DNA of 64,000 bases from a bacterium. Its GTDB lineage: Bacteria > Spirochaetota > Spirochaetia > Treponematales > UBA12059. How positions within the stretch are numbered: the stretch's first letter is position 1; the number at the start of each line of letters is the position of its first letter. The stretch covers positions 85,110-149,109 of the forward strand of contig DATKVB010000003.1 of the NCBI GenBank assembly GCA_035530295.1. The letters are read 5' to 3'. The position numbers were made by a program, and so were the translations under genes. The notes beneath the pieces were generated by a model, which was not told the origin of the DNA, ran no database searches, and was given only the letters and a program-made list of their open reading frames with translations. Of this stretch, positions 1-64,000 are shown in pieces.

Positions 1-19
1 GCAAGTCAGCAAGACGGAG

Positions 20-1972
20 ATGCAAATGAGCAAAAAAACCATTATTGCCATGCTCGAGAATGCGGCGATCACCTATGCCAATGACCCGTATGCGCTCAGG
101 AAAGGCGATTCGGGATGGGAAACCCTGACGTACGCACAGGCAAGGCTTCGGTCCAGGGAATTTGCGTCCTGGCTTCTGGGGCGCGGGTTCAAGAAGGGGC
201 AGACCGCGGCCCTGCTCGCTGAAGGTTCACCGGAGTGGATCATATGCGAACTCGGACTCCTGTCGGCGGGGCTTATTTCGGTGCCACTCTCGATAAAGTT
301 GCTGTCTGAAGAGATACCGTTCCGTGTTGAACATTCCGGTGCAAGCCTCTTCATCACGACGAAACACCAGATCGACAAGGTGCTTGCCGCGCTGGCCGGC
401 ATAGCGAGCAAGCCGCTTGTCGTCTTCATCGATGATGAATCGGCCATTCTGGACAAGGCTTGTCAGACCGCGGGCTATCCCAGGGACAAGGCCATCCTGC
501 TTGGCGAGGCGTTGGCGGAAGGCGTTGCCGCACAGAAGGCGCCCGGCTCGAAGCGCGCCGCTGAGATCGATGCTGTCGCCGCATCGATATCGGAAGATGA
601 CGTCGCGACCATCAGCTACACGAGCGGCACGACAGGTGATCCCAAGGGCATCATGCTGACGCACCTGAATTACTTCTCGAATTGCCATGATGGCGTCGAA
701 CTCTTCGGTGATATATACCATTACAGCACACTGATAATCCTGCCACTCGATCATTCGTTTGCCCACACGGTGGGCATATATGCCGGCCTTGTCTGTGGAC
801 TGGCTCTGTACTTCGTCGATGCGCGCGGTGGCGGGATGGGCATCCTCCGTAACATACCGATCAACCTGGTTGAGGTTCAGCCCAGGTTCCTGCTTACCGT
901 GCCGGCGCTCTCCGGCAACTTCATGAAGAAGATCATTGCCGGCATAGAAGAGAAGGGTGGGTTCATAGAGCGGCTCTTCAAGGCCGGCATCAAGGCAGGC
1001 ATTGAGCTGAACGGCAATGGCTTCAACAAGCCTGGCATTGTCACGACGCTTCGGTATGCCCCGGTCCACGCCTTGGCCAAGGCGTTGATATTCAACAAGG
1101 TCAAGACCATGGTCTTTGGCAAGAACATCAGGTTCTGTGTAGGTGGCGGAGCGCTACTCGACGTGAAGCAGCAGGAGTTCTTTGCGGCATTCGGCGTGCC
1201 GATATTCCAGGGTTACGGGTTGACCGAGGCCGCGCCCATCATCAGCTCAAACTCACCGCTTTCATACAAGTTCGGTACATCGGGGCGGGTAGCCCGGTCG
1301 GTAGAGTGCACCATACGCAAGGCGGACGGCTCGCTGTGCGCGGGCGGGGAAACCGGCGAGATCGTCATACGCGGCGAGAATGTGATGAAGGGATACTTCC
1401 GCAATCCGCAAGCCTCGGCCAAGTCACTGCGCGATGGATGGCTGTGGACCGGCGATCTGGCATACATCGACCAGGACGGCTTCCTCGTCGTTGTAGGCAG
1501 GGAGAAGGCGCTATTGATAGCCGAGGATGGCGAGAAGTACAGCCCGGAGGAGATAGAAGAGGCAATCGGTTGCTCAACCGATGTCTTCAGCGCCATCATG
1601 GCCTGGAACGAGCAACGCAAGTATACCGTTGCCTTGGTCACCCTCGATGATGAGCGCGTCAAGCGACTCGCCATCGATCGTGGAGCCACGACAGCGGACT
1701 CGGTGCTGGCCCTGCTCAACGAGGAGTTCTACAGATTCAAGACCGACCGGAAGGCCAAGAAGGTGCAGCCATCCTGGGTACCGGCGACATTCATGATCGT
1801 GCCCGGTCAATTCTCTGACAAGGATGGCACCATCAACAGCACTATCAAGCTGGTCAGGCACCGCGTCGCAACGCTGTACCACGACCTGATCGAGTATGCG
1901 TACACGACAGAAGGCAGCAAGCCCGTCAACGCGCGGAACCGAGAGACGATACAGAAGTTCCTGGGTCTTTGA
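20..1972 (+). CDS. long-chain acyl-CoA synthetase (ANL / AMP-binding superfamily)
   Basis: 650-aa ORF with the AMP-binding signature YTSGTTGDPKGIMLTH, plus GYGLTEA and TGDLAYIDQDGFLVVVGREK motifs. Start is ATG at 20 or 26. Confidence 0.85.
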   Translation: MQMSKKTIIAMLENAAITYANDPYALRKGDSGWETLTYAQARLRSREFASWLLGRGFKKGQTAALLAEGSPEWIICELGLLSAGLISVPLSIKLLSEEIPFRVEHSGASLFITTKHQIDKVLAALAGIASKPLVVFIDDESAILDKACQTAGYPRDKAILLGEALAEGVAAQKAPGSKRAAEIDAVAASISEDDVATISYTSGTTGDPKGIMLTHLNYFSNCHDGVELFGDIYHYSTLIILPLDHSFAHTVGIYAGLVCGLALYFVDARGGGMGILRNIPINLVEVQPRFLLTVPALSGNFMKKIIAGIEEKGGFIERLFKAGIKAGIELNGNGFNKPGIVTTLRYAPVHALAKALIFNKVKTMVFGKNIRFCVGGGALLDVKQQEFFAAFGVPIFQGYGLTEAAPIISSNSPLSYKFGTSGRVARSVECTIRKADGSLCAGGETGEIVIRGENVMKGYFRNPQASAKSLRDGWLWTGDLAYIDQDGFLVVVGREKALLIAEDGEKYSPEEIEEAIGCSTDVFSAIMAWNEQRKYTVALVTLDDERVKRLAIDRGATTADSVLALLNEEFYRFKTDRKAKKVQPSWVPATFMIVPGQFSDKDGTINSTIKLVRHRVATLYHDLIEYAYTTEGSKPVNARNRETIQKFLGL

Positions 1973-1985
1973 TCCGGTCGGCCGA

Positions 1986-3086
1986 TCAGCCTTGCTGCCT
2001 GGCGACCACGTTGATCATCAACGCCTGCGATCCATCTGGCTGCGACTGCTGCCACGTGGCTATCCAGGCGCCATCGGTTGCCAGCACGTCGATGTAGCGC
2101 AGGCAGCCTGTGCCCGCGGGGCTGATGAACTCGGGGAAGATGTCGGAGATGCGCACAAACTGCCGTGGGTCATTGTCCGCGTAGTATCCGAGTCCTCCCA
2201 GCTCCTCGCACGAATAGCCGCGCGGGCGCTTCTTGGCCATCGCATGTTCGTCCAGATTCCGCAGGCATTCACCTCCATCATAGAATACGAGCCCGGTGCC
2301 CGCAGGGGCCATGTCCGCCGGCAGCGGCAGGATGCAGGTGCCTCGGGTGATGGCGACATCCCATGCCGGGCCGCGCGGAAAGCAGTCGAAGACTGGGCTT
2401 CCTCGCGGCTGGCTACGGCTGTCCAGGGCTAAGAAGCCAGTTCCGCTCGACGACCAGTTGAATGAGTGGTGGCAGAAGAATAGCAACGCTGAGCCATCCT
2501 GGCGCTCGGCAATAAAGGGATCCTTTATCTGGAGCGTGGCAGGATCCGTGCTCGAGACGATCGTCTGTGGACTGGCGTCACAGAGGGCTTCGATGGTCGG
2601 GGCGATTAGCCGTTCTATTGACCAGATGCCTGTGCCCGGTTTCTCGTATGCGGCGACACGATAGGGATAGGGCAGTTTCTTCTCCGATGAGACATAGAGC
2701 TCGACGCCGGCAGCGGTGAACCGGATCGCCGATCCCTCGATGGATAGTGCTTCCATGCCAGCGGGAGCCACCGCCTTCTTGTCGAATGCCAATACCTTGG
2801 TCCACGTGGCTGCTCCATCGTCGGAAGCGAATACGGCCAGCTCCTTGCCGCGATCACCCAGGTCCAAGCCGGTTCTTGAATCGCCTGAGTTGCGGTACCT
2901 TCCGGTCAGGTAGAGGCACTCGTCGCAAGCGACGCCGTCAGAACCGACGGCCATGTTCCCTCCGCCGAACCAATATCCCTTCTCGGCACGCTCGGGTGCT
3001 ATGGCTATATGGGCATGTGCCGGATCTACAAGCGTGTGGGCAAAGGCGCGGATCCGGGCCGCTGTCGAGTCGTCCAGAGTCTTCAT
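1986..3086 (-). CDS. hypothetical protein, possible BNR/Asp-box beta-propeller fold
   Basis: 366-aa ORF that exactly fills the gap between neighbours, with GC3-rich codon usage. One Asp-box-like motif (ASDDGAATWTKV). No family recognised with certainty. Confidence 0.5.
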   Translation of the reverse strand: MKTLDDSTAARIRAFAHTLVDPAHAHIAIAPERAEKGYWFGGGNMAVGSDGVACDECLYLTGRYRNSGDSRTGLDLGDRGKELAVFASDDGAATWTKVLAFDKKAVAPAGMEALSIEGSAIRFTAAGVELYVSSEKKLPYPYRVAAYEKPGTGIWSIERLIAPTIEALCDASPQTIVSSTDPATLQIKDPFIAERQDGSALLFFCHHSFNWSSSGTGFLALDSRSQPRGSPVFDCFPRGPAWDVAITRGTCILPLPADMAPAGTGLVFYDGGECLRNLDEHAMAKKRPRGYSCEELGGLGYYADNDPRQFVRISDIFPEFISPAGTGCLRYIDVLATDGAWIATWQQSQPDGSQALMINVVARQQG

Positions 3087-3117
3087 GGAATCTCCTTAGG
3101 TTATGCGGCTGATACGG

Positions 3118-3471
3118 TCAGAGCGATGGCATATCGGTCTGATCCTTGGGCTGGCTTGCCGAGGTATCATCGCGTTTCGAGTCTGGCGCAGATTCTTCCA
3201 TCTTCTTGTTCAGCCTGGTCTTCTCTTTCTCGAGTCTGGAGAACTTGCGCTTGAGGCCCGAGAACTGGAGTGATCGTTTGAACGCCGATGGTGCCATGAT
3301 AAGCACGCCAAGCAGTATGCCGATGGATAGCGTCAGAATCAGGACCAGCGAGAGCGATCCTGATGCTGACATTGAGAAGAACGAAATGACAATCTGGATG
3401 CTGTTCTGTAGCGCAAAGATCATTGCCAGGATTGCCACCGCCAGCACGATCAACAGATAGATGATACGCAT
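3118..3471 (-). CDS. small membrane protein with LapA-like (DUF1049) domain
   Basis: 117 aa. Two N-terminal TM helices (MRIIYLLIVLAVAILAMIF..., LSLVLILTLSIGILLGVLIM) followed by a charged coiled tail (KRKFSRLEKEKTRLNKKMEE), the typical LapA_dom layout. Confidence 0.6.
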   Translation of the reverse strand: MRIIYLLIVLAVAILAMIFALQNSIQIVISFFSMSASGSLSLVLILTLSIGILLGVLIMAPSAFKRSLQFSGLKRKFSRLEKEKTRLNKKMEESAPDSKRDDTSASQPKDQTDMPSL

Positions 3472-3502
3472 GATTCCCTACCTTCTCCGCTTCTGAAGCG
3501 GC

Positions 3503-4804
3503 CTATGAGTTCTGACCGGACAGCGCCTCGGCTTGCAGACCGAAGACCTTGAGCGTCCTGGTCTTGCCCTTGAGCCGAACCGAGCCCAGAGGCTTGAACA
3601 TGGCCTGATTCCGGGCACCCAGTTTTATGAATGTCTCGTTGGATATGACACAGGGCGTGCTCAATATTTTACACGCCGATTCAAGCCGCGAGGCGACATT
3701 GACGGTATCGCCGATGACGGTAAAATTCTTGCGCTCGTCGCTGCCAATGTCTCCCACGACCACTCTGCCAAAGTGAATGCCTACGCCGAATTCGGTGAGC
3801 GCCGGCAATCCGAGACCGGCGAGATTCTTCTGCAGTGCCGGCAGGGCGGCGCGCATGTCGGCCAGGCAGGCGACCGCGTCATCACACGGCGAACCGTCGT
3901 TGCGCAGTCCAAAGACAGCCATCACAGCGTCGCCGATGAATTTGTCGACGATTCCGCCGTGCAGCCTGATAGTACGCGCCCAGAGGCTGAAGTATTCGTT
4001 GAGCATGCCTGTGATCATCTGGGGGTCATGATTCTCGCTGATGCTGGTAAAATTTCTGATATCGGCGAACAGTATGCACAGCTCGGCGTTCTGCGATGCA
4101 GCCTCATCTCCGGCAACGATGCGGTCCCTGATGTCATCATCCACATACTGGCCAAAAAGCGTGTTGATCCGCTCCTTGAGTCGCAGAATATCAACCCTGC
4201 CAACTCCGAGGGACAAGGCAAGCAGCGCGCCTCCAGCCAGGATATAGATGTGCGTGGGGTCAGACAGGAATACCGGGAGCCAGGCGCCGATTGAACCAAT
4301 AGTCAGCTCGGCCTGGGGTGTCGGCAGGTTCTTGACTCCAGCACGAATCATGTCCTCGAGTGTCCTGACGGTATCGAAATAGAAATAGAGCAACAGGAAA
4401 CTGCCTACATTCGTGACCGTCAGCACGAATTCGAGGGCAAGCTTCGTCCGCTTGCTCTTGGTCACCAATATCAATGCCTGTATGCCGCCGGTTACTATGC
4501 TGAAGATCCAGAACCAGATGTGCGCCGCGTTGAGTACGAAATACCAGCCTTCGCGAATCTCGAGCGTGGAGTATATAAGTGGAGCAAGGAGTGACCCCAG
4601 AAATCTGACAACAGGATGATGCCCGAAGCGCACCAGTACCAGCGTCTGCACCAACAGAAAACCCAGCAGCGCGACGTGACCGGTGTTCGAGAAGAATGCC
4701 ATGCCATTCTGGCTTAGATTCATCAGAATATAGAAGAGTGCGAACTGGCCGGAAACCAGCAGCAATTCGCGTATCATCCTCTGGAAAGTCGAACCTCTCT
4801 CCAT
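3503..4804 (-). CDS. membrane-anchored class III adenylate/guanylate cyclase
   Basis: 433 aa. About 200 aa of polytopic N-terminus, then cyclase homology domain motifs: ILFADIRNFTSISE, KFIGDAVMAVFG, GDTVNVASRLE. Confidence 0.85.
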   Translation of the reverse strand: MERGSTFQRMIRELLLVSGQFALFYILMNLSQNGMAFFSNTGHVALLGFLLVQTLVLVRFGHHPVVRFLGSLLAPLIYSTLEIREGWYFVLNAAHIWFWIFSIVTGGIQALILVTKSKRTKLALEFVLTVTNVGSFLLLYFYFDTVRTLEDMIRAGVKNLPTPQAELTIGSIGAWLPVFLSDPTHIYILAGGALLALSLGVGRVDILRLKERINTLFGQYVDDDIRDRIVAGDEAASQNAELCILFADIRNFTSISENHDPQMITGMLNEYFSLWARTIRLHGGIVDKFIGDAVMAVFGLRNDGSPCDDAVACLADMRAALPALQKNLAGLGLPALTEFGVGIHFGRVVVGDIGSDERKNFTVIGDTVNVASRLESACKILSTPCVISNETFIKLGARNQAMFKPLGSVRLKGKTRTLKVFGLQAEALSGQNS

Positions 4805-4868
4805 CGTGCGCTCCTTACAATAAATAATTGTTCAGCAGTATACCACACCGGAATGCCAAACCTTGAAG

Positions 4869-7703
4869 ATGGATAAGCGATACGGTACACTTTATTCAAT
4901 GATAGCCGGAAAAATATTGCTGGTCGAGGATGAAGCGATAATCGCCTTGGCACAGGCCCAGGTGCTCAAGAAGCATGACTTTGAAGTGGTTCGTGCCCAG
5001 AATGGTGAGGAAGCCGTGTCGATGGCCGACACCGAGGCTGGCATATCAGTAGTATTGATGGACATCGATCTAGGCGGCGGTATCGATGGCACCGAGGCAG
5101 CACAGCGTATCCTGGCAAGTCATGATATTCCCATAATCTTCGTTACAAGTCACGCTGAAAAGTCATTCGTCGACAGGGTCAAGAAGATAACGAGCTATGG
5201 CTATGTCCTCAAGAATTCGGGCGAGTTTGTGCTCATAGAGGCCATCACGATGGCCACCACTCTGTTCAAGGCGCACACAGATTTGCTCTATCACCAGCGC
5301 GAACTGGAGATGACCATCGGTGAGCTTCGTCTGGCAAATGATCATCTTCTAGAATACGAAGAAGATCTGCAGAAGCGCGAGCGCAATTTGACGCGAAGCA
5401 ACCGGGCATTGCGGACGATTGGCGCATGCAACCAGGTGCTGGTCAAGGCGGAGAACGAGAAGCGCCTTATCGAGGATCTATGCCAGGCCATAGTGACGGA
5501 GGCGCGATTTTCCATGGCCTGGGTCGGCTATGTCGAGGGAACGATCTCCAGAATGGTGCCACCTATCGCTTATGCTGGATCTGAAGACGGGTACCTGCAG
5601 AACCTGCTCATAAAGGTCGACGAGGGACCAACCGCCTTGGGGCCAACTGCTTTGGCCGTCAAGACTGGCACCTCGGTTGTACGCAACAGGCTTTCAGAGG
5701 AAGCGGCCGGCTTGCCCTGGCGCGATGACGCGGTGCGGCGGGGCTTCCGGGCGATGGCCGCGCTGCCCCTGAAGGATGGCACAAAGGTCTTCGGTGTCAT
5801 GAGCATTTATTCGCCAGAGGAATTCAGCTTCGGCGATGAGGAAGAGAGCCTCCTCAGGGAACTGGCCGACGACCTGTCCTATGGGATACTGAACCTGCGG
5901 GCGCGTGCGGAATCCGATAAGCAGCGTGACCAGAATGAGACCAACCTGGAGAAATTGCGCATAACGCTCAACTCGATTGGCGACGCCGTGATAGCGACCG
6001 ACGTACATGGTCGAGTCGAGGCAATGAATCCAATGGCAGAGCACCTGACCGGCTGGAATGGCGAATCAGCCCACGGCGAACCACTGGAAAAGGTATTCAA
6101 CATCATCAACGCTCAATCCCGGGCCATTGTCAGCAATCCGGTTGGCAAGGTGCTGCAATCAGGAGATATCGTCGGACTTGCCAACCATACGGTGCTGATA
6201 TCGAAAGACGGACAGGAATTCCAGATTGCCGACAGCGCTGCCCCGATACGCGATGCCGGTGGCGCGATCAGGGGTGTCGTCCTGGTCTTCCGGGATGTGA
6301 CTGCGCAATATGAGCAGGATAGGCTCCTCAAAGAGAGCGAGGAGAAGTACCGCGAGCTGATAGAAAAGTCACCTGTTGGCATATTCCAGACCAATTCAAA
6401 AGGCGAGGCTCTGCATGTCAATCCGAAGATGGCTGAAATAGTCGGCGCAGAAAGCCCCGAACGGGCGATCGCGGAGTTCCACGATCTGGCCAGGGACCTG
6501 TATGTTGATCCAAATCGCCGCGCCGAGTTCCTGGAATTGCTTCGGAAGAACGGCAGGGTTGAGGACTTTGAATACGAAGGCATTACCCGCAAAGGTGAGC
6601 GGCGCTGGATCATCATGAACGCCATCATCAGCAAGGTTCAGCCTGATGGCACCTTCGTTATCGATGGCTTCGCTGATGATGTTACAGCCCGAAAAAGCGC
6701 ACAGTACACGGTAGCGGAACAGCGCCAGCAGGCACGATTGCTGTTCGACAAGGCACCGCTCGGGATGCTCCTCGTAGGCACGCACCATATGATACTGGAT
6801 GCCAATCCGGCAGCGGTCCAGCTCTTGGGCTTCTCCAGGGATGAATTGGTCGGCATGCATGCAAGCGACATAATCGACGCCTCTGTTGAACGATTCGTCA
6901 CACCGGATCAGACCCTGGTGCTGATGGAAGGCGGCCAATCGGTGACCATGGAGCGCCGGTACAGGACTCGCGATGGCTCCTTCATAGATGCGATGGTCAG
7001 CATGGGCAAGATACCCGGCTTCCTGGCCAAGGATGTATCCCATGTCGTAATGTTCGAGGACATGACGAACCAGAAGCGCATAGAGAGCGACCTCAGGAAG
7101 ACCTTGCAGGAGAAGGAATTCCTGATGAAGGAGATATACCATCGCACCAAGAACAACCTGATGATGGTCTCATCGCTCATTTCGCTCAAGGCTATGGCTC
7201 TCGGTGATGATGTTGATCTATCCGATCTAAAGAGTCAGATAGACGCGATAGAAGGCATCTACGAGAAATTGTCGCAATCGGAACACGTAGCGTATATCGA
7301 CTTTGGCGATTATGTAGCCGATATCCTCGCATCGGCATTTGCCACGCGAAGGGTCAAGGTCATCAGCGATGTCAGCATGCCAGAGATGCCCATGCGCATA
7401 GCGATGCTGCTAGGCCTCATCGTCAACGAGCTTGCCACCAATGCCATGAAGCACGGATTCTCCGATGAGGCTGACGCCCGCTTTACCATACGGATGCAGC
7501 CGCTGCCTTCTGAGTCTCGGTACGAGCTTGTACTGGCCAACACCGGGCGGCCATTCCCCGAGTCGACCAGTCTTGACAATCCTGACACGTTGGGGCTTCG
7601 GCTGGTTACTTCACTTGTCGACCAGCTCAAGGGCACGATTAAGCTTACCAGGACTCCTTCTGCGGAGTTCACGATAAGCTTCCCTGTTTCGGAAGCGCGA
7701 TAG
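4869..7703 (+). CDS. hybrid sensor: N-terminal receiver, GAF, multiple PAS, HWE/HisKA_2-type histidine kinase
   Basis: REC (KILLVEDEAIIA ... VLMDIDLGGGIDG). GAF-like region around residues 200-340. Three PAS-like blocks. H-box EIYHRTKNNLMMVSSLISL, typical of HisKA_2/HWE kinases. ATPase N-box NELATNAMKHGF. The ORF track starts at TTG 4863; ATG 4869 is preferred. Confidence 0.85.
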   Translation: MDKRYGTLYSMIAGKILLVEDEAIIALAQAQVLKKHDFEVVRAQNGEEAVSMADTEAGISVVLMDIDLGGGIDGTEAAQRILASHDIPIIFVTSHAEKSFVDRVKKITSYGYVLKNSGEFVLIEAITMATTLFKAHTDLLYHQRELEMTIGELRLANDHLLEYEEDLQKRERNLTRSNRALRTIGACNQVLVKAENEKRLIEDLCQAIVTEARFSMAWVGYVEGTISRMVPPIAYAGSEDGYLQNLLIKVDEGPTALGPTALAVKTGTSVVRNRLSEEAAGLPWRDDAVRRGFRAMAALPLKDGTKVFGVMSIYSPEEFSFGDEEESLLRELADDLSYGILNLRARAESDKQRDQNETNLEKLRITLNSIGDAVIATDVHGRVEAMNPMAEHLTGWNGESAHGEPLEKVFNIINAQSRAIVSNPVGKVLQSGDIVGLANHTVLISKDGQEFQIADSAAPIRDAGGAIRGVVLVFRDVTAQYEQDRLLKESEEKYRELIEKSPVGIFQTNSKGEALHVNPKMAEIVGAESPERAIAEFHDLARDLYVDPNRRAEFLELLRKNGRVEDFEYEGITRKGERRWIIMNAIISKVQPDGTFVIDGFADDVTARKSAQYTVAEQRQQARLLFDKAPLGMLLVGTHHMILDANPAAVQLLGFSRDELVGMHASDIIDASVERFVTPDQTLVLMEGGQSVTMERRYRTRDGSFIDAMVSMGKIPGFLAKDVSHVVMFEDMTNQKRIESDLRKTLQEKEFLMKEIYHRTKNNLMMVSSLISLKAMALGDDVDLSDLKSQIDAIEGIYEKLSQSEHVAYIDFGDYVADILASAFATRRVKVISDVSMPEMPMRIAMLLGLIVNELATNAMKHGFSDEADARFTIRMQPLPSESRYELVLANTGRPFPESTSLDNPDTLGLRLVTSLVDQLKGTIKLTRTPSAEFTISFPVSEAR

Positions 7704-7721
7704 GAATGGGACAGTATTTGG

Positions 7722-9323
7722 CTAGGCTGTCTCTGCCATCGATTCGGATGTAGTGTGGAACGTGATCTCCGGATTCTTCTGGATGATCCTGTCCATTTGC
7801 CACTCTGACTCAAACATCAGGATGTGACCACCCCGGATATCGATCAGAATACGGCGATGGTGTTCATCGATAAACGTCTTGAGGGCCTTGGCATTGCCTG
7901 AGGTAATCCACCGCGCTATGGAATAGTCGACCGGGTCGTACGCGCATGAAGCGCCGTATTCGTATTCCAGCCGCGATTGCAGCACCTCGATCTGCAACTG
8001 ACCTACTACGCCAAGCACGCGGGTGTTCGGATTGGTCATTTTGGACAGTATCTGTACGACACCTTCTTCGGCCAATTGATTGAGACCCTTGTGGAATTGC
8101 TTTTCCTTGAGCGGATCGGTGTTGCGTATAATCTTGAATATCTGGGGCGCAAAACTGGGTATGCCCTTGTAGTTGAGTATCTCGCCTTCGGTAATCGTAT
8201 CGCCTATGGCAAATGTGCCGGTATCGTGGATGCCTATGATGTCACCGGCAAAAGCCTCGTCTATGATCTCGCGATTCTGTGCCATGAAGGCGGTAGGGTT
8301 GGCGCTGCGGAAGCTTTTGCCGGTGCGTATGTGCATGTACATCTTGTTGCGCTCGAACCGACCGGAACATATTCTCATGAAGGCTATCCTGTCCCGATGG
8401 TTGGGGTTCAGGTTGGCGTGGATCTTGAAGACGAATCCTGTCAGCTTCTCCTCGTACGGTGATACTTCGCGCTCTATCGCCGGCTTGGGCGTAGGCGCAG
8501 GTGCGAATGACACCAGGCTATCGAGCAGCTCTCGCACACCGAAGTTGTTGATGGCGGAACCGAAAAACACCGGCGTCGCCGAACCGTCGAGGTACTCGGC
8601 GACATCGAACGGCGGGTAAATGCCGTTGATCAGGGCAACATCTTCCCGGAGTCTTGCGGCCAGGCTTGGCCCGACCAGACGGTCAAGCTCTGGATCAGCC
8701 AGATCATCGATACGCACAGAATTGGAGGGCAGCTGATTCTCGCCGGCGTTGAACAGGTACAGGCGTTTGTCTACAAGATTGTATACACCGCGGAATGACC
8801 TGCCTTGTCCGAGCGGCCAGGTCATCGGTCTGACATGGATGGCGAGTTCCTTCTCCACCTCATCGATCAGGCTCGTCGGATCCTTGCCCTCACGGTCCAT
8901 CTTGTTGATGAAGGTGGCAATAGGCGTATCGCGCATCCTGGAGACTTCGCAGAGCCTGCGGGTTCTTTCCTCCACGCCTTTGACCGAGTCGATGACGATG
9001 AGCGCGCTGTCCACCGCGGATAGACCGCGGTAGGTATCTTCCGAAAAGTCGGCGTGTCCGGGAGTGTCGAGGAGATTTATGTAGCGGCCGCCATAGTGGA
9101 AACCCATTACCGATGTGCTGATCGATATGCCGCGTTCCTTCTCCATTTGCATGAAGTCGGATGTGGTTTGCCTCGAAGTCTTGCCGCTCTTGACCGCGCC
9201 GGCTATGTGTATGGCTCCGCCAAACAGGAGTAGTTTCTCCGTAATTGTCGTCTTGCCGGCATCGGGGTGGGAAATTATGGCAAACGTAAGCCGCTTGCCA
9301 ATCTCTGTCTGCAGTTGATCCAT
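7722..9323 (-). CDS. prfC: peptide chain release factor 3 (GTPase)
   Basis: G1 motif LTFAIISHPDAGKTTITEKLL, plus DTPGHADF and NKMDR. The ORF-track N-terminal 70 aa is rejected. ATG at 9323 (MDQLQTEIGKR...) matches the canonical RF3 N-terminus. Confidence 0.9.
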   Translation of the reverse strand: MDQLQTEIGKRLTFAIISHPDAGKTTITEKLLLFGGAIHIAGAVKSGKTSRQTTSDFMQMEKERGISISTSVMGFHYGGRYINLLDTPGHADFSEDTYRGLSAVDSALIVIDSVKGVEERTRRLCEVSRMRDTPIATFINKMDREGKDPTSLIDEVEKELAIHVRPMTWPLGQGRSFRGVYNLVDKRLYLFNAGENQLPSNSVRIDDLADPELDRLVGPSLAARLREDVALINGIYPPFDVAEYLDGSATPVFFGSAINNFGVRELLDSLVSFAPAPTPKPAIEREVSPYEEKLTGFVFKIHANLNPNHRDRIAFMRICSGRFERNKMYMHIRTGKSFRSANPTAFMAQNREIIDEAFAGDIIGIHDTGTFAIGDTITEGEILNYKGIPSFAPQIFKIIRNTDPLKEKQFHKGLNQLAEEGVVQILSKMTNPNTRVLGVVGQLQIEVLQSRLEYEYGASCAYDPVDYSIARWITSGNAKALKTFIDEHHRRILIDIRGGHILMFESEWQMDRIIQKNPEITFHTTSESMAETA

Positions 9324-9423
9324 TGGATTGTCAAAATACCGGCCGGCATCCCCAGTGTCAAGTTGATCATTGACCAATGATGTATCCCGTCGTACGCTTC
9401 TAGACAATCCTGAGGTAGCAACG

Positions 9424-10542
9424 ATGAACGAACGATCGACTTGGGCCGAGGTTGATATCGAGGCCATTGAACGAAACATAGCCGGGGTCAAGGCCCGGCT
9501 TGGCGCCAATGTCGGGATATGTGCTGTGGTCAAGGCCGATGGCTATGGTCATGGCGCCGGCGCTGTCGCACGGGTGGCGCTTGAGTCAGGCGCGAGCATG
9601 CTGGCGGTCGCCATAGTCAACGAGGCACTGGAACTGCGCCGGGAAGGTTTTGTCTGCCCGATTCTGGTGATGGGTCCGGCAGAGCCACAGGACTCCGCGC
9701 GGATGGTCGAGGCGGGTCTCGATGCAACGGTCTATGATTTGAGCGCCGCCAGGGCTCTGTCAGTGTCGGCCAGTGAGCGCGGTCTCCTGGCCCGCATACA
9801 TCTCAAGGTCGATACCGGCATGCACCGCGTTGGTTGCGAGCCGGCCCGAGCCGCAGAGCTAGCGGCCGCCATCAGCCGGTTGCCATTGGTGCGGCTGGCC
9901 GGCGTCTTCTCGCACTTCGCCACCGCTGATTCGGAGGATACCGAATTTGCCCAGGAGCAATTGGTACGGTTCAGGACTGTGCTGTCGGAACTGGAGGCTC
10001 TTGGGATTGACCCGGGGATACGGCACATGGCCAACAGCGCGGCCGCCCTGATGATGCCGGAATCGCACTTCGATATGGTTCGACTCGGCATAGCGATGTA
10101 TGGCCTTGTGCCTTCTGTCGCACGATCATGGAATATTCCGCTGGAGCCGGCGATGTCACTCTGGACACGTGTGTCGATGGTCAAGGATATTGCTGAAGGC
10201 GAGACAGTCAGCTACGGGCGCCGCTTCCAGGCGATGCGTCCGACACGCATCGCGACGCTGCCGCTGGGCTACGCCGACGGCTGGCCTCGAGCGCTGTCGG
10301 GGCGGATATCGCTACCTGTCAATGGCCATCGCGCACCGCTTGTCGGAGCCGTCTGCATGGATCAATGCATGATTGACGTGACCGACGCGCCTGGATTAAA
10401 AACCGGGGACGAGATTCCGCTGTTCGGTGACACCGGGTTGAGTATCGATGGTATTGCTGGAGCGCTCGGCACCATCAACTACGAAGTCGTGTGCATGATA
10501 GGCAAGCGAGTTCCGCGCGTCTATCGACGAGGCGATAGGTAG
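9424..10542 (+). CDS. alr: alanine racemase
   Basis: PLP-lysine motif AVVKADGYGHG, and the canonical N-terminus MNERSTWAEVDIEAIERN at ATG 9424. C-terminal YEVVCMIGKRVPRVY. The 3' end overlaps the convergent gene by 22 nt. Confidence 0.9.
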   Translation: MNERSTWAEVDIEAIERNIAGVKARLGANVGICAVVKADGYGHGAGAVARVALESGASMLAVAIVNEALELRREGFVCPILVMGPAEPQDSARMVEAGLDATVYDLSAARALSVSASERGLLARIHLKVDTGMHRVGCEPARAAELAAAISRLPLVRLAGVFSHFATADSEDTEFAQEQLVRFRTVLSELEALGIDPGIRHMANSAAALMMPESHFDMVRLGIAMYGLVPSVARSWNIPLEPAMSLWTRVSMVKDIAEGETVSYGRRFQAMRPTRIATLPLGYADGWPRALSGRISLPVNGHRAPLVGAVCMDQCMIDVTDAPGLKTGDEIPLFGDTGLSIDGIAGALGTINYEVVCMIGKRVPRVYRRGDR

Positions 10543-11348
10543 ATTGGTCCGACGGAGTCTTCCTTAGGGCTGTTATCAGGGCCAGTCATTTCGACAAGCT
10601 CATCCCAGTAGCGCTTGGGCATGCGCGAAGCCTGCAACCGGGGGTTCCGCCGCGCTTCTATCGCTATTGATTGATGATAGGTGCGCCACAGGTCACTGAT
10701 ATGATGCTCTTCCTCCGACAGGGGCAAGCCATCGGCGCCAGTGCCCGAGTCAAGATCGAATTCGCTCATGATGCTCCAGCCCTGACCCGGTTCGTGCATA
10801 ATAGCGGATCCTCGTCCCAGATCGTGAATAGCGAAACGCATAGGTTCGAAGCGGGTCGCGAAGTGCTCGGCAACCAGAATCAGCACATCGCAGGCTGGCG
10901 AGATGGGGGCATACCAGGAGCTGTCGGCCAGTTCGGAAAACCGTATGAGTCCGCACATTCTATGCGCTTCCTCGCGTGCCCGCAGAGCCGCCTTTTCGGT
11001 TATAAGCATAGAAGCTTCAGACAAGTCGTGCAGGACAGAAGGCCCTTCGAGCCACAATCGCCGCATTACGGCAGCGACGGCGGAATCCGCTCCCGCAATA
11101 TCTGACAGGAATGCCTCGAGGAGCAACAACAGAATCGCCGGTCCGAAGCGTCTGCTCATGCGCTTCCACAGCCGCATCGCCCGGTCATCATCGCGCACAG
11201 TCGCGCATCTCGCCTCGAAAAGGCTTTCTGGCACATCGGCGCGCAATATCCTGGGAACCGGCTCGCGCGTATTGAGCATATCCGCGCATGCACACAGGAA
11301 TCCAGGAATACTTCCGTCGTGCGCTATTGTCGCTTCGCCATCAATCAT
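10521..11348 (-). CDS. DUF4130-type probable DNA metabolism protein (partner of the radical-SAM protein)
   Basis: About 275 aa. Its ATG at 11348 overlaps the stop of the upstream radical-SAM gene by 8 nt. The call rests mainly on the conserved radical-SAM/DUF4130 gene pairing remembered from TIGRFAM descriptions (TIGR03916/TIGR03915). No uracil-DNA-glycosylase domain is visible. Confidence 0.55.
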   Translation of the reverse strand: MIDGEATIAHDGSIPGFLCACADMLNTREPVPRILRADVPESLFEARCATVRDDDRAMRLWKRMSRRFGPAILLLLLEAFLSDIAGADSAVAAVMRRLWLEGPSVLHDLSEASMLITEKAALRAREEAHRMCGLIRFSELADSSWYAPISPACDVLILVAEHFATRFEPMRFAIHDLGRGSAIMHEPGQGWSIMSEFDLDSGTGADGLPLSEEEHHISDLWRTYHQSIAIEARRNPRLQASRMPKRYWDELVEMTGPDNSPKEDSVGPIYLSPRR

Positions 11349-12765
11349 GCTCAGCGTCCCAGTTGAATTCCAGTTGACGCGGCGCCAACAGAGTCGCGGC
11401 GCCGTCGATGAGCGCGGCGCGAGCCCATGACGCATCAGGCGCCGATGGCCTCGACCAGGCAGGCAGGCGTGGTGATATGCCAGAACATGTCACAAAGAAA
11501 GACGCGCGCTTCATCACTACCCCGAGTCGCCCCAGCGATTCTGCCGTGAGTCTGGCCTGCGTCCTTGCCCTGACTATGCGCGAAGCTGACCGTGGACCTA
11601 TGCCGGGAACCCGGAGCAGCTGGATATAATCTGCAGTATTGACCTCTATCGGAAACAGATCGAGATTCCTGAGCGCCCAAGAACTTTTTGGATCCAGGTC
11701 GGTGTCCAGGAATGGATGCGCTGCATCGAGAATTTCATCAGCACGGAATCCATAGAAACGGAACAGCCAGTCCGCCTGATACAGTCGATGTTCACGGATC
11801 AGCGGCGGTCCAGGTAGAGCCGGCACCCGAGGATCCTGGCCTGCCGGTACGAAGGCCGAGTAGTACACCCGCCGAACATCATAGGCCAGGTACAGGTTCT
11901 CGGCGAGAGTCAGTATGGTCGCATCGCTTTCTGGACTCGCCCCGACAACAAGTTGGGTCGTCTGCCCAGCTGGCAGGACGGCGGAGGAGGGGTTGCGGTA
12001 CCTGTCGGCGCGGGCAGCCATAACCGACGGACGGGCAATTTCGGCCTCGTTGCCGGACACCATCGGTCGTGATACTGGAGCTTCGGCACCGCGGGTCGCG
12101 GGCAGGGTCAAGGGGACTTGATCCGCTGGCGAACTCATTGTCGGGGCTATCGCCATTCGCCGCGGTTCAAAGCCGCTGGCTCTGGCCAGCGTGCGCATGA
12201 CTCCGAATATTGCGGCTGGCTTCTTGTCAGGCGCCACTCGTTCGAGACTGGCGGCCGTTGGCAACTCGATATTGACGGAGACACGGTCCGCCCAACGTGC
12301 TGCCTCGCATACCAGTTCTGATGAGGCACCGGGTATTGCCTTCAGGTGAAGGTAGCCATTCCATCGTTCGCGCGTTCGAAGTGTCTTGGCAACTCCTATC
12401 ATGCGTTCCATCGTGGCATCCGGGCAGCCGACGACGCCGGAGGACAGAAAGAGTCCTTCTATGTAATTGCGTTTATAAAAATCAATAACCAGTCGGACGA
12501 GCTCGTCGGGTTCGAAGCCGGTTCTTGCAATATCGTTGGATCGTCTATTGATGCAATAGGCGCAGTCGTAGGCGCACGCGTTGGAAAGCAGAACCTTGAG
12601 CAACGATACGCAGCGGCCGTCTGCTGCCCACGAATGGCATATTCCACCTACCGCCCCATTTCCGATGCCGCCAGCGATTGTGGGGCGTGCGCTTCCTGAG
12701 GACGAGCACGAGGCGTCGTATTTGGCGGCAGCAGACAGGATCCGAAGCTTATGAATCGCATCCAT
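11341..12765 (-). CDS. putative DNA modification/repair radical SAM protein
   Basis: N-terminal AKYDASCSSSG, radical-SAM cluster motif NACAYDCAYCINR (CX3CX2C), and a C-terminal helix-hairpin-helix LLRVPGIGPRSASRIVRAR. ATG 12765 is preceded by GGGAGGA. The ORF-track 50-aa extension is rejected. Confidence 0.75.
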   Translation of the reverse strand: MDAIHKLRILSAAAKYDASCSSSGSARPTIAGGIGNGAVGGICHSWAADGRCVSLLKVLLSNACAYDCAYCINRRSNDIARTGFEPDELVRLVIDFYKRNYIEGLFLSSGVVGCPDATMERMIGVAKTLRTRERWNGYLHLKAIPGASSELVCEAARWADRVSVNIELPTAASLERVAPDKKPAAIFGVMRTLARASGFEPRRMAIAPTMSSPADQVPLTLPATRGAEAPVSRPMVSGNEAEIARPSVMAARADRYRNPSSAVLPAGQTTQLVVGASPESDATILTLAENLYLAYDVRRVYYSAFVPAGQDPRVPALPGPPLIREHRLYQADWLFRFYGFRADEILDAAHPFLDTDLDPKSSWALRNLDLFPIEVNTADYIQLLRVPGIGPRSASRIVRARTQARLTAESLGRLGVVMKRASFFVTCSGISPRLPAWSRPSAPDASWARAALIDGAATLLAPRQLEFNWDAEHD

Positions 12766-13006
12766 GCCATCCTCCCGATTGGATATACTATACATCTGTA
12801 TAGTACGATAGATCAAGAAGTCGCCACGCTGATCATGCGTGAGGGTTGACGAGCCTCGAATATTTCTGTTACGATAAGAAGTAACAATTCTGATGGAGGA
12901 TAGCCATGCAATCATTATCGATCATGGATTCGCCGCAAGGTTCGTGTTGTAGTACCTGCGGCATACTGGATTCATCATCTTCAATCGTAGCCTTTTCAGT
13001 TTCTTC

Positions 13007-13027
13007 CCGCCTCCGCCTCCGCCTCCG
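13007..13027. repeat. hexanucleotide microsatellite (CCGCCT) x 3.5
   Basis: ccgcct ccgcct ccgcct ccg read directly in the long argG upstream region. Confidence 0.9.
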
Positions 13028-13250
13028 TCGTCGCTAAAAACCACTCACACTAAACCAGCCCTTCGATTTTGACGGCATCGGCAACGATTGCCTCAATTCA
13101 GCATCCCCATATTCGCAGACTCGCGTAATTGCACACTTGCGTATATGAACATCTGTACGGGATGCAGAGTTGTCACCAATTGAGGCACATTCAAGGGGCA
13201 CATGGATCTTGAAGGATTCCAATATGTCATTTTGTTATAAGGAGATTATC

Positions 13251-14522
13251 ATGAAGAAGAAGATAGCACTGGCGTACTCAGGCGGGCTCGATACAACGGT
13301 CATCATTCCCTGGCTCAAGGAAAATTACGATTGCGATGTGATCGCGGTCTGCGGCAATGTTGGCCAGGCAAGCGACTGGGCAGGCATGGAGAAGAAGGCG
13401 CTGGCTTCGGGTGCCTCGAAGCTGATCGTCTGCGATCTAAGGAAGCAGTTTGTCGAGGAGACGCTATGGGCCCTGGTAAAGGCCGGAGCGTTCTATGAAA
13501 ATCGCTACCTTCTGGGAACCGCCGCGGCGAGGCCGCTGATAGCCAAGTCCCTGACAGAGACAGCTCTTGCGGAAGGTTGCTCAGCCATAGCGCATGGATG
13601 CACCGGCAAGGGTAACGACCAGGTCCGCTTCGAGATGGGCATCAAGGCTTTTGGACCAGACCTGGAGATACTGGCTCCATGGCGGATATGGGACATGGCC
13701 AGCCGTGAGGATGAGATAGCCTACCTTGAGGCGCATGGGATTCCTGTTCCTTTCAAGTCGGGCGACTCGTACAGTCGCGATGACAATCTGTGGCATGTCA
13801 GCCATGAAGGCCTTGATCTTGAGGACCCGATGAACGAACCGAAGCTCGCCGGCATGTTGAAGATGTGTGTGCCACCTGAACAGGCACCTGATGAATCTCT
13901 ATACATCGAGCTTGCATTTGACAAAGGCGTTCCTGTCGCGCTCGATGGAGAGGTTCTTGATGGCGTAACGATGGTCAAAAGGCTGAATGAGATTGGCGGC
14001 GCGCGTGGCATTGGAATTCTCGATATGGTTGAAAACCGTGTTGTCGGAATGAAGAGCCGCGGCGTGTATGAGACACCGGCGGGCACAATAATCATGGAGG
14101 CGCACCAGAAACTGGAGCAACTGTGTCTTGATAGAAAGACTTTGTCATTCAAGTCGACAGTCGCCCAGCGCTTCGCGGAACTTCTCTATGAAGGTGAGTG
14201 GTATTCGCCGCTTATGGAAGCCCTCAACGCGTTCGTCGATTCTACTCAGGCTGTTGTGACAGGTACCGTCAAGCTCAAGCTCTGGAAGGGCAGCCTGACA
14301 TGCGCGGGCATGAACTCTCCGTATTCATTGTACGACAACTCGTTGGCGAGCTTCGCTACCGGGCCGCTCTTCGATCATCGCGACGCGACGGGTTTCATCA
14401 ACCTGTATTCGCTGCCGGTCAAGGCGAGGGGGCTTATGCAAGCCAGGCTTGCTTCATCGAAGCAGGCACATGGTTCCGGGGGTTCAGGGCTCTCTGTAGC
14501 CAAAATCGCGGCGGCGTATTAA
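13251..14522 (+). CDS. argG: argininosuccinate synthase
   Basis: MKKKIALAYSGGLDTTV N-type ATP-PPase motif. AAGGAG sits 7 nt upstream of ATG 13251. The ORF-track N-terminal extension is rejected. Confidence 0.95.
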   Translation: MKKKIALAYSGGLDTTVIIPWLKENYDCDVIAVCGNVGQASDWAGMEKKALASGASKLIVCDLRKQFVEETLWALVKAGAFYENRYLLGTAAARPLIAKSLTETALAEGCSAIAHGCTGKGNDQVRFEMGIKAFGPDLEILAPWRIWDMASREDEIAYLEAHGIPVPFKSGDSYSRDDNLWHVSHEGLDLEDPMNEPKLAGMLKMCVPPEQAPDESLYIELAFDKGVPVALDGEVLDGVTMVKRLNEIGGARGIGILDMVENRVVGMKSRGVYETPAGTIIMEAHQKLEQLCLDRKTLSFKSTVAQRFAELLYEGEWYSPLMEALNAFVDSTQAVVTGTVKLKLWKGSLTCAGMNSPYSLYDNSLASFATGPLFDHRDATGFINLYSLPVKARGLMQARLASSKQAHGSGGSGLSVAKIAAAY

Positions 14523-14523
14523 G

Positions 14524-15927
14524 ATGCCAGGCGTGTTAAAACTCTGGGAGACAACACCGTCAGGGCTCGATCCACGGGTGGATTCGTTCCTGTCATCAAA
14601 TGCCGTTGACTCGCGACTGCTCGAGGTGGACCTGCAGGGCTCTGCCGCCCACGCTGCTATGCTTGGCGAGCAAGGCATACTGTCACAATCGAAGTCGAAC
14701 GCATTGGCCCAGGCTCTGGCTGCCATGCTCGCTGAGGCGCAATCCGGGACGCTGAAGCCAAACCCCGAGGCTGAAGATGTGCACTCGTACATCGAACAGG
14801 AGCTTACACGCCGCCTCGGGGACGCGGGTAAGTCAGTTCATGCGGGCCGGAGTCGCAACGACCAGGTAGCGCTCGACATGAAGCTGTACTTACGCCAGGC
14901 ATTCCGGGAGGCGCAAGGCGGGATTCTCGACGCAATAGGCGCGCTCTGCGATCTGGCCGAGGCGCATGTAGAGACATACATGCCCGCGTATACACATATG
15001 CGGCGTGCCCAACCATCAACACTGGCATTCCATGTGCTGGCTTGGTGCGCCGCGCTAGAGCGCGACTATGGCCGGTTCGCGGATGCCGCCGAGCGAGCCG
15101 ACGAGTGTCCTCTCGGATCAGCGGCCGTCGCTGGGTCGGGCCTGCCGCTCGACAGGGAAGCGGTATCCGCTGCGCTTGGATTCTCCAGACCGACAAGAAA
15201 CGCCATGGATTCCACGGCGGATCGCGACGCATGCGTGGAATACGCCGCAGCCGCTTCAACACTGTCAATGCACCTGTCACGCTTTTGTGAAGAGATCATC
15301 CTGTGGTCGAGCGCCGAATTCGGTTTCATGGACATATCCAATGAATGCTCAACCGGTTCGAGTATCATGCCGCAGAAGCGCAACCCTGATGTCGCTGAAT
15401 TGATACGCGGCAAGACAGGCCGGGTATTCGGGTCGCTGGTATCACTGCTGACGATACAGAAGGGATTGCCGCTTGGCTATGACCGCGATCTGCAGGAGGA
15501 CAAGGCTGCGGTGTTTGATGTGCGGGATACCCTGGCAGGTGTGTTGCCTGCATTTGCTGCACTGATCGAGGCACTCAGGCCCAAGCCCGACGCCATGGCG
15601 GCTGCTCTGCAGACGGGATATGCCGAGGCGACCGATCTTGCCGAGTTGCTCGTTACCAAAGGGGTACCATTCAGGGATGCGTATGCCGCTACCAAGGCGG
15701 CGATTGCCATCGCAACTGAAAAGAACATGCCGCTCTTCGCTTTGACAGACGCCGATCTTGTTCGTGCGACCGATGCCTTTTCTCGGACAAGGATAAAGGC
15801 GGCGGACCTGCAGGATTATCTGAGGCCGGCCGCGTGCGTTGCCAGGCGTAATCTCGTCGGAGGACCCGCGCCTGAACGCGTGCATGAGGAACTCGCTCGT
15901 CTGCGGAATTTTGTTGATGCCAGGTAG
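14524..15927 (+). CDS. argH: argininosuccinate lyase
   Basis: Fumarate-lyase signature GSSIMPQKRNPD. Starts 1 nt after the argG stop. Confidence 0.95.
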   Translation: MPGVLKLWETTPSGLDPRVDSFLSSNAVDSRLLEVDLQGSAAHAAMLGEQGILSQSKSNALAQALAAMLAEAQSGTLKPNPEAEDVHSYIEQELTRRLGDAGKSVHAGRSRNDQVALDMKLYLRQAFREAQGGILDAIGALCDLAEAHVETYMPAYTHMRRAQPSTLAFHVLAWCAALERDYGRFADAAERADECPLGSAAVAGSGLPLDREAVSAALGFSRPTRNAMDSTADRDACVEYAAAASTLSMHLSRFCEEIILWSSAEFGFMDISNECSTGSSIMPQKRNPDVAELIRGKTGRVFGSLVSLLTIQKGLPLGYDRDLQEDKAAVFDVRDTLAGVLPAFAALIEALRPKPDAMAAALQTGYAEATDLAELLVTKGVPFRDAYAATKAAIAIATEKNMPLFALTDADLVRATDAFSRTRIKAADLQDYLRPAACVARRNLVGGPAPERVHEELARLRNFVDAR

Positions 15928-15943
15928 AGGGGAGCGGTAGTCC

Positions 15944-16858
15944 ATGCGCTTCCTGAAGCCACTCATGCATGCTACTGGATTTGTGCTGGTGATCATCGCG
16001 ATGGCGCTATGCCCGATTCTATTCGTTGTTAAAGATGGGCATGTGGTGATCAATGCAGCGATTGCGCTCGGTTTCGTTGCAGACTGGTTCTCAGGGTTGG
16101 CTGATGGAAGCTCATGGATCTTCTCAAGCGGATCCACAACATGGAATTTTGCAGACGTTGTGCCGAAATTTGCCTTCGTGACCCTGTCATACCTGGCGAT
16201 TCCCGGGATACTGGGGCTCGTCGGCGGATTTGCATTTGGTCTGACACGTGATCCGCTAAGGAGCCGGCACCGGCATCGGTTTACTGATACTGCACTGAAC
16301 GCGTTGTTCGCGCTGCCGGATTTTGTGCTCGCGGTATTGCTGCAATTGCTGGTCATAGTCGTACTAGATATCACCGGGCACAAGCTCTTCACTATTTCAT
16401 ACGATACGAGTCACGGAATCCTCTTGGCTCTGCCGCTTGTCGTCATGACGCTCTATCCGCTCATCTATTCGTACCGCATGGTGCTGCGTTCGGCCAGGCA
16501 CACCAGCGGGGCATCATTCATGGTCGATGCCGAGGCCCGTGGCGTTTCGAAGGCGAGCCTCAGATACAAACACATGGGTGTTGCCGTACTTGCGTCGATG
16601 AAGACGGAACTACCTTCAATCGTCGCCATCATGATGACTTCGATCTTCGTGGTCGAGTACTCATTCTCGTTGCCAGGCATGACTCGATGGCTATTTACGG
16701 TGGCATTCTCGGGCAGCAGGCGGGGATGGTACGATAACTATCAGTTTGCGCTCGCACTCAATATCCTCCTCTGCATGGCGGCGGCGTACTTTATAACGAT
16801 GCTGGTATTACGATTGACACTCGCATCGCTGAAGGCGGCTGTGGTTCATGCGCTATAA
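15944..16858 (+). CDS. divergent ABC transporter permease (DppB/OppB-like)
   Basis: 304 aa, polytopic. The region SFMVDAEARGVSKASLRYKHMGVAVLASMKTELPSIVAIMMTSIFVVEYSFSLPGMTRWLF parallels the conserved DppB loop (..ARAKGLS....KHALRN....FSWPGLGRL). Confidence 0.6.
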   Translation: MRFLKPLMHATGFVLVIIAMALCPILFVVKDGHVVINAAIALGFVADWFSGLADGSSWIFSSGSTTWNFADVVPKFAFVTLSYLAIPGILGLVGGFAFGLTRDPLRSRHRHRFTDTALNALFALPDFVLAVLLQLLVIVVLDITGHKLFTISYDTSHGILLALPLVVMTLYPLIYSYRMVLRSARHTSGASFMVDAEARGVSKASLRYKHMGVAVLASMKTELPSIVAIMMTSIFVVEYSFSLPGMTRWLFTVAFSGSRRGWYDNYQFALALNILLCMAAAYFITMLVLRLTLASLKAAVVHAL

Positions 16859-17750
16859 GTTGCTGATAGGTGGAGTGTGCCTCATTGCCCTTGGATTCAT
16901 AGCGGTGTTTCCGGGACTGTTCTCAAAATATCCCCGAGGTTACCAGGATATACTGCGATCTATAGAATCCAGCGATGGTACGGTTGCATGGCGATTTGCT
17001 CCGGAGGCTCCTTCTGATACATACCATTTTGGCAGCGACAACTATGGCTACGACATCCAGACACGAATACTCTGGGGGCTCCGCTGGACACTTGCATGCG
17101 TCATCATTGTCGCGCTGTCGCGGACACTGATTGGCGGTGCGGCCGGTGTCTTGCGTGTCCTTGTCTTTGGTGTCCACGGGTCCATCCGCACGGTCTCACC
17201 GATGGCAGTCATTCCCAGTTTTGTATTTGTCTTTTTTCTATTATACCCTATGACGATCAATTCACCGCTGGGAAGCCTGCGACTCCTTCTCTTTCAGTGT
17301 GCAGTCATGACTATCTTCGATTTGGGAGGCATCATATCGTCGATTTCTCTCAAGACCGAGGCGCTGATGAAGACATCGTTTTTCGAGGGCGCTGTCTCTT
17401 GCGGAGCGAACAGACTATGGCTTGCCAAGTACCATATTGTTCCATTCCTGGCCACCGACCTCATAGAGGCGTTCGCGACGCAGACTGTCGCTGTACTGCA
17501 ACTCGTTGGTCGGCTCGGAGTCTTCAGTCTCTTTGTTGGCGGGACCATCATGACGCTCGACCCGGTGATGCTGTCGTCAGCGAGCGGGGAGGTAGCCGGA
17601 CTCATAGGGCAGTACCGGGGCCGCCTTCAGGGCGCCCAATGGATGCTGCTCTATCCGCTTGGTACATATCTGGTAATTCTGGGTTCGCTACGGCTTTTTG
17701 TTTCCGGTCTGCATGATCAATTCAAGAAACTCGACCGCACATACTATTGA
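16848..17750 (+). CDS. divergent ABC transporter permease (DppC/OppC-like)
   Basis: 300 aa, overlapping the previous gene by 11 nt. HFGSDNYGYDIQTRILWGLRWTL resembles the DppC N-terminal H(L/F)GTDxLGRD motif. EGAVSCGANRLWLAKYHIVPFL resembles the EAAxxLGAS...I..HILPN loop. Confidence 0.6.
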   Translation: MRYKLLIGGVCLIALGFIAVFPGLFSKYPRGYQDILRSIESSDGTVAWRFAPEAPSDTYHFGSDNYGYDIQTRILWGLRWTLACVIIVALSRTLIGGAAGVLRVLVFGVHGSIRTVSPMAVIPSFVFVFFLLYPMTINSPLGSLRLLLFQCAVMTIFDLGGIISSISLKTEALMKTSFFEGAVSCGANRLWLAKYHIVPFLATDLIEAFATQTVAVLQLVGRLGVFSLFVGGTIMTLDPVMLSSASGEVAGLIGQYRGRLQGAQWMLLYPLGTYLVILGSLRLFVSGLHDQFKKLDRTYY

Positions 17751-17807
17751 AGAGTGCGGGCATCGGAATGGATGCGTCGCCGCATCAATGCATGCACGGT
17801 GCGATAG

Positions 17808-17850
17808 GTGCTGGGAGGGCCGACGTCGGCCTTCCCAGCACTCTTTTGCT
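17808..17850 (+). terminator. rho-independent terminator of the argGH-permease unit
   Basis: 16-bp GC-rich stem gtgctgggagggccga / tcggccttcccagcac (one G:U pair) followed by tcttttgctttg. Lies between convergent genes. Confidence 0.6.
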
Positions 17851-17871
17851 TTGATGCGGTCAAGTGAATTC

Positions 17872-19068
17872 TTACAGTATCTCTCGCTTGGTGGCGCGCT
17901 CGAGTAATGCCTTGAGTGCAGCACTCGGGTCCTTGCGCTTGCCCAGCAGAATCATCGCGGCGATGATGTACGGCTTGTAGCTGGCTTCGGCGTAGGTGTC
18001 ATCGCGGTAGCGGTCGAACACGCTGGCGGCGACTTCGCCGGCCTTGCACGACACATCGGTGATGTCGGCTGGCAGACAGTGCATGTACAGCGCCTTGCCC
18101 TTGCTGGTCACCTTCATCTTCTGCTCGGTGCACTCCCAATCCTTGAAGTTGGCGTTGTTTGCAAGGCAAGCCTTTTCCAGATCCTTGAGGCCGGACTGGT
18201 CGCCGCTGTGCAGGAGCGGCACGCGTTTCTGCATCACATCGTATGGCGCCCAGCTCTTGGGATAGACGATGTCGGCATCCTTGAAGGCCTCTTCCATCGA
18301 GTTGACATGCTTGAACGATCCGCCGGATTCCTTGGCCTGCTTCTTCGACAGCGCGACGACATCAGGAATAAGATCGTAGCCTTCGGGATGAGCCAGCGTC
18401 ACATCCATGCCAAAGCGGCTGGCCAGGCCGATGATGCCCTGGGGCACAGACAGCGGTTTGCCGTACGATGGCGAGTATGCCCAGGTCATGGCGATCTTCT
18501 TGCCCTTGAGTTTGTCCAGCCCGCCAAAGTGGTGCGCCAGGTGCAATATGTCGGCCATCGATTGGGTCGGATGGTCGATATCGCTCTGCAGGTTGACAAT
18601 GGTCGGCCTGTCTGGCAATACGCCTGCCTTGACGCCGTCATCGAGTGCCTGCGCCACTTCGCGCTGGTACTTATCGCCTTCGCCAAGGTACATGTCGTCA
18701 CGGATGCCGATGGCTTCGGACAGGAAGCTTATCATGTTTGCGGTTTCGCGGACCGTCTCGCCATGGGCAATCTGGCTCTTGCCTTCATCAAGGTCCTGCA
18801 CATACAGGCCCAGGAGGTCGGCCGCGCTGGCGTATGAGAAGCGCGTGCGGGTGGAGTTGTCCCTGAAGTTTGAAACGGCGATGCCGGAATCCCAGATACG
18901 GGGGCTGACATTGGACTTTCGCATCTCGCGCAGTATGTCTGCGACCAGGAATGTCGCTTCGAGTTCGTCACGGCTCTTCTCCCAGGTCAGGAGAAAGTCA
19001 TTATGAAACATGTTGATCTTCTTCTTGGACAGCTGATCGATCAGCGCCTTGATTTCGTTAACGCCCAT
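17872..19068 (-). CDS. ygeW: YgeW-type knotted carbamoyltransferase
   Basis: Near-collinear with the remembered E. coli YgeW: FRDNSTRTRFSYASA, GKSQIAHGETVRETANMISF, KIAMTWAYSPSYGKPLSVPQGIIGL, MHCLPAD. GGAGG lies 8 nt upstream of ATG 19068; the alternative ATG is 19083. Confidence 0.9.
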   Translation of the reverse strand: MGVNEIKALIDQLSKKKINMFHNDFLLTWEKSRDELEATFLVADILREMRKSNVSPRIWDSGIAVSNFRDNSTRTRFSYASAADLLGLYVQDLDEGKSQIAHGETVRETANMISFLSEAIGIRDDMYLGEGDKYQREVAQALDDGVKAGVLPDRPTIVNLQSDIDHPTQSMADILHLAHHFGGLDKLKGKKIAMTWAYSPSYGKPLSVPQGIIGLASRFGMDVTLAHPEGYDLIPDVVALSKKQAKESGGSFKHVNSMEEAFKDADIVYPKSWAPYDVMQKRVPLLHSGDQSGLKDLEKACLANNANFKDWECTEQKMKVTSKGKALYMHCLPADITDVSCKAGEVAASVFDRYRDDTYAEASYKPYIIAAMILLGKRKDPSAALKALLERATKREIL

Positions 19069-19139
19069 ATTCGTAACCTCCATGCAATTTCATCGCGGCC
19101 CTGACCGGGCCGTTTTGGCTCGTACCATATAGAAAGAAA

Positions 19140-22007
19140 CTATAACTTGCCCATCGCTCGCAATACGCGCTCGGCTGTAAATGGATAGACGCGGCACCAG
19201 GCACCGACTGCATCGTGTATCGCTATCGATATCGCCGGAGCGGCGCTGTTCAGCGATATCTCCGACACGCTCTTGCCACCAAACGGACCAATCTCGTCAG
19301 CCACAGGGACCAGCTCGACATGGAAATCGTCGGGCACCTCATAGATTGATGGAATCTTGTAATCCGTAAAGTTGAGGTTGAGCGGTCTGCCCTCATCATC
19401 GAACAGCAGCTCCTCATAGAGTGAGTGGCCGATGGCCTTCATGACGCCACCATAGATCTGGCCGATGGCCAGGCTTGGGTTGATCGGCGTTCCGCAGTCC
19501 TGGTATGCGTGGAACCGGCGGAGTTTTACCTCTCCGGTACGCACATTGACGGCAGCCTCCACGAAGTGGGCGCCATACGGGAATGCCGCGTGGTCGGTCT
19601 TGAAACTGCCAAAGCCAATCAGGTCGCCATGGCCTTCACCCTGTGTCGACATGTGGGCCAGCTTGGCCAGCGTTATCTCGCCCTTCTTGCCTCGAATGAT
19701 GCCCTTGTGAACGATCCGCAGATCGGACACCGGTTCTCCGAGCAGGGCAGCTGCGACAACGAAGCACTTGTCACGCAGGTCCTCGGCGGCCTTGACCGCG
19801 GCGTTGCCGGAGAAGTAGGTGCCTGAACTTGCGTATGCGCCTTTGTCGAACGGCGTGGTATCGGTGTCGCCGGAGACCACCGACACGTCGGTCATGTCGA
19901 GGCCCAGGATTTCAGCCGCCGCCTTCGCTGTCACCGTATCGAGGCCCGTGCCGAGGTCGGCTCCACCGGAAAGCATCAGCAGGCTGCCATCGGGCAGGAG
20001 CCTGAGCTCGGCGTTGGCGGCATCGAGTCCAGGCAAGCCCGAGCCCTGCTGTATGATCACCGCTCCGCGCCCAATTTTCCAGTCAGGGTCATCCGGCTGT
20101 GGTTTGGGCTTGTCCCACGCGAAGGCTTTGCGGCCGCGCGCTATCATCTCGCCAAGACCGCACTCACCCAGGGTCACCGCTGCGCCGGGGCGACCCTCTC
20201 CAAGGCTGCGGAGTATTTCTATGCGTGAACCGGACTGCACGCGGTTCTTCTCTATCAGCTCGAGCTGGTCCATGCCCAGCGCCTCGGCCAATTCCGCCAG
20301 CGCGGTCTGCAGCGCGAAGGATCCCTTCGGCGCGCCATACCCCTGGTAGGCGCCGGCGGGTGAGAGGTTCGTGTAGTAGGTCTTTACTTCGAAGCGGGCA
20401 TTGTCGCACAGGATCAGCGGAAGACTCTTGCTGACTGCGTTCATCGGGACGGTCAGGCAGTGCTGGCCATACGGGCCGGTGTCCGCATCAACACGCATTT
20501 CCATCGCGGTCAGCGTTCCATCCTTTTTGGCTCCCAGCTTCACCGTTATCTCCATGCCATGCCTGGTGCGGCTGGTCATGAACTCCATGGCGCGGTCGTA
20601 CCGGAAGAAGACAGGGCGACCCGTCTTCCAGGCCATGAACCCGGCAACATCTTCAAGAACGATGTCCTGTTTGGCGCCGAAACCGCCGCCGACGCGCTCC
20701 TTGATGACGCGCACCTTGTGCTCCGGAATTCCTACGGCGCGTGCGACGATGCGGCGCACATGCCAGGGCACCTGTGTTGACGCGTGCAGGACCAGGCGGT
20801 CAGAGTCAACCTTGGCATAGACAACGTGCGGCTCCATCGGTGTGCACTGCACACGGGTGCCCACATAGGTTCGTTCTATTACGACATCGGCCTGCTTGAA
20901 GCCCGCATCCATATCACCAATGCCATCGGCGACGCTCGCCGCCAGGTTGCGGTGCGGATCGGCGTGCAACGGGAACTGGTAGATGATTGGGTCATCGCGA
21001 TCGTCGCCCTTGACCGAAGTACCCGCGGGTGGATCTCCGGCGACATACGAAACGTTGCCATGATGGACTATCGGCGCTCCGGGCGCCTTGGCGTCCGCGA
21101 TGGTCAGCACCGGCTTGAGGACATCGTATTCGACGATTATCGCCTTGAGTGCCGCTTCGGCTTGCTCCGGCGTCTCGGCCAGTACGGCGGCTACTCGGTC
21201 GCCGACATGGCGCACCTTGCGCGGGAACATCCGCTGGTCGTAGGGGCTGGGTTCGGGATAGCCCTGACCGGCTGTCGTGTACACCTGGTCGGGGCAGTTC
21301 TCGTGCGTGACGATATCGATGACGCCAGGCATCTGCAACGCCTTGGAGACATCGATGCGCTTGATCCACGCATGGGCGTGTGGCGACATCAATAGCTTCA
21401 GGTGGCATGCGTCGGAGTCAAGTCTATCCTCGACGAAGGCCTTCTCGCCGCGAGCGAGCGCCGGAGCGTCCACCTTTTCCCTGTCCTTGCCAACGTGGCG
21501 AAGGTCGGGTCTGAACTCGGGACCATGGGGAGCGATGTATGACGGATCGGACAGCCTGCGCGAGGCAATCCTTGCCGCTTCATAGAATTGCTCGTATCCG
21601 GTACACCGGCACAGAGTGCCGGAAAGCGCATCGCGCAGTTCGTCGTCCTTGGGCACGGGACTTCTGTCCAGAAGATCATGCAGCGCGAGCACGACGGCTG
21701 GCGTGCAATAGCCGCACTGCACGCACGAGGCGTCTATGAGCGACTGTTGTACGATCGACAGCTTGCGATCCTTGGAGTAGTGCTCGACCGTAAGTATCCG
21801 GGAGCCTTCAACCTGGGGCGCCAGTATCTGGCATGAGTTGACGAGGCGGCCATCGAGCAGCACCGCGCACAGTCCGCACGATCCTTCTCCATCACAGCCG
21901 TCCCGTACCGAGATGATGCCCTTGCGCCTGAGCAGGGAGCGCAGGGTTTCTCCTGGCTCGCAGTCCCAGGCGACGAGGCGCTCGTTGAGTGTAAAAGTAA
22001 CCTTCAT
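19140..22007 (-). CDS. xdhD: XdhD-type molybdenum hydroxylase (fused N-terminal 2Fe-2S domains plus molybdopterin subunit)
   Basis: 955 aa (E. coli XdhD is about 956 aa). 2Fe-2S motifs CDGEGSCGLCAV and CGYCTP...CRCTGY, then Moco-domain blocks ERVGGGFGAKQD, GGADLGTGLDT and DCGTPINPSLAIGQIYGG. ATGA overlap with ygfM. Confidence 0.9.
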   Translation of the reverse strand: MKVTFTLNERLVAWDCEPGETLRSLLRRKGIISVRDGCDGEGSCGLCAVLLDGRLVNSCQILAPQVEGSRILTVEHYSKDRKLSIVQQSLIDASCVQCGYCTPAVVLALHDLLDRSPVPKDDELRDALSGTLCRCTGYEQFYEAARIASRRLSDPSYIAPHGPEFRPDLRHVGKDREKVDAPALARGEKAFVEDRLDSDACHLKLLMSPHAHAWIKRIDVSKALQMPGVIDIVTHENCPDQVYTTAGQGYPEPSPYDQRMFPRKVRHVGDRVAAVLAETPEQAEAALKAIIVEYDVLKPVLTIADAKAPGAPIVHHGNVSYVAGDPPAGTSVKGDDRDDPIIYQFPLHADPHRNLAASVADGIGDMDAGFKQADVVIERTYVGTRVQCTPMEPHVVYAKVDSDRLVLHASTQVPWHVRRIVARAVGIPEHKVRVIKERVGGGFGAKQDIVLEDVAGFMAWKTGRPVFFRYDRAMEFMTSRTRHGMEITVKLGAKKDGTLTAMEMRVDADTGPYGQHCLTVPMNAVSKSLPLILCDNARFEVKTYYTNLSPAGAYQGYGAPKGSFALQTALAELAEALGMDQLELIEKNRVQSGSRIEILRSLGEGRPGAAVTLGECGLGEMIARGRKAFAWDKPKPQPDDPDWKIGRGAVIIQQGSGLPGLDAANAELRLLPDGSLLMLSGGADLGTGLDTVTAKAAAEILGLDMTDVSVVSGDTDTTPFDKGAYASSGTYFSGNAAVKAAEDLRDKCFVVAAALLGEPVSDLRIVHKGIIRGKKGEITLAKLAHMSTQGEGHGDLIGFGSFKTDHAAFPYGAHFVEAAVNVRTGEVKLRRFHAYQDCGTPINPSLAIGQIYGGVMKAIGHSLYEELLFDDEGRPLNLNFTDYKIPSIYEVPDDFHVELVPVADEIGPFGGKSVSEISLNSAAPAISIAIHDAVGAWCRVYPFTAERVLRAMGKL

Positions 22008-22804
22008 GACATTTCCTCCGCGGCGTGCATCGCGTCGGCTACGAGCGCCGCGCCGCGCAATCGCTTGTAATCGGCACTGCCGCGCTGGTCGGCTATCGCC
22101 CCCAGGAGCGGATCAACAGCCTTGTCGATGGCCTCCTTGGGTGGCAGCGCCGAGCCCTCGAACTGCCTGTCTATATCGGGCCGGAGCTGGGCGTGCGCGG
22201 CGAATCCGCCAACAGCGATCCTGAGATCCCGCACCGCGCCGCCTTCGAGCCGGTACGCGCAGGCTGCCGTTGCGGTCGCTATGTCGCATGCGGTTCTGCT
22301 CGCCCTGAGGCTCGAGGCACGCAGGCCTTTGGCTATCCTGACGCGCACATTGAGGATGAGGCCACGTGGCGAATCAAGCCACTCGGCCAGCGGTGTAGTC
22401 GCGGCGGGTCTGCCGCGCTCCTGGTATTCAACCAAAGCACCGAGCACAAGGAAGATTGGCGCGAGGCTGGAGCACGACTTGTTGCCCGCGAGATTTCCCC
22501 CGACGGTCGCCCGGTTCCTGGTGTTGCGGTTAGCCATCGATCGCGCCGCCGCTGCGATGACGGCCGGCATCTGGCCGAACTCTATCAGTTCCTGGAAGGT
22601 GGCGCAGGCGCCGATGATCAGCTCGTCGCCGCGCCGCAGTATCGCCTTGGGCAACAGCTTGCCGATGTCGACAATGCGCTCGGGCTTGTCCCTGGCCTCG
22701 AATGCCAGCACCGCAGTGCCGCCGGCTATCGCGACCGTTCCTGCGACAGCCAGCAAGTCCAGGGCTTCTCCCATGCTCGTTGGTCTGTAATATTCTTTTA
22801 CCAT
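22004..22804 (-). CDS. ygfM: YgfM-type FAD-binding subunit of molybdenum hydroxylase
   Basis: 266 aa. The N-terminus EYYRPTSMGEALDLL...IAGGT is FAD_binding_5-like. Also NRATVGGNLA and a C-terminal GSADYKRLRGAALVADA. Confidence 0.85.
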   Translation of the reverse strand: MVKEYYRPTSMGEALDLLAVAGTVAIAGGTAVLAFEARDKPERIVDIGKLLPKAILRRGDELIIGACATFQELIEFGQMPAVIAAAARSMANRNTRNRATVGGNLAGNKSCSSLAPIFLVLGALVEYQERGRPAATTPLAEWLDSPRGLILNVRVRIAKGLRASSLRASRTACDIATATAACAYRLEGGAVRDLRIAVGGFAAHAQLRPDIDRQFEGSALPPKEAIDKAVDPLLGAIADQRGSADYKRLRGAALVADAMHAAEEMS

Positions 22805-24198
22805 AATGCTGTTACCCCAGCTTTCGTAAGGAGGCGCTTGGCGCAGCGATTGGCTTCGTCGCGTATGCGGTCCTCGTCGGCTCCGGTCAGACGCCCGTCC
22901 TTGACGACAACGTGACCATTGACGATGAGGTGATCGACGCCATGGTTGTAGCCGGAAAACAGCAGGGCCGCTGCCGGATCTGACAGGGCGCCGGCGTATT
23001 CCAGCTTCATGACGTCGAACATAGCGATGTCGGCGAGCGCTCCTGGCTCCATCGAGCCGGCATCGTCGTAACCGAGTATCCGCGCGCCGCCAATCGTAGC
23101 GACGCCCAGAACCTCGCGGGCGTTGATGCCGCCCGAGCCATAGCGCACGCGTTGCAGCAACAGCGCCTGCCTTGCCTCGCCGAGCATGTCGGAGGCATCG
23201 TTGGAGGCCGAGCCATCGACGGCCAGTCCAACGTTGACGCCGCGGTCGAGCATGTCGCGGACACGGCAGATGCCTGAGCCGAGCCTCATGTTTGATGACG
23301 GGCAGTGCGCCACGCCGGTGCCCGTACTGGCCAGGAGGTCGAGCTCCTCATCGTTGAAGTGAATGCCGTGCGCGTACCAGACATCCTTGCCTACAAAGCC
23401 ATTGTCCTCCATCACCCTGAGCGGCCGGCGGCCAAGTGTCTGCATGCAGAAATCGGTTTCGTCGGCCGTCTCCGCCAGGTGCGTGTGGAGCCTGGCGCCG
23501 TACTTGCGCGCCAGATCCGCCGCGTCGCGCATCGACTTTTCGGAAACAGAGAATGGCGAGCATGGAGCCAGCGCGACGCGCCGCATCGAGTCGGGCGACC
23601 GGTCGTGATACTTCTGTAGCGCGTCTTCGCTCTGCGCCAGTATCTCGTCCTCGTCCTGGACAACGCTGTCGGGCGGCAGCCCGCCGTCTTTTTTTGACAG
23701 CGACATCGATCCCCGTGTGGGCGCGAAGCGCAAGCCAATCTCCGAGGCTGCCTTGAACTGGATGCCAGGCAGATCGCCGGTAAAGGTGCGCGGGTACAGG
23801 TAGTGGTGGTCGGTGGACAGCGTACAGCCGGTCTTGGCCAGTTCGGCCATCGCGAGCATGCTTGACCAGTACACGGCTTCTTCGTCGATACCTTTCCAGA
23901 CCTCGTAGAGGTAGACAAGCCAATCGAACAGCTTGGCATCCTGCACTGCCGGCACGTTGCGTGTCAGCGTCTGGTAAAAGTGGTGGTGTGTATTGACCAG
24001 TCCTGGCAAGACGACATGGCGGCTGGCATCGATGACGACGCATCCCTGTGGCACCGGAATTGCCTTGCCTATCGTCTTGATGCGCTTGCCTTCTATAAGA
24101 ATATCGACGCCAGAAAGGTCATCCCCGGAGGAGCCGGCTTGAGAACCGGCCCCATACCGGGGGCGGACCACCCTGAAGCAGTCCTTGAGCAGAATCAC
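22798..24198 (-). CDS. COG0402 amidohydrolase (8-oxoguanine/guanine deaminase or chlorohydrolase-like)
   Basis: 466 aa. Metal-binding PGLVNTHHHFYQT, plus HTHLAET, VAHCPSSNMRLGSG and VDGSASND. GTG start at 24198 overlaps the upstream stop (GTGA). Confidence 0.8.
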   Translation of the reverse strand: MILLKDCFRVVRPRYGAGSQAGSSGDDLSGVDILIEGKRIKTIGKAIPVPQGCVVIDASRHVVLPGLVNTHHHFYQTLTRNVPAVQDAKLFDWLVYLYEVWKGIDEEAVYWSSMLAMAELAKTGCTLSTDHHYLYPRTFTGDLPGIQFKAASEIGLRFAPTRGSMSLSKKDGGLPPDSVVQDEDEILAQSEDALQKYHDRSPDSMRRVALAPCSPFSVSEKSMRDAADLARKYGARLHTHLAETADETDFCMQTLGRRPLRVMEDNGFVGKDVWYAHGIHFNDEELDLLASTGTGVAHCPSSNMRLGSGICRVRDMLDRGVNVGLAVDGSASNDASDMLGEARQALLLQRVRYGSGGINAREVLGVATIGGARILGYDDAGSMEPGALADIAMFDVMKLEYAGALSDPAAALLFSGYNHGVDHLIVNGHVVVKDGRLTGADEDRIRDEANRCAKRLLTKAGVTALW

Positions 24199-25652
24199 CT
24201 GAGAACCTCCGCGTTGAATTCCTTTATCATCGTGTCGATGAGCGGCGCTTGTGCATGAATATTTCCCCAGTACGCGCGATAGTCATCCCACTGCGCGTTC
24301 AGCTCCTCGAGCTGCTTTCCGAGCTGTTCTATCCAGGTATAATACTTGAGTTGGTGGACACGCCTGCGGTCGACGTGGGTCATGTCGAGCACGTAGTCGA
24401 CCGACAGGTTTTTCAGCATGTCGAGGTCACGGTCGGCCTGGCGCTGGTCGTAGGGGCCGCGCTCCGCGGCAAGCTCGAGCAGCCTGGAACCATAGAGCGC
24501 GAGCGAGTCGGTGAAGACGGTCAGCGCTATGTCGTCGGCTCCGAGTTCGTAGTACTTGGCGGCCTTGATCGTGGCGACCAGGTTGCCGATGCCGGAGATG
24601 CCCATCAGGTCGAGCTTGGCGAGCACGTCGGCGGAGACGCCAGCCTCGGCCAGGACCTTCTTGCCAGCCGGCTCGTTGAAGAGGCGGAGGAGGCGGATCG
24701 TTATCTCGTCGTCGACGCCGACGGCGACATCGGTGTCACGGAGATTGTGGATCCATGGAATGTGCTTGTCGCCTATGCCTTCGATGCGGTGGCCGCCGAA
24801 GCCGTTTTCAAGAATGGTCGGGCACTGCAGCGCCTCGCCGACGCCGACACGCGTGCCTGGATGGTGTTCCTTGAGGTAGGTGCCGGAACCGAGCGTGCCG
24901 GCCGAGCCAGAAGAGTACATGGTCAGCGCCAGGTGATCGCCGGCTTTGGCCATCAGCTTGAAGACATCGTCCATGGCCGGACCGGTGACGGAGTAGTGCC
25001 ACAGGTGGTTTGGCAGCTGGTCAAACTGGTTGAATATGACGGCGTCTGGCCTGGTCTTTTCGATCTCGATGCACTTGTCGAAAATTTCCTTGACGTTGGA
25101 TTCACAACCCGGGGTTGCTATCACTTCGTCAGCCATCGTCTTGAGCCAGGTAAAGCGCTCCTTTGACATTTCGGCTGGCAGGATGGCGACCGACGGGCAG
25201 GAGAGCAGCTTGGAAATGTAGGCGCCACCACGGCAGTAGTTGCCGGTCGATGGCCAGACGGCCTTCTTGGTGGTCGGGTCGAAGCGACCGGTAACCAGTT
25301 CAGGCACCAGACATGAATATGCGGCACCAACCTTGTGGGCTCCGGTGGGGAACCACTTGCCGACGATGCCGGCGATGCGGGCCTTGGTGCCCGTTATCTC
25401 GCGGGGTAGCTCGAAGTAGTTGACATTGCCGAACTGGCCGCCCTTTTCCTTTGGCTCGTTCTTCCATGTCACGCGGAAGAGGTTGCGGCTGTGGGTGTCC
25501 CACAGGCCGATGTTCTTGAGTTCGTCCTTGTACTGCTGCGGCACCTTGGACGGGTCGCGCATCTGCTCGTAGGTCGGCAGGACAATGCCCTTTTCTTTGC
25601 AGCGCTGGATGTTCTTCTTGCGTGCCTTCTCGTCAATCCGTAAATCGATCAT
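24195..25652 (-). CDS. fold-type II (TrpB/cysteine-synthase-like) PLP-dependent enzyme, unusually long (485 aa)
   Basis: TrpB-like PLP-lysine motif FPTGAHKVGAAYS. Gly-rich phosphate loop SSGSAGTLGSG. AAGGAG lies upstream of ATG 25652. Not a YgeX (diaminopropionate ammonia-lyase) orthologue by length or motifs. Confidence 0.7.
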   Translation of the reverse strand: MIDLRIDEKARKKNIQRCKEKGIVLPTYEQMRDPSKVPQQYKDELKNIGLWDTHSRNLFRVTWKNEPKEKGGQFGNVNYFELPREITGTKARIAGIVGKWFPTGAHKVGAAYSCLVPELVTGRFDPTTKKAVWPSTGNYCRGGAYISKLLSCPSVAILPAEMSKERFTWLKTMADEVIATPGCESNVKEIFDKCIEIEKTRPDAVIFNQFDQLPNHLWHYSVTGPAMDDVFKLMAKAGDHLALTMYSSGSAGTLGSGTYLKEHHPGTRVGVGEALQCPTILENGFGGHRIEGIGDKHIPWIHNLRDTDVAVGVDDEITIRLLRLFNEPAGKKVLAEAGVSADVLAKLDLMGISGIGNLVATIKAAKYYELGADDIALTVFTDSLALYGSRLLELAAERGPYDQRQADRDLDMLKNLSVDYVLDMTHVDRRRVHQLKYYTWIEQLGKQLEELNAQWDDYRAYWGNIHAQAPLIDTMIKEFNAEVLR

Positions 25653-25723
25653 GTCGTTCTCCTTTGTGTCTCATGTGTACAGGTCAATGCTTGTCGATCA
25701 GATATGTGTCGTACAATACTCGT

Positions 25724-26926
25724 TCACAGACCAAGGCCCTTCATGGCGCCGCCGATGTCCTTGAGGCCGGAGCCGGTCAGCATCACGACAATAGTCTCAT
25801 CGGGGCGCAGGCTCGACTTGGCCTTCTGGAAGCCTGCCCAGGCCGCGCTCGAGCTGGGTTCGGCAAAGAGCCCCGCCTGAGCGGCCAGCTCCTTCTGCGC
25901 ATCAAGGATTTCGGCATCGGTGACGACGACAGCCTTGCCGCCATATTTCTTGAGCTTCGCAAGCGCGTAGGCTCCGTTGCGCGGGACATCGACCGATATC
26001 GAATCGGCTATCGTGTCGCTTGGAATCGGCTTGCCAAAGCTACCCGATGCCAGAGCCCTGGCTATCGCGCTGGAGCCCTCGGCTTGGCACGCCCAGATTG
26101 TCGGCATCTTCTGGATGCGCCCCAGCCTGACCAGATCCTCGAAGCCCTTGTAGACGCCGGCAATGATGACGCCATCGCCGACCGGCACGAAGACATGGTC
26201 GGGGGCGATGTAGTCCTTTTTGGCCAATTCGGCGAGGTGGCCGGCGCGTCGTGCCTCGTGCTCCCGGGCATGCGCCAGGTCGCGAACCATCTCGAAGCTG
26301 ACTGTCTTCTTGCCTTCTATGGTCAGCGGATTGTAGGCGGTATTCCGCGAAAGCACGCCGGTAGCCTTGCTGTACGCCAGCGACTGGTCGAAGGCGACAT
26401 CGTAGGTGCCATCGACCTCCTTGAGGTCCGCTCCATATTGCAGAACCTGGACCCGCTTGGCGACCGGCGCCTTCCTGGGCAGGAACACCGTTATCTTGAG
26501 CCCTGCCGCGGCGCCGACGCCGGACATGCTGGAGGCCGCGTTGCCGGTGCTTGCCAGCGCAATCTCGGTAATGCCGTGTTCCCGCGCGAAGCCCGCGACC
26601 AGGTAGGACGCTCGATCCTTGAATGAACCGGTCGGCTCGCAGGTGTCATCCTTCAGGAAGAGGCGCGGAAAGCCGCTCTCCTGCCTGAGCCGGATGGGCT
26701 CCCACAGCGGCGTGTTGCCTACCGGCAATGGAGGCAGATATTCCTTTGCCACCGGCAGTGGTATATCGTCCGGACCGCCATCATACCGGCCTTCCCACGC
26801 GCATTCGAGCACGCCGGCCAGCGGCTGGTCGACCTGTTGCTTGGCGGCGCAGGCATCGCACAGGTAGCGTTCCGGCTTTATATCATACTCCGCCCCGCAC
26901 TCGGGGCACTTGTAGAACCACCGCAT
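25724..26926 (-). CDS. threonine-synthase-family PLP enzyme with N-terminal Cys4 zinc-ribbon
   Basis: MRWFYKCPECGAEYDIKPERYLCDAC (CxxC..CxxC), then the PLP-lysine motif PTGSFKDRAS and ASTGNAA. ATG 26926 lies 1 nt after the ygeY stop. The ORF-track extension is rejected. Confidence 0.75.
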   Translation of the reverse strand: MRWFYKCPECGAEYDIKPERYLCDACAAKQQVDQPLAGVLECAWEGRYDGGPDDIPLPVAKEYLPPLPVGNTPLWEPIRLRQESGFPRLFLKDDTCEPTGSFKDRASYLVAGFAREHGITEIALASTGNAASSMSGVGAAAGLKITVFLPRKAPVAKRVQVLQYGADLKEVDGTYDVAFDQSLAYSKATGVLSRNTAYNPLTIEGKKTVSFEMVRDLAHAREHEARRAGHLAELAKKDYIAPDHVFVPVGDGVIIAGVYKGFEDLVRLGRIQKMPTIWACQAEGSSAIARALASGSFGKPIPSDTIADSISVDVPRNGAYALAKLKKYGGKAVVVTDAEILDAQKELAAQAGLFAEPSSSAAWAGFQKAKSSLRPDETIVVMLTGSGLKDIGGAMKGLGL

Positions 26927-26927
26927 A

Positions 26928-28148
26928 TTACAGCTTGGCCGACTCGAGGGCGTAGGGGAGGGCGGCGTAGAAGGCAGCGGCCTTCCAGAGGTCGTCAACC
27001 CGTGTTATCTCGTTCGGAGCGTGGGCCTGGCTCTCGTCGCCGGGGCCGAAGCCGATGCTCGGAATGCCGTGCCTGCCGGCCACCGCCACCGCGTTGGTGG
27101 AGAATGTCCACTTGTCGACGACAGGGGCGTTGCCGAAGACTGCCTCATGGGCAGCCACACCTGCCTTGACGAAGGGATGGTCGGCCGGGAATTTCCAGGT
27201 GGGGAAATACAGTTCCTGGCGGTAGTCCTTGCCTGTCCAGCTCGGTATGGCATATTCAGGCATCTTGACCTCGACGGCATCGACACCGGCCGCAAGGATG
27301 GCGTCCTTGACCTGCTTCATGGCCAGATCGGCCGTCTCGCCCCAGGTCAGACGGCGATCCAGGTACAGCATAGCCTCATCGGGAACGGCGCACTGTGACG
27401 GACCATGGACATTGATCTGCGAAACGACGACGGTGCCCTTGCCAAGGAAGCCATCCTCGTCCGGCTTCAATGAGTCATTGAGCTTCTCCATCGCCAGGGC
27501 AGCGCGCGCGGCCTTGTATGCCGCTGAGACGCCACGTTCCGGGGCCGAACCATGGCATGATACGCCCTTCATGTGCACTTCCATCTCCATGCGGCCGCGG
27601 TGTCCGCGGTACAGGCGAAGGGTGGTCGGCTCGGTGGACACGAAGAAGTCCGGTACGAACTTCTCTTCCTCTATCAGGTACTTCCAGCACAGACCATCGC
27701 AGTCTTCTTCTATTATAGAGAACACAAACCAGACGCTGTAGTCGCCCGAATACTTGAGTTCCTTGAGGATGCGGCCGGCGGTTATCATCGCGGCAGCTCC
27801 GCCGGTCTGATCGCTCGTGCCGCGTCCATGGACCAGGCCATTCTCGATGTCGCCGGAGAAGGGGTCCTTCTTCCACTGCGAGCGATCGCCTATGCCAACG
27901 GTGTCGATGTGCGCGTCGATGACGAGCTTCTTGGGGCCGTTGCCGACCCTGGCCAGCAGGTTGCCAAGACCGTCGATGCGCACTTCATCGAATCCAGCCT
28001 TCTCGCACATGTCCTTGAGGAGCATGATGCGTTCCTTTTCCTTGTTGCTCATCGCTGGAACCTTGATGATGGTCGAGAGGTTCTTCGCGGTCCAGTCCTT
28101 GTACGACTCGGCCTTGGCCTTGATTTCCTTACCGTTCTGCATGCTCAT
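26928..28148 (-). CDS. ygeY: YgeY-type M20 family peptidase/deacylase
   Basis: Near-collinear with the remembered E. coli YgeY: DAHIDTVGIG, GRGTSDQTGG, EEDCDGLCWKYLIEE, VSCHGSAPERG, DRRLTWGET, APVVDKWTFSTN. GGAGG lies 7 nt upstream of ATG 28148. ATGA overlap with the ssnA stop. Confidence 0.9.
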   Translation of the reverse strand: MSMQNGKEIKAKAESYKDWTAKNLSTIIKVPAMSNKEKERIMLLKDMCEKAGFDEVRIDGLGNLLARVGNGPKKLVIDAHIDTVGIGDRSQWKKDPFSGDIENGLVHGRGTSDQTGGAAAMITAGRILKELKYSGDYSVWFVFSIIEEDCDGLCWKYLIEEEKFVPDFFVSTEPTTLRLYRGHRGRMEMEVHMKGVSCHGSAPERGVSAAYKAARAALAMEKLNDSLKPDEDGFLGKGTVVVSQINVHGPSQCAVPDEAMLYLDRRLTWGETADLAMKQVKDAILAAGVDAVEVKMPEYAIPSWTGKDYRQELYFPTWKFPADHPFVKAGVAAHEAVFGNAPVVDKWTFSTNAVAVAGRHGIPSIGFGPGDESQAHAPNEITRVDDLWKAAAFYAALPYALESAKL

Positions 28149-29467
28149 TTCCTTTCCTCCATTCGCTGCCACAATCTGCGCGTTTCCGATCTTCCGCGGG
28201 CCGCGATTGCAGCGGCGTCGAAGAGCGGCTTTCTGTCCTTGACTATGAATCTGCCCGCGACCATGGTCGAAGCGACCATGCGCGAGCCCATGCCAAATGC
28301 AACATGACCGGCCACATTACCGCTTTCAAGCGGAGTGGGCGGGTCGTAATCCCAGAAGGTGAGGTCGGCTTCGTATCCAGCCTCGACCCTGCCAAAGTGC
28401 TTGCCCGGGAAGTACCGTTCGAGCAGCCTGTTGCCATTCTGGAGCATCCCCAGGAAGGCGTCCATCCACATCGTGCCGCCGGCATCGTGATGCTTGAAGA
28501 ATGCAAAATTCGCTTCCTCGATCATGTCCGAACCGATGCCATCGGTGCCCAGTACCGCGTTCCTGTACAGACCAATCTTGTCATTATAGCCGACGGCGTT
28601 GTTCATGTTCGACCGCGCGTTGTGGGCTATGAACGAGTCGCGCTCGTTGACCAGCTCCACTTCACTGGGCGACAGGAAGAGGCCGTGGCCCAGTATCGTC
28701 TTGGGGCCAAGGAGGCCGGCATCATCCAGCCGGACGCAAATGTCCTTGTCAAAGCGATACCGCGAATCGACAGCGTCGAACTTGTCCTCGGCCACATGGA
28801 TGTGCAGGCCTCGTCCCGTGCTGGAACAGGCATCCGACAGGTCAGAGAGCGTCGCGTCTCCGATAGTGAAAGGCGCGTGGGCGCCAATAGCCGATTCGAC
28901 GAGGGGGTCGAGTCCGCGGGCACGCTCGGCATCCAGGCTCTTGGCAAAGCGGACATTCTCGCGCACGCCTGCCTTGGCGCCGTCCATGCCGTTGCGATCG
29001 GTGGTCTCGTAGCACAGAACGCCGCGGATGCCTACCGTGTCGAAGCCCTCGCGCAGAACGTCCAGTGAGCCATCGATGTATTCGGGACTCGCATGGTGGT
29101 CGACTACCGCGGTGACTCCGAGCATAGCCGCGTCGGCGGAGCCGGCAAGGCCGCTGGCTCTGACAATGCCTTCATCTATCGCACGGTCCAGAAGCCACCA
29201 CATGTTCTTCAGCTGCTGCGCAAAGTCCTTGCTGGGGGCAATAGCGACGGCCAGGCCGCGCGCGAGTGCCGAGTAGAAGTGGTTGTGCGAGCACACCAGT
29301 CCTGGGCTTACATATCCGCCGGGAGACATGCGCTCCGCCCGCGGATACTTGGCGGCCAGGCTCGAGCCTACCTCGATGATCTTCGAGCTCTCAATCGCGA
29401 CATCCATCGGTTCCGATACTGAACCAGGGTAGAAATGCAGAATCCGCACATGCTCAAGAATGATCAT
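28145..29467 (-). CDS. ssnA: SsnA-type aminohydrolase
   Basis: 440 aa, collinear with the remembered E. coli SsnA: SHNHFYSALARG, VVDHHASPEYIDGSL, GRGLHIHVAED, AHNARSNMNNAVGY, LGTDGIGSDMIEE, FFKHHDAGG. Confidence 0.9.
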   Translation of the reverse strand: MIILEHVRILHFYPGSVSEPMDVAIESSKIIEVGSSLAAKYPRAERMSPGGYVSPGLVCSHNHFYSALARGLAVAIAPSKDFAQQLKNMWWLLDRAIDEGIVRASGLAGSADAAMLGVTAVVDHHASPEYIDGSLDVLREGFDTVGIRGVLCYETTDRNGMDGAKAGVRENVRFAKSLDAERARGLDPLVESAIGAHAPFTIGDATLSDLSDACSSTGRGLHIHVAEDKFDAVDSRYRFDKDICVRLDDAGLLGPKTILGHGLFLSPSEVELVNERDSFIAHNARSNMNNAVGYNDKIGLYRNAVLGTDGIGSDMIEEANFAFFKHHDAGGTMWMDAFLGMLQNGNRLLERYFPGKHFGRVEAGYEADLTFWDYDPPTPLESGNVAGHVAFGMGSRMVASTMVAGRFIVKDRKPLFDAAAIAARGRSETRRLWQRMEERK

Positions 29468-32400
29468 GCCTTGCCTCCGGCTACCATGTACCGATGCGAA
29501 TCATGAATTGTCCGCGCTATGGCGAGCATCGCCGAGTCGCGCGCCGACGCGGTCCAGTCTGACCAGGCCAGCGTGCTGACCGCGGCGTCTTTGCCCTGGT
29601 CGGACCGTACCACGATGGTGGGGCGGTCTGTATGGCCGACGAACGCGAAGCCGGCGTTGCCGCTGGCCCTGAGTGATGCCTCGTCGCGGAACAGCGTTGG
29701 CTTGCCTGAGTACGGTTCGCCATCGTAGGGGCAGAAGAAACCGCAGTTGCCGCACTCGTTGCAGAGGTCGTCGACATGAACTATCTGGATGGCCTGCGCG
29801 ATCGGGCCACCGGGAGCCACCGGCAAGGCGACATTGGCGCGATTGGGGCACACTTCGACGCAGCGAAGGCAGGCCGAACCGCATGACAGGCAACGCTCCG
29901 CTTCCCTCGCCACGAAACCGGGATGATCGACTGGCAGGCTTGGCAGGACATCGCCGCGATGTGACAACACCTCGTAATCGGGTGCCTGGGGAGCAAGCTG
30001 CTCCACCGTCGGTTCGATGCCTGCTGCTTGCAGAATGGCATACGCCGCAACTCGGCCATCGGCTTCCCCCGCGATGATGCTGGCTGGTCCGCGGCGCGCA
30101 TCACCGGCCGCGTAGAGTCCCGCCACTGTCGTAGCCATGGTCTTCTGATCGACCACGGGCCGCCCGTCCCTGGCGACTTCTGCGCCGAGGCTCTGGAACA
30201 GGCCGCGGTCGGGGCTCTCGCCGACTGCCGCGACCACGAGGTCGCATTGCATGTCGCGGACGCGCGTCGAGGCGACTGGAGCCCTTCGACCCGAGGCATC
30301 CGGTTGTCCGAGTTCCATCTCGCGCACGCGCAACACGGGAGTAGAGCCCCCGATGCCCGGAGTCATGCGCTCCGGCAAAGATAGTTCCGAGTAGACGACC
30401 CGGTCCGCGAGCGCGGCTTCGAACTCTTCCCGGTCGGCGGGCATCTCCGCCAAGGTCCGGCGATAGAGGATGCTGACCTTGGGCTTGCCGGGCAACCGCG
30501 CGGCCACCCGGGCCGCGTCCATCGCGGTGTTGCCGCCGCCGGCGACAACGATGGCCTTGTAGCCGTCGAACTCGCCCTTGCCCTCATGCGCTGCTCCCAG
30601 GAACTCCAGCGCGTCGATGACGCGTATGCCGGTGCCTTCGATGGGCAGTTCCCTGGGCACCGGGGCACCGGTCGCTATCACAATCGACGTGAACCCGTCG
30701 CGCTTGAGCGCCTGTGAGTCTATGGCACCGGAATGATTGAACACGAATCGCGCGCCAAGGTCCTCGATCCTCTTGATGTCAGCCACAATGTCGTCGCGGG
30801 AAATGCGGAAGCCCGGAATCACGTTGGCGGGAACGCCGCCCGCCGCGGGTGCCTCGTCAAAGACGGTAACAGGGTAGCCCTCGAGGGCCAGATAGTGGGC
30901 GCATGCGAGTCCGGCTGGGCCGGCGCCGAAGACCGCTGTCTTGCCCTTGCCGGAGAGCACTGGTTTCTTGACAACAGGTACCGCGGCGGACCTGGCGCAC
31001 GCCAGTTTCATCGCCCTGATTTCCACCGGGCCCTCGTAATCGACTCGAGAGCAGGCCGTCATGCACTGGTGGTCACAGAGGACGCCTGTGATGTGCGGCA
31101 GCGGATTGTCAGCCAGCACGATTGACAGGGCCTTCTTCGCGTCGCCCGCGGCGAGTGCCTTCATGTAGGCGGGCGGCTTCTGGCTGGCCGGGCAGGCTTC
31201 GACACATGGCGCGGCAAAGCAATCGGTCAGGGGCAGAGTCTTTTTGATTCTGGCCTCGCCTTTCTTGTAGTCGCCATGGAAGGCCTTGTCCTTCAGGGCG
31301 GCATCGGCGAGATCGGCAAGACGCGCGGCATCCGGCCGTGCCGGTATCCCTGCCTTGAGGGCACGGACGGCCTCGCTGGCCATCGGTTCCAGTCTCAGGT
31401 ATCCGCCCGGCTTCAGGATATCGGTCGCGACAGTCAGGGGGCCAAGCCCCGCGGCTATGCAGTCATAGGCGTTGTGGGCGCTTGCGCCTCCGCAGTACGA
31501 GAATGCCGGCGGCTCCGGCATGGCGGCCGATATCTTCGCGGCCAGGGCCGTGGTTATGGGGAACAGCGCCCTGCCTGACATGTACCGTTCGGCGCCGGGC
31601 ATACGGCCGCCATCATTGACGTTGGCCAGCGTATTTGACAGCTTGATCCCGAAGCGCTGCCCCTTGGCTTTGGCCTTGCCGCGCAAGGACGCCACGAGCT
31701 TGAGAGCGGCGTCGAACTGCAGGTCATGCTCGAATGTCGGGCGCTTGACCACGATGCGCTGCCATCCTGTGGTATCAAGAATATCCCGCACCATGTCATA
31801 CCCGAGCAGCGTGGGATTGAGCTTCACGTACGCGTCGAAGCCTTTATCTTCTATTAGATAGGCGCCGATCCGTTCGATCTCATCGGGAGGGCACCCATGC
31901 ATCGTGGATAGCGTAACCGAGTGCACAGGCGCCGATGGCATTGCACGGACTATGTCTCTGGCGCGGGCTGCGCCGGCGGCGCCAAAGGCCGCGGCGAATG
32001 ACGGGGACTGGACAGCCGCCGCCGCCTCACTCAGGGCGGTAGCCCAGACCGGCGTGCCTGTCGGCGACCGCATGCCTTCTATGAACGCGTCCATGCGCGG
32101 GCCCTTGATTCCATCGAGGGTGTACCCGACTGACATATTGAACATCAGGGCACCTGGCTTGTCCGACAGTGCCGCGCGCAGCACATGGATCGCTATCCAT
32201 GCGCGGAGGTACTCGGCACGGGCCTCGTCGAGCGTCAGCTCGGTCGACCACTCGACGTTGTGGCCCTCATCGAGGGCATCGATGCATGGCTTGTCTATAT
32301 CGAGCCTGTCGTTCTCCTGCACCGTCTTGAGCTCGAACACCCGCGATCCGGCCAGCCAGGCCGCGATGAGGTTCGGAGCAATTTGCGTGTGCGGACCCGC

Positions 32401-32574
32401 GGCCGGGCCGACGGGCAAGCCGATCCTGAGACCGTTTACCTCAAAGCCGGGAGACCTGGCCTCGAGTTCCAGAACGCGGCGCGTCAGCGCGGCGGGTATG
32501 TCGTAGACGCTGTCACGCGCCTTCCATTCGCCAACGATTCGAGCCATAAGCTCGCTCATCGGCAGGGACTTCAT
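29464..32574 (-). CDS. ygfK: YgfK-type multidomain Fe-S/flavin oxidoreductase (annotated elsewhere as putative selenate reductase subunit)
   Basis: About 1036 aa from ATG 32574 (MKSLPMSELMARIV aligns with the E. coli MRPIPFEELLTRIF). Blocks VGPAAGPHTQ, VTLSTMHGCPP, YMSGRALFP, VFGAGPAGLA, NTAMDAARVA, and C-terminal ferredoxin motifs CLSCGSACLRCVEVCPNRAN and CNECGNCGFFCPYDG. Confidence 0.9.
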   Translation of the reverse strand: MKSLPMSELMARIVGEWKARDSVYDIPAALTRRVLELEARSPGFEVNGLRIGLPVGPAAGPHTQIAPNLIAAWLAGSRVFELKTVQENDRLDIDKPCIDALDEGHNVEWSTELTLDEARAEYLRAWIAIHVLRAALSDKPGALMFNMSVGYTLDGIKGPRMDAFIEGMRSPTGTPVWATALSEAAAAVQSPSFAAAFGAAGAARARDIVRAMPSAPVHSVTLSTMHGCPPDEIERIGAYLIEDKGFDAYVKLNPTLLGYDMVRDILDTTGWQRIVVKRPTFEHDLQFDAALKLVASLRGKAKAKGQRFGIKLSNTLANVNDGGRMPGAERYMSGRALFPITTALAAKISAAMPEPPAFSYCGGASAHNAYDCIAAGLGPLTVATDILKPGGYLRLEPMASEAVRALKAGIPARPDAARLADLADAALKDKAFHGDYKKGEARIKKTLPLTDCFAAPCVEACPASQKPPAYMKALAAGDAKKALSIVLADNPLPHITGVLCDHQCMTACSRVDYEGPVEIRAMKLACARSAAVPVVKKPVLSGKGKTAVFGAGPAGLACAHYLALEGYPVTVFDEAPAAGGVPANVIPGFRISRDDIVADIKRIEDLGARFVFNHSGAIDSQALKRDGFTSIVIATGAPVPRELPIEGTGIRVIDALEFLGAAHEGKGEFDGYKAIVVAGGGNTAMDAARVAARLPGKPKVSILYRRTLAEMPADREEFEAALADRVVYSELSLPERMTPGIGGSTPVLRVREMELGQPDASGRRAPVASTRVRDMQCDLVVAAVGESPDRGLFQSLGAEVARDGRPVVDQKTMATTVAGLYAAGDARRGPASIIAGEADGRVAAYAILQAAGIEPTVEQLAPQAPDYEVLSHRGDVLPSLPVDHPGFVAREAERCLSCGSACLRCVEVCPNRANVALPVAPGGPIAQAIQIVHVDDLCNECGNCGFFCPYDGEPYSGKPTLFRDEASLRASGNAGFAFVGHTDRPTIVVRSDQGKDAAVSTLAWSDWTASARDSAMLAIARTIHDSHRYMVAGGKA

Positions 32575-32582
32575 GATCTTGC

Positions 32583-33977
32583 TCACCGGTACCCCCATCG
32601 TAAAAATTTTCCGTAGCCTGCATCGACGGTTATTCCGACCGCCGCATCGGCGGCTGCCCCGGCTCGTTTTCCATCCCAAATTACGCGGCCGCGCAACCAT
32701 GTCGCGACAATCGAACCGTCAAGGCGCATGCCTTCGAACGGCGTCAATGTTCCCTTGCTCAACAGCCGCGATCCTTTGACATCGTAGCTGCCTTTTGGAT
32801 CGACCATGATGATGTCCGCGTCCATGCCGACGGCAAGCGCGCCCTTGCGGGCCGAGAGCCCGAAACGGGCCGCCGCTCCGGCACTCGTGGCTCGCAGCAG
32901 TTCGGACAGAGACAGCCGCCCCGCCCGATACCCTTCCGAATACAGGTAGGGGAACAGGGTGCCAGTTCCGGGAATGCCGCCATAGTCGGTCCAGATCGAA
33001 CCGGTATGCTTCTCCGATTCCGGAGCTGGCGCGTGGTCGCTCGTCACGTATGATATTGCTCCCGACGCCAGGAGCCGCCAGAGCCGCTCCGCCTGCCCGC
33101 GCGACTTTACCGGTGGGGCCGTCTTCAGCGACGAGCCATGATCCGCAAAATCGTCGCTACAGAAGGCGAGGTAGTGCGGGCAGGTCTCGCAGCTGGCGCC
33201 TGTAGCCGCAATGGCCTCGGCCGCCTCCGCGGTGCCGACATGCACGATGTGCAGGCTGGTCTCGTGCCCGTGTGCCAGCGCGAGCGCGGAGGCGACTGCG
33301 ACGGTTTCAGCCGTCTCTGGCCGCGAGTCCACATAGTCCTGCCAACGGGGTCGGCGATGTTCCGCCATGGCCCTGGCCTTCGCGGCATCGGTCGAGGGCA
33401 GCACGACTCCGGGATCCTCCGCGTGCAACAGCACGGGCCTGCCGAGTCCGGCTGCCTTGGCAACCACCCGCCCGAAGCCGTAGTGATCTACAGCGGTAAA
33501 GGTGTCCATCCCGGAAATAAAGTAGCACTTGAAGCCGACTACATCGGGGGCGAGCGCCTCCATGTCTGACTCCAGCGATGACTCGATAGTATGTCCAGAG
33601 ATGCCGCCATAGAGCGCGTAATCGACGACGCTGTGGGCACCCATCGCCACGAGCTTCTGCCCGAGGTTGGCCTGGGTCGTAACCGGCGGCAGGCTCGTGC
33701 ATGGCATGTCTATCACCGTGGTTACGCCACCACGCGCTGCGGCCATCGATCCGTGGTGGAAATCCTCGCGGTGGGTAAAGCCAGGCTCGTCGAAGTGCAC
33801 ATGCGGATCTATAGCCCCGGGGAACAGCTCGAGCCCGGACGCATCGAACAGCTCTTCTCCGTCGTGCGGGCTTATCGTTTCCGCAATTTCAACGATACGC
33901 TCCGCGGTGATTCGTATGTCGCGCCTGACCAGGGTCTTCGCACCGGGCAATGCGCATAGCCCGTTCTTGAGTATCAT
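32583..33977 (-). CDS. cyclic amidohydrolase (allantoinase/dihydroorotase/hydantoinase family)
   Basis: 464 aa from ATG 33977 (MILKNGLCALPG), in ATGA overlap with the upstream gene. GAIDPHVHFDEPG metal site, VVGFKCY (the carbamylated-Lys position), LLHAED, TSDHAP and GMDADI. Occupies the slot held by hyuA in E. coli. The 107-aa ORF-track extension is rejected. Confidence 0.8.
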   Translation of the reverse strand: MILKNGLCALPGAKTLVRRDIRITAERIVEIAETISPHDGEELFDASGLELFPGAIDPHVHFDEPGFTHREDFHHGSMAAARGGVTTVIDMPCTSLPPVTTQANLGQKLVAMGAHSVVDYALYGGISGHTIESSLESDMEALAPDVVGFKCYFISGMDTFTAVDHYGFGRVVAKAAGLGRPVLLHAEDPGVVLPSTDAAKARAMAEHRRPRWQDYVDSRPETAETVAVASALALAHGHETSLHIVHVGTAEAAEAIAATGASCETCPHYLAFCSDDFADHGSSLKTAPPVKSRGQAERLWRLLASGAISYVTSDHAPAPESEKHTGSIWTDYGGIPGTGTLFPYLYSEGYRAGRLSLSELLRATSAGAAARFGLSARKGALAVGMDADIIMVDPKGSYDVKGSRLLSKGTLTPFEGMRLDGSIVATWLRGRVIWDGKRAGAAADAAVGITVDAGYGKFLRWGYR

Positions 33978-36262
33978 CGTGGGCCTCCCGCGGTTTTGGC
34001 GCCGCCAACGATGAAGTTCATGGCCTTCTCGGGCGTCATGGGCAGGTCGTAGAATGACGGGGCATCCGGGTGCACCGCGCGGAGCGCATCCATCACCGCA
34101 AAGTAGCCGGCTATGCCGTACATCAGGGGCGGTTCTCCCACGGCCTTGGAGTTGGCCACGACCATCGGGTTGGGCCTGGTATAGAACTCCACATCGAGCC
34201 TGGGCATGAAGTGTGCGTCGGGAAGCTTGTATGTTGATAGCGTATCGGCCAGCAGCCTGCCCGTCTCGTCGAACTTGAGTTCCTCGAGCGCCGCCCATCC
34301 CAGGCCCTGTGCGAAGGCGCCCTCGATCTGCCCCAGGTCGACCAACTGGTCGATAGACTCGGCTATGTCGTGGACTATGATAGCGTCATCGAACTGATAC
34401 CTGCCCCTGACCACGTCGAGCGTAGCCGTGACTATGCAACAGCCGTACACGTGATAGAGGAATGGTGTGCCGTGCTCGGCCTTCATGTCGTAATGCAGGC
34501 CCGGCGTCGCGTAGAAGCCATGGGCGGACAGGTCGATGCGCCGCTCGTACGCCATGCCGGCCAGCGCGGCAAAGGTCAGATCTGTTTCTCGCGTGCCCGT
34601 CGGGCCCTTCACGCTGACGCGGCCGTCGGCAATCATGATTGCATCGACCGGCACGCCGAGCCGTTCGGACGCCAACGTGGCGAGGCGCTTGCGTATCTCG
34701 ATGCTGGCCACCTGCGCGGCCATCGCGTTGATGTCGGAGCCAGTACTCGCGGCTGTTGCGACCGTATTGGCAACCGTGGTCGTCCTCGTGCTCTCGACCC
34801 TCACGAGCGGCAGCGGAGCCCCGAGCGCGCGAGCCGTGACTATTGCTATTTTGCGGCCAACGCCTTGCCCCATCTCGATGGCGCCGGTGCTTACCGATAC
34901 CGAGCCATCGTTGTATACATGCACCAATGAACCACCCTGGTTCAGCATTATCTTGGTAAAGCTTATGCCAAAACACTGGGGAAACGCCGCCGCCCCGCGC
35001 TTGTACGCCTTGTTCGTTGCGTTGAAGGTCGCGATGTCGGCCCGCAACCTGGGCCAGCCCGCCTTGTCCATGCAGCGGTCAAAGGTAGCCTTGGCCCGCA
35101 CATCGACCATCTGCATGCCGTAGTGCGACACATCGCCCTCGGACAGCAGGTTCCTGCGCTGAATCTCGGTACGGTCGATGCCCAGAACCCTGGAGGCCGC
35201 ATCGATGGCGCTCTCTATGACAAAGAGCCCCTGCGGTCCGCCGAAGCCACGGAATGCCGTGAATGGCACCAAGTTGGTCCGGCACATAGTGCCGGTGGCC
35301 CTCACGTTGGGGATGTGGTACGCGCCGGCCGCGTGGAACAGCGTGCGGGGCAATATGGCCGGCGACAGATCGGTCGCGGCTCCAGCGTTCTGGTAGTAGT
35401 CGGCCTCGAATGCGATGATGGTGCCGTCTTTTTTAAGGCCAATCTTGAAATCTGACGAGTATGGGTGGCGCTTGCCCGTGCTTGTCATGTCGTCGCGTCG
35501 GTTCAGGTACAGCTTGACCGGCTTTCCGGTTTTCACCGCGCCAAGTGCGGCGAGAGCCGCCCATCCGGAGGCCTGGTCCTCCTTGCCGCCAAAGGCGCCG
35601 CCCAGCCGGCGCGTCTCCACCTCGACCAGGTTCATCGGCACGCCCAGAATCCTGGCGACGATCGCCTGCACGCCGGAGGGGCTCTGTGTGCCCGAAAGCA
35701 ACCGTACGCCGCCTGAATCCTCTGGCCAGGCTATCGCGCCCTGGGTCTCCAGGTACACATGCTCCTGGCCGTCCGACTCGACACGGCCCGACAGGACCAC
35801 GTCGCATTCTTTGTAGGCCGCCTCGGGGTCGCCTGAGCGCTGGGTCCTGCTCGTCATGATGATGTCGCCACGCTCGAAGGCGACCCGAGGATCGACAACC
35901 ACCGGCAGGTCTTGTCGTCCCTCGATCCTGACCAGGGCGGCGGCCCTGCGGGCTATCGACCGCGATGGAGCCAGCACCAGCGCCAGCACCTCTCCGCGGT
36001 AGTGCCACTCGCCCGTCGCGAGCATCGGCTCATCGGGAATCGAGGTGGACAGCTCATTCTGGCCGGGCACGTCGGAGGCGACAAGCACGCGCACCCCCGG
36101 CGCGTAGGCCAGAGCGGCCGACGCATCGAGTCCACTGTAGCGGCCGTGCGCCGAAGGGGATGTGACGATGGCCGCGTGCAGCATGTCAGAAGTCTCCGGA
36201 ACATCGTCGATATAGGTGGTCTTGCCCATCACATTGAGTATTGAATCGGGATTGCGCTTCAT
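33974..36262 (-). CDS. xdhB: xanthine dehydrogenase, molybdopterin-binding large subunit (two-subunit Rhodobacter-type architecture)
   Basis: 762 aa from ATG 36262. Blocks RRLGGAFGGKED, FRGFGGPQG and GQGLGWAALEE. Symbol follows Rhodobacter nomenclature. ATGA overlap with the small subunit. Confidence 0.88.
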   Translation of the reverse strand: MKRNPDSILNVMGKTTYIDDVPETSDMLHAAIVTSPSAHGRYSGLDASAALAYAPGVRVLVASDVPGQNELSTSIPDEPMLATGEWHYRGEVLALVLAPSRSIARRAAALVRIEGRQDLPVVVDPRVAFERGDIIMTSRTQRSGDPEAAYKECDVVLSGRVESDGQEHVYLETQGAIAWPEDSGGVRLLSGTQSPSGVQAIVARILGVPMNLVEVETRRLGGAFGGKEDQASGWAALAALGAVKTGKPVKLYLNRRDDMTSTGKRHPYSSDFKIGLKKDGTIIAFEADYYQNAGAATDLSPAILPRTLFHAAGAYHIPNVRATGTMCRTNLVPFTAFRGFGGPQGLFVIESAIDAASRVLGIDRTEIQRRNLLSEGDVSHYGMQMVDVRAKATFDRCMDKAGWPRLRADIATFNATNKAYKRGAAAFPQCFGISFTKIMLNQGGSLVHVYNDGSVSVSTGAIEMGQGVGRKIAIVTARALGAPLPLVRVESTRTTTVANTVATAASTGSDINAMAAQVASIEIRKRLATLASERLGVPVDAIMIADGRVSVKGPTGTRETDLTFAALAGMAYERRIDLSAHGFYATPGLHYDMKAEHGTPFLYHVYGCCIVTATLDVVRGRYQFDDAIIVHDIAESIDQLVDLGQIEGAFAQGLGWAALEELKFDETGRLLADTLSTYKLPDAHFMPRLDVEFYTRPNPMVVANSKAVGEPPLMYGIAGYFAVMDALRAVHPDAPSFYDLPMTPEKAMNFIVGGAKTAGGPR

Positions 36263-37689
36263 GAAAGGAGTTCCTCCTCGAGCTTGAGGGCGGGCCACAG
36301 CCTGATGAAGGCGGCCCAGGCCAGCCGCTCCAACAGGTTCTTGCGGTAGGTCGACGAACCGCGCACATCGCTCATAGGGCTGCCGGCGGCGCTAGCCAGC
36401 GTGCCAACCTGCCGTGCCAGAGCTGCCGATGGCTTCTGGCCACGCATCGCGGCCTCCACGTCGCGGAGCCGGAGCGGGGTAGCAGCCACGCCGCCAGCCG
36501 AATACCGTACATCCACGATCGTGCCATCCGCGGTCATCATCACGGCGCAGGCGCAGTTGACGGTGGCAATGTCCAGCCGTTCCCGCTTGCTGGCCTTCTC
36601 GAAGTCAAACGCGGACCAGCCGCCGCGGAACTCTATGCTCTGAATGGCCTCAGACGGCTTCATGTCAATCTTCTTGTAACCGGTAAAGAACTGGTCCAGC
36701 CTGACGCGCCTCTCGCCATCGGGGCCGGACAGTACCAGCTCCGCATCGAGAGCTATCAGCATCGCCGTCATGTCGGCTATGGGCGAGGCGTTGGCTATGT
36801 TGCCCGCGAGCGTCGCCCGATTGCGTATCGGCGGCGAGGCCACATCGTGTTCGAAGCGCTCTATGCCAGGCACTGCCTGCCTGACCGCGGCCGAGCCGAA
36901 GAAATCCGTGGCGTTCACGCCCGCGCCCATCACTATGCAGTCATGCCCGTTTCGTTTTGCCTCGGTTATGGCCCTGGCCGACGGTCCCCTGTCGATGAAG
37001 GCTGGTGCCAGATCGGACTCGGGGTCAGGGTTGCGGACGAAGTAGTCGGTGCCTCCACCCAGCACCGGGCTTCCGGCAACCGGCGTCGATGGACCGGCGG
37101 CGGCTACTGGTGGCATTGTCATCAGCGCGGCCAGCCTTCTGGGTATCACATGACGATCAGCCAGCATTGCCAGCCTCGGACCCAGCTCCGCAGGCAGATC
37201 CTTGTATTCGTCGGCGAGCCTGGACGCGGCCCTGCGAATCGACCCATAGCCTGTGCAACGGCAGAGATTGCCCTCCACGGCGACCATCGCTTCCACCGGG
37301 TCTATCCTGGAGCCGGATACCAGATAGCCTGTCAGCGCCAGTATGAAGCCAGGAGAGCAGAAGCCGCATTGGCTGGCGCCCTCATCGAGCATCGCATCCA
37401 TGACCGGCGTCAGGCCGCCTGACGCGAGGCCTTCCACCGTAATCACATGGCGACCGTCGAGTTCACCCATCGCCAGTGTGCAGGAAGTGACCGACCGCCA
37501 CTCTGTCGAACCATCAGGAGCGCGTCCGCCCATCAGCACGAGGCACGCGCCGCAGTCTCCCTCGCGGCAGCCCTCTTTGGTCCCCTTGAGGCCAGCCTCA
37601 TTGCGTATCCAGTCGAGGGCCAGAGCCTCCTCCCGGACCGCTATGTCGTAGTCGGTTTCATTCAGTCTGAACTTGATGTTTCGTGTCAT
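36259..37689 (-). CDS. xdhA: xanthine dehydrogenase small subunit (2x[2Fe-2S] plus FAD domain)
   Basis: 476 aa. CREGDCGACLV and CGFCSPG...CRCTGY Fe-S motifs, followed by an FAD-binding domain (LGGGTDYF, NRATLAGNIANASP). Symbol follows Rhodobacter nomenclature. Confidence 0.85.
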   Translation of the reverse strand: MTRNIKFRLNETDYDIAVREEALALDWIRNEAGLKGTKEGCREGDCGACLVLMGGRAPDGSTEWRSVTSCTLAMGELDGRHVITVEGLASGGLTPVMDAMLDEGASQCGFCSPGFILALTGYLVSGSRIDPVEAMVAVEGNLCRCTGYGSIRRAASRLADEYKDLPAELGPRLAMLADRHVIPRRLAALMTMPPVAAAGPSTPVAGSPVLGGGTDYFVRNPDPESDLAPAFIDRGPSARAITEAKRNGHDCIVMGAGVNATDFFGSAAVRQAVPGIERFEHDVASPPIRNRATLAGNIANASPIADMTAMLIALDAELVLSGPDGERRVRLDQFFTGYKKIDMKPSEAIQSIEFRGGWSAFDFEKASKRERLDIATVNCACAVMMTADGTIVDVRYSAGGVAATPLRLRDVEAAMRGQKPSAALARQVGTLASAAGSPMSDVRGSSTYRKNLLERLAWAAFIRLWPALKLEEELLS

Positions 37690-37784
37690 GGGCTATCCTT
37701 GTCTGCGGCTGTGATGATGACCAAACGCGGAACGCCACAGGCGTGCCGTCGCGTATCGTGCCGCGTACTATGCTGTATGCAAAA

Positions 37785-37813
37785 AGCGTAGCGCGAATCG
37801 GAGGCGGTTGCAA
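37785..37813 (-). promoter_or_regulatory. candidate sigma70-type promoter for the xdh operon
   Basis: On the minus strand, TTGCAA-17 nt-TACGCT about 95 nt upstream of the xdh small-subunit ATG, within the 193-bp gap after ade. By eye only. Confidence 0.25.
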
Positions 37814-37882
37814 TGAGGAATGATTTGACTGTCTTGCACGGGGTGGAGTACCGGGGGCGCCGCCGGATTCGGCCAGAACGGA

Positions 37883-39619
37883 TCAAGATCCTTTGAACAA
37901 TGGTACCATCTTGAACAAATCCACATCGACGAGTCCCTTGTCGGTAATCTTCAGGGCAGGAATTACCGGAAGGGCCATGAAAGAGAGCGTCATCAGGGGC
38001 GAATCGCCCGGAATGCCCTCGCTGGCAAAGAAATCCTCAAAAGCTGACAGTCGTTCTATTACAATGGCCGCGGGTTCGTCACTCATCAGGCCGGCGACTG
38101 GCAGGGCGAGTTCGGCTAGAACCTCGTCGCCGTCCGTGACCACATAGCCGCCCTTCATAGCGTTGAGACGCCTCGCGGCCTTGAATATCGAGCTGTCATC
38201 GACACCCGCGATTATCATGTTGTGCGAGTCGTGGCTGACCGTAGAACCGATGGCGCCGCGCTTGAGCTTGAGCCCGCGTATGAAGCCCTTGCCTATCGAG
38301 CCTGAGCCGGTATGGCGTTCTATGACGAATATTTTGACTATATCGCGGTCGAGATCGGAAACGCACAGGCCATCAACCACCTTTGGCCGCGCAAAGGAGG
38401 CCGTTGTTATGATGGAGCCAGGCGTCGACTCGATGACGCGGGCCAGTCCGCCTTCGTCGGGAATGCGGAAGTCCTTCTCTTCGAGCCACTTGATGTTGAC
38501 GGAGTCACGGAGCGGCGGCGCGACGATTGAGCCGCCAAGTGCGTCGTATCCCGCGGTGCGGACGCCGTTCTCCGCTATCGCGATGCCTGCCTTGAAGACA
38601 AGCTCAGCATTGAAGGCGAGCGGGTCGGAGAACACGACCAGGTCGGCCTTGTAGCCTGGAGCTATCGCTCCCGTGCGCCTGAGACCGTAGTACAGGGCCG
38701 GATTGTGGCTGGCCATCCGCAGCACATCCATGAAGGGCACGCCGCCGGAAACCAGCGACCGCACCGCCGCGTCGATATGGCCCTCTGTGGCTATGTCGTT
38801 GGGGTGGCGGTCATCGGTGCAGAGCATCATGCGGCGGATTGTCTCATGATTCATCGCCGGAATCAGGTGCTCGAGGTCCCTGGCGCTTGAACCCATACGC
38901 GCCATGATCCACATGCCCTTGCCGAGTTTGCTCAAGGCCTCTTCAGGCGTAGTCGCCTCATGGTCGCTGCGTATGCCAGAGAGCGCATACGCGGACAGAT
39001 CGCGGCCCGAGAGTCCAGGAGCGTGACCATCTATGGCCTTGCCAGCTTCCCAGAACAGCGAGATCTTGTCCAAGACCCGGGGGTCTGCCGACAACACTCC
39101 AGGATAGTTCATCACCTCGCCCAGGCCAAGGACACGCTCCTCGCGGGCGAAGCGCGCAAGATCAGATGCGAACAGCGCTGCTCCGGCGGTATCAAACCCC
39201 GTTGCCGGAACGCATGAAGGCACCATCATGTACACGTCGAGCGGTATGCCGTCCGACGCGCGGAGCATCCAGTTTATGCCATCGTGACCAAGGACATTGG
39301 CTATCTCGTGCGGGTCGGCAATTATCGCCGTGGTGCCACGGGGACATACCATCCGGGAGAACTCGACCGGCGTCAGCAGGCTTGATTCTATATGCACATG
39401 CGCATCGATAAGCCCGGGGCAGACATAGCGGCCACCGAGGCTCCTGGTCGCTCTGGCTTCGAGCCCATCATTGATGCCGACTATATAGCCCCGGTATATG
39501 GAGACCGTGACCGCATCGAGTATGGTGCCGCGGAAGAAGTCCACGACCCTACAGTCGGTGAGATTGAGGTCCGCGGGAGTGCGTCCCCGGGCAACGTCGA
39601 TATAGTCGGTTTTAAGCAT
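37883..39619 (-). CDS. ade: adenine deaminase
   Basis: 578 aa. PGLIDAHVHIESSLLTP, ADPHEIANV, VSHDSHNMII, and C-terminal FMALPVIPALKITDKGL, matching the remembered E. coli Ade layout. Confidence 0.9.
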   Translation of the reverse strand: MLKTDYIDVARGRTPADLNLTDCRVVDFFRGTILDAVTVSIYRGYIVGINDGLEARATRSLGGRYVCPGLIDAHVHIESSLLTPVEFSRMVCPRGTTAIIADPHEIANVLGHDGINWMLRASDGIPLDVYMMVPSCVPATGFDTAGAALFASDLARFAREERVLGLGEVMNYPGVLSADPRVLDKISLFWEAGKAIDGHAPGLSGRDLSAYALSGIRSDHEATTPEEALSKLGKGMWIMARMGSSARDLEHLIPAMNHETIRRMMLCTDDRHPNDIATEGHIDAAVRSLVSGGVPFMDVLRMASHNPALYYGLRRTGAIAPGYKADLVVFSDPLAFNAELVFKAGIAIAENGVRTAGYDALGGSIVAPPLRDSVNIKWLEEKDFRIPDEGGLARVIESTPGSIITTASFARPKVVDGLCVSDLDRDIVKIFVIERHTGSGSIGKGFIRGLKLKRGAIGSTVSHDSHNMIIAGVDDSSIFKAARRLNAMKGGYVVTDGDEVLAELALPVAGLMSDEPAAIVIERLSAFEDFFASEGIPGDSPLMTLSFMALPVIPALKITDKGLVDVDLFKMVPLFKGS

Positions 39620-39858
39620 TGCTGGTCACATCGAGCCCGAGGGTTCGGGCAGCCGCTATTGTTACCGGCTTTTTGAATCTTGTCAAACCGATTCTTCTGG
39701 AACGGAACCATGACAGGATCACGTGCCAAATATTGAAGAAAAAGAAATTTGTTGCCAAAAATGATATCGCGGCGTAGTCTCTTGGCGATTGTACGCCTCG
39801 TATTTTTATGGAAATCGCATCCGGGAGGCGGAACAAAATCACACAAGGAGGCTGAAAA

Positions 39859-41145
39859 GTGGAACAGCTTTTCAAACTGAAGGCTCATGGCACTACGGTA
39901 AGGACCGAGATCATGGCCGGCATAACTACGTTCATGACCATGGCGTATATCCTGGCGGTCAACCCGGGAATCCTGAGCGCGACCGGCATGCCTGCCGGCG
40001 GCATCTTCACGGCAACCGCGTTGGCTTCGCTGATAGCGACCGTGATGATGGCCCTGCTCGCCAACCTGCCAATAGCGCTTGCCCCAGGCATGGGACTCAA
40101 CGCGTTCTTCGCGTTCACGGTCGTGCTGGGTATGGGCTACCCCTGGCAGCTCGCGCTGACCGCGGTCTTTGTTGAAGGCATCATCTTCATCCTGATGTCG
40201 TTCTTCAACATACGCGAGGCCATCGTCAAGTCGATACCCAAGAACATCAAAAACGCCGTATCAGTCGGTATCGGCCTGTTCATCGCGTTCATCGGCCTGC
40301 AGAACGCCGGCATAATCGCCAACAATGACGCGACGCTCGTAAGCCTTGGCAACATCACCAAGGGCCCCGCGCTGGTCGCTATCATTGGCCTCGTGCTTAC
40401 TGGCGTGCTGCTGGCCTTCAGGGTCAAGGGCGCGCTGCTCATCGGTATCATCGCCACCACGATCGTCGGCATACCGTTCGGCGTTACCACGGTACCGAAG
40501 GGCTGGAATCCTGTCAGCATGCCCGCCGCGCCCCTGTTGTTCCAATTCCAGTTTGACAAGATATTTACGCTCGACTTCGTTGTCGTGATGTTCACGTTCC
40601 TGTTTGTCGACATATTCGACACGATAGGCACACTGGTCGGCGTCACGACGCAGGCTGGCATCATCGGCAAGAACGGCGATATTCCAAAGGTCAAGCAGGC
40701 ATTGCTGTCCGACGCGGTCGGCACTGTCGTCGGAGCCTGCCTTGGTACCTCAACGGTTACCTCGTATGTCGAGAGCGCCGCCGGCGTCGCCGAGGGCGGC
40801 CGCACTGGCCTGACGTCGCTGACCACCGGACTCCTCTTCGGAGTGGCCCTGTTCCTGTCGCCACTCTTCCTGCTGGTCCCTGGCGCCGCTACGGCACCTG
40901 CCTTGATACTGGTCGGATTGTTCATGTTGAGCCCGGTCAAGGAACTGGACCTGACTGACTTCACCGAGGCGATTCCCGCGTTCCTCACCATCGTCATGAT
41001 GCCGCTGTCGTACAGCATCGCCGAGGGCCTGGTCTTTGGTATCCTGTCATACATCTTCCTCAAGGCCATCACCGGCAAGTTCAAGGACATCACGGTGACA
41101 ACCTGGATAGTGGGCTTCTTCTTCATACTGAAGCACATCCTGTAA
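39859..41145 (+). CDS. NCS2/AzgA-family purine (adenine/hypoxanthine/guanine) permease
   Basis: 428 aa. N-terminus FKLKAHGTTVRTEIMAGITTFMTMAYILAVNPGIL is diagnostic of AzgA/PurP-type permeases. GTG start is preceded by AAGGAGG. Confidence 0.9.
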   Translation: MEQLFKLKAHGTTVRTEIMAGITTFMTMAYILAVNPGILSATGMPAGGIFTATALASLIATVMMALLANLPIALAPGMGLNAFFAFTVVLGMGYPWQLALTAVFVEGIIFILMSFFNIREAIVKSIPKNIKNAVSVGIGLFIAFIGLQNAGIIANNDATLVSLGNITKGPALVAIIGLVLTGVLLAFRVKGALLIGIIATTIVGIPFGVTTVPKGWNPVSMPAAPLLFQFQFDKIFTLDFVVVMFTFLFVDIFDTIGTLVGVTTQAGIIGKNGDIPKVKQALLSDAVGTVVGACLGTSTVTSYVESAAGVAEGGRTGLTSLTTGLLFGVALFLSPLFLLVPGAATAPALILVGLFMLSPVKELDLTDFTEAIPAFLTIVMMPLSYSIAEGLVFGILSYIFLKAITGKFKDITVTTWIVGFFFILKHIL

Positions 41146-41234
41146 GGCACATGTAGCGTGAGCAAGCAACAGGGTCGCCCGGGCACCGCGTGGTGTCCAG
41201 ACGACCCTGTCTCGCATCCGTTATGACGGCGGGT

Positions 41235-42320
41235 TCAGTCCTGGATCTTGTTCTTGACGTCGTGGTATGAGCCCATCATGATTGACGCTGGCTCAAGCCC
41301 GGGCACGTTTTCGCATACTATCTTGACAATCACCGTCATGGGTACCGCCAGCACGAGCCCCCCGAAGCCCCACAGCCATCCCCATGCTGACAGCGATACG
41401 AGTATCACGAACGGCGACAGTCCGAGATTCTGGCCCTGCACGCGCGGCTCGACGATATTGCCCAGTATCATGTTGACGGAGAGCATCGTCGCGGCGACTC
41501 CGATGATAGGCGCTGGATGTGGCCAGAACTGAACCATAGCAAAGATTGTGGCCAGGGCTCCGCTGAATATGGAGCCAATGTTCGGGATGAAGTTCAGTAT
41601 GAAGGCTATGACGCCCCAGATGATGGGAAAATCGAGGCCGATGATGGCCAGAATCCCGCCTACCAGCAAACCGGTCGCCAGGCTTATGAAGAACTTGACG
41701 CTCAGGTAGCGAGCAACCTGCTTGATGACGTCGGCCGTGATGCGCTGGATCCTGGTGGACATGATGCCATGGAAGGCCAGTTCAATACGGTCCCTGAAGT
41801 GACCGATCTCCAAGAGCAAGAATACGACAAACAGGATCACCATAACCGTGTTCGTGAGAAAGCTCAGGAACGATTCCGATGTCGATAACATCATCGATTG
41901 CACGCGGGTCCGTACGCCGAGCTGACCCCACAGGTTCTGGAACAGGCTGCGATGTTCGTCGTATGGCAGGTTGAAGGCCTTGGCAACCAGCTGGTACAGT
42001 TCTGTAAATCGTGCTTCGTACTTGGGATACAGGGTCAGAATCGTCTTGATGCTCTGGAACAGTATGAATCCGACGACGTAGACCCCCGCTGCCACCAGAG
42101 CCACGACTATCACCGCGCCTATGGCCCGAGGAATCTTGATTTTTTCCAGCAGGATTATTACCGGCTCAAGGACGAATGTGAGCAGCACCGAAATGACGAA
42201 AGGCAGAAGCACCGTCGAGGTCAGCTTCATCACGGCACCGGCAAGAACCAGCGCTATGAAGCCGAACAGGAACAGGTTGACGCGCGCGAAGCTCGCGCTG
42301 CGATATCGATCTTCTGCCAT
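41235..42320 (-). CDS. AI-2E family transporter (PerM/UPF0118)
   Basis: 361 aa, about 8 TM helices. Family-typical ILNFIPNIGS and VEPRVQGQNLGLSPFVILVSL...LAVPMT. Confidence 0.8.
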   Translation of the reverse strand: MAEDRYRSASFARVNLFLFGFIALVLAGAVMKLTSTVLLPFVISVLLTFVLEPVIILLEKIKIPRAIGAVIVVALVAAGVYVVGFILFQSIKTILTLYPKYEARFTELYQLVAKAFNLPYDEHRSLFQNLWGQLGVRTRVQSMMLSTSESFLSFLTNTVMVILFVVFLLLEIGHFRDRIELAFHGIMSTRIQRITADVIKQVARYLSVKFFISLATGLLVGGILAIIGLDFPIIWGVIAFILNFIPNIGSIFSGALATIFAMVQFWPHPAPIIGVAATMLSVNMILGNIVEPRVQGQNLGLSPFVILVSLSAWGWLWGFGGLVLAVPMTVIVKIVCENVPGLEPASIMMGSYHDVKNKIQD

Positions 42321-42332
42321 GAATACACCCCG

Positions 42333-43070
42333 CTAGCTTGAACGCTGGACGATCTGCTTGGAGACATACGCCTCACCGCAGCCCGCCAGAACCTTGATCT
42401 TGCCAAGCCAACCCTTGGCTTCCGTCTCCGACAGGTATGGACCAATGCGCACCCGGTACCAAGTAGTACCATCTATGTCCTTGAGCGTTATCAGAGTCGA
42501 CAACCCTTTGGCCGCCAGATCACGCTGCAGGTCGTCAGCCCGCGATCTGCTCGTGAACGCGGCCGCCTGTATCCAGTATTCACTGACCGTCCTCGGCGCC
42601 GTCGGCTTCGCCGCTGGCTGAGCTGTCGCCGGCTTGGCCACGGCCTTGGTGGTCTGGACCGCGGCCGGTTTCGTCGGTGATGACGCTGCCGGAGTATACG
42701 GCTTCTGGATCGCTTGGGTAAGTCCCGCGGCGGGCACTGGCGTGGCTGAGCCATCCGCGGAGCCGGGCAAGGTCGAGGCCGCGGGCTTGTCGCCATAGAC
42801 TATGATGATGTCGGAACCGGTCGCAGGCGCTGGCGTCGGCACAGGTGCCGGCTCGACAGTCTGTACGTAAGCCTCGGGTGATGGACTGCGTGGTGGCGCG
42901 ACCGCCGCGACCGAGGCAGGGGCCCCGGCGGATGAGCCGCGCGGGTAGGCAAGCGCCAGGGCTATTCCCATGGCAACGACGAGTACAATCACGACGGACA
43001 GTACCGTCCATAGAACTTTTCTGGTTTCTACCGGCATAAGGGCCTCCCCACAGACAGCGCTCGATGGCAC
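42333..43070 (-). CDS. SPOR-domain membrane protein with Pro/Ala-rich linker
   Basis: One N-terminal TM helix, a PA-rich spacer, and a C-terminal SPOR fold YWIQAAAFTSRSRADDLQRDLAAKGL...WYRVRIGPYLSETEAKG. Start is ATG 43070 or 43037. Confidence 0.75.
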   Translation of the reverse strand: MPSSAVCGEALMPVETRKVLWTVLSVVIVLVVAMGIALALAYPRGSSAGAPASVAAVAPPRSPSPEAYVQTVEPAPVPTPAPATGSDIIIVYGDKPAASTLPGSADGSATPVPAAGLTQAIQKPYTPAASSPTKPAAVQTTKAVAKPATAQPAAKPTAPRTVSEYWIQAAAFTSRSRADDLQRDLAAKGLSTLITLKDIDGTTWYRVRIGPYLSETEAKGWLGKIKVLAGCGEAYVSKQIVQRSS

Positions 43071-43076
43071 TCTGCT

Positions 43077-43694
43077 TCAAGTATCGGTAGAAGCGAACGG
43101 CCGGTTGAGCGCGGGTATGGCATCGATTCTGGCCAGAGCCTCGTTGATGCGCCCGTCGAGCAGCCAAGGCGAGCCACGGTTCAGAAGGAATACCGTCTTG
43201 TCGGACCAGCGCTTTCCGGCGGCCCCGAGCGGCCGCTGTGACCGCATCCTGCGAAGTATTGCGCATAGACCGAGTCCATCGCGCCTCCTGCCACGACTGA
43301 TCCTCGCGATCAGCGGCGAGCGCACCTCGATGATGCCATCGCAGATCGCCGCGGCTGGCAGGCGGTACAGTATAGCCGCGTCGATGCATACGCGGCTTCC
43401 GGAATCTTCGATCGCCTCCGTGACGAGTCGATTCATGACCGGGTGCACGATGGCCTCGTACCGGGCAAGGAGGGCAGAATCCCCGAAGACCCGCGCGCCT
43501 ATCGCCCGTCTGTCGGGACCGCCATCGCGTGCGCGTATGGCCGGACCCAGCAGAAGCTCCACCGAGTCGAGTGATCGCTCGAGGGCACGGTGTCCCAGCG
43601 CATCGACATCGATGATTGTCCATCCCTGGTCGCGGAGCCTGGCCGCCACCGTGCTCTTGCCAGAGCAGTATCCTCCGGTCAGGCCCAGTATCAA
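43077..43694 (-). CDS. coaE: dephospho-CoA kinase
   Basis: MILGLTGGYCSGKST P-loop at the N-terminus, about 205 aa. 4-nt overlap with the polA stop. Confidence 0.85.
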   Translation of the reverse strand: MILGLTGGYCSGKSTVAARLRDQGWTIIDVDALGHRALERSLDSVELLLGPAIRARDGGPDRRAIGARVFGDSALLARYEAIVHPVMNRLVTEAIEDSGSRVCIDAAILYRLPAAAICDGIIEVRSPLIARISRGRRRDGLGLCAILRRMRSQRPLGAAGKRWSDKTVFLLNRGSPWLLDGRINEALARIDAIPALNRPFASTDT

Positions 43695-46438
43695 TGCATG
43701 TCTCCCCAGGTGTGCGCGACCTCGATCCCGACCCTGAGTGGCACCGAGAGCTCGATGGCGCCTGCCATTGCCTGTTCAATAGCGCGGGCCACCTCGCTGG
43801 CCTGCGCCGCGGGGGACTCCAGTATCAGCTCGTCATGGACCTGAAGCAATATTCTGGATTCGGGGAAGCGCTGTCGCAGCATCGCATCAACCTTGAGCAT
43901 GGCCAGCTTGACGACGTCCGCCGCCGAACCCTGGATCGGCGTATTGACGGCGACGCGCTCGGCGGCCTGTCGCTCGTTGGCGTTTCTGCTGTCTATTGCC
44001 CGTATTGGTCGGCGGCGGCCCAGAATTGTGGAGACATAGCCGTCGCGCCGGGCATGGTCGACGGTCTCGCGGATGAATGTGGCCACGCCGCTATACCTGC
44101 TGAAGTAGGCGTCTATGAATTTCTGCGCCTCGGCGCGCGGTATGCCCAGCTCCTGAGCGAGCCGGAACGCTCCCATGCCGTAGATGATGCCAAAGTTTAT
44201 GGTCTTGGCCGCGCGACGCTCTGATGGCGTTACGTCCGGCTCGGGCTTGCCCAGGATCAGCGCCGCGGTCCTGCGATGAACATCCGCCCCATCGGCGAAG
44301 GCTTTTCTGAGTTCTGTATCGCCCGAAAGGTGGGCAAAGACGACCAGCTCGATCTGGGCATAGTCGGCCGATATCAGAGCCATGCCAGGAGCCGCGATAA
44401 AGGCCTTGCGTATGCGCCGTCCTTCTTCCTCCCGCACCGGGATGTTCTGCAGGTTTGGATCCCGGCTGGACAGGCGACCGGTCGCCGTGCCGGTCTGCAC
44501 GAAGTGTGTCCTGATGCGCGGATCGGTCGCCGATAGCTCGAGGAGCGCGTCGACATAGGTGCTCTTCAGCTTCTGCAGGGTGCGGTGCCTGAGGATGCGC
44601 TCAGGCACCGGATCCTCGCGTGCCAGCTCCTCGAGCACCGATATGTCCGTGCTGAAGCCGGTCTTGGTTTTCTTGCCGGTGCTGAGCTTGCGCTCGACAA
44701 AGAGTATGTCCTGCAGCTGTTTTGGCGAGTTCATGTTGAACTCGTGCCCGACCAAAGCCCAGGTCTGGGCCTGGACGCTGGCCAGCTCGGTGTCCAGTTC
44801 GGCACCGAATGCCGTCAGGGAGTGGCGGTCAACCAGTATGCCTTCGCGCTCCATGCGGGCCAGCAACGACAGCACCGGCATCTCCACGCTGGCGAACAGC
44901 TCGGACAGGCCCTTGGCGGCCATTTCCTGCTCAAGCACGACTTTGAGCCTCAGCACCATGTACGCGTCTTCCGCTCCGTATGGCGCGGCCTTTCCTATGG
45001 GCACCTCGGAGAAGACGGTTCCCTTGGGCGCGACATCGGTGTATGGCGTGCCTCCAAAGCCCAGGTATGCCTCGCCCAGGTTCTCGAGCTTCAGCGAGTC
45101 GCGCTCAGGGTCTACAAGCCAGGCGGCCAGCATCGTATCCCATGGAGTGCAACGGATTGGCGCTCCCCAGTTCTCCATGATGTGCATATCGAACTTGATA
45201 TTCTGCCCGACAATGACGATGTCCGCCCTGCCGAGCAGCGGGGCGACCAGGCGCCTTGCCTCCGCCTCGGGCATGCACGACGCATCCGGCGATACAAGCG
45301 GCACATAACAGGCCGCGCCTGCGTCGACGGCGATGGAGAAGCCAACCGGCGTGGCATGCATCTCGTCGAGCGAATCGGTCTCACAGTCGAACGCGAATAT
45401 GCCGGCTCGTTGCGCCACCTCCACCCAGCGGGAGAGCGCCGCCTCATCGAGCACGATCTCGCAGGTCCCCGCCTCCGAGAACGCGGCAGGGACCATGGGC
45501 CTGCCTGACGCTGCCTCCGGTTCGAAGAGTTCTGGCGGCGCGCTTGGCCGTCTCGCCTGACTGGCGCCTTCCTTGCCGACCCTGGCCGTGGCCAGACTCT
45601 TCATGCCTTCGCGCAGGAAGACATCATTGGCCGCGTCACGCTTCAATGACGAAACCTGCAATTCATCGAGCGATGCCACGCCGATCGGCGCGTCATAGGC
45701 CAAGGTAATAAGGCTTCGTGACAGCATGGCGCTGTCACGGCCCGCTTCCAGTTTCTTTTTAAGGCTCTCGGGCCGCACTTCGGCAAGGTGTTCCCATATC
45801 GAGTCGAACGACCCGAACTCGGCGAGCAGCTTGAGCGCCGTCTTGTCGCCGACGCCTGGAACGCCGGGAACATTGTCCGACGCATCTCCTGTCAGCGACA
45901 GGTAGTCCAGTATCCGGTCCGGTGATACGCCCCATTCTGCCTCGACCTCCGATGGCCCCACGATGACGAAGCCCTGGTCGCGGTCCGGCCTGAGAGCCCG
46001 CACCGTGCCTCCGACGAGCTGCAGGAGGTCCTTGTCAGACGAGACTATGTAGCATTGCCTGCCTTCGGCGCGGCAGCGTGCCGCTATGGTCGCGATGATG
46101 TCGTCGGCCTCGTACCGGTCGGCGCGCAGCAGCGGCACGCCGAGCAGGCCCAATATTTCTTCTACAAGTGGAATCTGGGCGTGCAGGTCTTCGGGGGTCT
46201 TCTGTCTCGTCGCCTTGTAGGCATCGAACATCTCGTGCCTGAATGTCGGCACCATTGAATCGAAGACAGCGACAAGTGCGGCTGGTTTGAACTGCTCCCA
46301 GAGCTGAAACAGGCTTCGGTAGAAGCCAAACACGGCGGAGACGTTGTCGCCACGGGGGTTGCGGAGTGGTTTGGATATGAACGCGAAGTATGAACGGTAG
46401 ATGATGCCATAGGCATCGAGAAGGAAGAGGGGTTCCAT
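43691..46438 (-). CDS. polA: DNA polymerase I
   Basis: 915 aa. N-terminal 5'-3' exonuclease domain, then polymerase motifs A (SADYAQIELVVFAHLS), B (RRAAKTINFGIIYG) and C (QVHDELILE). Confidence 0.95.
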   Translation of the reverse strand: MEPLFLLDAYGIIYRSYFAFISKPLRNPRGDNVSAVFGFYRSLFQLWEQFKPAALVAVFDSMVPTFRHEMFDAYKATRQKTPEDLHAQIPLVEEILGLLGVPLLRADRYEADDIIATIAARCRAEGRQCYIVSSDKDLLQLVGGTVRALRPDRDQGFVIVGPSEVEAEWGVSPDRILDYLSLTGDASDNVPGVPGVGDKTALKLLAEFGSFDSIWEHLAEVRPESLKKKLEAGRDSAMLSRSLITLAYDAPIGVASLDELQVSSLKRDAANDVFLREGMKSLATARVGKEGASQARRPSAPPELFEPEAASGRPMVPAAFSEAGTCEIVLDEAALSRWVEVAQRAGIFAFDCETDSLDEMHATPVGFSIAVDAGAACYVPLVSPDASCMPEAEARRLVAPLLGRADIVIVGQNIKFDMHIMENWGAPIRCTPWDTMLAAWLVDPERDSLKLENLGEAYLGFGGTPYTDVAPKGTVFSEVPIGKAAPYGAEDAYMVLRLKVVLEQEMAAKGLSELFASVEMPVLSLLARMEREGILVDRHSLTAFGAELDTELASVQAQTWALVGHEFNMNSPKQLQDILFVERKLSTGKKTKTGFSTDISVLEELAREDPVPERILRHRTLQKLKSTYVDALLELSATDPRIRTHFVQTGTATGRLSSRDPNLQNIPVREEEGRRIRKAFIAAPGMALISADYAQIELVVFAHLSGDTELRKAFADGADVHRRTAALILGKPEPDVTPSERRAAKTINFGIIYGMGAFRLAQELGIPRAEAQKFIDAYFSRYSGVATFIRETVDHARRDGYVSTILGRRRPIRAIDSRNANERQAAERVAVNTPIQGSAADVVKLAMLKVDAMLRQRFPESRILLQVHDELILESPAAQASEVARAIEQAMAGAIELSVPLRVGIEVAHTWGDMH

Positions 46439-46485
46439 GCCAGTAGCATACGCCCAAGCGCCGCTCCAGGCAAGCGAGGTAGTGC

Positions 46486-46962
46486 TCAGCCCTTGATGTC
46501 CAGTGCGCTTGGCTCGGCGGCAGACGAGTAGACGCTGCGCCGCTTGGTATACGGGTTGCTGACGGTCATGATCTCGTGGCGCAACATGTCCATACGCTGC
46601 TTGAGGAGAGCCCGATTCTCGGCATTGCGGGTGACCACCTCGTCCTTCAGCGTCGACAGCGTTGACTTGAGTTCGGCGACTCCTTCCGGCTCCGAGCCGG
46701 AGTACGCCGCGCGGTACATGTCTTCCAGCGGCTCCAGTACCTTCTGGACGGAGAAAATTTCAGAGACGATTCCTTGTTCAACTTCGACGTGTGTGACCAA
46801 CGCATCGACATCGCCCTTTTCTATGTCGGAGCGTTGCCGTTCGAGCAGTGCCATGTAGTCATTGAACTTGTCACGCTGCCGTACGAGGAGCTCGCGAAAA
46901 CGCCTGAGGACGGCGACCCGTTGGTCCAGTTCTTCTCTTGACAGGTGACCGTCTGCTGGCAT
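46486..46962 (-). CDS. hypothetical coiled-coil protein, possibly FlgN-like flagellar chaperone
   Basis: About 158 aa from ATG 46962, 9 nt after the fliS stop. Helical heptad-rich sequence. The functional guess rests on position downstream of fliS only. Confidence 0.35.
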   Translation of the reverse strand: MPADGHLSREELDQRVAVLRRFRELLVRQRDKFNDYMALLERQRSDIEKGDVDALVTHVEVEQGIVSEIFSVQKVLEPLEDMYRAAYSGSEPEGVAELKSTLSTLKDEVVTRNAENRALLKQRMDMLRHEIMTVSNPYTKRRSVYSSAAEPSALDIKG

Positions 46963-46970
46963 GATGGCGC

Positions 46971-47405
46971 CTAACCGGCTATGTTGACGCCAGAACGTCG
47001 TTCGTCGCCCGAACCCTGAGCCTTGGTTGCCGCGACGGCCCACGCGGAGGATAGCTCCGAGAGCATGCCGCGCACCGATTTGACCCTGCCGATGTCCTTG
47101 ACTATGTTGGCCTCGGTAAGCTCGCGGTTGAAGAAGACGTACAGCGAGAAGAGATCGCGCGCTATGTCGCCGCCGGCCTCGAAGTCGAGGCTCGCCATCA
47201 GCTCGGTAACGATGTCGTGTACCTTGCCCAAAGCCTGGTTTATCTTCTCTATGTTGGCCGGTTTCTTCTTCAAGTCAGTGTCGAGGAACTCGATGGCGCG
47301 ATCACACTGTTTGACCGCTTCCTCGTAAAGCATGACGATAAGCTGGCCTGGACCAGCCGTTCGTACGCGCGTTTCCCTGTATGCTGCAAGCGGATTATGG
47401 GTCAT
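46971..47405 (-). CDS. fliS: flagellar export chaperone FliS
   Basis: 144 aa from ATG 47405, with GAGGAGGGG upstream. AYRETRVRTAGPGQLIVMLYEEAVK... and DIARDLFSLYVFFNRELTEANI match the FliS four-helix pattern. Confidence 0.8.
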   Translation of the reverse strand: MTHNPLAAYRETRVRTAGPGQLIVMLYEEAVKQCDRAIEFLDTDLKKKPANIEKINQALGKVHDIVTELMASLDFEAGGDIARDLFSLYVFFNRELTEANIVKDIGRVKSVRGMLSELSSAWAVAATKAQGSGDERRSGVNIAG

Positions 47406-47496
47406 CTCGATGTTCCCCTCCTCTGATCTTCTTTTACGATTATCGGAATGGGGATGCCGGGCTTGAGTGTCTGATATGGAAATTCGGTCATTGTGT

Positions 47497-48006
47497 TCAT
47501 TCGTCTCCGAGGGTGCCGGTCTCGTGCCATGTTTCGACGACCCTGAAGGCATCGTTGATGCGGGCGCTTGTCTCCGTCGCGTTCCTGAGCGCGTCGGGCG
47601 TCGAGCCGTGGCGGTCCGGGTGGTGTTCCTTGAGCAGCCGCTTGTATGTTGCCTTGGCCTGGGCGAATGTCGCGCCGTAGGAAAGGCCTAGAACCCGGTA
47701 TGCCGCCAGCAGCTTCTGTGGAGGCCCTTGCGGCGTGTCGACGGGCCTTGCGCGGGAGGACCGGGCCTGCTCTTCGGCTCGAGCCCTGGCATCACGCTCG
47801 CGCCGGATTCGCTCCTGGGCCTCGCGGTCATCATCCAGGTACGCGTCGAGCTCCTCCATCGCCTCGTCGAGGAACGGGTCGGCGGAGCGGACATGGGGGT
47901 TGCCTTGGGTGGCGTCACGAACCGGTCCGGAATCCGGGCCATCGGACGCTATCCACGATCGCAGGAGATCGCCAAAACGGTCAAACAGTTGATCGACGCT
48001 CGACAT
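47497..48006 (-). CDS. J-domain (DnaJ-like) protein
   Basis: C-terminal J domain LLAAYRVLGLSYGATFAQAKATYKRLLKEHHPDRHG with the HPD tripeptide. The N-terminal start is uncertain (ATG 48006 preferred over 48090). Confidence 0.65.
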   Translation of the reverse strand: MSSVDQLFDRFGDLLRSWIASDGPDSGPVRDATQGNPHVRSADPFLDEAMEELDAYLDDDREAQERIRRERDARARAEEQARSSRARPVDTPQGPPQKLLAAYRVLGLSYGATFAQAKATYKRLLKEHHPDRHGSTPDALRNATETSARINDAFRVVETWHETGTLGDE

Positions 48007-48007
48007 A

Positions 48008-49033
48008 GTGACTATACTGTACTCCAACACCGCCGGAGAGGCAATACAACCACGTTGTGCGAGGACATCATTGAACAGGTACAAACCCACGGTTGCCGTC
48101 TACGGAGGCGCCAATGTCGACATACAGGCACGGTGCGCCGAGCGGTATCGTCCCGCAGACTCGAATCCTGGCACCGCGTCGATGAGCCTGGGTGGGGTAG
48201 GCCGCAATATTGCCGAAAACCTGGCAAGACTGGGCGTCGCCACCGAACTGGTGACGGTCTTTGGCGGAGATGAGAACGCGGCGGTGCTGGCCGATGGGTG
48301 CCGGGCACTTGGTATCGAGGTGGGACGGTCGCTCATACTGCCCGACGAGGCCACATCGCGCTATGTGTGCATCCTCGATGCCGATGGGTCGCTGGTGGGT
48401 GCCGTCGCCGCGATGCGGGCGATCGACCGATTTGGCCCATCGGAACTTGCCACGCGCTTCGAACCTGGCGACGATGCCGACCTGGTCGTTATCGATGCCA
48501 ACCTGCCCGCCGATACGATCGCGATGGCGGCCGAGCGCTGGCGCGACAAGCCCATGCTCCTCGATACCGTGTCAGCCATCAAGGCGAGCCGGGCGTCCAC
48601 AGTCTTTGGCCGATTCTCGATGCTCAAGCCCAACGTGCATGAGGCGCGCGCCTTGCTCGGACTTGAACCCCAGGACGAGGTCGATCGATCGACCGGCGCA
48701 GTCCGCTCGCTCGGTGGTCGCCTGCTCGAATGTGGCGTCCGTGAGGCGTTCATATCGCTTGGCTCCAGGGGACTGTTCTGGATGGCGGGCGGTGATTCCG
48801 GCATAGCGTCCCCGCTGTCCCTGCCCATAGTCAACGTATCCGGCGCCGGAGACGCCGCGGCCGCAGTTCTGGTCTGGGCTACGGTCAATAAGGCGACCAC
48901 GCGAGAAAAGGCGTGCTTCGCCGTCGCGGCCGCATCGTTGTGCGCTTCGTCGGCGGATGCGGTCTCCAAGTCGATGAACGGCCAGCATATACAGGAATTG
49001 GCACGAGGAGTATCAAGTGAACCACTATCTTGA
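48008..49033 (+). CDS. psuK: PfkB-family carbohydrate kinase, probable pseudouridine kinase
   Basis: VAVYGGANVDI N-terminal motif and PfkB signature NVSGAGDAAAAVL. Directly coupled to psuG with a 17-nt overlap. The true start may be TTG 48071. Confidence 0.7.
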   Translation: MTILYSNTAGEAIQPRCARTSLNRYKPTVAVYGGANVDIQARCAERYRPADSNPGTASMSLGGVGRNIAENLARLGVATELVTVFGGDENAAVLADGCRALGIEVGRSLILPDEATSRYVCILDADGSLVGAVAAMRAIDRFGPSELATRFEPGDDADLVVIDANLPADTIAMAAERWRDKPMLLDTVSAIKASRASTVFGRFSMLKPNVHEARALLGLEPQDEVDRSTGAVRSLGGRLLECGVREAFISLGSRGLFWMAGGDSGIASPLSLPIVNVSGAGDAAAAVLVWATVNKATTREKACFAVAAASLCASSADAVSKSMNGQHIQELARGVSSEPLS

Positions 49034-49934
49034 CCTGAACGATGAGGTGAAGGACGCGCTCGAGCGCAAGGCGCCTGTCGTCGCGCTTGAATCGACAATC
49101 ATATCGCACGGCATGCCGTATCCCCGCAACGCCGAGACCGCCTTGGCGGTGGAAGCCGCCGTACGCCAGGCAGGCGCCGTACCAGCGACCATAGCGATCA
49201 TAGGCGGGCGACTCAAGGCCGGCCTGGCAGCCGACCAGATCAGGCTGCTTGGAGAGCGCGGGCATGCCGTGGCCAAGGTCAGCCGCCGCGACGTGGGACG
49301 CATCGTCGCCCTGGGCCAGGACGGAGCGACAACGGTTGCCGCGACGATGATCATCGCCGCCATGGCAGGCATACGCGTATTCGCGACGGGTGGCATAGGC
49401 GGAGTGCATCGCGGAGCCGAGTCAAGCATGGACGTGTCAGCCGACCTCGAAGAGCTTGGCCGCACCGACGTTGCCGTCGTCTGTGCCGGAGCCAAGAGCA
49501 TCCTGGATATACCCAAGACGCTGGAATACCTGGAGACCAAGGGCGTGCCCGTTGTCGTGTACCGGGGCGACGAGTTCCCCGCCTTCTATACCAGCCGCTC
49601 GGGGTTGCGCGCGGAGCTACGCATGGATTCAGTAGCGGACGTCGCGGCCATGCTCAAGGCCAAGTGGAGTCTTGGCCTCTCCGGCGGCGCGGTGATAGCC
49701 AACCCGATTCCAGCGGAATATGAAATGCCCCCGGCCGTGATCAACGCCGCCATAGAACAGGCCCTGTCCGACGCATCCTCGGCCGGCGTCTGCGGCAAGG
49801 ATGTTACGCCGTTCCTCCTGGCCAGGGTCAAGGACCTGACCGGTGGCGACAGCCTTGAGTCGAACATAGCACTCGTCATGAACAACGCCCGTCTTGCCGC
49901 GGAGCTGGCACTGGCATACAGCAAGCTTAACTAG
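49017..49934 (+). CDS. psuG: pseudouridine-5'-phosphate glycosidase
   Basis: Collinear with the remembered E. coli PsuG/YeiN: PVVALESTIISHGMPYP, GAVPATIAIIGG, FATGGIGGVHRGAE, VVCAGAKSILD, TPFLLARVKDLTGGDSLESNI. GTG start. Confidence 0.9.
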   Translation: MNHYLDLNDEVKDALERKAPVVALESTIISHGMPYPRNAETALAVEAAVRQAGAVPATIAIIGGRLKAGLAADQIRLLGERGHAVAKVSRRDVGRIVALGQDGATTVAATMIIAAMAGIRVFATGGIGGVHRGAESSMDVSADLEELGRTDVAVVCAGAKSILDIPKTLEYLETKGVPVVVYRGDEFPAFYTSRSGLRAELRMDSVADVAAMLKAKWSLGLSGGAVIANPIPAEYEMPPAVINAAIEQALSDASSAGVCGKDVTPFLLARVKDLTGGDSLESNIALVMNNARLAAELALAYSKLN

Positions 49935-49981
49935 GATGGAGCAACTTCAATCGTCCGCCTTCTTCGTGCTATAGTGTGCCC

Positions 49982-51796
49982 ATGGCATCGAAATCATCTG
50001 CCTCTTCGTACGACGAATCAAAGATAAAGACGCTCTCATCGCTTGAGCACATACGCCTGCGGACCGGCATGTATATCGGCCGCCTGGGCAGCGGCAACAA
50101 CCCCGACGACGGCATCTATGTGCTGCTCAAGGAAGTTGTGGACAACTCCGTTGACGAGTTCATCATGGGCAGCGGTGATCGCATAACGGTAACGGTCCAC
50201 GAAGGCACCGTATCGGTCCGGGACCGCGGGCGCGGCATACCGCTTGGCAAGGTCATCGACTGCGTATCTATCATCAACACCGGAGCCAAGTACTCTGACG
50301 ATGTGTTCCAGTTCTCCGTGGGCCTCAACGGCGTTGGCACCAAGGCGGTCAACGCCCTGTCATCGGACTTCCGCGTCGTCTCGTACCGCGAAGGCAAGTA
50401 CCTGGAGGCGGTGTTTCAGCGCGGCGTCCTCAAGAGCAAGCGTGAGGGCAACGCGTCGCGTGAGCCCAACGGCACGCTGGTCGAATTTACTCCCGACGAG
50501 CAGATGTTCGGCGAGTATGCCTACAACATGGAGTTCGTCGAGAAGCGGATGCGCCACTATGCGTATCTGAACTCGGGCCTGACACTCGAGCTGAACGGCC
50601 AGGAATTCGCCAGCCAGAACGGCATCCTCGATTTGCTCAAGGACGAGACGGGCGAAGACGTACTCTACGATGCCGGTTACTGGCGCGGCGACCGCATCGA
50701 GTTTTCATTCACGCACACGAACAACTACGGCGAGGAATACTTCAGTTTCGTCAATGGCCAGTACACGTCCGACGGCGGCACCCACCTGTCGGCCTTTCGC
50801 GAGGGGTTTCTCAAGGCGGTCAATGAGTTCTTCCAGGCGTCATACAAGGGTGAGGACATCCGGGAAGGCCTTGCCGCCGCCGTCGCCATCAAGCTCAAGA
50901 ACCCCATGTTCGAAAGCCAGACCAAGAACAAGCTTGGCAACGGCGACATCAAACCCTGGATAATCCAGGAAGTGGTCCGCGGTGTCGATGACTACCTGCG
51001 GCGCAATCCCGTCGCGGCCAAGAGGCTGCAGGAGAAGATCGCTTCAAACGAGAAGCTCCGCACCGAACTCAATGTCGTCAAGAAGGAAGCCCGCGAGGCC
51101 GCCAAGAAGATAGAGCTCAAGATTCCCAAGCTCAAGGACTGCAAGCTGCATCTTGGCGATGGCCCCGATGCCGATCGCTCCACCATATTCCTGACGGAAG
51201 GGCAGTCCGCCACCGGCTCCATGGTCAGCTCCCGCGATGTGATGACGCAGGCCATATTCAGCCTGCGCGGCAAGCCCGAGAACATGCACGCGCGCAAGCG
51301 CACCGCGATATACAAGAATGAAGAGCTCTACAACATGATGATGGCTCTTGGCATCGAGAATGACATCTCCGGACTGCGGTACGCCAGAATTGTACTTGCC
51401 ACCGATGCCGACTATGATGGCTTTCATATCAGGAACCTCCTTCTGACATTTTTCCTGACATTCTTTGAGGAACTGGTCACCCAGGGACGCGTTTTCATAC
51501 TGGAGACCCCGATATTCCGGGCCCGTACCAAGAAGGAGACGCGCTACTGCTACAGCGCCAGGGAGCGCGACGAGGCGGTCAAGGAACTCGGCGCCAGCAC
51601 GGAGGTCACCAGGTTCAAGGGCCTGGGAGAGATAAGCCCAAACGAATTCGGCCAGTTCATCGGTGATGACATCCGCCTCGTGTCGGTCGACGTACAGACG
51701 CTCAAGGCCGTGCCCGAGGTGCTGTCATTCTACATGGGCAAGAATACTCCTGAGCGCCGCGACTACATCATGAAGAACCTCATAAACGACCTATAG
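49982..51796 (+). CDS. parE: type IIA topoisomerase ATPase subunit, short ParE-like form
   Basis: GHKL motifs EVVDNSVDE and GLNGVGTKAVNALS, plus Toprim FLTEGQSATGS and ATDADYDGFHI. About 604 aa with no GyrB-type insertion. ATG 49982 (ORF track: GTG 49976). The topo IV versus gyrase assignment is inferential. Confidence 0.8.
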   Translation: MASKSSASSYDESKIKTLSSLEHIRLRTGMYIGRLGSGNNPDDGIYVLLKEVVDNSVDEFIMGSGDRITVTVHEGTVSVRDRGRGIPLGKVIDCVSIINTGAKYSDDVFQFSVGLNGVGTKAVNALSSDFRVVSYREGKYLEAVFQRGVLKSKREGNASREPNGTLVEFTPDEQMFGEYAYNMEFVEKRMRHYAYLNSGLTLELNGQEFASQNGILDLLKDETGEDVLYDAGYWRGDRIEFSFTHTNNYGEEYFSFVNGQYTSDGGTHLSAFREGFLKAVNEFFQASYKGEDIREGLAAAVAIKLKNPMFESQTKNKLGNGDIKPWIIQEVVRGVDDYLRRNPVAAKRLQEKIASNEKLRTELNVVKKEAREAAKKIELKIPKLKDCKLHLGDGPDADRSTIFLTEGQSATGSMVSSRDVMTQAIFSLRGKPENMHARKRTAIYKNEELYNMMMALGIENDISGLRYARIVLATDADYDGFHIRNLLLTFFLTFFEELVTQGRVFILETPIFRARTKKETRYCYSARERDEAVKELGASTEVTRFKGLGEISPNEFGQFIGDDIRLVSVDVQTLKAVPEVLSFYMGKNTPERRDYIMKNLINDL

Positions 51797-51804
51797 GAAT
51801 ACGC

Positions 51805-53952
51805 ATGGCATACGTGAAGAAGCTCTTCAACGAAAACTTTCTCTACTACGCGAGCTATGTGATCAAGGACCGGGCCATACCGGAACTTGAAGATGGCCTG
51901 AAGCCGGTACAACGCCGCATCATGCACACCCTGTTCGAGGCCGACGACGGCAAATTCCACAAGGTCGCCAACATCGTCGGCTCGTGCATGAAGTACCACC
52001 CGCACGGTGACGCTTCGATTTACTCGGCCGTGGTCGTGCTTGCCAACAAGGACCTGTTCATAGACAAGCAGGGCAATTTCGGCAACGTGCTGACAGGCGA
52101 CGAGGCTTCCGCGGCCCGCTACATAGAGTGCCGCGCATCGGCGTTTGCCAAAGAGGTGTTCTACAATCCAAAGATAACGGAGTACGAGGAGAGCTACGAC
52201 GGCCGCAACAAGGAGCCTGTCGTGTTCCCGGCCAAGATCCCGGTCGTCATCATAACCGGGGCCGAAGGCATAGCTGTTGGCATGAGCACCAAGATTCTGC
52301 CACATAACCCTGTCGAGGTGCTGGAGGCGGAGATAGACTGCCTGCGCGGCAAGGCCTTCAAGGTCTACCCGGACTTTCCGACCGGCGGCGTCGTCGACGC
52401 GGCCGAGTACGCAGACGGGCAGGGCCGCGTCAGGGTCCGTTCGACGCTCGACACCTCGGAGCCCAAGCGCATCGTCATACGTGACCTGCCATTCGGTGTT
52501 ACAACGGAGAGCCTCATCGAGAGCGTCGAGGCCGCTGCGAAGTCGGGCCGGCTCAAGATAGCGTCTATCAGCGACTACACCACGGACAAGGTCGAGATCG
52601 AGGTGAAGCTGGCCCGCGGCGTCTATGCGCAGGAGACTATCGACGCGCTGTACGCGTTTACCCAATGCGAGCAGTCGATATCGTGCAACCTGCTTGTCAT
52701 CAAGGACGGCCAGCCAACCCTGATGACCGTCAGCGAGGTCATCAGGCACCATGCTAAACGCTTGCTCGCCATCCTGAAATCCGAGCTGGAACTGGACATA
52801 CGAGAGCTGCTCGACGAACAGCATGCCAGGACCCTGGAGCGCATTTTTATAGAGGAACGAGTCTACAAGGCCATAGAAACCAGGAAGACGCAGGCCGCCG
52901 TAGATAAGGCCGTAATCGATGGACTGGCCCCTTTTGCTTCAGAGATCAAGCGCGAGGTCACCGCAGAGGATGTCGAGCGTCTGCTCAGGATCCCGATCAG
53001 GCGCATTTCTCTGTATGACATAGAAAGGGCCAGAGCCGAGATGGAGCGCATAAAGGCTGCGCTCAAGGAGAAGCGTTATAGCCTTGCTCACCTCACCGAC
53101 TATGGCGTTGGCTTCCTGCAGGGGCTGGTCAAGAAGCTGGCTCCACAGTGGAAGCGCAAGACCCGCATAGCATCGTTCGACAGAGTCGATGCCCGGGAAG
53201 TTGCCAAGCGCGACATAGCACTGCGGTACGACACGCAGACGGGCTACCTGGGCACATCGGTTTCGGGCGGGGAGCTCAGGCTCAATGTCTCGCCCTTTGA
53301 CAAGGTTCTTATCATACGCCGAAGCGGGTTGTACTCGGTAGTTCCGGTGCCCGAAAGGCTCTTTGTAGACAAGGGCCTGCTGTACTGTGGCCTGGCAGAG
53401 AAGGAAGCCTTGGCTGATATCGTATTCAGCCTCGTGTACCTGGATCCAAAGAATGGATCTGCCTACATCAAGCGCTGCTCCATCGATGCCTGGATCATGA
53501 ACAAGGACTACCAGCTGGCTCCCGAGGGTTCACAGGTCCTGTTCTTTACGGCCGAGACCAAGAAGGCCTTCATAGTCAAATATGCACCAAAATCGCGCTT
53601 CAAGATCGATACCGAGCGCTTCAAGGTGGAGTCATTCCTGGTCAAGGGAATCAAGGCCCAAGGTGTGAGGATATCGACGAGGCAGGCCCTGGCGGCATGC
53701 GCCGAAGGAGACCAGGGATTGTTCGACGAACCTGGCGCCATGGCCGAGCAGAAACCGGCCGCCGTCAAGTCCGCCCCTGCCAAATCGAAGACTGCCATAA
53801 AGAAGCCTGTGAAGAAGGCGGTAGCGAAGCCGAAGGCCGTGGCCAGGAAGCCAGCACAGAAAACGGCTGCACCTCCAAAATCGCCCAGTGCTGCGCCCAA
53901 GGGGGGGCTGCTCGACAAGGCTTCCGCCAAGAAGAAGCCGCCGAAGAGATGA
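51805..53952 (+). CDS. parC: type IIA topoisomerase DNA-cleavage subunit, ParC-like, with Lys/Ala/Pro-rich C-terminal tail
   Basis: DGLKPVQRRIMH, KYHPHGDASIY, and the active-site Tyr context AARYIECRA. The last 68 aa (53746-53949) are AKP-rich: KSAPAKSKTAIKKPVKKAVAKPKAVARKPAQKTAAPPK. Confidence 0.8.
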   Translation: MAYVKKLFNENFLYYASYVIKDRAIPELEDGLKPVQRRIMHTLFEADDGKFHKVANIVGSCMKYHPHGDASIYSAVVVLANKDLFIDKQGNFGNVLTGDEASAARYIECRASAFAKEVFYNPKITEYEESYDGRNKEPVVFPAKIPVVIITGAEGIAVGMSTKILPHNPVEVLEAEIDCLRGKAFKVYPDFPTGGVVDAAEYADGQGRVRVRSTLDTSEPKRIVIRDLPFGVTTESLIESVEAAAKSGRLKIASISDYTTDKVEIEVKLARGVYAQETIDALYAFTQCEQSISCNLLVIKDGQPTLMTVSEVIRHHAKRLLAILKSELELDIRELLDEQHARTLERIFIEERVYKAIETRKTQAAVDKAVIDGLAPFASEIKREVTAEDVERLLRIPIRRISLYDIERARAEMERIKAALKEKRYSLAHLTDYGVGFLQGLVKKLAPQWKRKTRIASFDRVDAREVAKRDIALRYDTQTGYLGTSVSGGELRLNVSPFDKVLIIRRSGLYSVVPVPERLFVDKGLLYCGLAEKEALADIVFSLVYLDPKNGSAYIKRCSIDAWIMNKDYQLAPEGSQVLFFTAETKKAFIVKYAPKSRFKIDTERFKVESFLVKGIKAQGVRISTRQALAACAEGDQGLFDEPGAMAEQKPAAVKSAPAKSKTAIKKPVKKAVAKPKAVARKPAQKTAAPPKSPSAAPKGGLLDKASAKKKPPKR

Positions 53953-54005
53953 TACGAACGCGCCCTGGTTATCAGTATGCCAACGAGGAGGGATGAGGAG
54001 GGATC

Positions 54006-54986
54006 ATGCAGTACGAACAGGAGTACCGTGAACGCTGCTCTGCGAGGGGACTCGATTCTCAAGCCATCGGCGTTGCCGTACAGGCGGTCAGAAGCCTGGA
54101 AGAACACGCGCGGGGCAAGGGCTTCTCCATGCCCGGCCTGCCGCTAGCACTGGTGGAAGATTACCTGGCGGGACTCCTCCGAGCTGGCGGTGTTGTCGAT
54201 GACACCCTTGTCGCACTGGCCAGGTACTTCACCGTTGCTAGAGCCGACGCGATTGCCATTCGGCTGCTTGCCTACCTGCTACCGATCGGCGTGCTGGATT
54301 CTATGTCGGAGCGTCTGGGATCGCTTGCAGGTGCGGAAGCCAGAGAGAGGGTCATGCGCCATGTTGACATACCGCCCCGCGGTGCACCGCCGGATTCGTA
54401 TCCCGACGCGACGAAGGCCTTTGTCGAGGCTCTCGTCGCCGAGCTTGGCGATCAACGGGCCAGGCGCGTCCTTGCGTGGAACGTACACGGCATACCACCC
54501 GAATCGTTCGCCGCAGAGCGTGCCCACTATCTGGAACTCGGTTCTGTCGACGCATGGCTTGCCGAATGGCATGACCGCCAGGTGGCGATCCTCCAGAAGC
54601 ACGCGGACGACGGCACCCTGTGGTTCGAGCAGAAGATTTCCCAGCCTGTCGTCGATTTTGTCAGGAACAATCCGGAAATCCAGGGTGGCGTCCGCGTCGG
54701 TGACACCATCTTCGTTACCAAGATACCCTACAATCCTGACCGGTTCCTCGTGTCGACCGATCCCCTGGAGAAGCGTCAGCTTGCCTGCCACTGCCCTTTG
54801 GCATCCGGAGCCATCACCCAGGATGGCTCCGGAGTGCCTCCGACCTGGTGTGCCTGTTCCGCTGGCTTCACAAAATTTCCCTTTGATGTTGTATTCGGGG
54901 TTGATACCGAGGCAACTGTCATCAAGTCGGTACTTGCAGGCGATGACCTGTGCCGGTTCGCGATACACATTCCGGCCCTGTCTTGA
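54006..54986 (+). CDS. hypothetical Cys-rich protein
   Basis: 326 aa, with GAGGAGGG upstream of the ATG. C-terminal Cys cluster ACHCPLASG...WCACSAGF...LCRF. No family recognised. Confidence 0.55.
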   Translation: MQYEQEYRERCSARGLDSQAIGVAVQAVRSLEEHARGKGFSMPGLPLALVEDYLAGLLRAGGVVDDTLVALARYFTVARADAIAIRLLAYLLPIGVLDSMSERLGSLAGAEARERVMRHVDIPPRGAPPDSYPDATKAFVEALVAELGDQRARRVLAWNVHGIPPESFAAERAHYLELGSVDAWLAEWHDRQVAILQKHADDGTLWFEQKISQPVVDFVRNNPEIQGGVRVGDTIFVTKIPYNPDRFLVSTDPLEKRQLACHCPLASGAITQDGSGVPPTWCACSAGFTKFPFDVVFGVDTEATVIKSVLAGDDLCRFAIHIPALS

Positions 54987-55035
54987 CTTTTTTTGCGCTT
55001 TCAAGTAATTTTGCCTCGCTTCGGCAACGAGACAT

Positions 55036-55108
55036 TCCCCTGTAGCTCAGCTGGCAGAGCAAGTGGCTGTTAACCACTGGGTCCGTGGTTCAAATCCGCG
55101 CGGGGGAG
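55036..55108 (+). tRNA. tRNA-Asn: tRNA-Asn (anticodon GTT)
   Basis: Hand-folded. Acceptor tcccctg/cggggga (7 bp), anticodon loop ct-GTT-aa, T arm cgtgg-ttcaaat-ccgcg, discriminator G. CCA is not encoded. Confidence 0.9.
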
Positions 55109-55109
55109 C
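55091..55109 (+). repeat. direct repeat copy 1 (tRNA-Asn 3' end, att-like core)
   Basis: caaatccgcgcgggggagc is identical to 55276-55294. Confidence 0.9.
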
Positions 55110-55148
55110 AAAAGAAAAGACCGTCCTTCTGGACGGTCTTTTCTTTTG
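55109..55148 (+). terminator. strong, probably bidirectional, rho-independent terminator
   Basis: 18-bp stem caaaagaaaagaccgtcc / ggacggtcttttcttttg with loop ttct. The A-tract and T-tract are contained in the stem. Confidence 0.8.
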
Positions 55149-55152
55149 CAAT

Positions 55153-55174
55153 AACCCCCACGCGGATTTGAACC
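55153..55174 (-). repeat. inverted partial copy of the tRNA T-arm/acceptor segment
   Basis: The minus strand reads ggttcaaatccgcgtgggggtt, against ggttcaaatccgcgcggggga in the tRNA. Together with the terminator it forms an ~88-bp imperfect palindrome at 55087-55174. Confidence 0.85.
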
Positions 55175-55275
55175 GAGCGAGCGCGCCGCGAATGCGGCGA
55201 AGAGCGGCCATGGAAGGCCGCGACAGCGAGCGAGGCGGGCTGGAAGGGCGAGGCACGATTTCGAGCCCTGGAAGC

Positions 55276-55294
55276 CAAATCCGCGCGGGGGAGC
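55276..55294 (+). repeat. direct repeat copy 2 (displaced tRNA-Asn 3' end, att-like)
   Basis: caaatccgcgcgggggagc is a 19/19 match to the tRNA 3' end 185 bp upstream. The upstream context is not tRNA-like. Confidence 0.9.
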
Positions 55295-55711
55295 TAGTTA
55301 AGTCTTTACCTGATAATGAAAAGATCCCTGGTTAACCCGGGGCTCTTTCGTATTCTGAGGCTGATTGGACGCGAATTGGACGCAGCCAATCAAGCTGCGA
55401 CTCGCCCGTCTGGTCAGGTCAGTAGTACAATGGCGGTGCCTACCACAAAGAAGAAATGGGGCAGGATGGCAGCAAAGAAGCAGCAGCAGCTATGATGAGC
55501 CTTTCTGTCAACTCATATTTGTTCGGGTAATACGGTGGGTGAACAGTAACATTAAATGTCCGCCAGAACCGCTTGATGTAGATATTGTCGAGGACGCGAT
55601 TCGGTCCGGCCGTGGATGCAAGGGCCCTCGTTTCCGCATTGGTAGAGGAATGTCGTTACAGGGAGCAGGGCAGGAGGACATGGTTTTCTCGGTTAGCGCC
55701 GGCGGTTTCTG

Positions 55712-56038
55712 CTATCGCGACGAGGCCAAATCGAGCCGCTTACGGCGGTGTGCGAGTATCGTGGTCTCGGCACAGGAAGCCAGTTCAAGGACGCAAGGCG
55801 CCACGAGGTGGTACTCGACCAGGGTGCTGCGTTTCTCGTCGTCGATCAGACCGGCGGCCTTGAGTTGCGACAAGTGCTTCGATGCTACCGATTTATCGAT
55901 GCCGACCTCGGCTGCCAATTCGCAGACGCACCATGGCCGTACCTTCAGCTTGTCAAGCATGGCTATCCGCATCGGATGGGCTAAGGCCTTGAACATCTCC
56001 GCCTTGAGTTCATAGCGGCGTATTGCACGACTATCCAT
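55712..56038 (-). CDS. ArsR/SmtB-family metal(loid)-responsive repressor
   Basis: 108 aa. FKALAHPMRIAMLDKL, and a CVC motif in the helix preceding the HTH (WCVCELAAEVGIDKSVASKHLSQLKAAGLI). No obvious SD. Confidence 0.85.
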   Translation of the reverse strand: MDSRAIRRYELKAEMFKALAHPMRIAMLDKLKVRPWCVCELAAEVGIDKSVASKHLSQLKAAGLIDDEKRSTLVEYHLVAPCVLELASCAETTILAHRRKRLDLASSR

Positions 56039-56046
56039 GCGCTAAG

Positions 56047-56064
56047 GTTGCAATGTTTGGCAAC
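56047..56064. promoter_or_regulatory. putative ArsR operator 1 (imperfect palindrome)
   Basis: GTTGC-aatgtttg-GCAAC, 9 nt from the arsR ATG. Shares the GTTGCAA half-site with operator 2. Confidence 0.45.
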
Positions 56065-56090
56065 AAAAGTCAAGGAGCCTCTTGACTTTT
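56065..56090. promoter_or_regulatory. perfect 10-6-10 palindrome carrying two divergent TTGACT -35-like hexamers
   Basis: aaaagtcaag-gagcct-cttgactttt, read directly. Confidence 0.5.
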
Positions 56091-56110
56091 CTGTGCAAAG
56101 TTGCAATAAT
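56082..56110 (+). promoter_or_regulatory. candidate sigma70 promoter of the permease/thiol-redox operon
   Basis: TTGACT-17 nt-AATAAT. The -10 lies in the centre of operator 2. Confidence 0.45.
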
Positions 56111-56117
56111 TTGCAAC
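56100..56117. promoter_or_regulatory. putative ArsR operator 2 (perfect 7-4-7 palindrome)
   Basis: GTTGCAA-taat-TTGCAAC, 12 nt upstream of ATG 56129. Confidence 0.55.
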
Positions 56118-56128
56118 AAGAGGTTTCA

Positions 56129-56611
56129 ATGGATACTATAGCACTCTACCTGGTTGCTTTGACGGCACTGGCTGTATCACTGGTCAAGGATAGATCCAGA
56201 ACCGCGATGGCTTTGAAAAAAGCCATGAAAGCCCTTGAAAACATTTTACCGCAGTTTATGGTCGTGCTGATCCTGGTCGCGGTTACCTTGGCCGTACTGA
56301 ATACAGAGACCATTTCACGCTTTGTCGGTTCTGGTTCCGGCGTCTGGGGCGTACTCGGCGCGTTGCTCGTCGGTGCGATAACGCTGATTCCCGGCTTTGT
56401 TGCCTTTCCGGCAGCCGCAGCCCTGTTGGCTGGAGGCGCGGGAGCAACGCAGATAGCAGCCTTCGTCTCAAGCCTCATGATGGTGGGTGTCGTTACCCTG
56501 CCCATGGAGATTAAATTCTTCGGCAAGCAGGCAGCGATATCGCGCAACTCGCTGGCGTTCCTGTTCTCGATCGTCGCGGCAGTGTTTGTCGGATGGGTGG
56601 TGTCGCTATGA
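56129..56611 (+). CDS. DUF318/ArsP-type permease, N-terminal half (split gene)
   Basis: 160 aa from ATG 56129, about 4 TM helices. Gly-rich GSGSGVWGVLGALLVGAITLIPGFVAFPAAAALL. ATGA overlap with the next half. Confidence 0.6.
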   Translation: MDTIALYLVALTALAVSLVKDRSRTAMALKKAMKALENILPQFMVVLILVAVTLAVLNTETISRFVGSGSGVWGVLGALLVGAITLIPGFVAFPAAAALLAGGAGATQIAAFVSSLMMVGVVTLPMEIKFFGKQAAISRNSLAFLFSIVAAVFVGWVVSL

Positions 56612-57144
56612 ACAAGACCCTGAAACGCTACTCAGGCGTCTTCCTCGCCGTCGTCGCCTTCATTGCCTTTATTCTGTTATTTCCGGCATGGCGAGACAAG
56701 GCTCTAGCGTCCATCGTCTTCCAGAGCAGTACCATGCTCCTCGTGATTCCACCGATCTTCATCCTGCTCGGACTCCTCGATGTTTGGGTGCCAAGGCAGC
56801 AGATGATCAAATACATGGGCGCGGGCTCCGGAGCCAAAGGACCAGTACTCGCTTTCCTGCTCGGTTCCTTTGCGGCCGGCCCGTTGTATGGCGCTTTCCC
56901 GTTTGCCGCCATCCTCATGAAGAAGGGCGCTAGTTTCATGAACATCCTGATTTTCATCGGTGCATGGTCTACGACCAAGATTCCGATGCTCCTGTTCGAG
57001 ATTTCGGCCCTTGGCGCCCGCTTTGCACTGTCGCGCCTTGCCATCGACATCGTTGGAATCATCATCATCGCCTTTGCCATCAAGGCGACGCTGCCAAAAA
57101 AGGAAGTAGAGCGACTCTATGCCGAGGCGGCATTGATCGACTGA
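56608..57144 (+). CDS. DUF318/ArsP-type permease, C-terminal half (split gene)
   Basis: 178 aa, about 4-5 TM helices. GAGSGAKGPVLAFLLGSFAAGPLYGAFPFAA. Translationally coupled to the preceding half. Confidence 0.6.
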   Translation: MNKTLKRYSGVFLAVVAFIAFILLFPAWRDKALASIVFQSSTMLLVIPPIFILLGLLDVWVPRQQMIKYMGAGSGAKGPVLAFLLGSFAAGPLYGAFPFAAILMKKGASFMNILIFIGAWSTTKIPMLLFEISALGARFALSRLAIDIVGIIIIAFAIKATLPKKEVERLYAEAALID

Positions 57145-57202
57145 GAGCCCTTTTCGATGCACTATTAGATACGTGAATATATTTGAACCTAGGAGATTCT
57201 TT

Positions 57203-57454
57203 ATGAAGGTACAGATTCTGGGAACAGGTTGCCCCAAGTGCAAGCTCCTCGAGCAGCACGCCCGCGAGGCAGTAGCCGAGCTCGGCATACAGGTCGACAT
57301 CGAAAAGGTAACGGACGTCGAAGCGATCATGGAGATGGGCGTGATGATGACGCCAGCCCTCGCGATTGACGATGTCGTGAAGAGTGTCGGCAAGGTGCTG
57401 ACTAAAGACCAAGTAAAGTCCTATCTGGACGGAGGTAAATTCCATGCCGTGTAA
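57203..57454 (+). CDS. small thioredoxin-fold protein (redox-active disulfide protein 2 / TM0996-like)
   Basis: 83 aa. MKVQILGTGCPKCKLLEQ has the CPKC redox motif at the canonical N-terminal position. AGGAG lies upstream of ATG 57203. Confidence 0.8.
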   Translation: MKVQILGTGCPKCKLLEQHAREAVAELGIQVDIEKVTDVEAIMEMGVMMTPALAIDDVVKSVGKVLTKDQVKSYLDGGKFHAV

Positions 57455-57812
57455 TTGTGGAAGCAACAACGAAACCAATCTGATTTATGCATGTTCAGGT
57501 GCAGCCAATACCGGACTCCTGGCCGACCAGGTGATGCGTACCCTGAACCGGGACAAGATCGGCGACAGCACCTGCCTCGCGGCGATGGGAGCCGACCTTT
57601 CTGGCTTCCTCCAGTCCGCGAGAAATGCGACGAGGAATATAGTGCTCGACGGGTGCAAGGTATCCTGTGGAAAGAAGATATTCGAGAAGAACGGCATCCC
57701 GTACCAGCACTACATCATGACCGACTATGAAGTCGAGAAGGGCAAGACGCCTATCACCGGAGACCTTATCGAGGCCGTCGCGGAACGGATAGCCGACCAG
57801 GTGAAGTCATGA
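57444..57812 (+). CDS. DGC-domain putative zinc-binding protein
   Basis: 122 aa, Cys-rich (MPCNCG..., YACSGAANTG, VLDGCKVSCGKK containing the DGC tripeptide). GGAGGT SD. 11-nt overlap with the upstream gene. Confidence 0.65.
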   Translation: MPCNCGSNNETNLIYACSGAANTGLLADQVMRTLNRDKIGDSTCLAAMGADLSGFLQSARNATRNIVLDGCKVSCGKKIFEKNGIPYQHYIMTDYEVEKGKTPITGDLIEAVAERIADQVKS

Positions 57813-58993
57813 GCGCGAAAGAATTGTCCCCGAACAAGAAGCTTCTCATTGTCTTCGGCGTCTTCCTCGCGGCCTACTTCATTCCCTGGGGCGCATCACG
57901 CGTGCTCGGCGCGACGAACGAGGCATTCCTCATGCTCGGCGAGTACGCCCGGCAGCATGTGCTCCTCTGCCTTGTGCCGGCCATGTTCATCGCCGGAGCG
58001 ATCACGGTATTCCTGAACCAGCAGGCGGTCATGCGCTACCTCGGGCCAGACGCCAACCGCCTCACCGCCTATGGGGTCGCCTCGGTCTCGGGCGCCATCC
58101 TCGCGGTCTGCTCCTGCACGGTCCTGCCGATCTTCAAGGGCATCTACAAGAAGGGCGCGGGCATTGGCCCCGCCGTTGCTTTCTTGTACTCGGGGCCGGC
58201 CATCAATATCCTCGCCATCGTGCTGTCGGCCAAGGTTTTCGGCTGGAAGCTCGGTCTGGCCAGGACGGTGGGCGCCATCCTCTTCTCAATTGTCATCGGT
58301 CTCCTTATGGCCCTCATCTACCGCAAGGAGGACAAGCAGCGCGCTGCCGACGCGCGGATGTTCGCCAAGCCGGATGAGAAGCCCGCGCGGAGCCTCGGGC
58401 AGATGGTCGTCTATATGGCGAGCATGATCGGCATCCTCGTGTTCGTGAACTGGGCCAATTCCAAGGGCGGCAGCTCGGTCTGGGATGCGATCTATACCGC
58501 GAAGTACTGGATCACCGGCGCCTTCGCGTTGGTCCTGGTTTACACCCTCGCCAAGTGGTTCACGAAGGATGATCGCCTGGAGTGGGTGGTCGCGACTCGT
58601 GACTTCTCCCTGCAAATCCTGCCGCTCCTCTTCGGGGGTGTGCTTGTCTCCGGTTTCCTGCTGGGGCGCCCGGGGCATGACGCCCTCATCCCGAGCGCCT
58701 GGATCGGGAGCCTTCTCGGCGGCAATTCCTTCTTCGCCAACTTCGTGGCCTCATTGGCCGGCGCCCTGATGTACTTTGCAACGCTGACCGAGATTCCAAT
58801 CGTCCAGGGCCTCCTCGGCGCGGGTATGGGACAGGGGCCGGCGTTGGCACTCCTTCTCGCGGGACCGAGTCTCTCACTGCCTTCGATACTTGTCATCGCG
58901 GGCGAGCTCGGCTGGAAGAAGACATTGACCTACACGGGCTTGGTGGTAGCCCTTTCGACCCTCGCAGGACTCGCCTTTGGTACCATTGTCTGA
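57809..58993 (+). CDS. full-length DUF318/ArsP/YraQ-type permease
   Basis: 394 aa, about 9-10 TM helices. CxC motif in a TM helix (AILAVCSCTVLPIFKG) followed by GIGPAVAFLYSGPAINI. ATGA overlap with the DGC gene. Confidence 0.75.
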   Translation: MSAKELSPNKKLLIVFGVFLAAYFIPWGASRVLGATNEAFLMLGEYARQHVLLCLVPAMFIAGAITVFLNQQAVMRYLGPDANRLTAYGVASVSGAILAVCSCTVLPIFKGIYKKGAGIGPAVAFLYSGPAINILAIVLSAKVFGWKLGLARTVGAILFSIVIGLLMALIYRKEDKQRAADARMFAKPDEKPARSLGQMVVYMASMIGILVFVNWANSKGGSSVWDAIYTAKYWITGAFALVLVYTLAKWFTKDDRLEWVVATRDFSLQILPLLFGGVLVSGFLLGRPGHDALIPSAWIGSLLGGNSFFANFVASLAGALMYFATLTEIPIVQGLLGAGMGQGPALALLLAGPSLSLPSILVIAGELGWKKTLTYTGLVVALSTLAGLAFGTIV

Positions 58994-59047
58994 TGTTTTT
59001 TTCCCGTGGCAAGTGCTAAGCGCGCCGCGGCTTAGGAAGGAGCTACC

Positions 59048-59410
59048 ATGACCATTATAGAACGATTCGAAGCCATGAAGAAGTCCGGCGCCGAGGTCCA
59101 GCGCCCTCTCGAGCTCTTTGGGGAGCTCGACCCGAAAAACACGATCGCCCATCTCGAAGCCAAGACCGCGACATTCTCCGACGGAGCTGTCCCGATAAAA
59201 TACAAGGCTCTCGCGGCGATATCGGCAGCCGTCGCCCTTGATTCGCCCTCGTGCATCATGAACAACGTGAAGCTGGCCACGATGAATGGAGCGAGCAAGG
59301 CGGAGATCATGGAAGTGATCGCTGTCGCCAGGTTCGCGAAGGCCGCGACAGTCATCTCGTCATCGGCGCCTGCGCTCGAATGGCTCGCGGCGCGGGAGAA
59401 GCAAGAATGA
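59048..59410 (+). CDS. carboxymuconolactone decarboxylase (AhpD-like) family protein
   Basis: 120 aa. PIKYKALAAISAAVALDSPSCIMNNVKLATMNGASKAEIMEVIAV fits the CMD/AhpD helical core, but only a single Cys sits at the usual CxxC position. AGGAAGGAG SD. Confidence 0.65.
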   Translation: MTIIERFEAMKKSGAEVQRPLELFGELDPKNTIAHLEAKTATFSDGAVPIKYKALAAISAAVALDSPSCIMNNVKLATMNGASKAEIMEVIAVARFAKAATVISSSAPALEWLAAREKQE

Positions 59411-59826
59411 GACCTCGATGGACCGCGATCGCCTTAGTTTCCCTTGCCCTTGTGGCAGTAAGTTGCTCGAAGGCGTCCGCGGATCCCGGCGCCGGGTCGC
59501 CCGGGGGAACACCAACCATCCCGGTTGCGGTAACGAAGGCGCGGATGGTCACCTTCATCGAGCTTGGCTCGGTGAAGTGCATCCCGTGCAAGGCCATGCA
59601 GCCGGTGATGGAATCCGTCCGCACAAAATACTCCGATGAGGTCAGCGTGCTCTTCTACGATGTCTGGACCAGTGAAGGCCAGCCCTACGGACAGAAGTTC
59701 CGAATCAGGGTCATCCCAACCCAGGTGTTCCTCGATAAGGACGGCAAGGAGTATTACCGCCACGAGGGCTTTTTCCCGGAGGAGGAGCTCCTGAAGATCC
59801 TCGCGAAGGGCGGCGTCAAGCTGTGA
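59407..59826 (+). CDS. exported lipoprotein with thioredoxin fold (CIPC active site)
   Basis: Signal peptide plus lipobox (LALVAVSC). VTFIELGSVKCIPCKAMQPVM redox motif. ATGA overlap upstream. Confidence 0.75.
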   Translation: MRPRWTAIALVSLALVAVSCSKASADPGAGSPGGTPTIPVAVTKARMVTFIELGSVKCIPCKAMQPVMESVRTKYSDEVSVLFYDVWTSEGQPYGQKFRIRVIPTQVFLDKDGKEYYRHEGFFPEEELLKILAKGGVKL

Positions 59827-60524
59827 TCGAATCCATAGTCGCCTCGATCAGCGCGGCTTTCGACACTCCCTCGGCGATCGCCTTCGGAGCGGCGGCATTG
59901 TGGGGGCTCCTGAGCGTTCTCCTGAGCCCCTGCCATCTCGGAGCCATTCCGCTCATCGTGGCCTACATCAACAATGGCACCCGTCCGGGCAGGCGACGAG
60001 CCTTCTGCTATTCCTTCCTGTTCGCCATGGGCCTCCTTGTCATGCTCGCCATAATCGGCGTTGTGACGAGTCTGGCTGGAAGGCTCTTGGGTGATGTCGG
60101 CCCCGTGGCCAGGATAATCGTGGCGGTCTTCCTGATCCTCTGCGGGCTTTGGCTCATGGACGTCCCGCCTTTCTCCCGCCTGACGCCTTCCTTTTCGGTG
60201 AAGCAGGGCGGTCGGCGAGGTCCGCTTGGCGCCTTAGCCCTTGGTCTCGTCTACGGGGTGATCCTCGGTCCCTGCTCCTTCGCCTTCCTCGCGCCGATGC
60301 TCGGCTTCGTATTCTCCGCAGGACGGGCGGAGATCGCCTATGGCGCCAGTCTTATGGCTTTCTACGCGCTCGGCCACACCGTGGCTATTGTCGCGGCGGG
60401 GACCTTCGGGGACTACGTCGGTCGCCTGCTTCGAAAGAAAGGCGCGGGTATGGCCGCGACCTGGTTCAAGAGAATCCTCGGCGCCATCGTCATGATCGCT
60501 GGCTTATTGCAGATTATCGGTTGA
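59823..60524 (+). CDS. ccdA: CcdA/DsbD-family transmembrane thiol:disulfide electron transporter
   Basis: 233 aa, 6 TM helices, with two membrane-embedded Cys (LLSPCHLGAIPL and ILGPCSFAFLAP). GTGA overlap upstream. Confidence 0.8.
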   Translation: MIESIVASISAAFDTPSAIAFGAAALWGLLSVLLSPCHLGAIPLIVAYINNGTRPGRRRAFCYSFLFAMGLLVMLAIIGVVTSLAGRLLGDVGPVARIIVAVFLILCGLWLMDVPPFSRLTPSFSVKQGGRRGPLGALALGLVYGVILGPCSFAFLAPMLGFVFSAGRAEIAYGASLMAFYALGHTVAIVAAGTFGDYVGRLLRKKGAGMAATWFKRILGAIVMIAGLLQIIG

Positions 60525-60548
60525 ATCAACACCGTGAAAGGAAGATCA

Positions 60549-61526
60549 ATGGAACGCAACGCTGAAGACGGACATACCGGACATCATCACCATCATGCCG
60601 ATGGGCACATCCATGGCGCGAAAGCCATCTCTGGTGGAGGTTCGGGCCGCAAGCTCCTCCTGTCGCTGGTCATCACAGGAGCCACGCTCGTGGCAGAGCT
60701 GGTCGGAGGACTCCTCACGGGAAGCCTGGCCCTGCTTTCCGATGCGGCGCACGTCTTTCTGGACATCTTCGCCCTGGCTCTGAGTTACGGCGCGATCAGG
60801 CTCGCGGCCCGCGCCCCGAGCGGAAAGCACAGCTACGGTTTCGCCAGGATGAAGGTGCTGGCCGCCTTCATCAACGGCGCGACGTTGCTCCTCATCTCGG
60901 TTGAGATCTTCCGCGAGTCTGTCGCGCGATTCGCCAATCCCCACTCCGTCCTCGCCCTGCCCATGCTTGTCGTCGCCGGGATCGGTCTCGTCGCCAACCT
61001 CCTTGTCGCTCTGGTTCTCGGCGGGCACGACCATGAGGACCTCAACGCGCGCTCCGCCTTCCTCCATGTGGTCGGGGACGCGCTCTCTTCGGTAGGTGTC
61101 ATCCTAGCTGGAATCATCATGCTACTCACCGGCTGGACCTGGGTTGACCCGGTCGCGAGCATGCTGATCGGCATCATCATCCTGTCTGGCTCGTTCCGGG
61201 TGCTTAAGGAGGCGATCCACCTGCTCAACGAGGGTGCCCCCGAGGATGCCGAGGGCGATGAGGTGACGGCCGCGCTCGCGGCCCTACCTGGCGTGAAGAG
61301 CGTGCATGACACCCATGTGTGGGCCCTCGACCCCTCGTTCCGCGTCTTGAGCGCGCATATCGTGCTCGAGGATCAACCTTTGAGTCGAACCGCCGGGCTC
61401 ATGTCGGACGTGAAGCGTCTGCTACGCGAGCGGTACAAGGTTGAACATACGACCATACAGTTCGAATGCGCCGATTGCGAGCAGTGCTCAGGTTCTGCGG
61501 ATTGTGAAGAAGGAGTTACCCTATGA
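60549..61526 (+). CDS. cation diffusion facilitator (CzcD/ZitB-like) metal efflux protein
   Basis: His-rich N-terminus GHTGHHHHHADGHIHG. TM2 LSDAAHVFLD and TM5 LHVVGDALSS HxxxD metal sites. Cys-rich C-terminus CADCEQCSGSADCEEG. Confidence 0.9.
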   Translation: MERNAEDGHTGHHHHHADGHIHGAKAISGGGSGRKLLLSLVITGATLVAELVGGLLTGSLALLSDAAHVFLDIFALALSYGAIRLAARAPSGKHSYGFARMKVLAAFINGATLLLISVEIFRESVARFANPHSVLALPMLVVAGIGLVANLLVALVLGGHDHEDLNARSAFLHVVGDALSSVGVILAGIIMLLTGWTWVDPVASMLIGIIILSGSFRVLKEAIHLLNEGAPEDAEGDEVTAALAALPGVKSVHDTHVWALDPSFRVLSAHIVLEDQPLSRTAGLMSDVKRLLRERYKVEHTTIQFECADCEQCSGSADCEEGVTL

Positions 61527-62302
61527 TCACTGTTGCCCTTCTGCTCAAGGGCCTTGCCGCCGCCATCATCGTCGGCTTTGTGACCGCGTCAATCAAGTCA
61601 TGGGTTGACCGTGTCTTCCTCGTCATCATGCTGGTCGGCCTCGTTGGCCTTCCAATCTCGGACGCTATCATCGTCAACCTGGCCGTTGTAGCGCTTGCGG
61701 CCCTTCTCATGGTCGTGCGTCAACGGAAAATGCTCTCCTCCGCCATCCCCACAGGGAAGGCCGAGTGGCTCCTTATTATCATCCCGGCGCTTCTGGGCGG
61801 TATCGGTGGTCGACTGGCCGGCTCGGCGCTCGGTTCGGGCGTCTTGCTGTTTATACTGGGCGTCTACGCCATCTTGGTCGGCATCCGGATCCTGTTGATT
61901 AAGCCTTTGCCCGAGCGGGAGACGAAAACCCGCATGGCCTGGATTGGCCCCGTTAGTCTTGCCTCGGGCGTTCTCGCGGGACTCATCTCTGCCGGCGGCA
62001 AGCCGTTTACCGTTCCAGCCTACAACAACGCGATGGGACATCATCCGCAACGGGCCTATGCTTTCGCCTCCCTTGGAGTTGCGGTGGCAAGCTGGGCCGC
62101 GATGGCGACGCAGCTTGCTGTTATCTCCATGCCTTCACTTTCCGAAATACTCCTCGCCCTCTACGAGTTTGTCCTCATCACTGCGGTAGCCCTTGTCGTG
62201 AACAGGTTCTGGTCCCAGAAGCTCAACAAGATCGTAAATCTGGTCATAGCTCCGGTTCTGGTTCTGGTCGGTATTCGCTTTATATTGCTGGCTCTGTCCT
62301 GA
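61523..62302 (+). CDS. TauE/SafE (TSUP) family membrane transporter
   Basis: 259 aa, about 8 TM helices, with Gly-rich repeats typical of TSUP proteins. ATGA overlap with the CDF gene and a GAAGGAG SD. The family call is moderately supported. Confidence 0.6.
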   Translation: MITVALLLKGLAAAIIVGFVTASIKSWVDRVFLVIMLVGLVGLPISDAIIVNLAVVALAALLMVVRQRKMLSSAIPTGKAEWLLIIIPALLGGIGGRLAGSALGSGVLLFILGVYAILVGIRILLIKPLPERETKTRMAWIGPVSLASGVLAGLISAGGKPFTVPAYNNAMGHHPQRAYAFASLGVAVASWAAMATQLAVISMPSLSEILLALYEFVLITAVALVVNRFWSQKLNKIVNLVIAPVLVLVGIRFILLALS

Positions 62303-62375
62303 GGAGTGCGAGCGGGGCCGGGTGGTATCGCCGAGCCCTCGTTCCACCAAGGGACCATGGCAATACGTTTTTCGG

Positions 62376-62404
62376 TTGACAGTCAATCGGAGTAGTTATA
62401 GTAT
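62376..62404 (+). promoter_or_regulatory. candidate sigma70 promoter of the second arsR module, probably giving a leaderless or near-leaderless mRNA
   Basis: TTGACA-17 nt-TAGTAT ends 7 nt before ATG 62412. The -35 is embedded in the palindrome TTGAC-A-GTCAA. No SD precedes the ATG. Confidence 0.5.
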
Positions 62405-62411
62405 ATCGTCG

Positions 62412-62786
62412 ATGAACGATAAGTCAATGTTGCCAGGCGCTTCCTCTTCCGAGGGGACCCCTGACCATGCGGGTGCGGCTGACGAAGAGCTCTCATCGCT
62501 TGCCAAGGCGCTTGCCCATCCGGTGCGAGTTCAGATCCTCAGGATCCTGGCCGGGAGGACGAGTTGCGTCTGCGGCGATATCGTCAGCCAGCTGCCCCTG
62601 GCCCAATCCACCGTTTCCGAACATTTACGGATTCTGAAAGCCTCTGGTTTGATTCTCGGTGAAGTAGACGGACCGCGCGTCTGTTACTGCATCGATGTTA
62701 CGGTTCTCGATCGGTTCAGGTCCCTTGTTCAAGAGTTACCCCGGCCCGTCGACCTGTCGAAGCAATCAAATTTCGAGGTGAACTAG
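62412..62786 (+). CDS. ArsR/SmtB-family metal(loid)-responsive repressor (second copy)
   Basis: 124 aa from ATG 62412. LAKALAHPVRVQILRIL, and a CVC motif plus HTH (SCVCGDIVSQLPLAQSTVSEHLRILKASGLI). Confidence 0.85.
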   Translation: MNDKSMLPGASSSEGTPDHAGAADEELSSLAKALAHPVRVQILRILAGRTSCVCGDIVSQLPLAQSTVSEHLRILKASGLILGEVDGPRVCYCIDVTVLDRFRSLVQELPRPVDLSKQSNFEVN

Positions 62787-63671
62787 GTGAATACCCTGCT
62801 TGAGTCGCTGAAGTTCTTCTTCTCGATCTTTCTGGAGCTCACGGCCCTCTTCCTGGGCATCAGCACCCTCATAGGGCTTATCTTCCGCTTCATCTCGCAG
62901 GAGGCATTGGGCAAGGCGCTTTCGAAGAAAGGCCTGCTTGGCAATTTCCTGGGAGCCGCGCTCGGCGCGGTCACGCCTTTCTGCTCCTGCTCCACGATTC
63001 CCATGACGGTGGGCCTGCTCCGTGCCGGGGTTCCCTTCGGCGCGACTATGTCCTTCGTCCTCGCCTCTCCCCTGCTCAACCCGATCATTCTGACCATGTT
63101 TTTCGCCTTGCTGGGCTGGAAGGCCACCCTCATCTATGGGGGTGTCACCTTCCTTGCGGCCATGTTCAGCGGCGCGGTCCTTGAGGTATTGGGGCTGCAG
63201 AAAGATGTCAAGAAGGTCAGGATCAGCGGAGGGCGCCAGGAGAGCGACAGGTCGTTGCCTTTCGCGATGAAGTTGCGCGAAGCCTCCCAGGACGCATGGC
63301 ATGATTTCACCGGCATCCTCGTCTATCTGGTCCTGGGTGTCGCTGTCGGCGCGGCGATCTACGGCTACCTGCCCATGGATTTCGTGACGAGGCTCGCTGG
63401 TTCCGGCAACCCCTTCGCGATTCCCGTGGCGGCGATCATCGGTATCCCTCTCTATGTGCGCGCCGAGACCGTGATCCCCATCGCCGTCGCCCTCACCCAG
63501 AAGGGCATGAGCATGGGCGCGGTGCTGGCCCTTGTTATCGGCGGCGCGGGTATGAGCATTCCGGAGATGAGCATGCTTGCGGGGATCTTCAAGCGGCGAC
63601 TCGTGGTCGTATTCGTTGGAGTAGTATTCCTGACCGCGGTGATCGCGGGCTTCAGTTTCAACGTTCTTTAG
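62787..63671 (+). CDS. ArsP-like (DUF318) permease
   Basis: 294 aa. The GTG start abuts the arsR stop. VTPFCSCSTIPMTVGLLRAGVPFGATMSFVLASPLLNPI carries the TPFCSC-type motif remembered for organoarsenical permease ArsP relatives. Confidence 0.75.
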   Translation: MNTLLESLKFFFSIFLELTALFLGISTLIGLIFRFISQEALGKALSKKGLLGNFLGAALGAVTPFCSCSTIPMTVGLLRAGVPFGATMSFVLASPLLNPIILTMFFALLGWKATLIYGGVTFLAAMFSGAVLEVLGLQKDVKKVRISGGRQESDRSLPFAMKLREASQDAWHDFTGILVYLVLGVAVGAAIYGYLPMDFVTRLAGSGNPFAIPVAAIIGIPLYVRAETVIPIAVALTQKGMSMGAVLALVIGGAGMSIPEMSMLAGIFKRRLVVVFVGVVFLTAVIAGFSFNVL

Positions 63672-63684
63672 GTAGGAGTAAGCC

Positions 63685-64000
63685 ATGGCCGACGAGAAGA
63701 AGAAGCCCTCCTGGTTTGGGAAATTGCAGCCCAAAAAGTCTTCGTGCTGCAACGTGGTGATCGAGGAGATCGGCGAAGAAGGCGACCAGCCTTCATGCTG
63801 CGGTGGCTCGACCAAGAAGCAGGACGTGGAGGATGACGAGACCCAGCCGCATCCAGGGACGGTCGCCCATTCGCGCTTGACCATCGAGCTACTGGTGATC
63901 GACCTGGAGACCTGCGCGCGCTGCGTACCGACGAGTGCGCAGCTTAAGGATGCCATCAAGCTGCTGACTCCCGTTGCCAACGCGCTCGATATCGAGCTTG
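63685..64000 (+). CDS. Cys-rich protein, possibly DUF2703-like (5' partial; runs off the window)
   Basis: Own translation from ATG 63685, with a GGTAGGAG SD: MADEKKKPSWFGKLQPKKSSCCNVVIEEIGEEGDQPSCCGGSTKKQ...LTIELLVIDLETCARCVPTSAQLKDAIKLL. Two CC pairs plus CxxC. Not in the ORF track because no stop lies within the window. Confidence 0.5.
   Translation, partial: MADEKKKPSWFGKLQPKKSSCCNVVIEEIGEEGDQPSCCGGSTKKQDVEDDETQPHPGTVAHSRLTIELLVIDLETCARCVPTSAQLKDAIKLLTPVANALDIEL

Follow-up and report, generated by a model that had tools for sequence, protein, structure and literature searches.

The locus lies in a 64-kb window (the whole stretch of spirochaete DNA analysed, 64,000 nucleotides), and an ORF listing together with NCBIfam and Pfam scans resolves it into 13 tightly packed genes on the minus strand (17872-39619) and one divergent gene on the plus strand (39859-41145). 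A sequence-only reading of this DNA had described thirteen same-strand genes and a divergent permease between 17872 and 41145, and these outer boundaries proved exact. From the permease through the minus-strand genes in order of transcription, the features are:

39859-41145, plus strand: NCS2/AzgA-like purine permease (PF00860), divergent from the operon
37883-39619, minus strand: ade, adenine deaminase, first gene of the operon
36259-37689, minus strand: xanthine dehydrogenase (XDH) FeS/FAD subunit, with [2Fe-2S] and FAD domains, Rhodobacter XdhA type
33974-36262, minus strand: XDH Mo subunit, the molybdopterin subunit, XdhB type
32583-33977, minus strand: cyclic amidohydrolase, allantoinase/dihydroorotase-like
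29464-32598, minus strand: ygfK (TIGR03315), putative DOPOR
28145-29467, minus strand: ssnA (NF005540)
26928-28148, minus strand: ygeY (NF009555), M20 hydrolase
25724-26926, minus strand: ThrC-like PLP enzyme, PALP domain
24195-25652, minus strand: PLP485, a 485-aa PLP enzyme with weak PALP and cysK matches, CysK/CBS fold
22798-24198, minus strand: AH466, amidohydrolase of the 8-oxoguanine deaminase family (NF006055)
22004-22804, minus strand: ygfM, FAD subunit of the XdhD complex
19140-22007, minus strand: xdhD (TIGR03313), putative DOPDH
17872-19083, minus strand: ygeW (NF005538), last gene of the operon
17807-17842, no strand: 16-bp GC-rich hairpin from the terminator-like scan, between ygeW and the convergent plus-strand gene upstream

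Most junctions between the minus-strand genes are 4-nt overlaps or gaps of at most 1 nt; the overlaps include those of the XDH Mo subunit start with its neighbour, of the AH466 start with the PLP485 end, and of ygfM with xdhD. Larger gaps occur at only three places, separating ade from the xdh genes (193 nt), the two PLP genes from each other (71 nt) and xdhD from ygeW (56 nt). The sole promoter-like site (TTGACA-17-AACAAT, 39686-39658) lies 38 nt upstream of ade, and the terminator-like scan gave no site inside the operon before the hairpin at 17807-17842, which is likely a bidirectional terminator. Other spirochaete loci (L007, L009, L013, L014 and L015) have their genes in the same order, at 65-80% nucleotide identity, amid unrelated flanking genes. 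Given the tight junctions, the promoter-like site, the hairpin at the end and an order that is kept amid different flanks, the 13 genes are a single real operon rather than a chance grouping, and this operon stands beside a divergent purine importer in a spirochaete genome.

The genes at the upstream end of the operon, with the permease, resemble enzymes that supply urate. The permease matches PF00860 at 162.7 bits and is 36% identical to E. coli GhxQ; within the locus set the two are reciprocal best hits. Ade scores 580.9 bits against TIGR01178, above the cut-off of 472.5. The small XDH subunit has TIGR02963 as its best family (307.5 bits, under the cut-off of 467) and is 42% identical to E. 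coli XdhC and 27% to XdhB, while the Mo subunit reaches 731 bits against TIGR02965, short of its cut-off of 849.5, and carries the canonical XDH motifs GGAFGGKED and AVGEPPL, so that the canonical Glu motifs are kept. Further downstream, AH466 exceeds the cut-off of the 8-oxoguanine deaminase model NF006055 (609 versus 532 bits) and over its residues 28-457 aligns with two solved chains, 3hpa (438 bits) and 7ww2 (412 bits), including the HxH, HTHLAE and VDGSASND motifs and, among these, the metal-binding ones. We tentatively propose, at rather less than even odds, that AH466 feeds guanine-derived 2-amino-oxopurines into the pathway as urate.

Four genes correspond to the reductive core known from E. 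coli. XdhD passes the TIGR03313 cut-off (1209 versus 1102 bits), is 52% identical to E. coli XdhD over 958 aa and retains the equivalent of Glu606; by homology to the characterised enzyme, DOPDH, it is predicted to be a Mo/Fe-S urate reductase giving 2,8-dioxopurine. YgfM has FAD_binding_5 and CO_deh_flav_C domains and is the reciprocal best hit of E. coli YgfM at 29% identity, with 85 bits against TIGR03312, under the cut-off of 241.5. YgfK (TIGR03315, 1015.6 versus 835 bits; 42% identity to E. coli YgfK over 993 aa, reciprocal best hit) would be the NADPH-dependent 2,8-dioxopurine reductase (DOPOR), again by homology to a characterised enzyme. SsnA, which serves as the marker for reductive pathway clusters in PMC12507026, scores 509.8 bits against NF005540 (cut-off 444), is the reciprocal best hit of E. 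coli SsnA at 51% identity, and its characterised homologue suggests that it is a ring-opening amidohydrolase acting on dihydro-2,8-dioxopurine.

Three genes resemble those for the steps from ureidomethylhydantoin to 2,3-diaminopropionate (DAP). The cyclic amidohydrolase had been placed at the position of hyuA, but it sits upstream of ygfK and is a distant paralogue of E. coli HyuA; HyuA orthology is ruled out by an identity of 27.5% and a D-hydantoinase score (TIGR02033) of only 214.5 bits where the cut-off is 393; allantoinase matches best (TIGR03178, 353.5 bits, just under the cut-off of 357.85). Its context suggests that this allantoinase-like enzyme probably takes the HyuA step, opening the hydantoin ring of ureidomethylhydantoin. 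YgeY (NF009555, 493.9 versus 321 bits; 50% identity to the E. coli protein) is a putative M20 hydrolase removing a ureido group to give DAP, and YgeW (NF005538, 695.7 versus 453 bits; 67% identity) is a putative knotted carbamoyltransferase that would phosphorolyse a ureido group to carbamoyl phosphate. With YgeW and YgeY, six proteins are reciprocal best hits in the gene-by-gene BLAST comparison with E. coli.

Taken together, these assignments suggest, with a probability of roughly 0.8, that with this operon an anaerobic spirochaete can use the reductive (2,8-dioxopurine) uric acid pathway to ferment purines, leaving a C3 product. The permease would import a purine base, Ade would convert adenine to hypoxanthine and NH3, and the two-subunit XDH would oxidise hypoxanthine via xanthine to urate. 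XdhD-YgfM would then reduce urate at C6 to 2,8-dioxopurine, YgfK would reduce the C4=C5 bond, SsnA would open the six-membered ring to ureidomethylhydantoin, and the cyclic amidohydrolase would open the hydantoin ring to 2,3-diureidopropionate. One ureido group would be phosphorolysed by YgeW, yielding carbamoyl phosphate, and the other hydrolysed by YgeY, leaving DAP, whose conversion to pyruvate we assign provisionally to the ThrC-like protein and PLP485. Such a route would be redox-neutral, since XDH releases four electrons and XdhD and YgfK together use four, and hypoxanthine plus three H2O equals diureidopropionate.

Two parts of this scheme had been anticipated without database searches: a route from adenine, hypoxanthine and xanthine to urate by way of Ade and XDH, which fits homology to enzymes characterised since, and a reductive ring-opening branch (XdhD/YgfM, YgfK, SsnA, amidohydrolase, YgeY, YgeW and the PLP enzymes), which matches characterised enzymes gene by gene. 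The accompanying view that most reactions and intermediates were unassigned is outdated, as two papers of 2025 assigned every step of the pathway in E. coli and C. sporogenes, which runs from urate through 2,8-dioxopurine, ring opening, 2,3-diureidopropionate and DAP to pyruvate (10.1101/2025.04.24.650524; PMC12507026). Carbamate kinase and YqeB/YqeC/SelD are found in all or most characterised strains, sometimes elsewhere in the genome (10.1101/2025.04.24.650524; PMC12507026). In the spirochaete, genes for recovering ATP from carbamoyl phosphate and for Se/Mo-cofactor maturation would lie outside the window; no SelD-type family appeared when the larger ORFs beyond the cluster were scanned with Pfam.

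With the uric acid cluster of E. coli K-12 (PMC12507026) the operon shares orthologues of YgeW, YgeY, YgfK, SsnA, YgfM and XdhD at 29-67% identity, an AzgA-like permease nearby, and an NAD(P)H-type architecture, in which YgfM supplies the FAD subunit and YgfK is of the long form. Near-collinearity with E. coli had also been suggested; this holds for two two-gene blocks, ygfK-ssnA and ygfM-xdhD, and fails elsewhere, where the order is rearranged. The spirochaete genes form a single operon, in contrast to the several units of E. coli, and a two-subunit XDH stands in place of the three-subunit XdhABC, as the allantoinase-like paralogue does in place of HyuA. Across the whole 64-kb window, tblastn at E<1e-3 bears out the reported absence of ygeX, the carbamate kinase gene yqeA, yqeB, yqeC, mocA and the sigma-54 regulator ygeV, and GuaD and UacT also lack counterparts there. 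Added relative to E. coli are Ade and the three extra enzymes of the sequence-only reading, which are the ThrC-like enzyme, PLP485 and the 8-oxoguanine-deaminase-family protein.

In the Rabinowitz 'xanthinase' pathway, a route of purinolytic clostridia, hydrolysis opens xanthine, and formiminoglycine and glycine are formed at the end. That pathway has in common with the spirochaete cluster an anaerobic purine fermentation that starts at XDH, but the latter instead has the reductive SsnA, YgfK, YgeW and YgeY. The overall logic is shared with the clusters of C. sporogenes and C. difficile, in which, as proposed here, urate formed by XDH is reduced by another Mo enzyme (DOPDH) and then yields diaminopropionate after ring opening and loss of the ureido groups (10.1101/2025.04.24.650524; PMC12507026). 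Unlike those of the spirochaete, the clostridial enzymes have no FAD modules and probably work with ferredoxin; C. difficile has UacX and UacY instead of YgfK and YgeW, and both clostridia keep YgeX. What is new here is a variant of the last steps of a known pathway, in which YgeX is missing from the window and a widely conserved pair of PLP enzymes stands in its place.

This pair is the most informative difference from the published clusters. YgeX is a fold-type II PLP enzyme encoded beside ygeY, and in the operon the same neighbourhood is held by two genes that come after ygeY, first that of the ThrC-like protein and then that of PLP485; one protein suffices in the case of YgeX, versus two here. 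The ThrC-like protein has a PALP domain (224 bits) and an N-terminal four-Cys ribbon. PLP485 is a discrete, unnamed and highly conserved 485-aa family: its AF2 model, searched with Foldseek, retrieves CBS and OASS cores at 19-27% identity, and it conserves the PLP lysine (Lys107), an STGN loop and a GS.GT loop. Beyond that core it has about 75 N-terminal and about 130 C-terminal residues, extensions unique to the family, and a conserved insert at 273-303. The predicted fold and PLP-binding motifs are thus those of cysteine synthase and cystathionine beta-synthase, whereas PLP485 lies among genes of purine catabolism rather than those of sulfur assimilation. Neither protein matches YgeX by BLASTP at E<1e-3, and the diaminopropionate ammonia-lyase family is absent from the NCBIfam matches of both at E<=1e-5.

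With its CysK/CBS fold, and with the PLP lysine and the substrate loops intact, PLP485 is suited to chemistry on a beta-amino leaving group. The PLP enzymes had earlier been counted within the pathway without a specific role; the first part of that claim is supported, and to it can now be added that they form a conserved module apparently taking the YgeX step. We judge the chances somewhat better than even that the ThrC-like/PLP485 pair converts DAP to pyruvate by beta-elimination or beta-replacement, possibly via serine, and that PLP485 itself is the DAP enzyme appears evenly balanced.

PLP485 is encoded in at least 597 species genomes, drawn from more than ten phyla. Among the 42 loci with at least 6 kb on each side of PLP485, purine-cluster families are present in 31, a decarbamoylating enzyme in 25 and the ThrC-like protein in 28, while 11 have no recognisable purine gene within 10 kb. 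The pair co-occurs with either reductase type, YgfK or UacX. Three unrelated routes for removing two carbamoyl groups adjoin PLP485 in different loci: YgeY with YgeW, two YgeW-like genes with carbamate kinase, and an M20 enzyme of the allantoate amidohydrolase type with a CN-hydrolase. Loci selected on SsnA instead, from Rhodoferax-type bacteria and Alkalispirochaetaceae, likewise show an M20 gene followed by PALP genes of about 385 and about 487 aa. By tblastn, 94 other loci hold no YgeX orthologue, the best match (52 bits) reflecting similarity at the level of fold only, and the gene tables of two more (L096 and L097) list only a pair of about 385 and 488 aa or no PALP gene; the loci were chosen on PLP485, so this absence describes them and not whole genomes. 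We give slightly less than an even chance to the proposal that the pair is a previously unrecognised two-enzyme module with which most anaerobes other than enterics complete the reductive purine pathway, its substrate being DAP, perhaps by way of serine or with D/L specificity divided between the two proteins. If it is true, the last step published from gut model organisms would be a minority solution, and any neighbourhood survey that takes every PF00291 gene for YgeX would have mis-assigned the pair.

The pair could also belong to the pathway without resembling YgeX in function, using beta-replacement to make L-serine, or a different beta-substituted alanine, from DAP or a mono-ureido precursor; a separate enzyme would deaminate the product, or biosynthesis would use it. 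PLP485 does fall in the CysK/CBS beta-replacement clade, two enzymes suggest two chemical steps, and in Betaproteobacteria an Fe-S L-serine dehydratase directly follows the pair. However, no serine dehydratase is encoded in the window or in the other spirochaete clusters, and released aminoacrylate hydrolyses spontaneously to pyruvate, which makes a lyase outcome simpler; we regard this reading as unlikely.

A related cluster in Treponema sp. GWB1_62_6 keeps XDH, the cyclic amidohydrolase, YgeY, the PLP pair, AH466 and YgeW and has no XdhD, YgfM, YgfK or SsnA, so the genes that remain may also work in a different context. Carried further, this would make the operon a fusion, in which the XdhD/YgfM and YgfK/SsnA blocks were inserted later into an older non-reductive purine module, whose rings were opened by AH466 and the cyclic amidohydrolase. 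The Treponema set is exactly that module, with clean gaps at the places that correspond to 19140-22804 and 28145-32598 of the window, and AH466 directly adjoins PLP485 in many phyla. Yet by the chemistry in PMC12507026 urate or xanthine must take up four reducing equivalents to yield a C3 diamino acid, and AH466 matches characterised 8-oxoguanine deaminases with the deaminase motifs conserved. The missing genes may moreover sit elsewhere in the Treponema genome, and other loci that appear to lack SsnA end at the 10-kb flank. A fusion of this kind seems improbable, and the reductive pathway remains our preferred account of the operon.

It is more doubtful still, to the point of being very improbable, that the two PLP genes are an ordinary threonine synthase and cysteine synthase caught by chance inside the operon. 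These are indeed the best named matches, but the scores fall far under the curated cut-offs (187 versus 303 bits for the ThrC-like protein against a threonine synthase model, 70 versus 351 bits for PLP485 against cysK), a second threonine synthase model gives the ThrC-like protein 137 bits where 167 are required, and the pair is kept inside purine clusters across more than ten phyla, with PLP485 a family of its own. Family names such as Se_ygfK, Se_ssnA and 'selenium metabolism-linked hydrolase' in NCBIfam/TIGRFAM would make the cluster a selenium-metabolism or selenate-reductase system, which is scarcely credible, as YgfK activity is neither dependent on nor stimulated by selenate, each enzyme now has a purine intermediate (10.1101/2025.04.24.650524), and the naming goes back to the co-occurrence of these genes with Se-dependent Mo hydroxylases.

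The published anaerobic urate pathway accounts for most of this cluster, and what it leaves over includes a pair of PLP enzymes proposed for the last step. An ORF listing and family scans agree with the sequence-only reading in placing the cluster, with its divergent permease, at 17872-41145: thirteen intact genes occupy the minus strand (17872-39619) and the permease faces away from them. Judged from sequence, the operon is genuine and conserved and belongs to a pathway that is now known.

Genes of the cluster in order of transcription, with family model, score and model cut-off; the divergent permease stands last.
Gene 1, minus strand: adenine deaminase (Ade); TIGR01178, 581 (cut-off 472.5)
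Gene 2, minus strand: FeS/FAD subunit of a separate xanthine dehydrogenase (XDH); TIGR02963, 307.5 (cut-off 467)
Gene 3, minus strand: XDH Mo subunit; TIGR02965, 731 (cut-off 849.5)
Gene 4, minus strand: cyclic amidohydrolase; allantoinase model TIGR03178, 353.5 (cut-off 357.85)
Gene 5, minus strand: YgfK; TIGR03315, 1016 (cut-off 835)
Gene 6, minus strand: SsnA; NF005540, 510 (cut-off 444)
Gene 7, minus strand: YgeY; NF009555, 494 (cut-off 321)
Gene 8, 25724-26926, minus strand: ThrC-like PLP enzyme; threonine synthase models, under cut-off
Gene 9, 24195-25652, minus strand: PLP485, a 485-aa PLP enzyme; weak PALP/cysK similarity only
Gene 10, minus strand: AH466, an amidohydrolase; 8-oxoguanine deaminase model NF006055, 609 (cut-off 532)
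Gene 11, minus strand: YgfM-like FAD subunit; TIGR03312, 85 (cut-off 241.5)
Gene 12, minus strand: XdhD; TIGR03313, 1209 (cut-off 1102)
Gene 13, minus strand: YgeW; NF005538, 696 (cut-off 453)
Permease, 39859-41145, plus strand: AzgA-like; 36% identity to GhxQ

Most gene junctions of the cluster are 4-nt overlaps, a promoter-like site precedes ade by 38 nt, and the first terminator-like site that a scan finds after this promoter is a 16-bp hairpin just beyond ygeW. Scanned against Rfam at gathering thresholds, the full 64 kb gave a single tRNA (55036-55108) and no riboswitch or known RNA in the leader regions, and a search of two intergenic regions for repeats or operators gave just short, chance-level matches. 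Sigma-54 control as in E. coli was considered and rejected: the YgeV homologue is absent, and the sole TGGCAC in the ade-permease spacer is without a properly spaced -12 element. Long ORFs lie opposite cluster genes (18079-18837, 22025-22915, 25622-26626, 40137-41186 and others); these are shadow ORFs typical of coding sequence of 58-65% GC and do not represent extra genes.

The xdhA-uacT region of E. coli K-12 was fetched and compared with the window proteins by all-against-all BLASTP. Identities to the E. coli namesakes are 67% for YgeW, 52% for XdhD, 51% for SsnA, 50% for YgeY, 42% for YgfK and 29% for YgfM, and all seven pairs, counting the permease with GhxQ, are reciprocal best hits. Two parts of the expected likeness held in part: a cyclic amidohydrolase is present in place of the hyuA-like member, but its identity to HyuA is just 27.5%, and near-collinearity with E. 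coli extends to the ygfK-ssnA and ygfM-xdhD pairs but not to the remainder. In XdhD the counterpart of E. coli Glu606, a residue proposed to orient urate (PMC12507026), is retained as glutamate. The Mo subunit of the separate XDH is 27% identical to E. coli XdhA, and this enzyme carries the canonical GGAFGGKE and GEPP motifs. Searching the whole 64 kb by tblastn with E. coli queries recovered none of YgeX, YqeA, YqeB, YqeC, MocA, YgeV, XanQ and UacT, which confirms the earlier observation that ygeX, yqeA, yqeB/yqeC, mocA and a sigma-54 activator are missing. Carbamate kinase and selenium-cofactor genes, both linked to the pathway in published work, are not in the window, and whereas E. coli has a guanine deaminase, the window cluster does not.

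The statement that most reactions of this gene set are unassigned is outdated, as the route has been reconstituted by Liu et al. (bioRxiv 10.1101/2025.04.24.650524) and Li et al. (PMC12507026). According to these studies, XdhD-YgfM (XdhAC in clostridia) reduces urate to 2,8-dioxopurine, which YgfK reduces further with NADPH; SsnA opens the ring to give ureidomethylhydantoin, and HyuA forms 2,3-diureidopropionate; YgeW removes one ureido group with phosphate, coupled to an ATP-making carbamate kinase; YgeY yields 2,3-diaminopropionate (DAP), and YgeX releases pyruvate and ammonia, while hypoxanthine and xanthine enter as urate through a separate XDH. The window has orthologues for most of this route, plus Ade and an importer, and the proposed path from purines to urate and on through reductive ring opening is thereby supported. 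Arithmetic on the published intermediates gives hypoxanthine + 3 H2O = diureidopropionate, so that the oxidising XDH balances the two reducing steps and the operon forms a self-contained, redox-neutral route. In 2026 a specialist would find nothing unexpected in the cluster as such. As a variant of the pathway it is new: non-orthologous enzymes apparently serve the hydantoinase and terminal steps, the XDH is of a type of its own, and feeder enzymes are added.

At the hydantoinase step, genomic context makes the allantoinase-like enzyme a plausible hydantoinase for ureidomethylhydantoin, since that compound is allantoin plus one methylene. AH466 aligns with the solved 8-oxoguanine deaminases 3hpa and 7ww2 over residues 28-457, catalytic motifs matched; its start overlaps the end of PLP485, which it accompanies in many phyla. 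The simplest role, at a guess, would be to admit guanine-derived 2-amino-oxopurines as urate.

The most informative difference from published clusters is PLP485. Neither it nor its ThrC-like partner has a BLASTP match to YgeX at E<1e-3. Comparison with solved structures and curated families gave generic CysK/CBS matches only, and database labels for the family are just 'cysteine synthase' or 'PLP-dependent enzyme'. A pattern scan with one genome per species found PLP485 in at least 597 genomes; the 80 retained are from Spirochaetota, Betaproteobacteria, Acidobacteriota, Atribacterota, Synergistota, Halanaerobiales, Bipolaricaulota, Thermotogota, Chloroflexota, KSB1 and Ignavibacteria. The family is compact and strongly conserved: members from different phyla share 56-82% identity with the PLP485 of the window, and clustering at 50% leaves essentially one full-length group with a few outliers.

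Neighbourhoods tie the family to purine genes. ORFs of each locus were classified against window and E. coli proteins and then clustered, and counts were restricted to loci flanked by 6 kb or more on each side, 42 in all. The ThrC-like partner is present in 28, a Mo-hydroxylase large subunit in 23, a YgeW-like carbamoyltransferase in 21, YgeY in 15, AH466 in 14, the cyclic amidohydrolase in 12, SsnA in 10 and YgfK in eight. At least one purine-cluster family occurs in 31 of these loci; in the other 11 no purine gene can be recognised within 10 kb. By tblastn there is no YgeX orthologue in the fetched neighbourhoods, all chosen on PLP485; the top match in any locus (52 bits, to a ThrC-like gene) is fold-level similarity only. 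For loci picked in this way, the lack of YgeX near PLP485 is suggestive. The apparent lack of SsnA in Halanaerobiales-type loci, which would suggest an SsnA-less variant pathway, may be an artefact of the 10-kb flank, as this ends where another amidohydrolase gene begins.

PLP485 adjoins three unrelated ways to remove two carbamoyl groups: YgeY with YgeW; two YgeW-like genes with carbamate kinase (Bipolaricaulota, Thermotogota); and an allantoate-amidohydrolase-type M20 carbamoylase with a CN-hydrolase, accompanied by a TRAP transporter and an Fe-S serine dehydratase (Betaproteobacteria). The PLP pair is found with YgfK or with the clostridial reductase UacX. An SsnA profile search matched mostly Enterobacteriaceae and gave only two informative non-enteric contexts. 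In two loci reached by way of SsnA, from a Rhodoferax-type bacterium and from Alkalispirochaetaceae, M20 is followed by PALP (PF00291) proteins of ~385 and ~487 aa. In the survey by Li et al. (PMC12507026), PF00291 alone defined 'YgeX' near SsnA, a procedure by which ThrC-like and PLP485 proteins are inseparable from YgeX.

The AF2 model of PLP485 (pLDDT 72, pTM 0.80) resembles the cores of cystathionine beta-synthase and O-acetylserine sulfhydrylase at 19-27% identity. The PLP lysine K107 (TGAHK), an STGN substrate loop and a glycine-rich phosphate loop are conserved family-wide, and a conserved insert (273-303) and N- and C-terminal extensions are specific to the family. In the ThrC-like partner the lysine motif reads SFKDR, and the N-terminus forms a four-cysteine ribbon. 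Enzymes of the CysK/CBS clade act on beta-substituted alanines through an aminoacrylate intermediate, which is the chemistry that removal of the beta-amino group of DAP requires. Given this chemistry, and a purine-cluster context without YgeX, we propose that the ThrC-like/PLP485 pair replaces YgeX. One or both of the enzymes would act on DAP, and a split D/L specificity or a serine intermediate may account for there being two.

The anaerobic urate pathway is under development for urate-lowering probiotics and serves in predictions of microbiome purine turnover. Its core is present in environmental spirochaetes as a self-contained, redox-balanced adenine-to-C3 operon, with non-orthologous solutions at the last step, and probably at the hydantoinase step too, that current family-level annotation masks. 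The orphan PLP485/ThrC-like pair is the lead to follow: a candidate substrate for a large, conserved orphan PLP family is a direct route to de-orphaning PLP485, which would sharpen metagenome-based calls of uricolytic capacity.

Among the comparison loci, L044 (49-12822) has a C. difficile-type UacX reductase (DHO_dh and 4Fe-4S domains) and a distant SsnA-like gene, together with YgeY, YgeW-like, ThrC-like, PLP485 and AH466; its retention of both PLP enzymes indicates that the pair is independent of reductase type. Three betaproteobacterial loci (L018, L023, L025; ~5500-12800) carry a minimal cluster without Mo enzyme, SsnA or YgfK, in the order TRAP transporter, allantoate-amidohydrolase-type M20 carbamoylase, CN-hydrolase, ThrC-like, PLP485, followed by an Fe-S L-serine dehydratase in L018 and L023 and by a transposase in L025. 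This looks like a system for importing and degrading an external ureido-amino acid. Immediately upstream of PLP485 in L027, L037 and L050 (~7900-9990) is a block of DUF364/DUF4213 ('heavy-metal chelation'), YqeB-like and NTPase_1 genes, which recurs in several unrelated genomes and may serve Mo/Se cofactor maturation.

The closest PLP485 relatives are in MAGs named Spirochaetota, Treponemataceae and Spirochaetaceae. The entire cluster is collinear in 'Spirochaetae bacterium HGW-Spirochaetae-3' (L014; ~77% nucleotide identity) and in four further spirochaete MAGs (65-75%), with different flanking genes from those in the window. The cluster of Treponema sp. GWB1_62_6 (L004) is the same except that exactly two blocks are cleanly missing, XdhD+YgfM (window 19140-22804) and SsnA+YgfK (28145-32598), so that the reductive module behaves as two separable two-gene cassettes; in this locus ygeW is followed downstream by transposase genes. 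PLP485 (24195-25652) is 76-77% identical in two genomes whose neighbour genes are 88-94% identical, and 82% identical in genomes whose neighbour genes diverge more (L013/L014, L009/L012 comparison), a possible sign that this gene alone has a mosaic or recombinant history.

Outside the cluster the window holds housekeeping genes (argG/argH, alr, prfC, polA, topoisomerase IV, a pseudouridine kinase/glycosidase-like pair). Between argH and the cluster terminator are overlapping plus-strand ORFs of 304 and 300 aa (15944-17750), the former with a sub-threshold ABC-permease match (20 bits), the latter with no Pfam match; beside the related clusters checked, the one counterpart is a 40-residue fragment of the 300-aa ORF in L013. 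Adjoining PfkB-family kinase and Indigoidine_A-family genes (48008-49934, plus strand) are, by family membership, a typical pseudouridine kinase/glycosidase pair, with a predicted second role in nucleoside salvage or catabolism, at a distance of ~7 kb from the cluster. The sole signalling genes of the window, ~10 kb from the cluster, are an adenylate/guanylate cyclase-domain protein and an adjoining 946-aa response-regulator/GAF/PAS/HisKA_2 hybrid kinase (3503-7703).

Follow-up and report, generated by a model that had tools for sequence, protein, structure and literature searches.

YgeX (DpaL), the 2,3-diaminopropionate ammonia-lyase encoded by b2871 in E. coli, catalyses the final step of the 2,8-dioxopurine pathway. 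In the known pathway YgeY releases 2,3-diaminopropionate (DAP), and the last step is a PLP-dependent α,β-elimination on this compound (10.1101/2025.04.24.650524; PMC12507026; PMC12990295). Published variants of the reductive uricolytic pathway use UacX for YgfK and UacY for YgeW (PMC12507026). The locus described here resembles these variants in that certain lineages would use a non-orthologous enzyme for one pathway step; unlike in the UacX and UacY cases, however, the replaced step would be the last.

The window (the whole 64-kb stretch of spirochaete DNA that was analysed) carries the genes for reductive urate (2,8-dioxopurine) breakdown as one co-directional array of about 20 kb on the minus strand. 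The array contains all genes of the pathway except YgeX. Two genes for PLP enzymes, termed PLP1 and PLP2 in the following, are placed between ygeY and the remaining array genes:

32583–33977, minus strand, HyuA-like cyclic amidohydrolase (allantoinase/hydantoinase family; family search and gene call)
29464–32598, minus strand, YgfK flavin/Fe-S reductase (TIGR03315, 1016 bits, cut-off 835; gene call)
28145–29467, minus strand, SsnA aminohydrolase (NCBIfam, 510 bits, cut-off 444)
26928–28148, minus strand, YgeY, M20 hydrolase (NCBIfam YgeY equivalog, 494 bits, cut-off 321; public gene call)
25724–26926, minus strand, PLP1, ThrC-like fold-type II PLP enzyme, 400 aa (Pfam PALP, 224 bits)
25653–25723, minus strand, PLP1–PLP2 spacer, 71 bp (AAGGAG and two TGTAC(N)ACA copies)
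24195–25652, minus strand, PLP2, CysK/CBS-fold PLP enzyme, 485 aa (Pfam PALP, 49.6 bits)
22798–24198, minus strand, 8-oxoguanine-deaminase-like amidohydrolase (NF006055, 609 bits, cut-off 532; overlaps the PLP2 stop by 4 bp)
22004–22774, minus strand, YgfM-like FAD subunit (gene call)
19140–22007, minus strand, XdhD Mo/Fe-S subunit (TIGR03313, 1209 bits, cut-off 1102; gene call)
17872–19068, minus strand, YgeW knotted carbamoyltransferase, final gene of the array (NF005538, 696 bits, cut-off 453)

YgeW, YgeY, SsnA, YgfK and XdhD each scored above the NCBIfam cut-off of their own named family. As the initial annotation had stated, a threonine-synthase-family gene lies directly downstream of ygeY, with the ATG of PLP1 one base past the ygeY stop. 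PLP2 follows after 71 bp and overlaps the next gene by 4 bp. No terminator-like sites were found inside the array; a strong, terminator-like hairpin with a T-run is located 3’ of ygeW (17807–17842). Synteny of the locus is kept within the Spirochaetota, and the adjacency of PLP2 to the 8-oxoguanine-deaminase-like gene is found in 9 loci.

The spacer between PLP1 and PLP2 indeed carries its own AAGGAG ribosome-binding site, 7 nt upstream of the PLP2 ATG. The two copies of TGTAC(N)ACA reported there were also recovered (25674–25681 and 25707–25715), and the motif occurs 5 times in the 64-kb window compared to 1.09 expected occurrences. Their reading as an operator was rejected: in relatives the spacer varies in length from 10 to about 130 bp, the motif is not conserved and the ribosome-binding site is the sole conserved element. 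Neither promoter-like nor terminator-like sites were detected in the spacer.

Translation and alignment to solved threonine synthases confirmed the described features of PLP1. The N-terminal zinc ribbon KCPECG...LCDAC comprises C7, C10, C23 and C26, and the PLP-binding lysine is K103 in GSFKDRAS, at the alignment position of the PLP lysine in the solved enzymes. The CxxC...CxxC pattern is present in nearly all of the 43 aligned family members. PLP1 shares this zinc ribbon with PRK08197 and PRK05638, both named “threonine synthase”, whose matches begin at residues 5–6. For the AF2 model (pLDDT 90.7) the top Foldseek matches are class-I threonine synthases with a TM-score of about 0.8 and 31–36% identity. 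In its predicted fold and its SFKDR lysine motif PLP1 matches the T. thermophilus, A. aeolicus, B. subtilis and M. tuberculosis structures. Unlike these class-I enzymes, PLP1 stays under all ThrC cut-offs (187 compared to 303 and 137.6 compared to 167.1 for the best models). The arginine of NP[HY]R[LI]EGQKT seen in the aligned solved ThrC structures is absent from PLP1 and its aligned family, where the position of T. thermophilus R160 is occupied by Thr, Leu or Met. Furthermore, the threonine of STGNT (Thr88) is replaced by alanine in 43 of 43 aligned family members. In structures of the T. thermophilus enzyme R160 and Thr88 reportedly bind the substrate phosphate.

PLP2 had been described as a TrpB/cysteine-synthase-like protein of 485 aa with its PLP lysine in TGAHKVGAAY. 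This lysine, K106, corresponds in the alignment to the PLP lysine found in plant O-acetylserine sulfhydrylases (OASS), and judged by its sequence PLP2 is CysK/CBS-like. The TrpB part of the description did not hold, as no TrpB model matched and the resemblance is limited to the “GAHK” lysine motif. The core superposes on members of the CysK–CBS clade (OASS, CBS, β-cyanoalanine synthase, SbnA-type) with a TM-score of about 0.8 relative to the target. In alignments to OASS and CBS PLP2 retains, besides the lysine, the carboxylate-binding Asn loop S134-T135-G136-N137, Q208, the phosphate loop and the N1 serine S352; the PLP lysine, Asn loop, Gln and Ser are conserved among PLP2 homologues (invariant columns taken over 65 homologues). 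The AF2 model has a pLDDT of 89.8 and a pTM of 0.92. On the basis of the conserved residues and this confident OASS/CBS-fold model, PLP2 is predicted to be catalytically competent. In contrast to the clade, identity is only 20–27% and scores are 34–70 bits against cut-offs of 344–510 (cysK model: 70 bits, cut-off 351). The protein exceeds CysK in length by about 165 aa, and Foldseek matches span only about 320–350 of 484 residues. An N-terminal extension is present as described, although it measures about 75 rather than 90 aa; a further extension at the C-terminus, helical and about 135 aa long, had not been mentioned. PLP2 further differs by the loop IEGIGDKH where OASS has QGIGAGF, and by its catabolic purine context instead of sulfur assimilation. 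Neither PLP1 nor PLP2 reached any curated family cut-off. Both families are large, and no characterised member was found in the curated family libraries and the pathway literature searched.

Like YgeX, both proteins are fold-type II enzymes of Pfam PALP located beside ygeY and ygeW. They are not orthologous to it: two genes stand for one, and they fall into different branches, CysK/CBS for PLP2 and ThrC for PLP1. In agreement with the initial annotation neither resembles YgeX, with BLASTP identities to the E. coli enzyme of 19–28% over less than 150 residues, and the YgeX HMM (584 bits on E. coli YgeX) reported neither. Using tblastn we found no YgeX in the whole 64-kb window. YgeX was also absent within 10 kb either side of PLP2 in all of 80 PLP2-centred genome loci, where the top YgeX-HMM score was 47 bits, on PLP1 genes, compared to 584 bits for E. 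coli YgeX. In the converse test with 80 YgeW-centred metagenome loci the usual gene order was YgeX-YgeY-YgeW-YqeA, and among the 40 loci that reached 10 kb or more, 34 contained YgeX. Two of the 80 (L094 and L142) carry PLP2 without YgeX; in L142 PLP2 is located directly upstream of ygeY-ygeW in divergent transcription, and PLP1 is missing. Altogether PLP2 and YgeX never occurred at the same locus (0 of 160), each scan comprising the 80 loci most similar to the query, so that these counts are not an unbiased census. That they were not found together suggests the same role for both. Two papers on the pathway and a commentary make no mention of PLP1 or PLP2. Where one of these papers (PMC12507026) coloured the genes around SsnA, Pfam PF00291 stood for “YgeX”; since PLP1 and PLP2 match PF00291, this colouring could not separate them from YgeX.

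Among the 80 most similar PLP2 homologues (54–77% identity, one per species-level genome) we found members of the Spirochaetota, Chloroflexota, Bacillota, Bacteroidales, Bipolaricaulota, Synergistota, Desulfobacterota and other lineages. Purine-pathway genes are located within 10 kb of PLP2 in 39 of the 53 loci that are 12 kb or longer. PLP1 is present in 36 of these 53 loci: in 32 of the 39 with purine context, being absent within 10 kb in the other 7, compared to 4 of the 14 loci lacking such genes. The two genes are immediate neighbours on the same strand in 24 of 77 loci. All known versions of the lower pathway were seen together with PLP2 (YgeW and YgeY; two OTC-like proteins and carbamate kinase; YgfK or UacX). 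The recurrence of PLP2 in purine clusters across phyla, never together with YgeX, indicates that it probably closes the pathway. At the level of comparative genomics, synteny, purine clusters in multiple phyla and the exclusion of YgeX strongly support the earlier proposal that two non-YgeX PLP enzymes occupy the place of YgeX in a variant pathway. In roughly one in four of the longer PLP2 loci there is no purine gene within 10 kb. In three of them (L045, L077, L014) the neighbours are unrelated housekeeping genes, a PLP1–PLP2 pair (L036) also lies among housekeeping genes, and in Anoxybacter fermentans PLP2 adjoins a glycyl-radical enzyme. Because such loci lack purine genes and have unrelated neighbours, PLP2 may have a role more general than the purine pathway.

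We consider it somewhat more probable than the alternatives combined that PLP1 and PLP2 form a conserved module that takes over the function of YgeX in a variant of anaerobic reductive urate breakdown that is widespread, the substrate being deduced from gene context. By orthology to tested enzymes of E. coli and C. sporogenes, XdhD/YgfM, YgfK, SsnA and HyuA would convert urate to 2,3-diureidopropionate, from which YgeW and YgeY would remove the two ureido groups to yield DAP. With slightly better than even confidence we propose that PLP1 and PLP2 are a non-orthologous replacement of YgeX, converting DAP to pyruvate and ammonia with PLP2 as the core enzyme and PLP1 as accessory. PLP2, which keeps the catalytic set of the CysK fold, would bind DAP as external aldimine on K106, abstract the α-proton and eliminate the β-amino group; the aminoacrylate would be freed and hydrolyse to ammonia and pyruvate. 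As a guess, a pocket for the β-substituent and a lid might be formed by the IEGIGDKH loop, which is invariant and flexible, and by the family-specific extensions at both termini. PLP1, found mainly in purine contexts, would be a ThrC-fold partner without a phosphate site. The R (D) isomer of DAP is thought to be the product of the published pathway, and YgeX handles both isomers with two bases. As the preferred option we therefore speculate that PLP1 either racemises DAP or handles the enantiomer not accepted by PLP2.

CysK-fold enzymes typically catalyse β-replacement on L-amino acids and hold the aminoacrylate instead of releasing it. We counted this habit against a YgeX replacement, together with the unexplained use of two enzymes and the lack of PLP1 in some purine loci. 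A rather unlikely alternative is a branch of the urate pathway, in which the two enzymes would act on a different intermediate or make a different product, either by β-elimination or replacement on 2-amino-3-ureidopropionate (albizziin) or by β-replacement of DAP with water or sulfide to serine or cysteine. PLP2 has the fold and residues of the β-replacing OASS, CBS and β-cyanoalanine synthase, ThrC chemistry finishes with water addition, and the presence of two enzymes hints at two steps. It is disputed in which order the ureido groups are cleaved, and thus whether albizziin occurs as an intermediate (PMC12990295). However, the genes found together with PLP2 include either YgeY plus a carbamoyltransferase or a pair of carbamoyltransferases, which makes it likely that both ureido groups are still cleaved off ahead of the PLP reaction. 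In addition, a like-for-like substitution predicts that PLP2 and YgeX do not share a locus, as was observed, and for a fermenter the useful product is pyruvate.

A non-catabolic function in maturation of molybdenum hydroxylases, e.g. as cysteine or selenocysteine desulfhydrase supplying sulfide or selenide to the Mo cofactor, appears improbable. In its favour, six loci (L015, L023, L024, L031, L040, L074) have PLP1 and PLP2 flanking an Xdh operon, along with MocA, XdhC and an NTPase-like gene; relatives of CysK and CBS are able to liberate H2S; and the neighbourhood has in the past been associated with selenium-dependent molybdenum hydroxylases (PMC2276186). Yet Xdh and its maturation genes also occur in YgeX-type clusters where PLP2 is absent, so this role does not account for PLP2 and YgeX never sharing a locus. 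Moreover, PLP2 adjoins ygeY-ygeW-carbamate kinase and not Xdh in L142, L085 and L037, and Anaerolineae loci pair it with lower-pathway genes only. Least probable by far is an ordinary biosynthetic threonine synthase and cysteine synthase merely inside a purine cluster, even though relatives are publicly annotated under these names, the folds match and some PLP2 genes lie amid housekeeping genes. It is contradicted by scores far below every curated equivalog cut-off, by the absence of the ThrC arginine and threonine from the aligned PLP1 family, by the length and altered active-site loop of PLP2 and by the recurrent purine-gene association across many phyla.

The reductive urate (2,8-dioxopurine) cluster is present in the window, with XdhD/YgfM, YgfK, SsnA, HyuA, YgeW and YgeY all clustered. 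YgeW, XdhD, YgeY, SsnA and YgfK scored above the NCBIfam curated cut-offs for the named families, and the array further comprises genes for an FAD subunit resembling YgfM and for a cyclic amidohydrolase of the HyuA type (hydantoinase/allantoinase-like). Its genes run in one direction over about 20 kb and overlap or are separated by very short gaps; upstream of it are genes for a further xanthine dehydrogenase, for adenine deaminase and for a xanthine/uracil permease. The public gene calls for the matching metagenome contig are the same as ours, and the closest relatives of the window are Spirochaetota. The initial annotation had described two genes for PLP enzymes after ygeY, separated by a 71-bp gap with its own AAGGAG, and this arrangement was confirmed:

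25724–26926, minus strand: PLP1, a ThrC-like PLP enzyme of 400 aa, starting 1 base past the ygeY stop codon
71 bp, minus strand: spacer between PLP1 and PLP2, with AAGGAG 7 nt before the PLP2 ATG
24195–25652, minus strand: PLP2, a CysK/CBS-like PLP enzyme of 485 aa, its stop codon overlapping the start of the next amidohydrolase gene by 4 bp
22798–24198, minus strand: 8-oxoguanine-deaminase-like amidohydrolase (609 bits against a cut-off of 532)
17807–17842: strong G+C-rich hairpin of 16 bp with a T-run, directly behind ygeW (17872–19068)
15944–16858 and 16848–17750, plus strand: two ORFs, each of about 300 aa and overlapping one another, in the interval from the argininosuccinate lyase gene to ygeW
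48008–49934, plus strand: adjacent genes for a PfkB-family kinase and an Indigoidine_A-family protein, resembling a pseudouridine kinase/glycosidase pair

The hairpin is probably the terminator of the 20-kb purine operon and perhaps also terminates the convergent gene. Scanning the whole window with Rfam gave no riboswitch, the sole RNA match being one tRNA. The two overlapping ORFs have no Pfam match; they are genes in the public record as well, likewise without Pfam assignment. The kinase/Indigoidine_A pair has no relation to PLP1 or PLP2. With tblastn neither YgeX nor a carbamate kinase (YqeA/ArcC-like) was matched in the 64-kb window. YgeW is a producer of carbamoyl phosphate, and the carbamate kinase of this organism may be encoded elsewhere in its genome. 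In many related loci a carbamate kinase gene lies beside the carbamoyltransferase gene, unlike in the window.

In the published urate pathway the last enzyme is YgeX: YgeW and YgeY release 2,3-diaminopropionate (DAP), which YgeX turns into pyruvate and ammonia (10.1101/2025.04.24.650524; PMC12507026; PMC12990295). YgeX is encoded beside ygeY/ygeW in the urate cluster, a position likewise taken by PLP1, 1 bp after ygeY, and matched by PLP2 in three related loci (L142, L085 and L037). Our reading that neither protein is YgeX-like held on comparison with E. coli YgeX: BLASTP aligned PLP1 at 19% identity over 144 aa and PLP2 at 28% over 46 aa, and a profile HMM made with the E. coli protein plus as many as 39 YgeX ORFs of the loci, which scored E. 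coli YgeX at 584 bits, reported neither. By sequence, kinship of both with E. coli YgeX is at the superfamily level only. In one published study, SsnA gene neighbourhoods were coloured by PF00291 as ‘YgeX’ (PMC12507026). Since PF00291 also matches PLP1 and PLP2, a survey based on it cannot separate either from YgeX. The urate-pathway literature that we searched makes no mention of ThrC-like or CysK-like replacements of YgeX.

PLP1 belongs to Pfam PALP and fold-type II, and it missed every curated family cut-off, including those of the threonine synthase models (NF006050, 187 bits against 303; TIGR00260, 137.6 against 167.1; other ThrC models also below). Superposition of the predicted model (pLDDT 90.7) on threonine synthases of class I gave a TM of about 0.8 with 31–36% identity; Foldseek returned 1uin, 2zsj and 6cgq at this TM, followed in rank by threonine deaminases and serine racemases/dehydratases. 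With threonine synthase PLP1 shares the class-I fold and the PLP lysine of the SFKDR motif, K103 being aligned with Tth K61. It differs in two motifs of the phosphate site: NP[HY]R[LI]EGQKT of ThrC reads NPLTIEGKKT, and STGNT reads STGNA. Across the aligned members of the PLP1 family, Ala replaces the Thr of STGNT in 43 of 43, and none of the 43 has Arg at the motif position, one member having an Arg one place further on. We take the motif Arg and the STGNT Thr to be the residues that bind the substrate phosphate in the T. thermophilus ThrC structures. A zinc ribbon is conserved in the family; it is shared with the database families PRK08197 and PRK05638. OrtB (2-amino-4-oxopentanoate thiolase) was considered for PLP1 and rejected, the match being weak and partial; PLP2 gave none.

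PLP2 falls into the CysK/CBS branch of Pfam PALP and also missed every curated cut-off (cysK, 70 bits against 351; cysKM, 65 against 344; CBS, 51 against 510; SbnA, 34 against 350). It had originally been described as partly TrpB-like; this was not borne out, as no TrpB model was among its NCBIfam matches at E ≤0.01 and only a GAHK motif recalls TrpB. The predicted model of PLP2 (pLDDT 89.8, pTM 0.92) matches O-acetylserine sulfhydrylase (OASS), cystathionine beta-synthase (CBS) and beta-cyanoalanine synthase with a TM of about 0.8 relative to the target, the matches spanning about 320–350 of 484 residues. The catalytic core of the CysK/CBS clade is kept: the PLP lysine K106, the Asn loop S134-T135-G136-N137 and Q208 are aligned with their OASS counterparts, and S352 is likely the N1 serine, judging from its GISG motif. 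K106, the STGN loop, Q208 and S352 are invariant in 65 PLP2 homologues. The OASS loop QGIGAGF is exchanged in all of these for IEGIGDKH, the region modelled with the least confidence. CysK, CysM, CBS and SbnA have a single PALP domain of about 300–320 aa (to which CBS adds CBS domains), whereas PLP2 with its 485 aa is extended by family-specific helices, about 75 residues at the N-terminus and 135 at the C-terminus, for which Pfam gave no match.

PLP2 homologues number at least 8000, all 8000 word-sharing candidates having scored at E 1e-10 or better; after clustering at 50% there were 292 representatives with E <1e-30. Among the homologues listed, the names went no further than ‘pyridoxal-phosphate dependent enzyme’ or ‘cysteine synthase’. 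The two large families of PLP1 and PLP2 had no characterised representative in the libraries and papers that we searched. A scan in which each GTDB species was represented by a single genome yielded 596 confirmed PLP2 matches, and the best 80 were kept as the PLP2-centred set, with loci reaching 10 kb to each side (64 kb for the window). These best 80 are 54–77% identical over the full length and come from Spirochaetota, Chloroflexota, Bacillota, Bacteroidales, Bipolaricaulota, Synergistota, Desulfobacterota, Atribacterota and others.

We clustered the ORFs of these loci to find recurrent neighbours. The most frequent was PLP1, found near PLP2 in 42 of 77 loci, in either order and with a median gap of 133 bp, followed by an OTC-like carbamoyltransferase (25 loci), the Xdh Mo subunit and an SsnA-like amidohydrolase (24 each), a HyuA-like amidohydrolase (22), YgeY (20), YgfK (15) and carbamate kinase (13). 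Nucleoside-type ABC transporters, MocA, XdhC and UacX-like reductases were also recurrent. In nine related loci the gene directly after PLP2 encodes an SsnA-like amidohydrolase of the same ORF cluster as the one at 22798–24198 of the window. UacX is a published alternative to YgfK; a UacX-like reductase (DHO_dh + 4Fe-4S) replaces YgfK in some PLP2 clusters (L018, 5410–6600, and L072), so PLP2 combines with both published reductase variants. Eight loci (L044, L061, L072, L076, L086 and L087 from Anaerolineae, L025 and L034) have two adjacent OTC-like genes and a carbamate kinase but lack YgeY; diureidopropionate may here lose both of its ureido groups by phosphorolysis, yielding two ATP instead of one. 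A conserved protein of about 190 aa (u192) is encoded just downstream of PLP2 in 15 loci (e.g. L070, 3068–3646; L080, 11578–12156), typically between PLP2 and the HyuA-like amidohydrolase and mostly in Anaerolineae and other Chloroflexota. We rejected it as a partner of PLP2, given its restriction to these lineages and the lack of a Pfam match.

None of the 80 PLP2-centred loci contained YgeX, the best score of the YgeX HMM being 47 bits, on PLP1 genes. For the converse test metagenomes were scanned with YgeW and again the 80 best loci, mostly from gut Firmicutes, were kept. Here the gene order was YgeX-YgeY-YgeW-YqeA, and 34 of the 40 loci that span 10 kb or more contained YgeX. YgeX and PLP2 did not occur together in any of the 80; two YgeW-centred loci (L094 and L142) contained PLP2 and lacked YgeX, and in L142 PLP2 has no PLP1 with it and is the gene immediately upstream of ygeY-ygeW. 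The absence of YgeX from PLP2 loci, together with the finding that both never share a locus in these two sets, suggests that PLP2 stands in for YgeX in these clusters.

Purine-pathway genes, without YgeX, were found in 39 of the 53 PLP2 loci of at least 12 kb, from Spirochaetota, Anaerolineae, Bacteroidales, Bacillota, Bipolaricaulota and others. PLP1 accompanies PLP2 in 32 of these 39 loci, compared with 4 of the 14 others. Roughly a quarter of the longer PLP2 loci have no purine gene within 10 kb. Where the neighbours were checked they are unrelated: housekeeping genes flank PLP2 in three loci (L045, L077 and L014), and in Anaerotignum sp. MSJ-24 (L036) they also surround PLP2 together with PLP1. 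In the cultured organism Anoxybacter fermentans (L169, 10001–15214, CP016379.1) PLP2 has neither PLP1 nor purine genes around it and is followed directly by the genes for a glycyl-radical enzyme and the radical-SAM activase of this enzyme. In such loci the rest of the pathway may be encoded elsewhere in the genome, or PLP2 may have a broader role. An obligate complex of PLP1 and PLP2 is less likely, because either gene may come first depending on the lineage, several loci have 4–9 genes between the two, and PLP2 is also found where PLP1 is lacking.

The spacer between PLP1 and PLP2 contains two copies of TGTAC(N)ACA, which had been suggested as an operator. In the window 5 copies were counted where 1.09 are expected, the motif being about 5-fold over-represented; the other three copies of TGTACGACA, outside the spacer, are at window positions 8053, 14329 and 41006. 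We rejected a conserved operator because the spacer is conserved in neither length (10 to about 130 bp) nor sequence in four relatives, in which the ribosome-binding site alone is common. No promoter-like or terminator-like site was found in the PLP1-PLP2 spacer.

The simplest reading of these data is a non-orthologous displacement of YgeX at the last step of the urate pathway. The variant branch proposed from the sequence is supported in outline, as a probable variant form of the known pathway. PLP2 would be the core catalyst, carrying out an alpha,beta-elimination on a CysK scaffold. CysK-type enzymes usually catalyse replacement, not elimination. PLP1 would be an accessory enzyme, mostly in purine contexts, and, purely speculatively, a racemase or an enzyme for the second enantiomer. 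Such a role is attractive because an R configuration has been put forward for the pathway intermediates, whose stereochemistry is acknowledged as unsettled (PMC12990295). A bolder reading, which we offer tentatively and consider rather doubtful as a whole, is that PLP2 founds a large, phylum-spanning CysK-fold branch whose chemistry would differ from that of YgeX and that together with PLP1 might process D-DAP or albizziin, as a new terminal branch from purine breakdown to amino-acid metabolism. The two enzymes would either racemise the substrate before an elimination or convert it to serine or cysteine by beta-replacement, with the family-specific N- and C-terminal domains as a new lid over the substrate.

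It is also plausible that the PLP pair acts in the pathway on a different substrate or yields a different product. A service of the pair in the maturation of molybdenum enzymes appears improbable, since it leaves unexplained that none of the loci has both PLP2 and YgeX. That PLP1 and PLP2 are ordinary enzymes of threonine and cysteine biosynthesis, the alternative named at the outset, is the remotest of these explanations, contradicted by scores below the curated cut-offs, the motif changes of PLP1 and the genomic context. The reductive urate pathway was worked out only in 2025; gut bacteria are being profiled and engineered on its basis to counter hyperuricaemia and gout. Surveys use YgeX or PF00291 as a marker, and an identity cut-off for YgeX would miss PLP1 and PLP2. 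If the enzyme or enzymes that close the pathway in PLP2 clusters are found, two large families now named ‘pyridoxal-phosphate dependent enzyme’, ‘cysteine synthase’ and ‘threonine synthase’ would receive a function. This would also bear on the stereochemistry of the pathway intermediates and would provide alternative parts for engineered urate-degrading strains.

Follow-up and report, generated by a model that had tools for sequence, protein, structure and literature searches.

tDNA islands and prophages with a crossover at the anticodon loop (the 'A' site) are catalogued by Islander (PMC4383910; Williams 2002 as cited there). The island described here is like them in having an intact tRNA gene at one end and, at the other, a direct 3' fragment that begins at the anticodon loop, in having its integrase-proximal arm next to the tRNA, and in an occupancy that varies among relatives. 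It is unlike them in that the integrase is reduced to five codons and the identity block measures 231 bp rather than ~45 bp, because this block includes, beyond the tRNA end, a terminator and an element of 140 nt (hereafter module X). With a CIME the island shares the absence of integration genes, the retention of both att-type junctions with arm-type repeats, evidence for a circular or tandem junction, and adaptive cargo (ars/metal genes and a toxin-antitoxin pair). Unlike that of a CIME, the parent of this element looks phage-like rather than conjugative, because it is a viral contig of IMG/VR that yielded the attP, and mobilisation by accretion with a helper element is only putative here, homologous recombination between the long repeats being an alternative route. 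The Enterobacteriaceae asn tRNA islands of the HPI/ICEKp type (PMC2801613) and the tRNA-linked islands of the tycheposon type, with their partial tRNAs, remnants and tandem junctions (10.1101/2020.12.28.424599), resemble this locus in the tRNA hotspot (tRNA-Asn or tRNAs generally), the short 3'-end repeats, the accumulation of degraded elements and the subpopulations with excised or tandem forms. The present island differs from them in phylum and in integrase lineage, and none of them has been described with an inverted copy of the tRNA end in a conserved structured module. The island itself is of an ordinary kind, a decayed tRNA-linked integrative element with arsenic/metal resistance.

Small stable RNAs that lie in tRNA transcription units and are matured by tRNA enzymes include the phage T4 species 1 and 2 RNAs and the tRNA-like mascRNA. 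Module X is similar to these RNAs in its length (~140 nt), in adjoining a tRNA gene and in having an acceptor-like terminal helix and 3' end, but its transcript is putative, it is separated from the tRNA by a strong terminator, and its closing helix is a continuous duplex of 15–16 bp rather than an acceptor/T-arm stack. The Rfam models, including those for tRNA and mascRNA, did not match X, and a search with X as a unit against Rfam 15 returned no family at E≤10, the only matches being chance ones on the terminator palindrome. We consider it fairly probable that one explanation accounts for the locus, with a decayed island and the conserved structured module X superimposed at the tRNA-Asn gene.

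The window analysed (the whole stretch of 64,000 nt) lies in a 572-kb Spirochaetota metagenome contig. ARAGORN made a single tRNA call, an intact tRNA-Asn (GTT) at 55036–55109 on the + strand, which also matched Rfam RF00005 (61.5 bits). The gene order parC, tRNA-Asn is kept in ~35 related loci, and this tRNA-Asn is the chromosomal attachment site of a phage-type tyrosine-integrase element family of the spirochaete clade. The first-pass annotation had taken the tRNA gene for an island boundary, and our analysis supports this reading: matching 231-bp blocks bracket an ars/metal/thiol-redox/HipBA island of ~14 kb (13.8 kb), the left junction of this integrase-less island being in the window and the right junction outside it. 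The left block (55066–55296, + strand) runs from the last base of the anticodon stem and the anticodon loop to the tRNA 3' end, and continues through the terminator and X to a final 'TA'. The right block (window-equivalent 69143–69373, corresponding to 16357–16587 of the extended contig, L001) lies 14,077 bp away and is identical at 227 of 231 positions (98%), with mismatches at 55120, 55150, 55163 and 55260. It starts exactly at G + CTGTTAA, that is, at the anticodon loop, and its displaced tRNA fragment, in direct orientation, extends to the 3' end (L001 16357–16400).

The exact copies of the 19-mer CAAATCCGCGCGGGGGAGC reported by the first-pass annotation at 55091–55109 and 55276–55294 were found as claimed (chance expectation 0.05; two copies in 0 of 100 shuffles). 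A third copy was absent from the window with up to three mismatches allowed, and the proposed check beyond the window yielded two further copies, 14,077 bp downstream; the source contig has four, in two pairs 14,077 bp apart, each pair with the same 185-nt spacing. The 19-mer is a mere part of the 231-bp direct repeat, a larger repeat that the first-pass annotation had missed.

The left block is followed by the integrase-proximal arm of the island (P'-type arm of attL; 55295–55465, + strand), delimited by alignment with nine relatives. This arm opens with TAGTTAAGT, has a terminator-like hairpin at 55326–55342 (terminator scan) and contains tandem arm-type repeats TTGGACGC at 55365–55372 and 55376–55383. 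It aligns with the interval between tRNA-Asn and integrase in the nine relatives, in which the repeat columns are invariant. The same motif, TGGACTCAAATTGGACTCAAAT, occurs at the right end of the island (L001 ~16199–16222), and arm-type tandem repeats of the form TGGAC(G/T)C are present on both sides. In relatives, the matching left-arm sequence is directly followed by a 425-aa tyrosine integrase (Pfam Phage_integrase, 1.4e-19; phrog_1, 1.8e-40). Here, only a remnant was found (55466–55495, + strand), ATG GCA GCA AAG AAG (MAAKK), followed by unrelated sequence and a stop; the integrase start codons of L011, L017, L029 and other relatives align at 55466. A tblastn search with the L011 integrase against the window and L001 detected nothing beyond these five codons, and integrase domains were absent from the gene tables of the source contig. 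The claim that the window has no integrase gene was thus confirmed, and of the two fates suggested for it, loss is supported, the gene being cut after five codons. The island contains no integrase, excisionase or replication gene, and no cognate integrase able to act in trans was found in the 64 kb and flanks. Viewed as a tDNA island, the locus has the intact target tRNA at one end (55036–55109), a displaced piece of that tRNA at the other, 14,077 bp further downstream, and an occupancy that varies among related genomes, and it lacks an integrase gene within the island; viewed as a CIME, it lacks integration genes and appears from its sequence to retain both attL and attR, with the tRNA-derived core in the 231-bp repeats.

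The cargo (Pfam scans and source-contig gene tables) extends from 55712 to the end of the window at 64000 and for ~5.1 kb past it. The metal and thiol genes had been predicted to begin about 400 bp downstream, and the first gene is indeed an ArsR at 55712, encoded on the minus strand and separated from the second 19-mer by 418 nt. Within the window the cargo comprises ArsR, ArsP-type permeases, thioredoxin-like proteins, DGC, CMD, DsbD, a CDF transporter, TauE, a second ArsR and another ArsP; past the window there are DUF2703, ArsR, ACR3, rhodanese, LMW-PTP ArsC, HipA/HipB and a 63-aa ORF. The position of this ars/metal/thiol-redox set between 231-bp repeats 14,077 bp apart supports the earlier suggestion that it is an island.

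The gene content after the tRNA-Asn is quite different in relatives, as a comparison recommended by the first-pass annotation revealed, and consists of a prophage or integrase, of IS and defence genes, or of ordinary genes. The canonical attP of the family runs from the anticodon loop to the tRNA 3' end, then through (T/A)AGTTAAGT and a terminator hairpin to tandem TGGACGC-type arm repeats and the integrase gene. The attP of the viral contig L097 (IMG/VR) starts at the anticodon loop, as does the right-hand repeat of the island, and has no X. An empty site of the exact species was not recovered. The attR/flank junction pattern gave 0 matches in metagenome_contigs, a collection that does not contain the source contigs, and look-ups with the flanking TPR protein returned only integrated forms or contigs breaking at the locus; TPR homologues with 85–87% identity had no tRNA-Asn within 10 kb. 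In the search for more X loci, DUF6144 homologues at ~60% were paralogues in other genomic contexts, the sole informative homologue being that of L132 (73%).

In another sample (ERZ27256847), contig k141_2750573 has a length of 14,218 bp (14,077 + 141), its ends overlap exactly by 141 nt, and only 2 SNPs separate it from the integrated island. Closure of a loop in a de Bruijn graph indicates a circular or a tandem junction, and both fit equally. The chromosome contigs of this sample end on both sides of the locus, and its tRNA, reached after 11,086 bases of identity, continues into a different 3' part. At the four sites that vary, the repeat of the loop contig reads G,G,A,T, and its 'hybrid' character rests on one site, such that the strain may simply differ. 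It is possible, although we think it rather unlikely, that the island is fixed and immobile and that the 231-bp repeats, or a mixture of strains, led the assembler to produce the 14,077-bp loop contig. The lack of integrase, excisionase and replication genes inside the island would agree with this, long repeats can make assembly-graph cycles, and the integrated form was assembled in three other samples. However, a cycle at k=141 requires real reads with the junction combination, because the sites that distinguish the two repeat copies on the chromosome are separated by less than 141 nt, and no branch connects the loop with the chromosome in ERZ27256847, the sample in which the tRNA has the different 3' block.

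The tRNA-Asn is followed by a bidirectional intrinsic-terminator hairpin (55108–55149, both strands; inverted-repeat search and reading), with fully complementary arms (55108–55126 and 55131–55149, 100%), a GC-rich core (GACCGTCC/GGACGGTC) and then a T-run, TTTTCTTTT, on both strands. The palindromic stem noticed by the first-pass annotation is real, and it measures 19 bp rather than 18 bp. The terminator scan tool did not report this hairpin, because the T-run sits within the extended stem. The inverted copy of the tRNA end is likewise present, with its start corrected from 55153 to 55155 (55155–55174); it is complementary to 55087–55106 at 19 of 20 positions and forms, together with the terminator stem, the ~88-bp palindrome already recognized at 55087–55174. 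It pairs with the second direct copy too (55155–55170 with 55276–55291, 15 of 16), a pairing that had been missed earlier. Inverted 3'-end copies as a general feature of tRNAs here were rejected: none of the 27 other tRNAs in the fetched loci has an inverted copy of its own 3' end.

Module X (55155–55294, + strand) is a conserved structured element of 140 nt defined by alignment, RNAalifold and a covariance model. In the predicted structure, a closing helix P1 pairs the inverted copy (55155–55174) with the second direct copy (55276–55294), and the interior has a 5' domain, modelled as a stem around two hairpins, the second with the loop AUGGAA, and a 3' domain, modelled as a hairpin with a GGA/GGA internal loop. 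RNAalifold gave 35 pairs, 23 of which show double compensatory changes, and 91% of cells were paired, a value reached in 0 of 500 shuffles, against 30–45% with the partners slid; these figures come from nine sequences and from a structure derived from that very alignment. Across independent lineages within this set of nine sequences, compensatory substitutions were found. The homologues folded singly had a matching topology, X had a minimum free energy of −76 kcal/mol (z = −5.1), and the + strand fold was more stable than that of the − strand in eight of nine homologues. A global minimum free energy fold of tRNA, terminator and X paired the 3' part of the tRNA with the 5' arm of X, and was set aside as the biological fold, since the tRNA would form first co-transcriptionally.

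The covariance model found 12 full-length matches (99–133 bits), all directly 3' of the tRNA-Asn terminator. Full-length X occurs in eight species besides the source, some of them island-free (L013 and L095 have X without any island), and the species with X have 62–86% ParC identity. The arms of X match, by species, three variants of the tRNA T-arm (TTCAAATCCGCG, TTCGAACCCGGG and TTCGAACCCGCG), and the arms in L132 match a fourth variant, TTCGAATCCGCG. L132 has only 'mini-X' hairpins, arms without the interior, in an array; the interior is therefore not indispensable, since in this genome the arms alone are kept.

Several identities for X were tried. A tRNA, pseudo-tRNA or tmRNA on either strand was rejected for want of ARAGORN or Rfam support, the Rfam tRNA model matching 55036–55108 only and P1 being a continuous duplex. 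A coding sequence was rejected as well, the ATG in the hairpin loop not being conserved and the reading frames varying by species, and so was a part of a phage attP, the canonical attP in L097 being without X. Three pattern scans did not find X in IMG/VR (the 15 matches of one scan were chance ones inside coding DNA), and X-like sequences were absent from GenBank phages and plasmids. One conserved hairpin loop of X fits the CANGGANG consensus of CsrA/Rsm-binding sites, and there are GGA motifs besides; no csrA was seen in the window, and a role of X as a possible CsrA sponge, suggested by these motifs, is kept only as a lead.

We regard it as unlikely that X is a DNA-level array of T-arm/3'-end copies in both orientations, host- or element-borne. 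Such copies might function as secondary attachment sites (decoys or landing pads) or as binding sites for the integrase, and the hairpins would be kept by palindrome-correcting template switching or tRNA gene conversion rather than by selection on RNA. In every species the arms match the tRNA beside them perfectly or almost so (19/19, 20/20), with two perfect 20/20 copies in L132, and the mini-X keeps the arms alone, all of which would be expected of a DNA-level array. In four species the 3' end of X is the exact point at which family elements are joined (in eight it is the tRNA end), and no conserved promoter was found for X, the promoter scan being empty and a TGCGATAAC-like extended −10 motif occurring in some species only. 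However, the boundary of the family attP suggests a crossover in the anticodon loop, which X does not contain, local template switching does not readily account for covarying long-range helices around 60–105 nt, and the asymmetry in folding energy favours one strand.

The three copies of the tRNA end had been read by the first-pass annotation as scars of repeated integration, excision or inversion. This reading is not supported, since the two extra copies form the paired termini of X, and L013, L018/L094, L025 and L095, which are without the downstream genes, keep all three copies in the same arrangement, an outcome that the first-pass annotation had itself named as refuting its view. It is quite improbable that all three copies are passive attL/attR-type scars and the 185 bp between them junk of an earlier element: the direct copies do flank a 185-bp unit as att cores would, the L018 repeat runs 7 nt beyond the tRNA end (TAGACAG) like a core identity, the terminator+X unit is tandemly duplicated in L095, further decayed units follow in L001, L013 and L132, and degraded elements with extra partial tRNAs accumulate at island tRNAs (10.1101/2020.12.28.424599; PMC5704250), but the interior multi-helix fold is kept via many compensatory changes at 62–86% ParC identity, the same architecture occurs in island-free genomes and is missing from the canonical family attP, and ordinary integration does not yield an inverted tRNA fragment.

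We therefore prefer a decayed island superimposed on module X. The element appears to be a decayed, CIME-like island with long direct repeats on either side, because both junctions carry the same 231-bp block (tRNA 3' part, terminator and X), only five integrase codons are left, and a closed 14,077-bp loop was found elsewhere. This loop contig suggests that the island may still be able to leave the chromosome or to amplify, which would occur by homologous recombination between the 231-bp repeats or by means of a related integrase acting in trans. The presence of the block on both sides would be explained if the element had captured it by aberrant excision or, alternatively, if two terminator+X units had stood in tandem and the element had inserted between them. 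Clade-wide, island or not, X comes directly after the terminator of tRNA-Asn, and its fold is maintained by compensatory changes. We infer that X, read on the tRNA strand, acts as a single-stranded element with a defined structure and is most probably an RNA from read-through of the tRNA-Asn terminator; its transcription is only putative because of the strong terminator that separates it from the tRNA, and a function at the DNA level is as possible as one at the RNA level. The ends of X seem to imitate the T-arm/acceptor end of tRNA-Asn, and the DNA of X would thereby supply a second copy of the tRNA 3' end, where family elements are found joined. We suggest, tentatively and with more doubt than confidence, that X and mini-X form an undescribed class of structured element, RNA or single-stranded DNA, co-evolving with the tRNA gene. 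It is conceivable that X acts as a tRNA-end mimic processed by tRNA maturation enzymes, and also conceivable that it is a host-encoded secondary or decoy docking site steering the placement of phage-type integrase cargo.

The island is a clean integrase-less example that appears in circular or amplified form in nature, and it bears on how resistance cargo goes on moving once its element has 'died'. When a tRNA end is found in additional copies beside the tRNA, these are routinely taken as integration scars and used to delimit islands; at this locus, two such copies are the stem of a covarying conserved structure that is present without the island. If X is functional, it would tie tRNA maturation, or the choice of integration site, to a structured element of RNA or DNA; if it is not, it is still a documented trap in this clade for island callers that rely on att sites.

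The only tRNA of the window is a tRNA-Asn(GTT) at 55036-55109 (61.5 bits with the Rfam tRNA model), and its terminal 19 nt, CAAATCCGCGCGGGGGAGC, are repeated exactly at 55276-55294, as the first-pass annotation had reported. No third copy of this 19-mer was detected in the 64-kb window at up to three mismatches; the chance expectation for the two copies is 0.05, and they were reached in none of 100 shuffles. An inverted copy at 55155-55174 is complementary to 55087-55106 at 19 of 20 positions, and a perfect 19-bp hairpin (55108-55126 / 55131-55149), the GC-rich core of which is flanked by T-runs on both strands, lies between the tRNA end and the inverted copy. The earlier description of these repeats and of the palindrome was correct, but its coordinates were off by 1–2 nt and it did not include the pairing of the inverted copy with the second direct copy (55155-55170 with 55276-55291, 15/16).

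The search for the 19-mer beyond the window made use of a metagenomic contig of 572 kb (ERZ27256808 k141_3145965), found through exact protein matches and identical to the window over the overlap. This contig carries four copies, as two pairs with a spacing of 185 nt each, the second located 14,077 bp downstream of the first and outside the window. Reading and aligning both places revealed a direct repeat of 231 bp (left copy 55066-55296), the copies of which are identical at 227/231 positions and differ at 55120, 55150, 55163 and 55260. It begins with the last anticodon-stem base and the anticodon loop (G CTGTTAA) and extends past the tRNA 3' end and the terminator into the inverted copy; about 100 GC-rich bases separate the latter from the second 19-mer, which is also included. 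The genes between the repeats encode ArsR, ArsP-type permeases, thioredoxin-like proteins, DGC, CMD, DsbD, a CDF transporter and TauE; DUF2703, ACR3, rhodanese and LMW-PTP ArsC; and HipA/HipB and a 63-aa ORF, with no integrase among them. The proposal that tRNA-Asn marks an island boundary is thus borne out by the 231-bp repeats, their 14,077-bp period, a truncated integrase and the occurrence of a loop form in nature.

Two full-length ArsP genes are present (57809-58993 and 62787-63671). The ArsP-type permease at 56048-57144 consists of two short adjacent genes, one encoding 160 aa without a Pfam match and the other 178 aa with an ArsP_1 match confined to the N-terminal half of the profile, and may be split or degraded. 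A second ACR3 and LMW-PTP ArsC pair is found in the chromosomal flank about 9 kb to the right of the island, outside the window (locus L102, 18284-19812); the island therefore duplicates arsenic functions that the genome already has.

The region directly upstream, 49976-53952, encodes a ParE/ParC-like type IIA topoisomerase pair (575-606 aa and 715 aa), and the order parC, (DUF6144), tRNA-Asn is kept in many Spirochaetota MAGs. A scan with the ParC-like protein, with one genome per species, yielded 80 Spirochaetota loci (Treponemataceae/Rectinemataceae-like MAGs, top identity 86%), about 35 of which have tRNA-Asn behind parC. In eight loci, the tRNA is directly followed by (T/A)AGTTAAGT, a hairpin and tandem TGGACGC-type repeats, and the window has the same sequence at 55295-55390, behind the second 19-mer. 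In L011, L020, L029, L038 and other relatives, about 190 nt of this arm precede a tyrosine integrase of 425 aa (Pfam Phage_integrase, 1.4e-19; phrog_1). The left-arm alignment extends through the integrase start codon; in the window, the gene starts as MAAKK at 55466 before it diverges and reaches a stop at 55495. The suspected loss of the island integrase was confirmed, since only this five-codon start is left in the window and tblastn yielded no further traces in the window or the extended contig. The tandem arm motif TGGACTCAAATTGGACTCAAAT is also present at the right end of the island (about 16199-16222 of L001, the stretch of the source contig reaching past the window). In the IMG/VR viral contig L097, the attP of the family contains no full tRNA, only a partial tRNA-Asn from the anticodon loop to the tRNA 3' end, which directly continues with AAGTTAAGT, the hairpin, the arm repeats and the integrase. 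Together, the left arm, the truncated integrase, the arm repeats and the L097 attP identify the island, as judged from sequence, as a decayed member of the anticodon-loop ('A' site) crossover class of tDNA elements (PMC4383910). It is also CIME-like under a published definition (PMC5704250), having lost its recombination genes and retained the two att junctions. The island is an additional case of an already known kind of element; the tRNA-derived structured module is the unusual variant.

This module, hereafter X, occupies 140 nt (55155-55294) behind the terminator. The architecture of 55110-55294, in which a terminator hairpin precedes an inverted T-arm/acceptor copy and a direct tRNA 3'-end copy with about 100 GC-rich bases between these two, recurs behind the tRNA in L013, L014, L016, L018/L094, L025, L028, L043, L050 and L095. 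Two of these loci, L013 and L095, have the architecture with ordinary downstream genes and no integrase, and in L095 (4965-5288, minus strand) tRNA-Asn is followed by a tandem pair of almost identical terminator+X units, giving three 19-mer copies without any island. The first-pass interpretation of the three local copies as integration/excision scars is therefore not supported, the same copies being found in island-free relatives, an outcome that the annotation itself had named as refuting it. A covariance model of X, run on 1.2 Mb of related loci, identified 12 full-length copies with scores of 99-133 bits, each immediately behind tRNA-Asn. It identified none in viral contigs, and no Rfam family matched X. 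The arms mirror the local tRNA: the T-arm variants TTCAAATCCGCG, TTCGAACCCGGG and TTCGAACCCGCG are each seen in both arms, and a fourth, TTCGAATCCGCG, is mirrored in L132, which contains only an array of 'mini-X' hairpins (arms and a short loop) with two perfect inverted copies (20/20). Nothing comparable was found at 27 other tRNAs of the fetched loci. X is absent from the canonical attP and present in island-free genomes, so the simplest view is that it accompanies tRNA-Asn on the chromosome in this clade.

RNAalifold analysis of nine homologues of X predicted 35 pairs. Double compensatory changes were seen in 23 of these, as against 7-10 in controls with partners slid by 1-3 columns; paired cells amounted to 91% versus 30-45% in these controls, in the same alignment that gave the structure. 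The observed values were not reached in any of 500 shuffles, and every homologue folded individually on the same plan. In the predicted structure, the inverted and direct copies of the tRNA end pair as a closing helix of about 15 bp. Within it lie a 5' domain, in which a stem surrounds two hairpins and the second of these has an AUGGAW or AGGAU loop, and a 3' hairpin containing a GGA/GGA internal loop. The fold of the window copy has a free energy of -76 kcal/mol (z = -5.1), and the + strand fold is more stable than the - strand fold in eight of the nine homologues. According to this model, the two extra tRNA-end copies belong to a conserved structured module.

The observed layout is 5'half-[3'half-terminator-X]-island-[3'half-terminator-X]-flank, and either of two routes would yield it. 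Aberrant excision between the two 19-mers could have provided an element with terminator+X, after which this element integrated by the normal anticodon-loop crossover. Alternatively, a canonical element could have recombined within the 19-mer, at the middle copy of a chromosome with two tandem units, for which L095 provides a precedent. To the right of the island and outside the window (L001, 16586-16700), the right repeat is followed by a second terminator hairpin, AAAAAGGTCGATCGGCACAGCCGGTCGACCTTTTTT, an inverted tRNA-end 14-mer, AGCTCCCCCGCGCG, and a degenerate X-like hairpin, GCGCGCAGGATGACAGCGCGC. This stretch looks like a decayed second terminator+X unit, and such remnants suggest that these units accumulate and decay. 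A second conserved motif, GCAGGGGTGAGAACGGCGGTACCCCGCTGTTCGAGGGGTATCCCC with variants, lies downstream of X in several species (L001, about 16725-16790; L013, about 12530-12660, two copies; L132, 2964-3010 and 3150-3195); it forms two hairpins with stems that differ from copy to copy, and may represent a further family of repeats or structured elements.

The integrated form of the island was assembled in three samples other than ERZ27256847. In ERZ27256847, the island was assembled as a contig of 14,218 bp (k141_2750573; 14,077 + 141), the first and last 141 nt of which are identical, indicating a closed loop. The chromosome contigs of this sample stop on either side of the locus, L007 ending 89 nt past the tRNA and the right-flank contig beginning 46 nt after the repeat, so the loop is unconnected to the chromosome there. 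It is rather likely, from these assemblies, to be a circular or tandemly amplified form of the island. The loop differs from the integrated copy by two SNPs, and the four variable sites of its repeat carry G,G,A,T, with the first three bases as in the right copy and the fourth as in the left. Sites 3 and 4 are only 97 nt apart (less than k), so reads with this combination must exist. The pattern would fit a homologous-recombination crossover inside X rather than canonical excision at the anticodon loop or the 19-mer, but this rests on one site and the strain may simply differ. L007 matches the window without a difference for 11,086 bp, as far as the tRNA T-loop, and then (11087-11193, versus 55092 onward) has another T-loop (TTCGAAC), another terminator and another X start; the tRNA 3' part and the following sequence have been swapped as a block within one species. 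A swap starting inside the tRNA 3' half is compatible with capture of terminator+X by aberrant excision; recombination in a hypervariable region could account for it as well. No same-species empty site was recovered by a junction-pattern search of metagenome contigs or look-ups of the flanking TPR protein.

At the tRNA-Asn site of L042 (12636-21000), an integrase fragment broken by an rve-type IS is followed by HATPase and Druantia DruA-like genes, and a P-loop protein (GGGKTHS) is encoded downstream of X in L094 (L018/L094). This varied cargo makes the site a general hotspot, defence genes included.

Family elements are joined exactly at the X 3' end, and not at the tRNA, in four species (window, L028, L043 and L050). 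X may therefore work at the DNA level, by providing a secondary docking site or an array bound by integrase; its arms are kept near-identical to the tRNA and are the sole part kept in the mini versions. However, the apparent crossover site of the family is the anticodon loop, which is absent from X. X may also act as RNA, given the long-range helices among the covarying ones and the preference of the folding energy for one strand, but it has no conserved promoter and lies behind a strong terminator. One hairpin loop matches the CsrA/Rsm consensus CANGGANG, which we regard as a lead only. We suggest, with moderate confidence, that X is a structured single-stranded element of the tRNA strand, maintained by selection, and that its mimicry of the tRNA end has consequences for element location. 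When the tRNA, terminator and X (55036-55300) were folded jointly as one transcript (-150.6 kcal/mol, z = -9.9), the 5' arm of X was predicted to pair with the 3' part of the tRNA across the terminator and the 3' arm with the 5' acceptor strand. This alternative pairing between the tRNA and X could matter if the terminator is read through.
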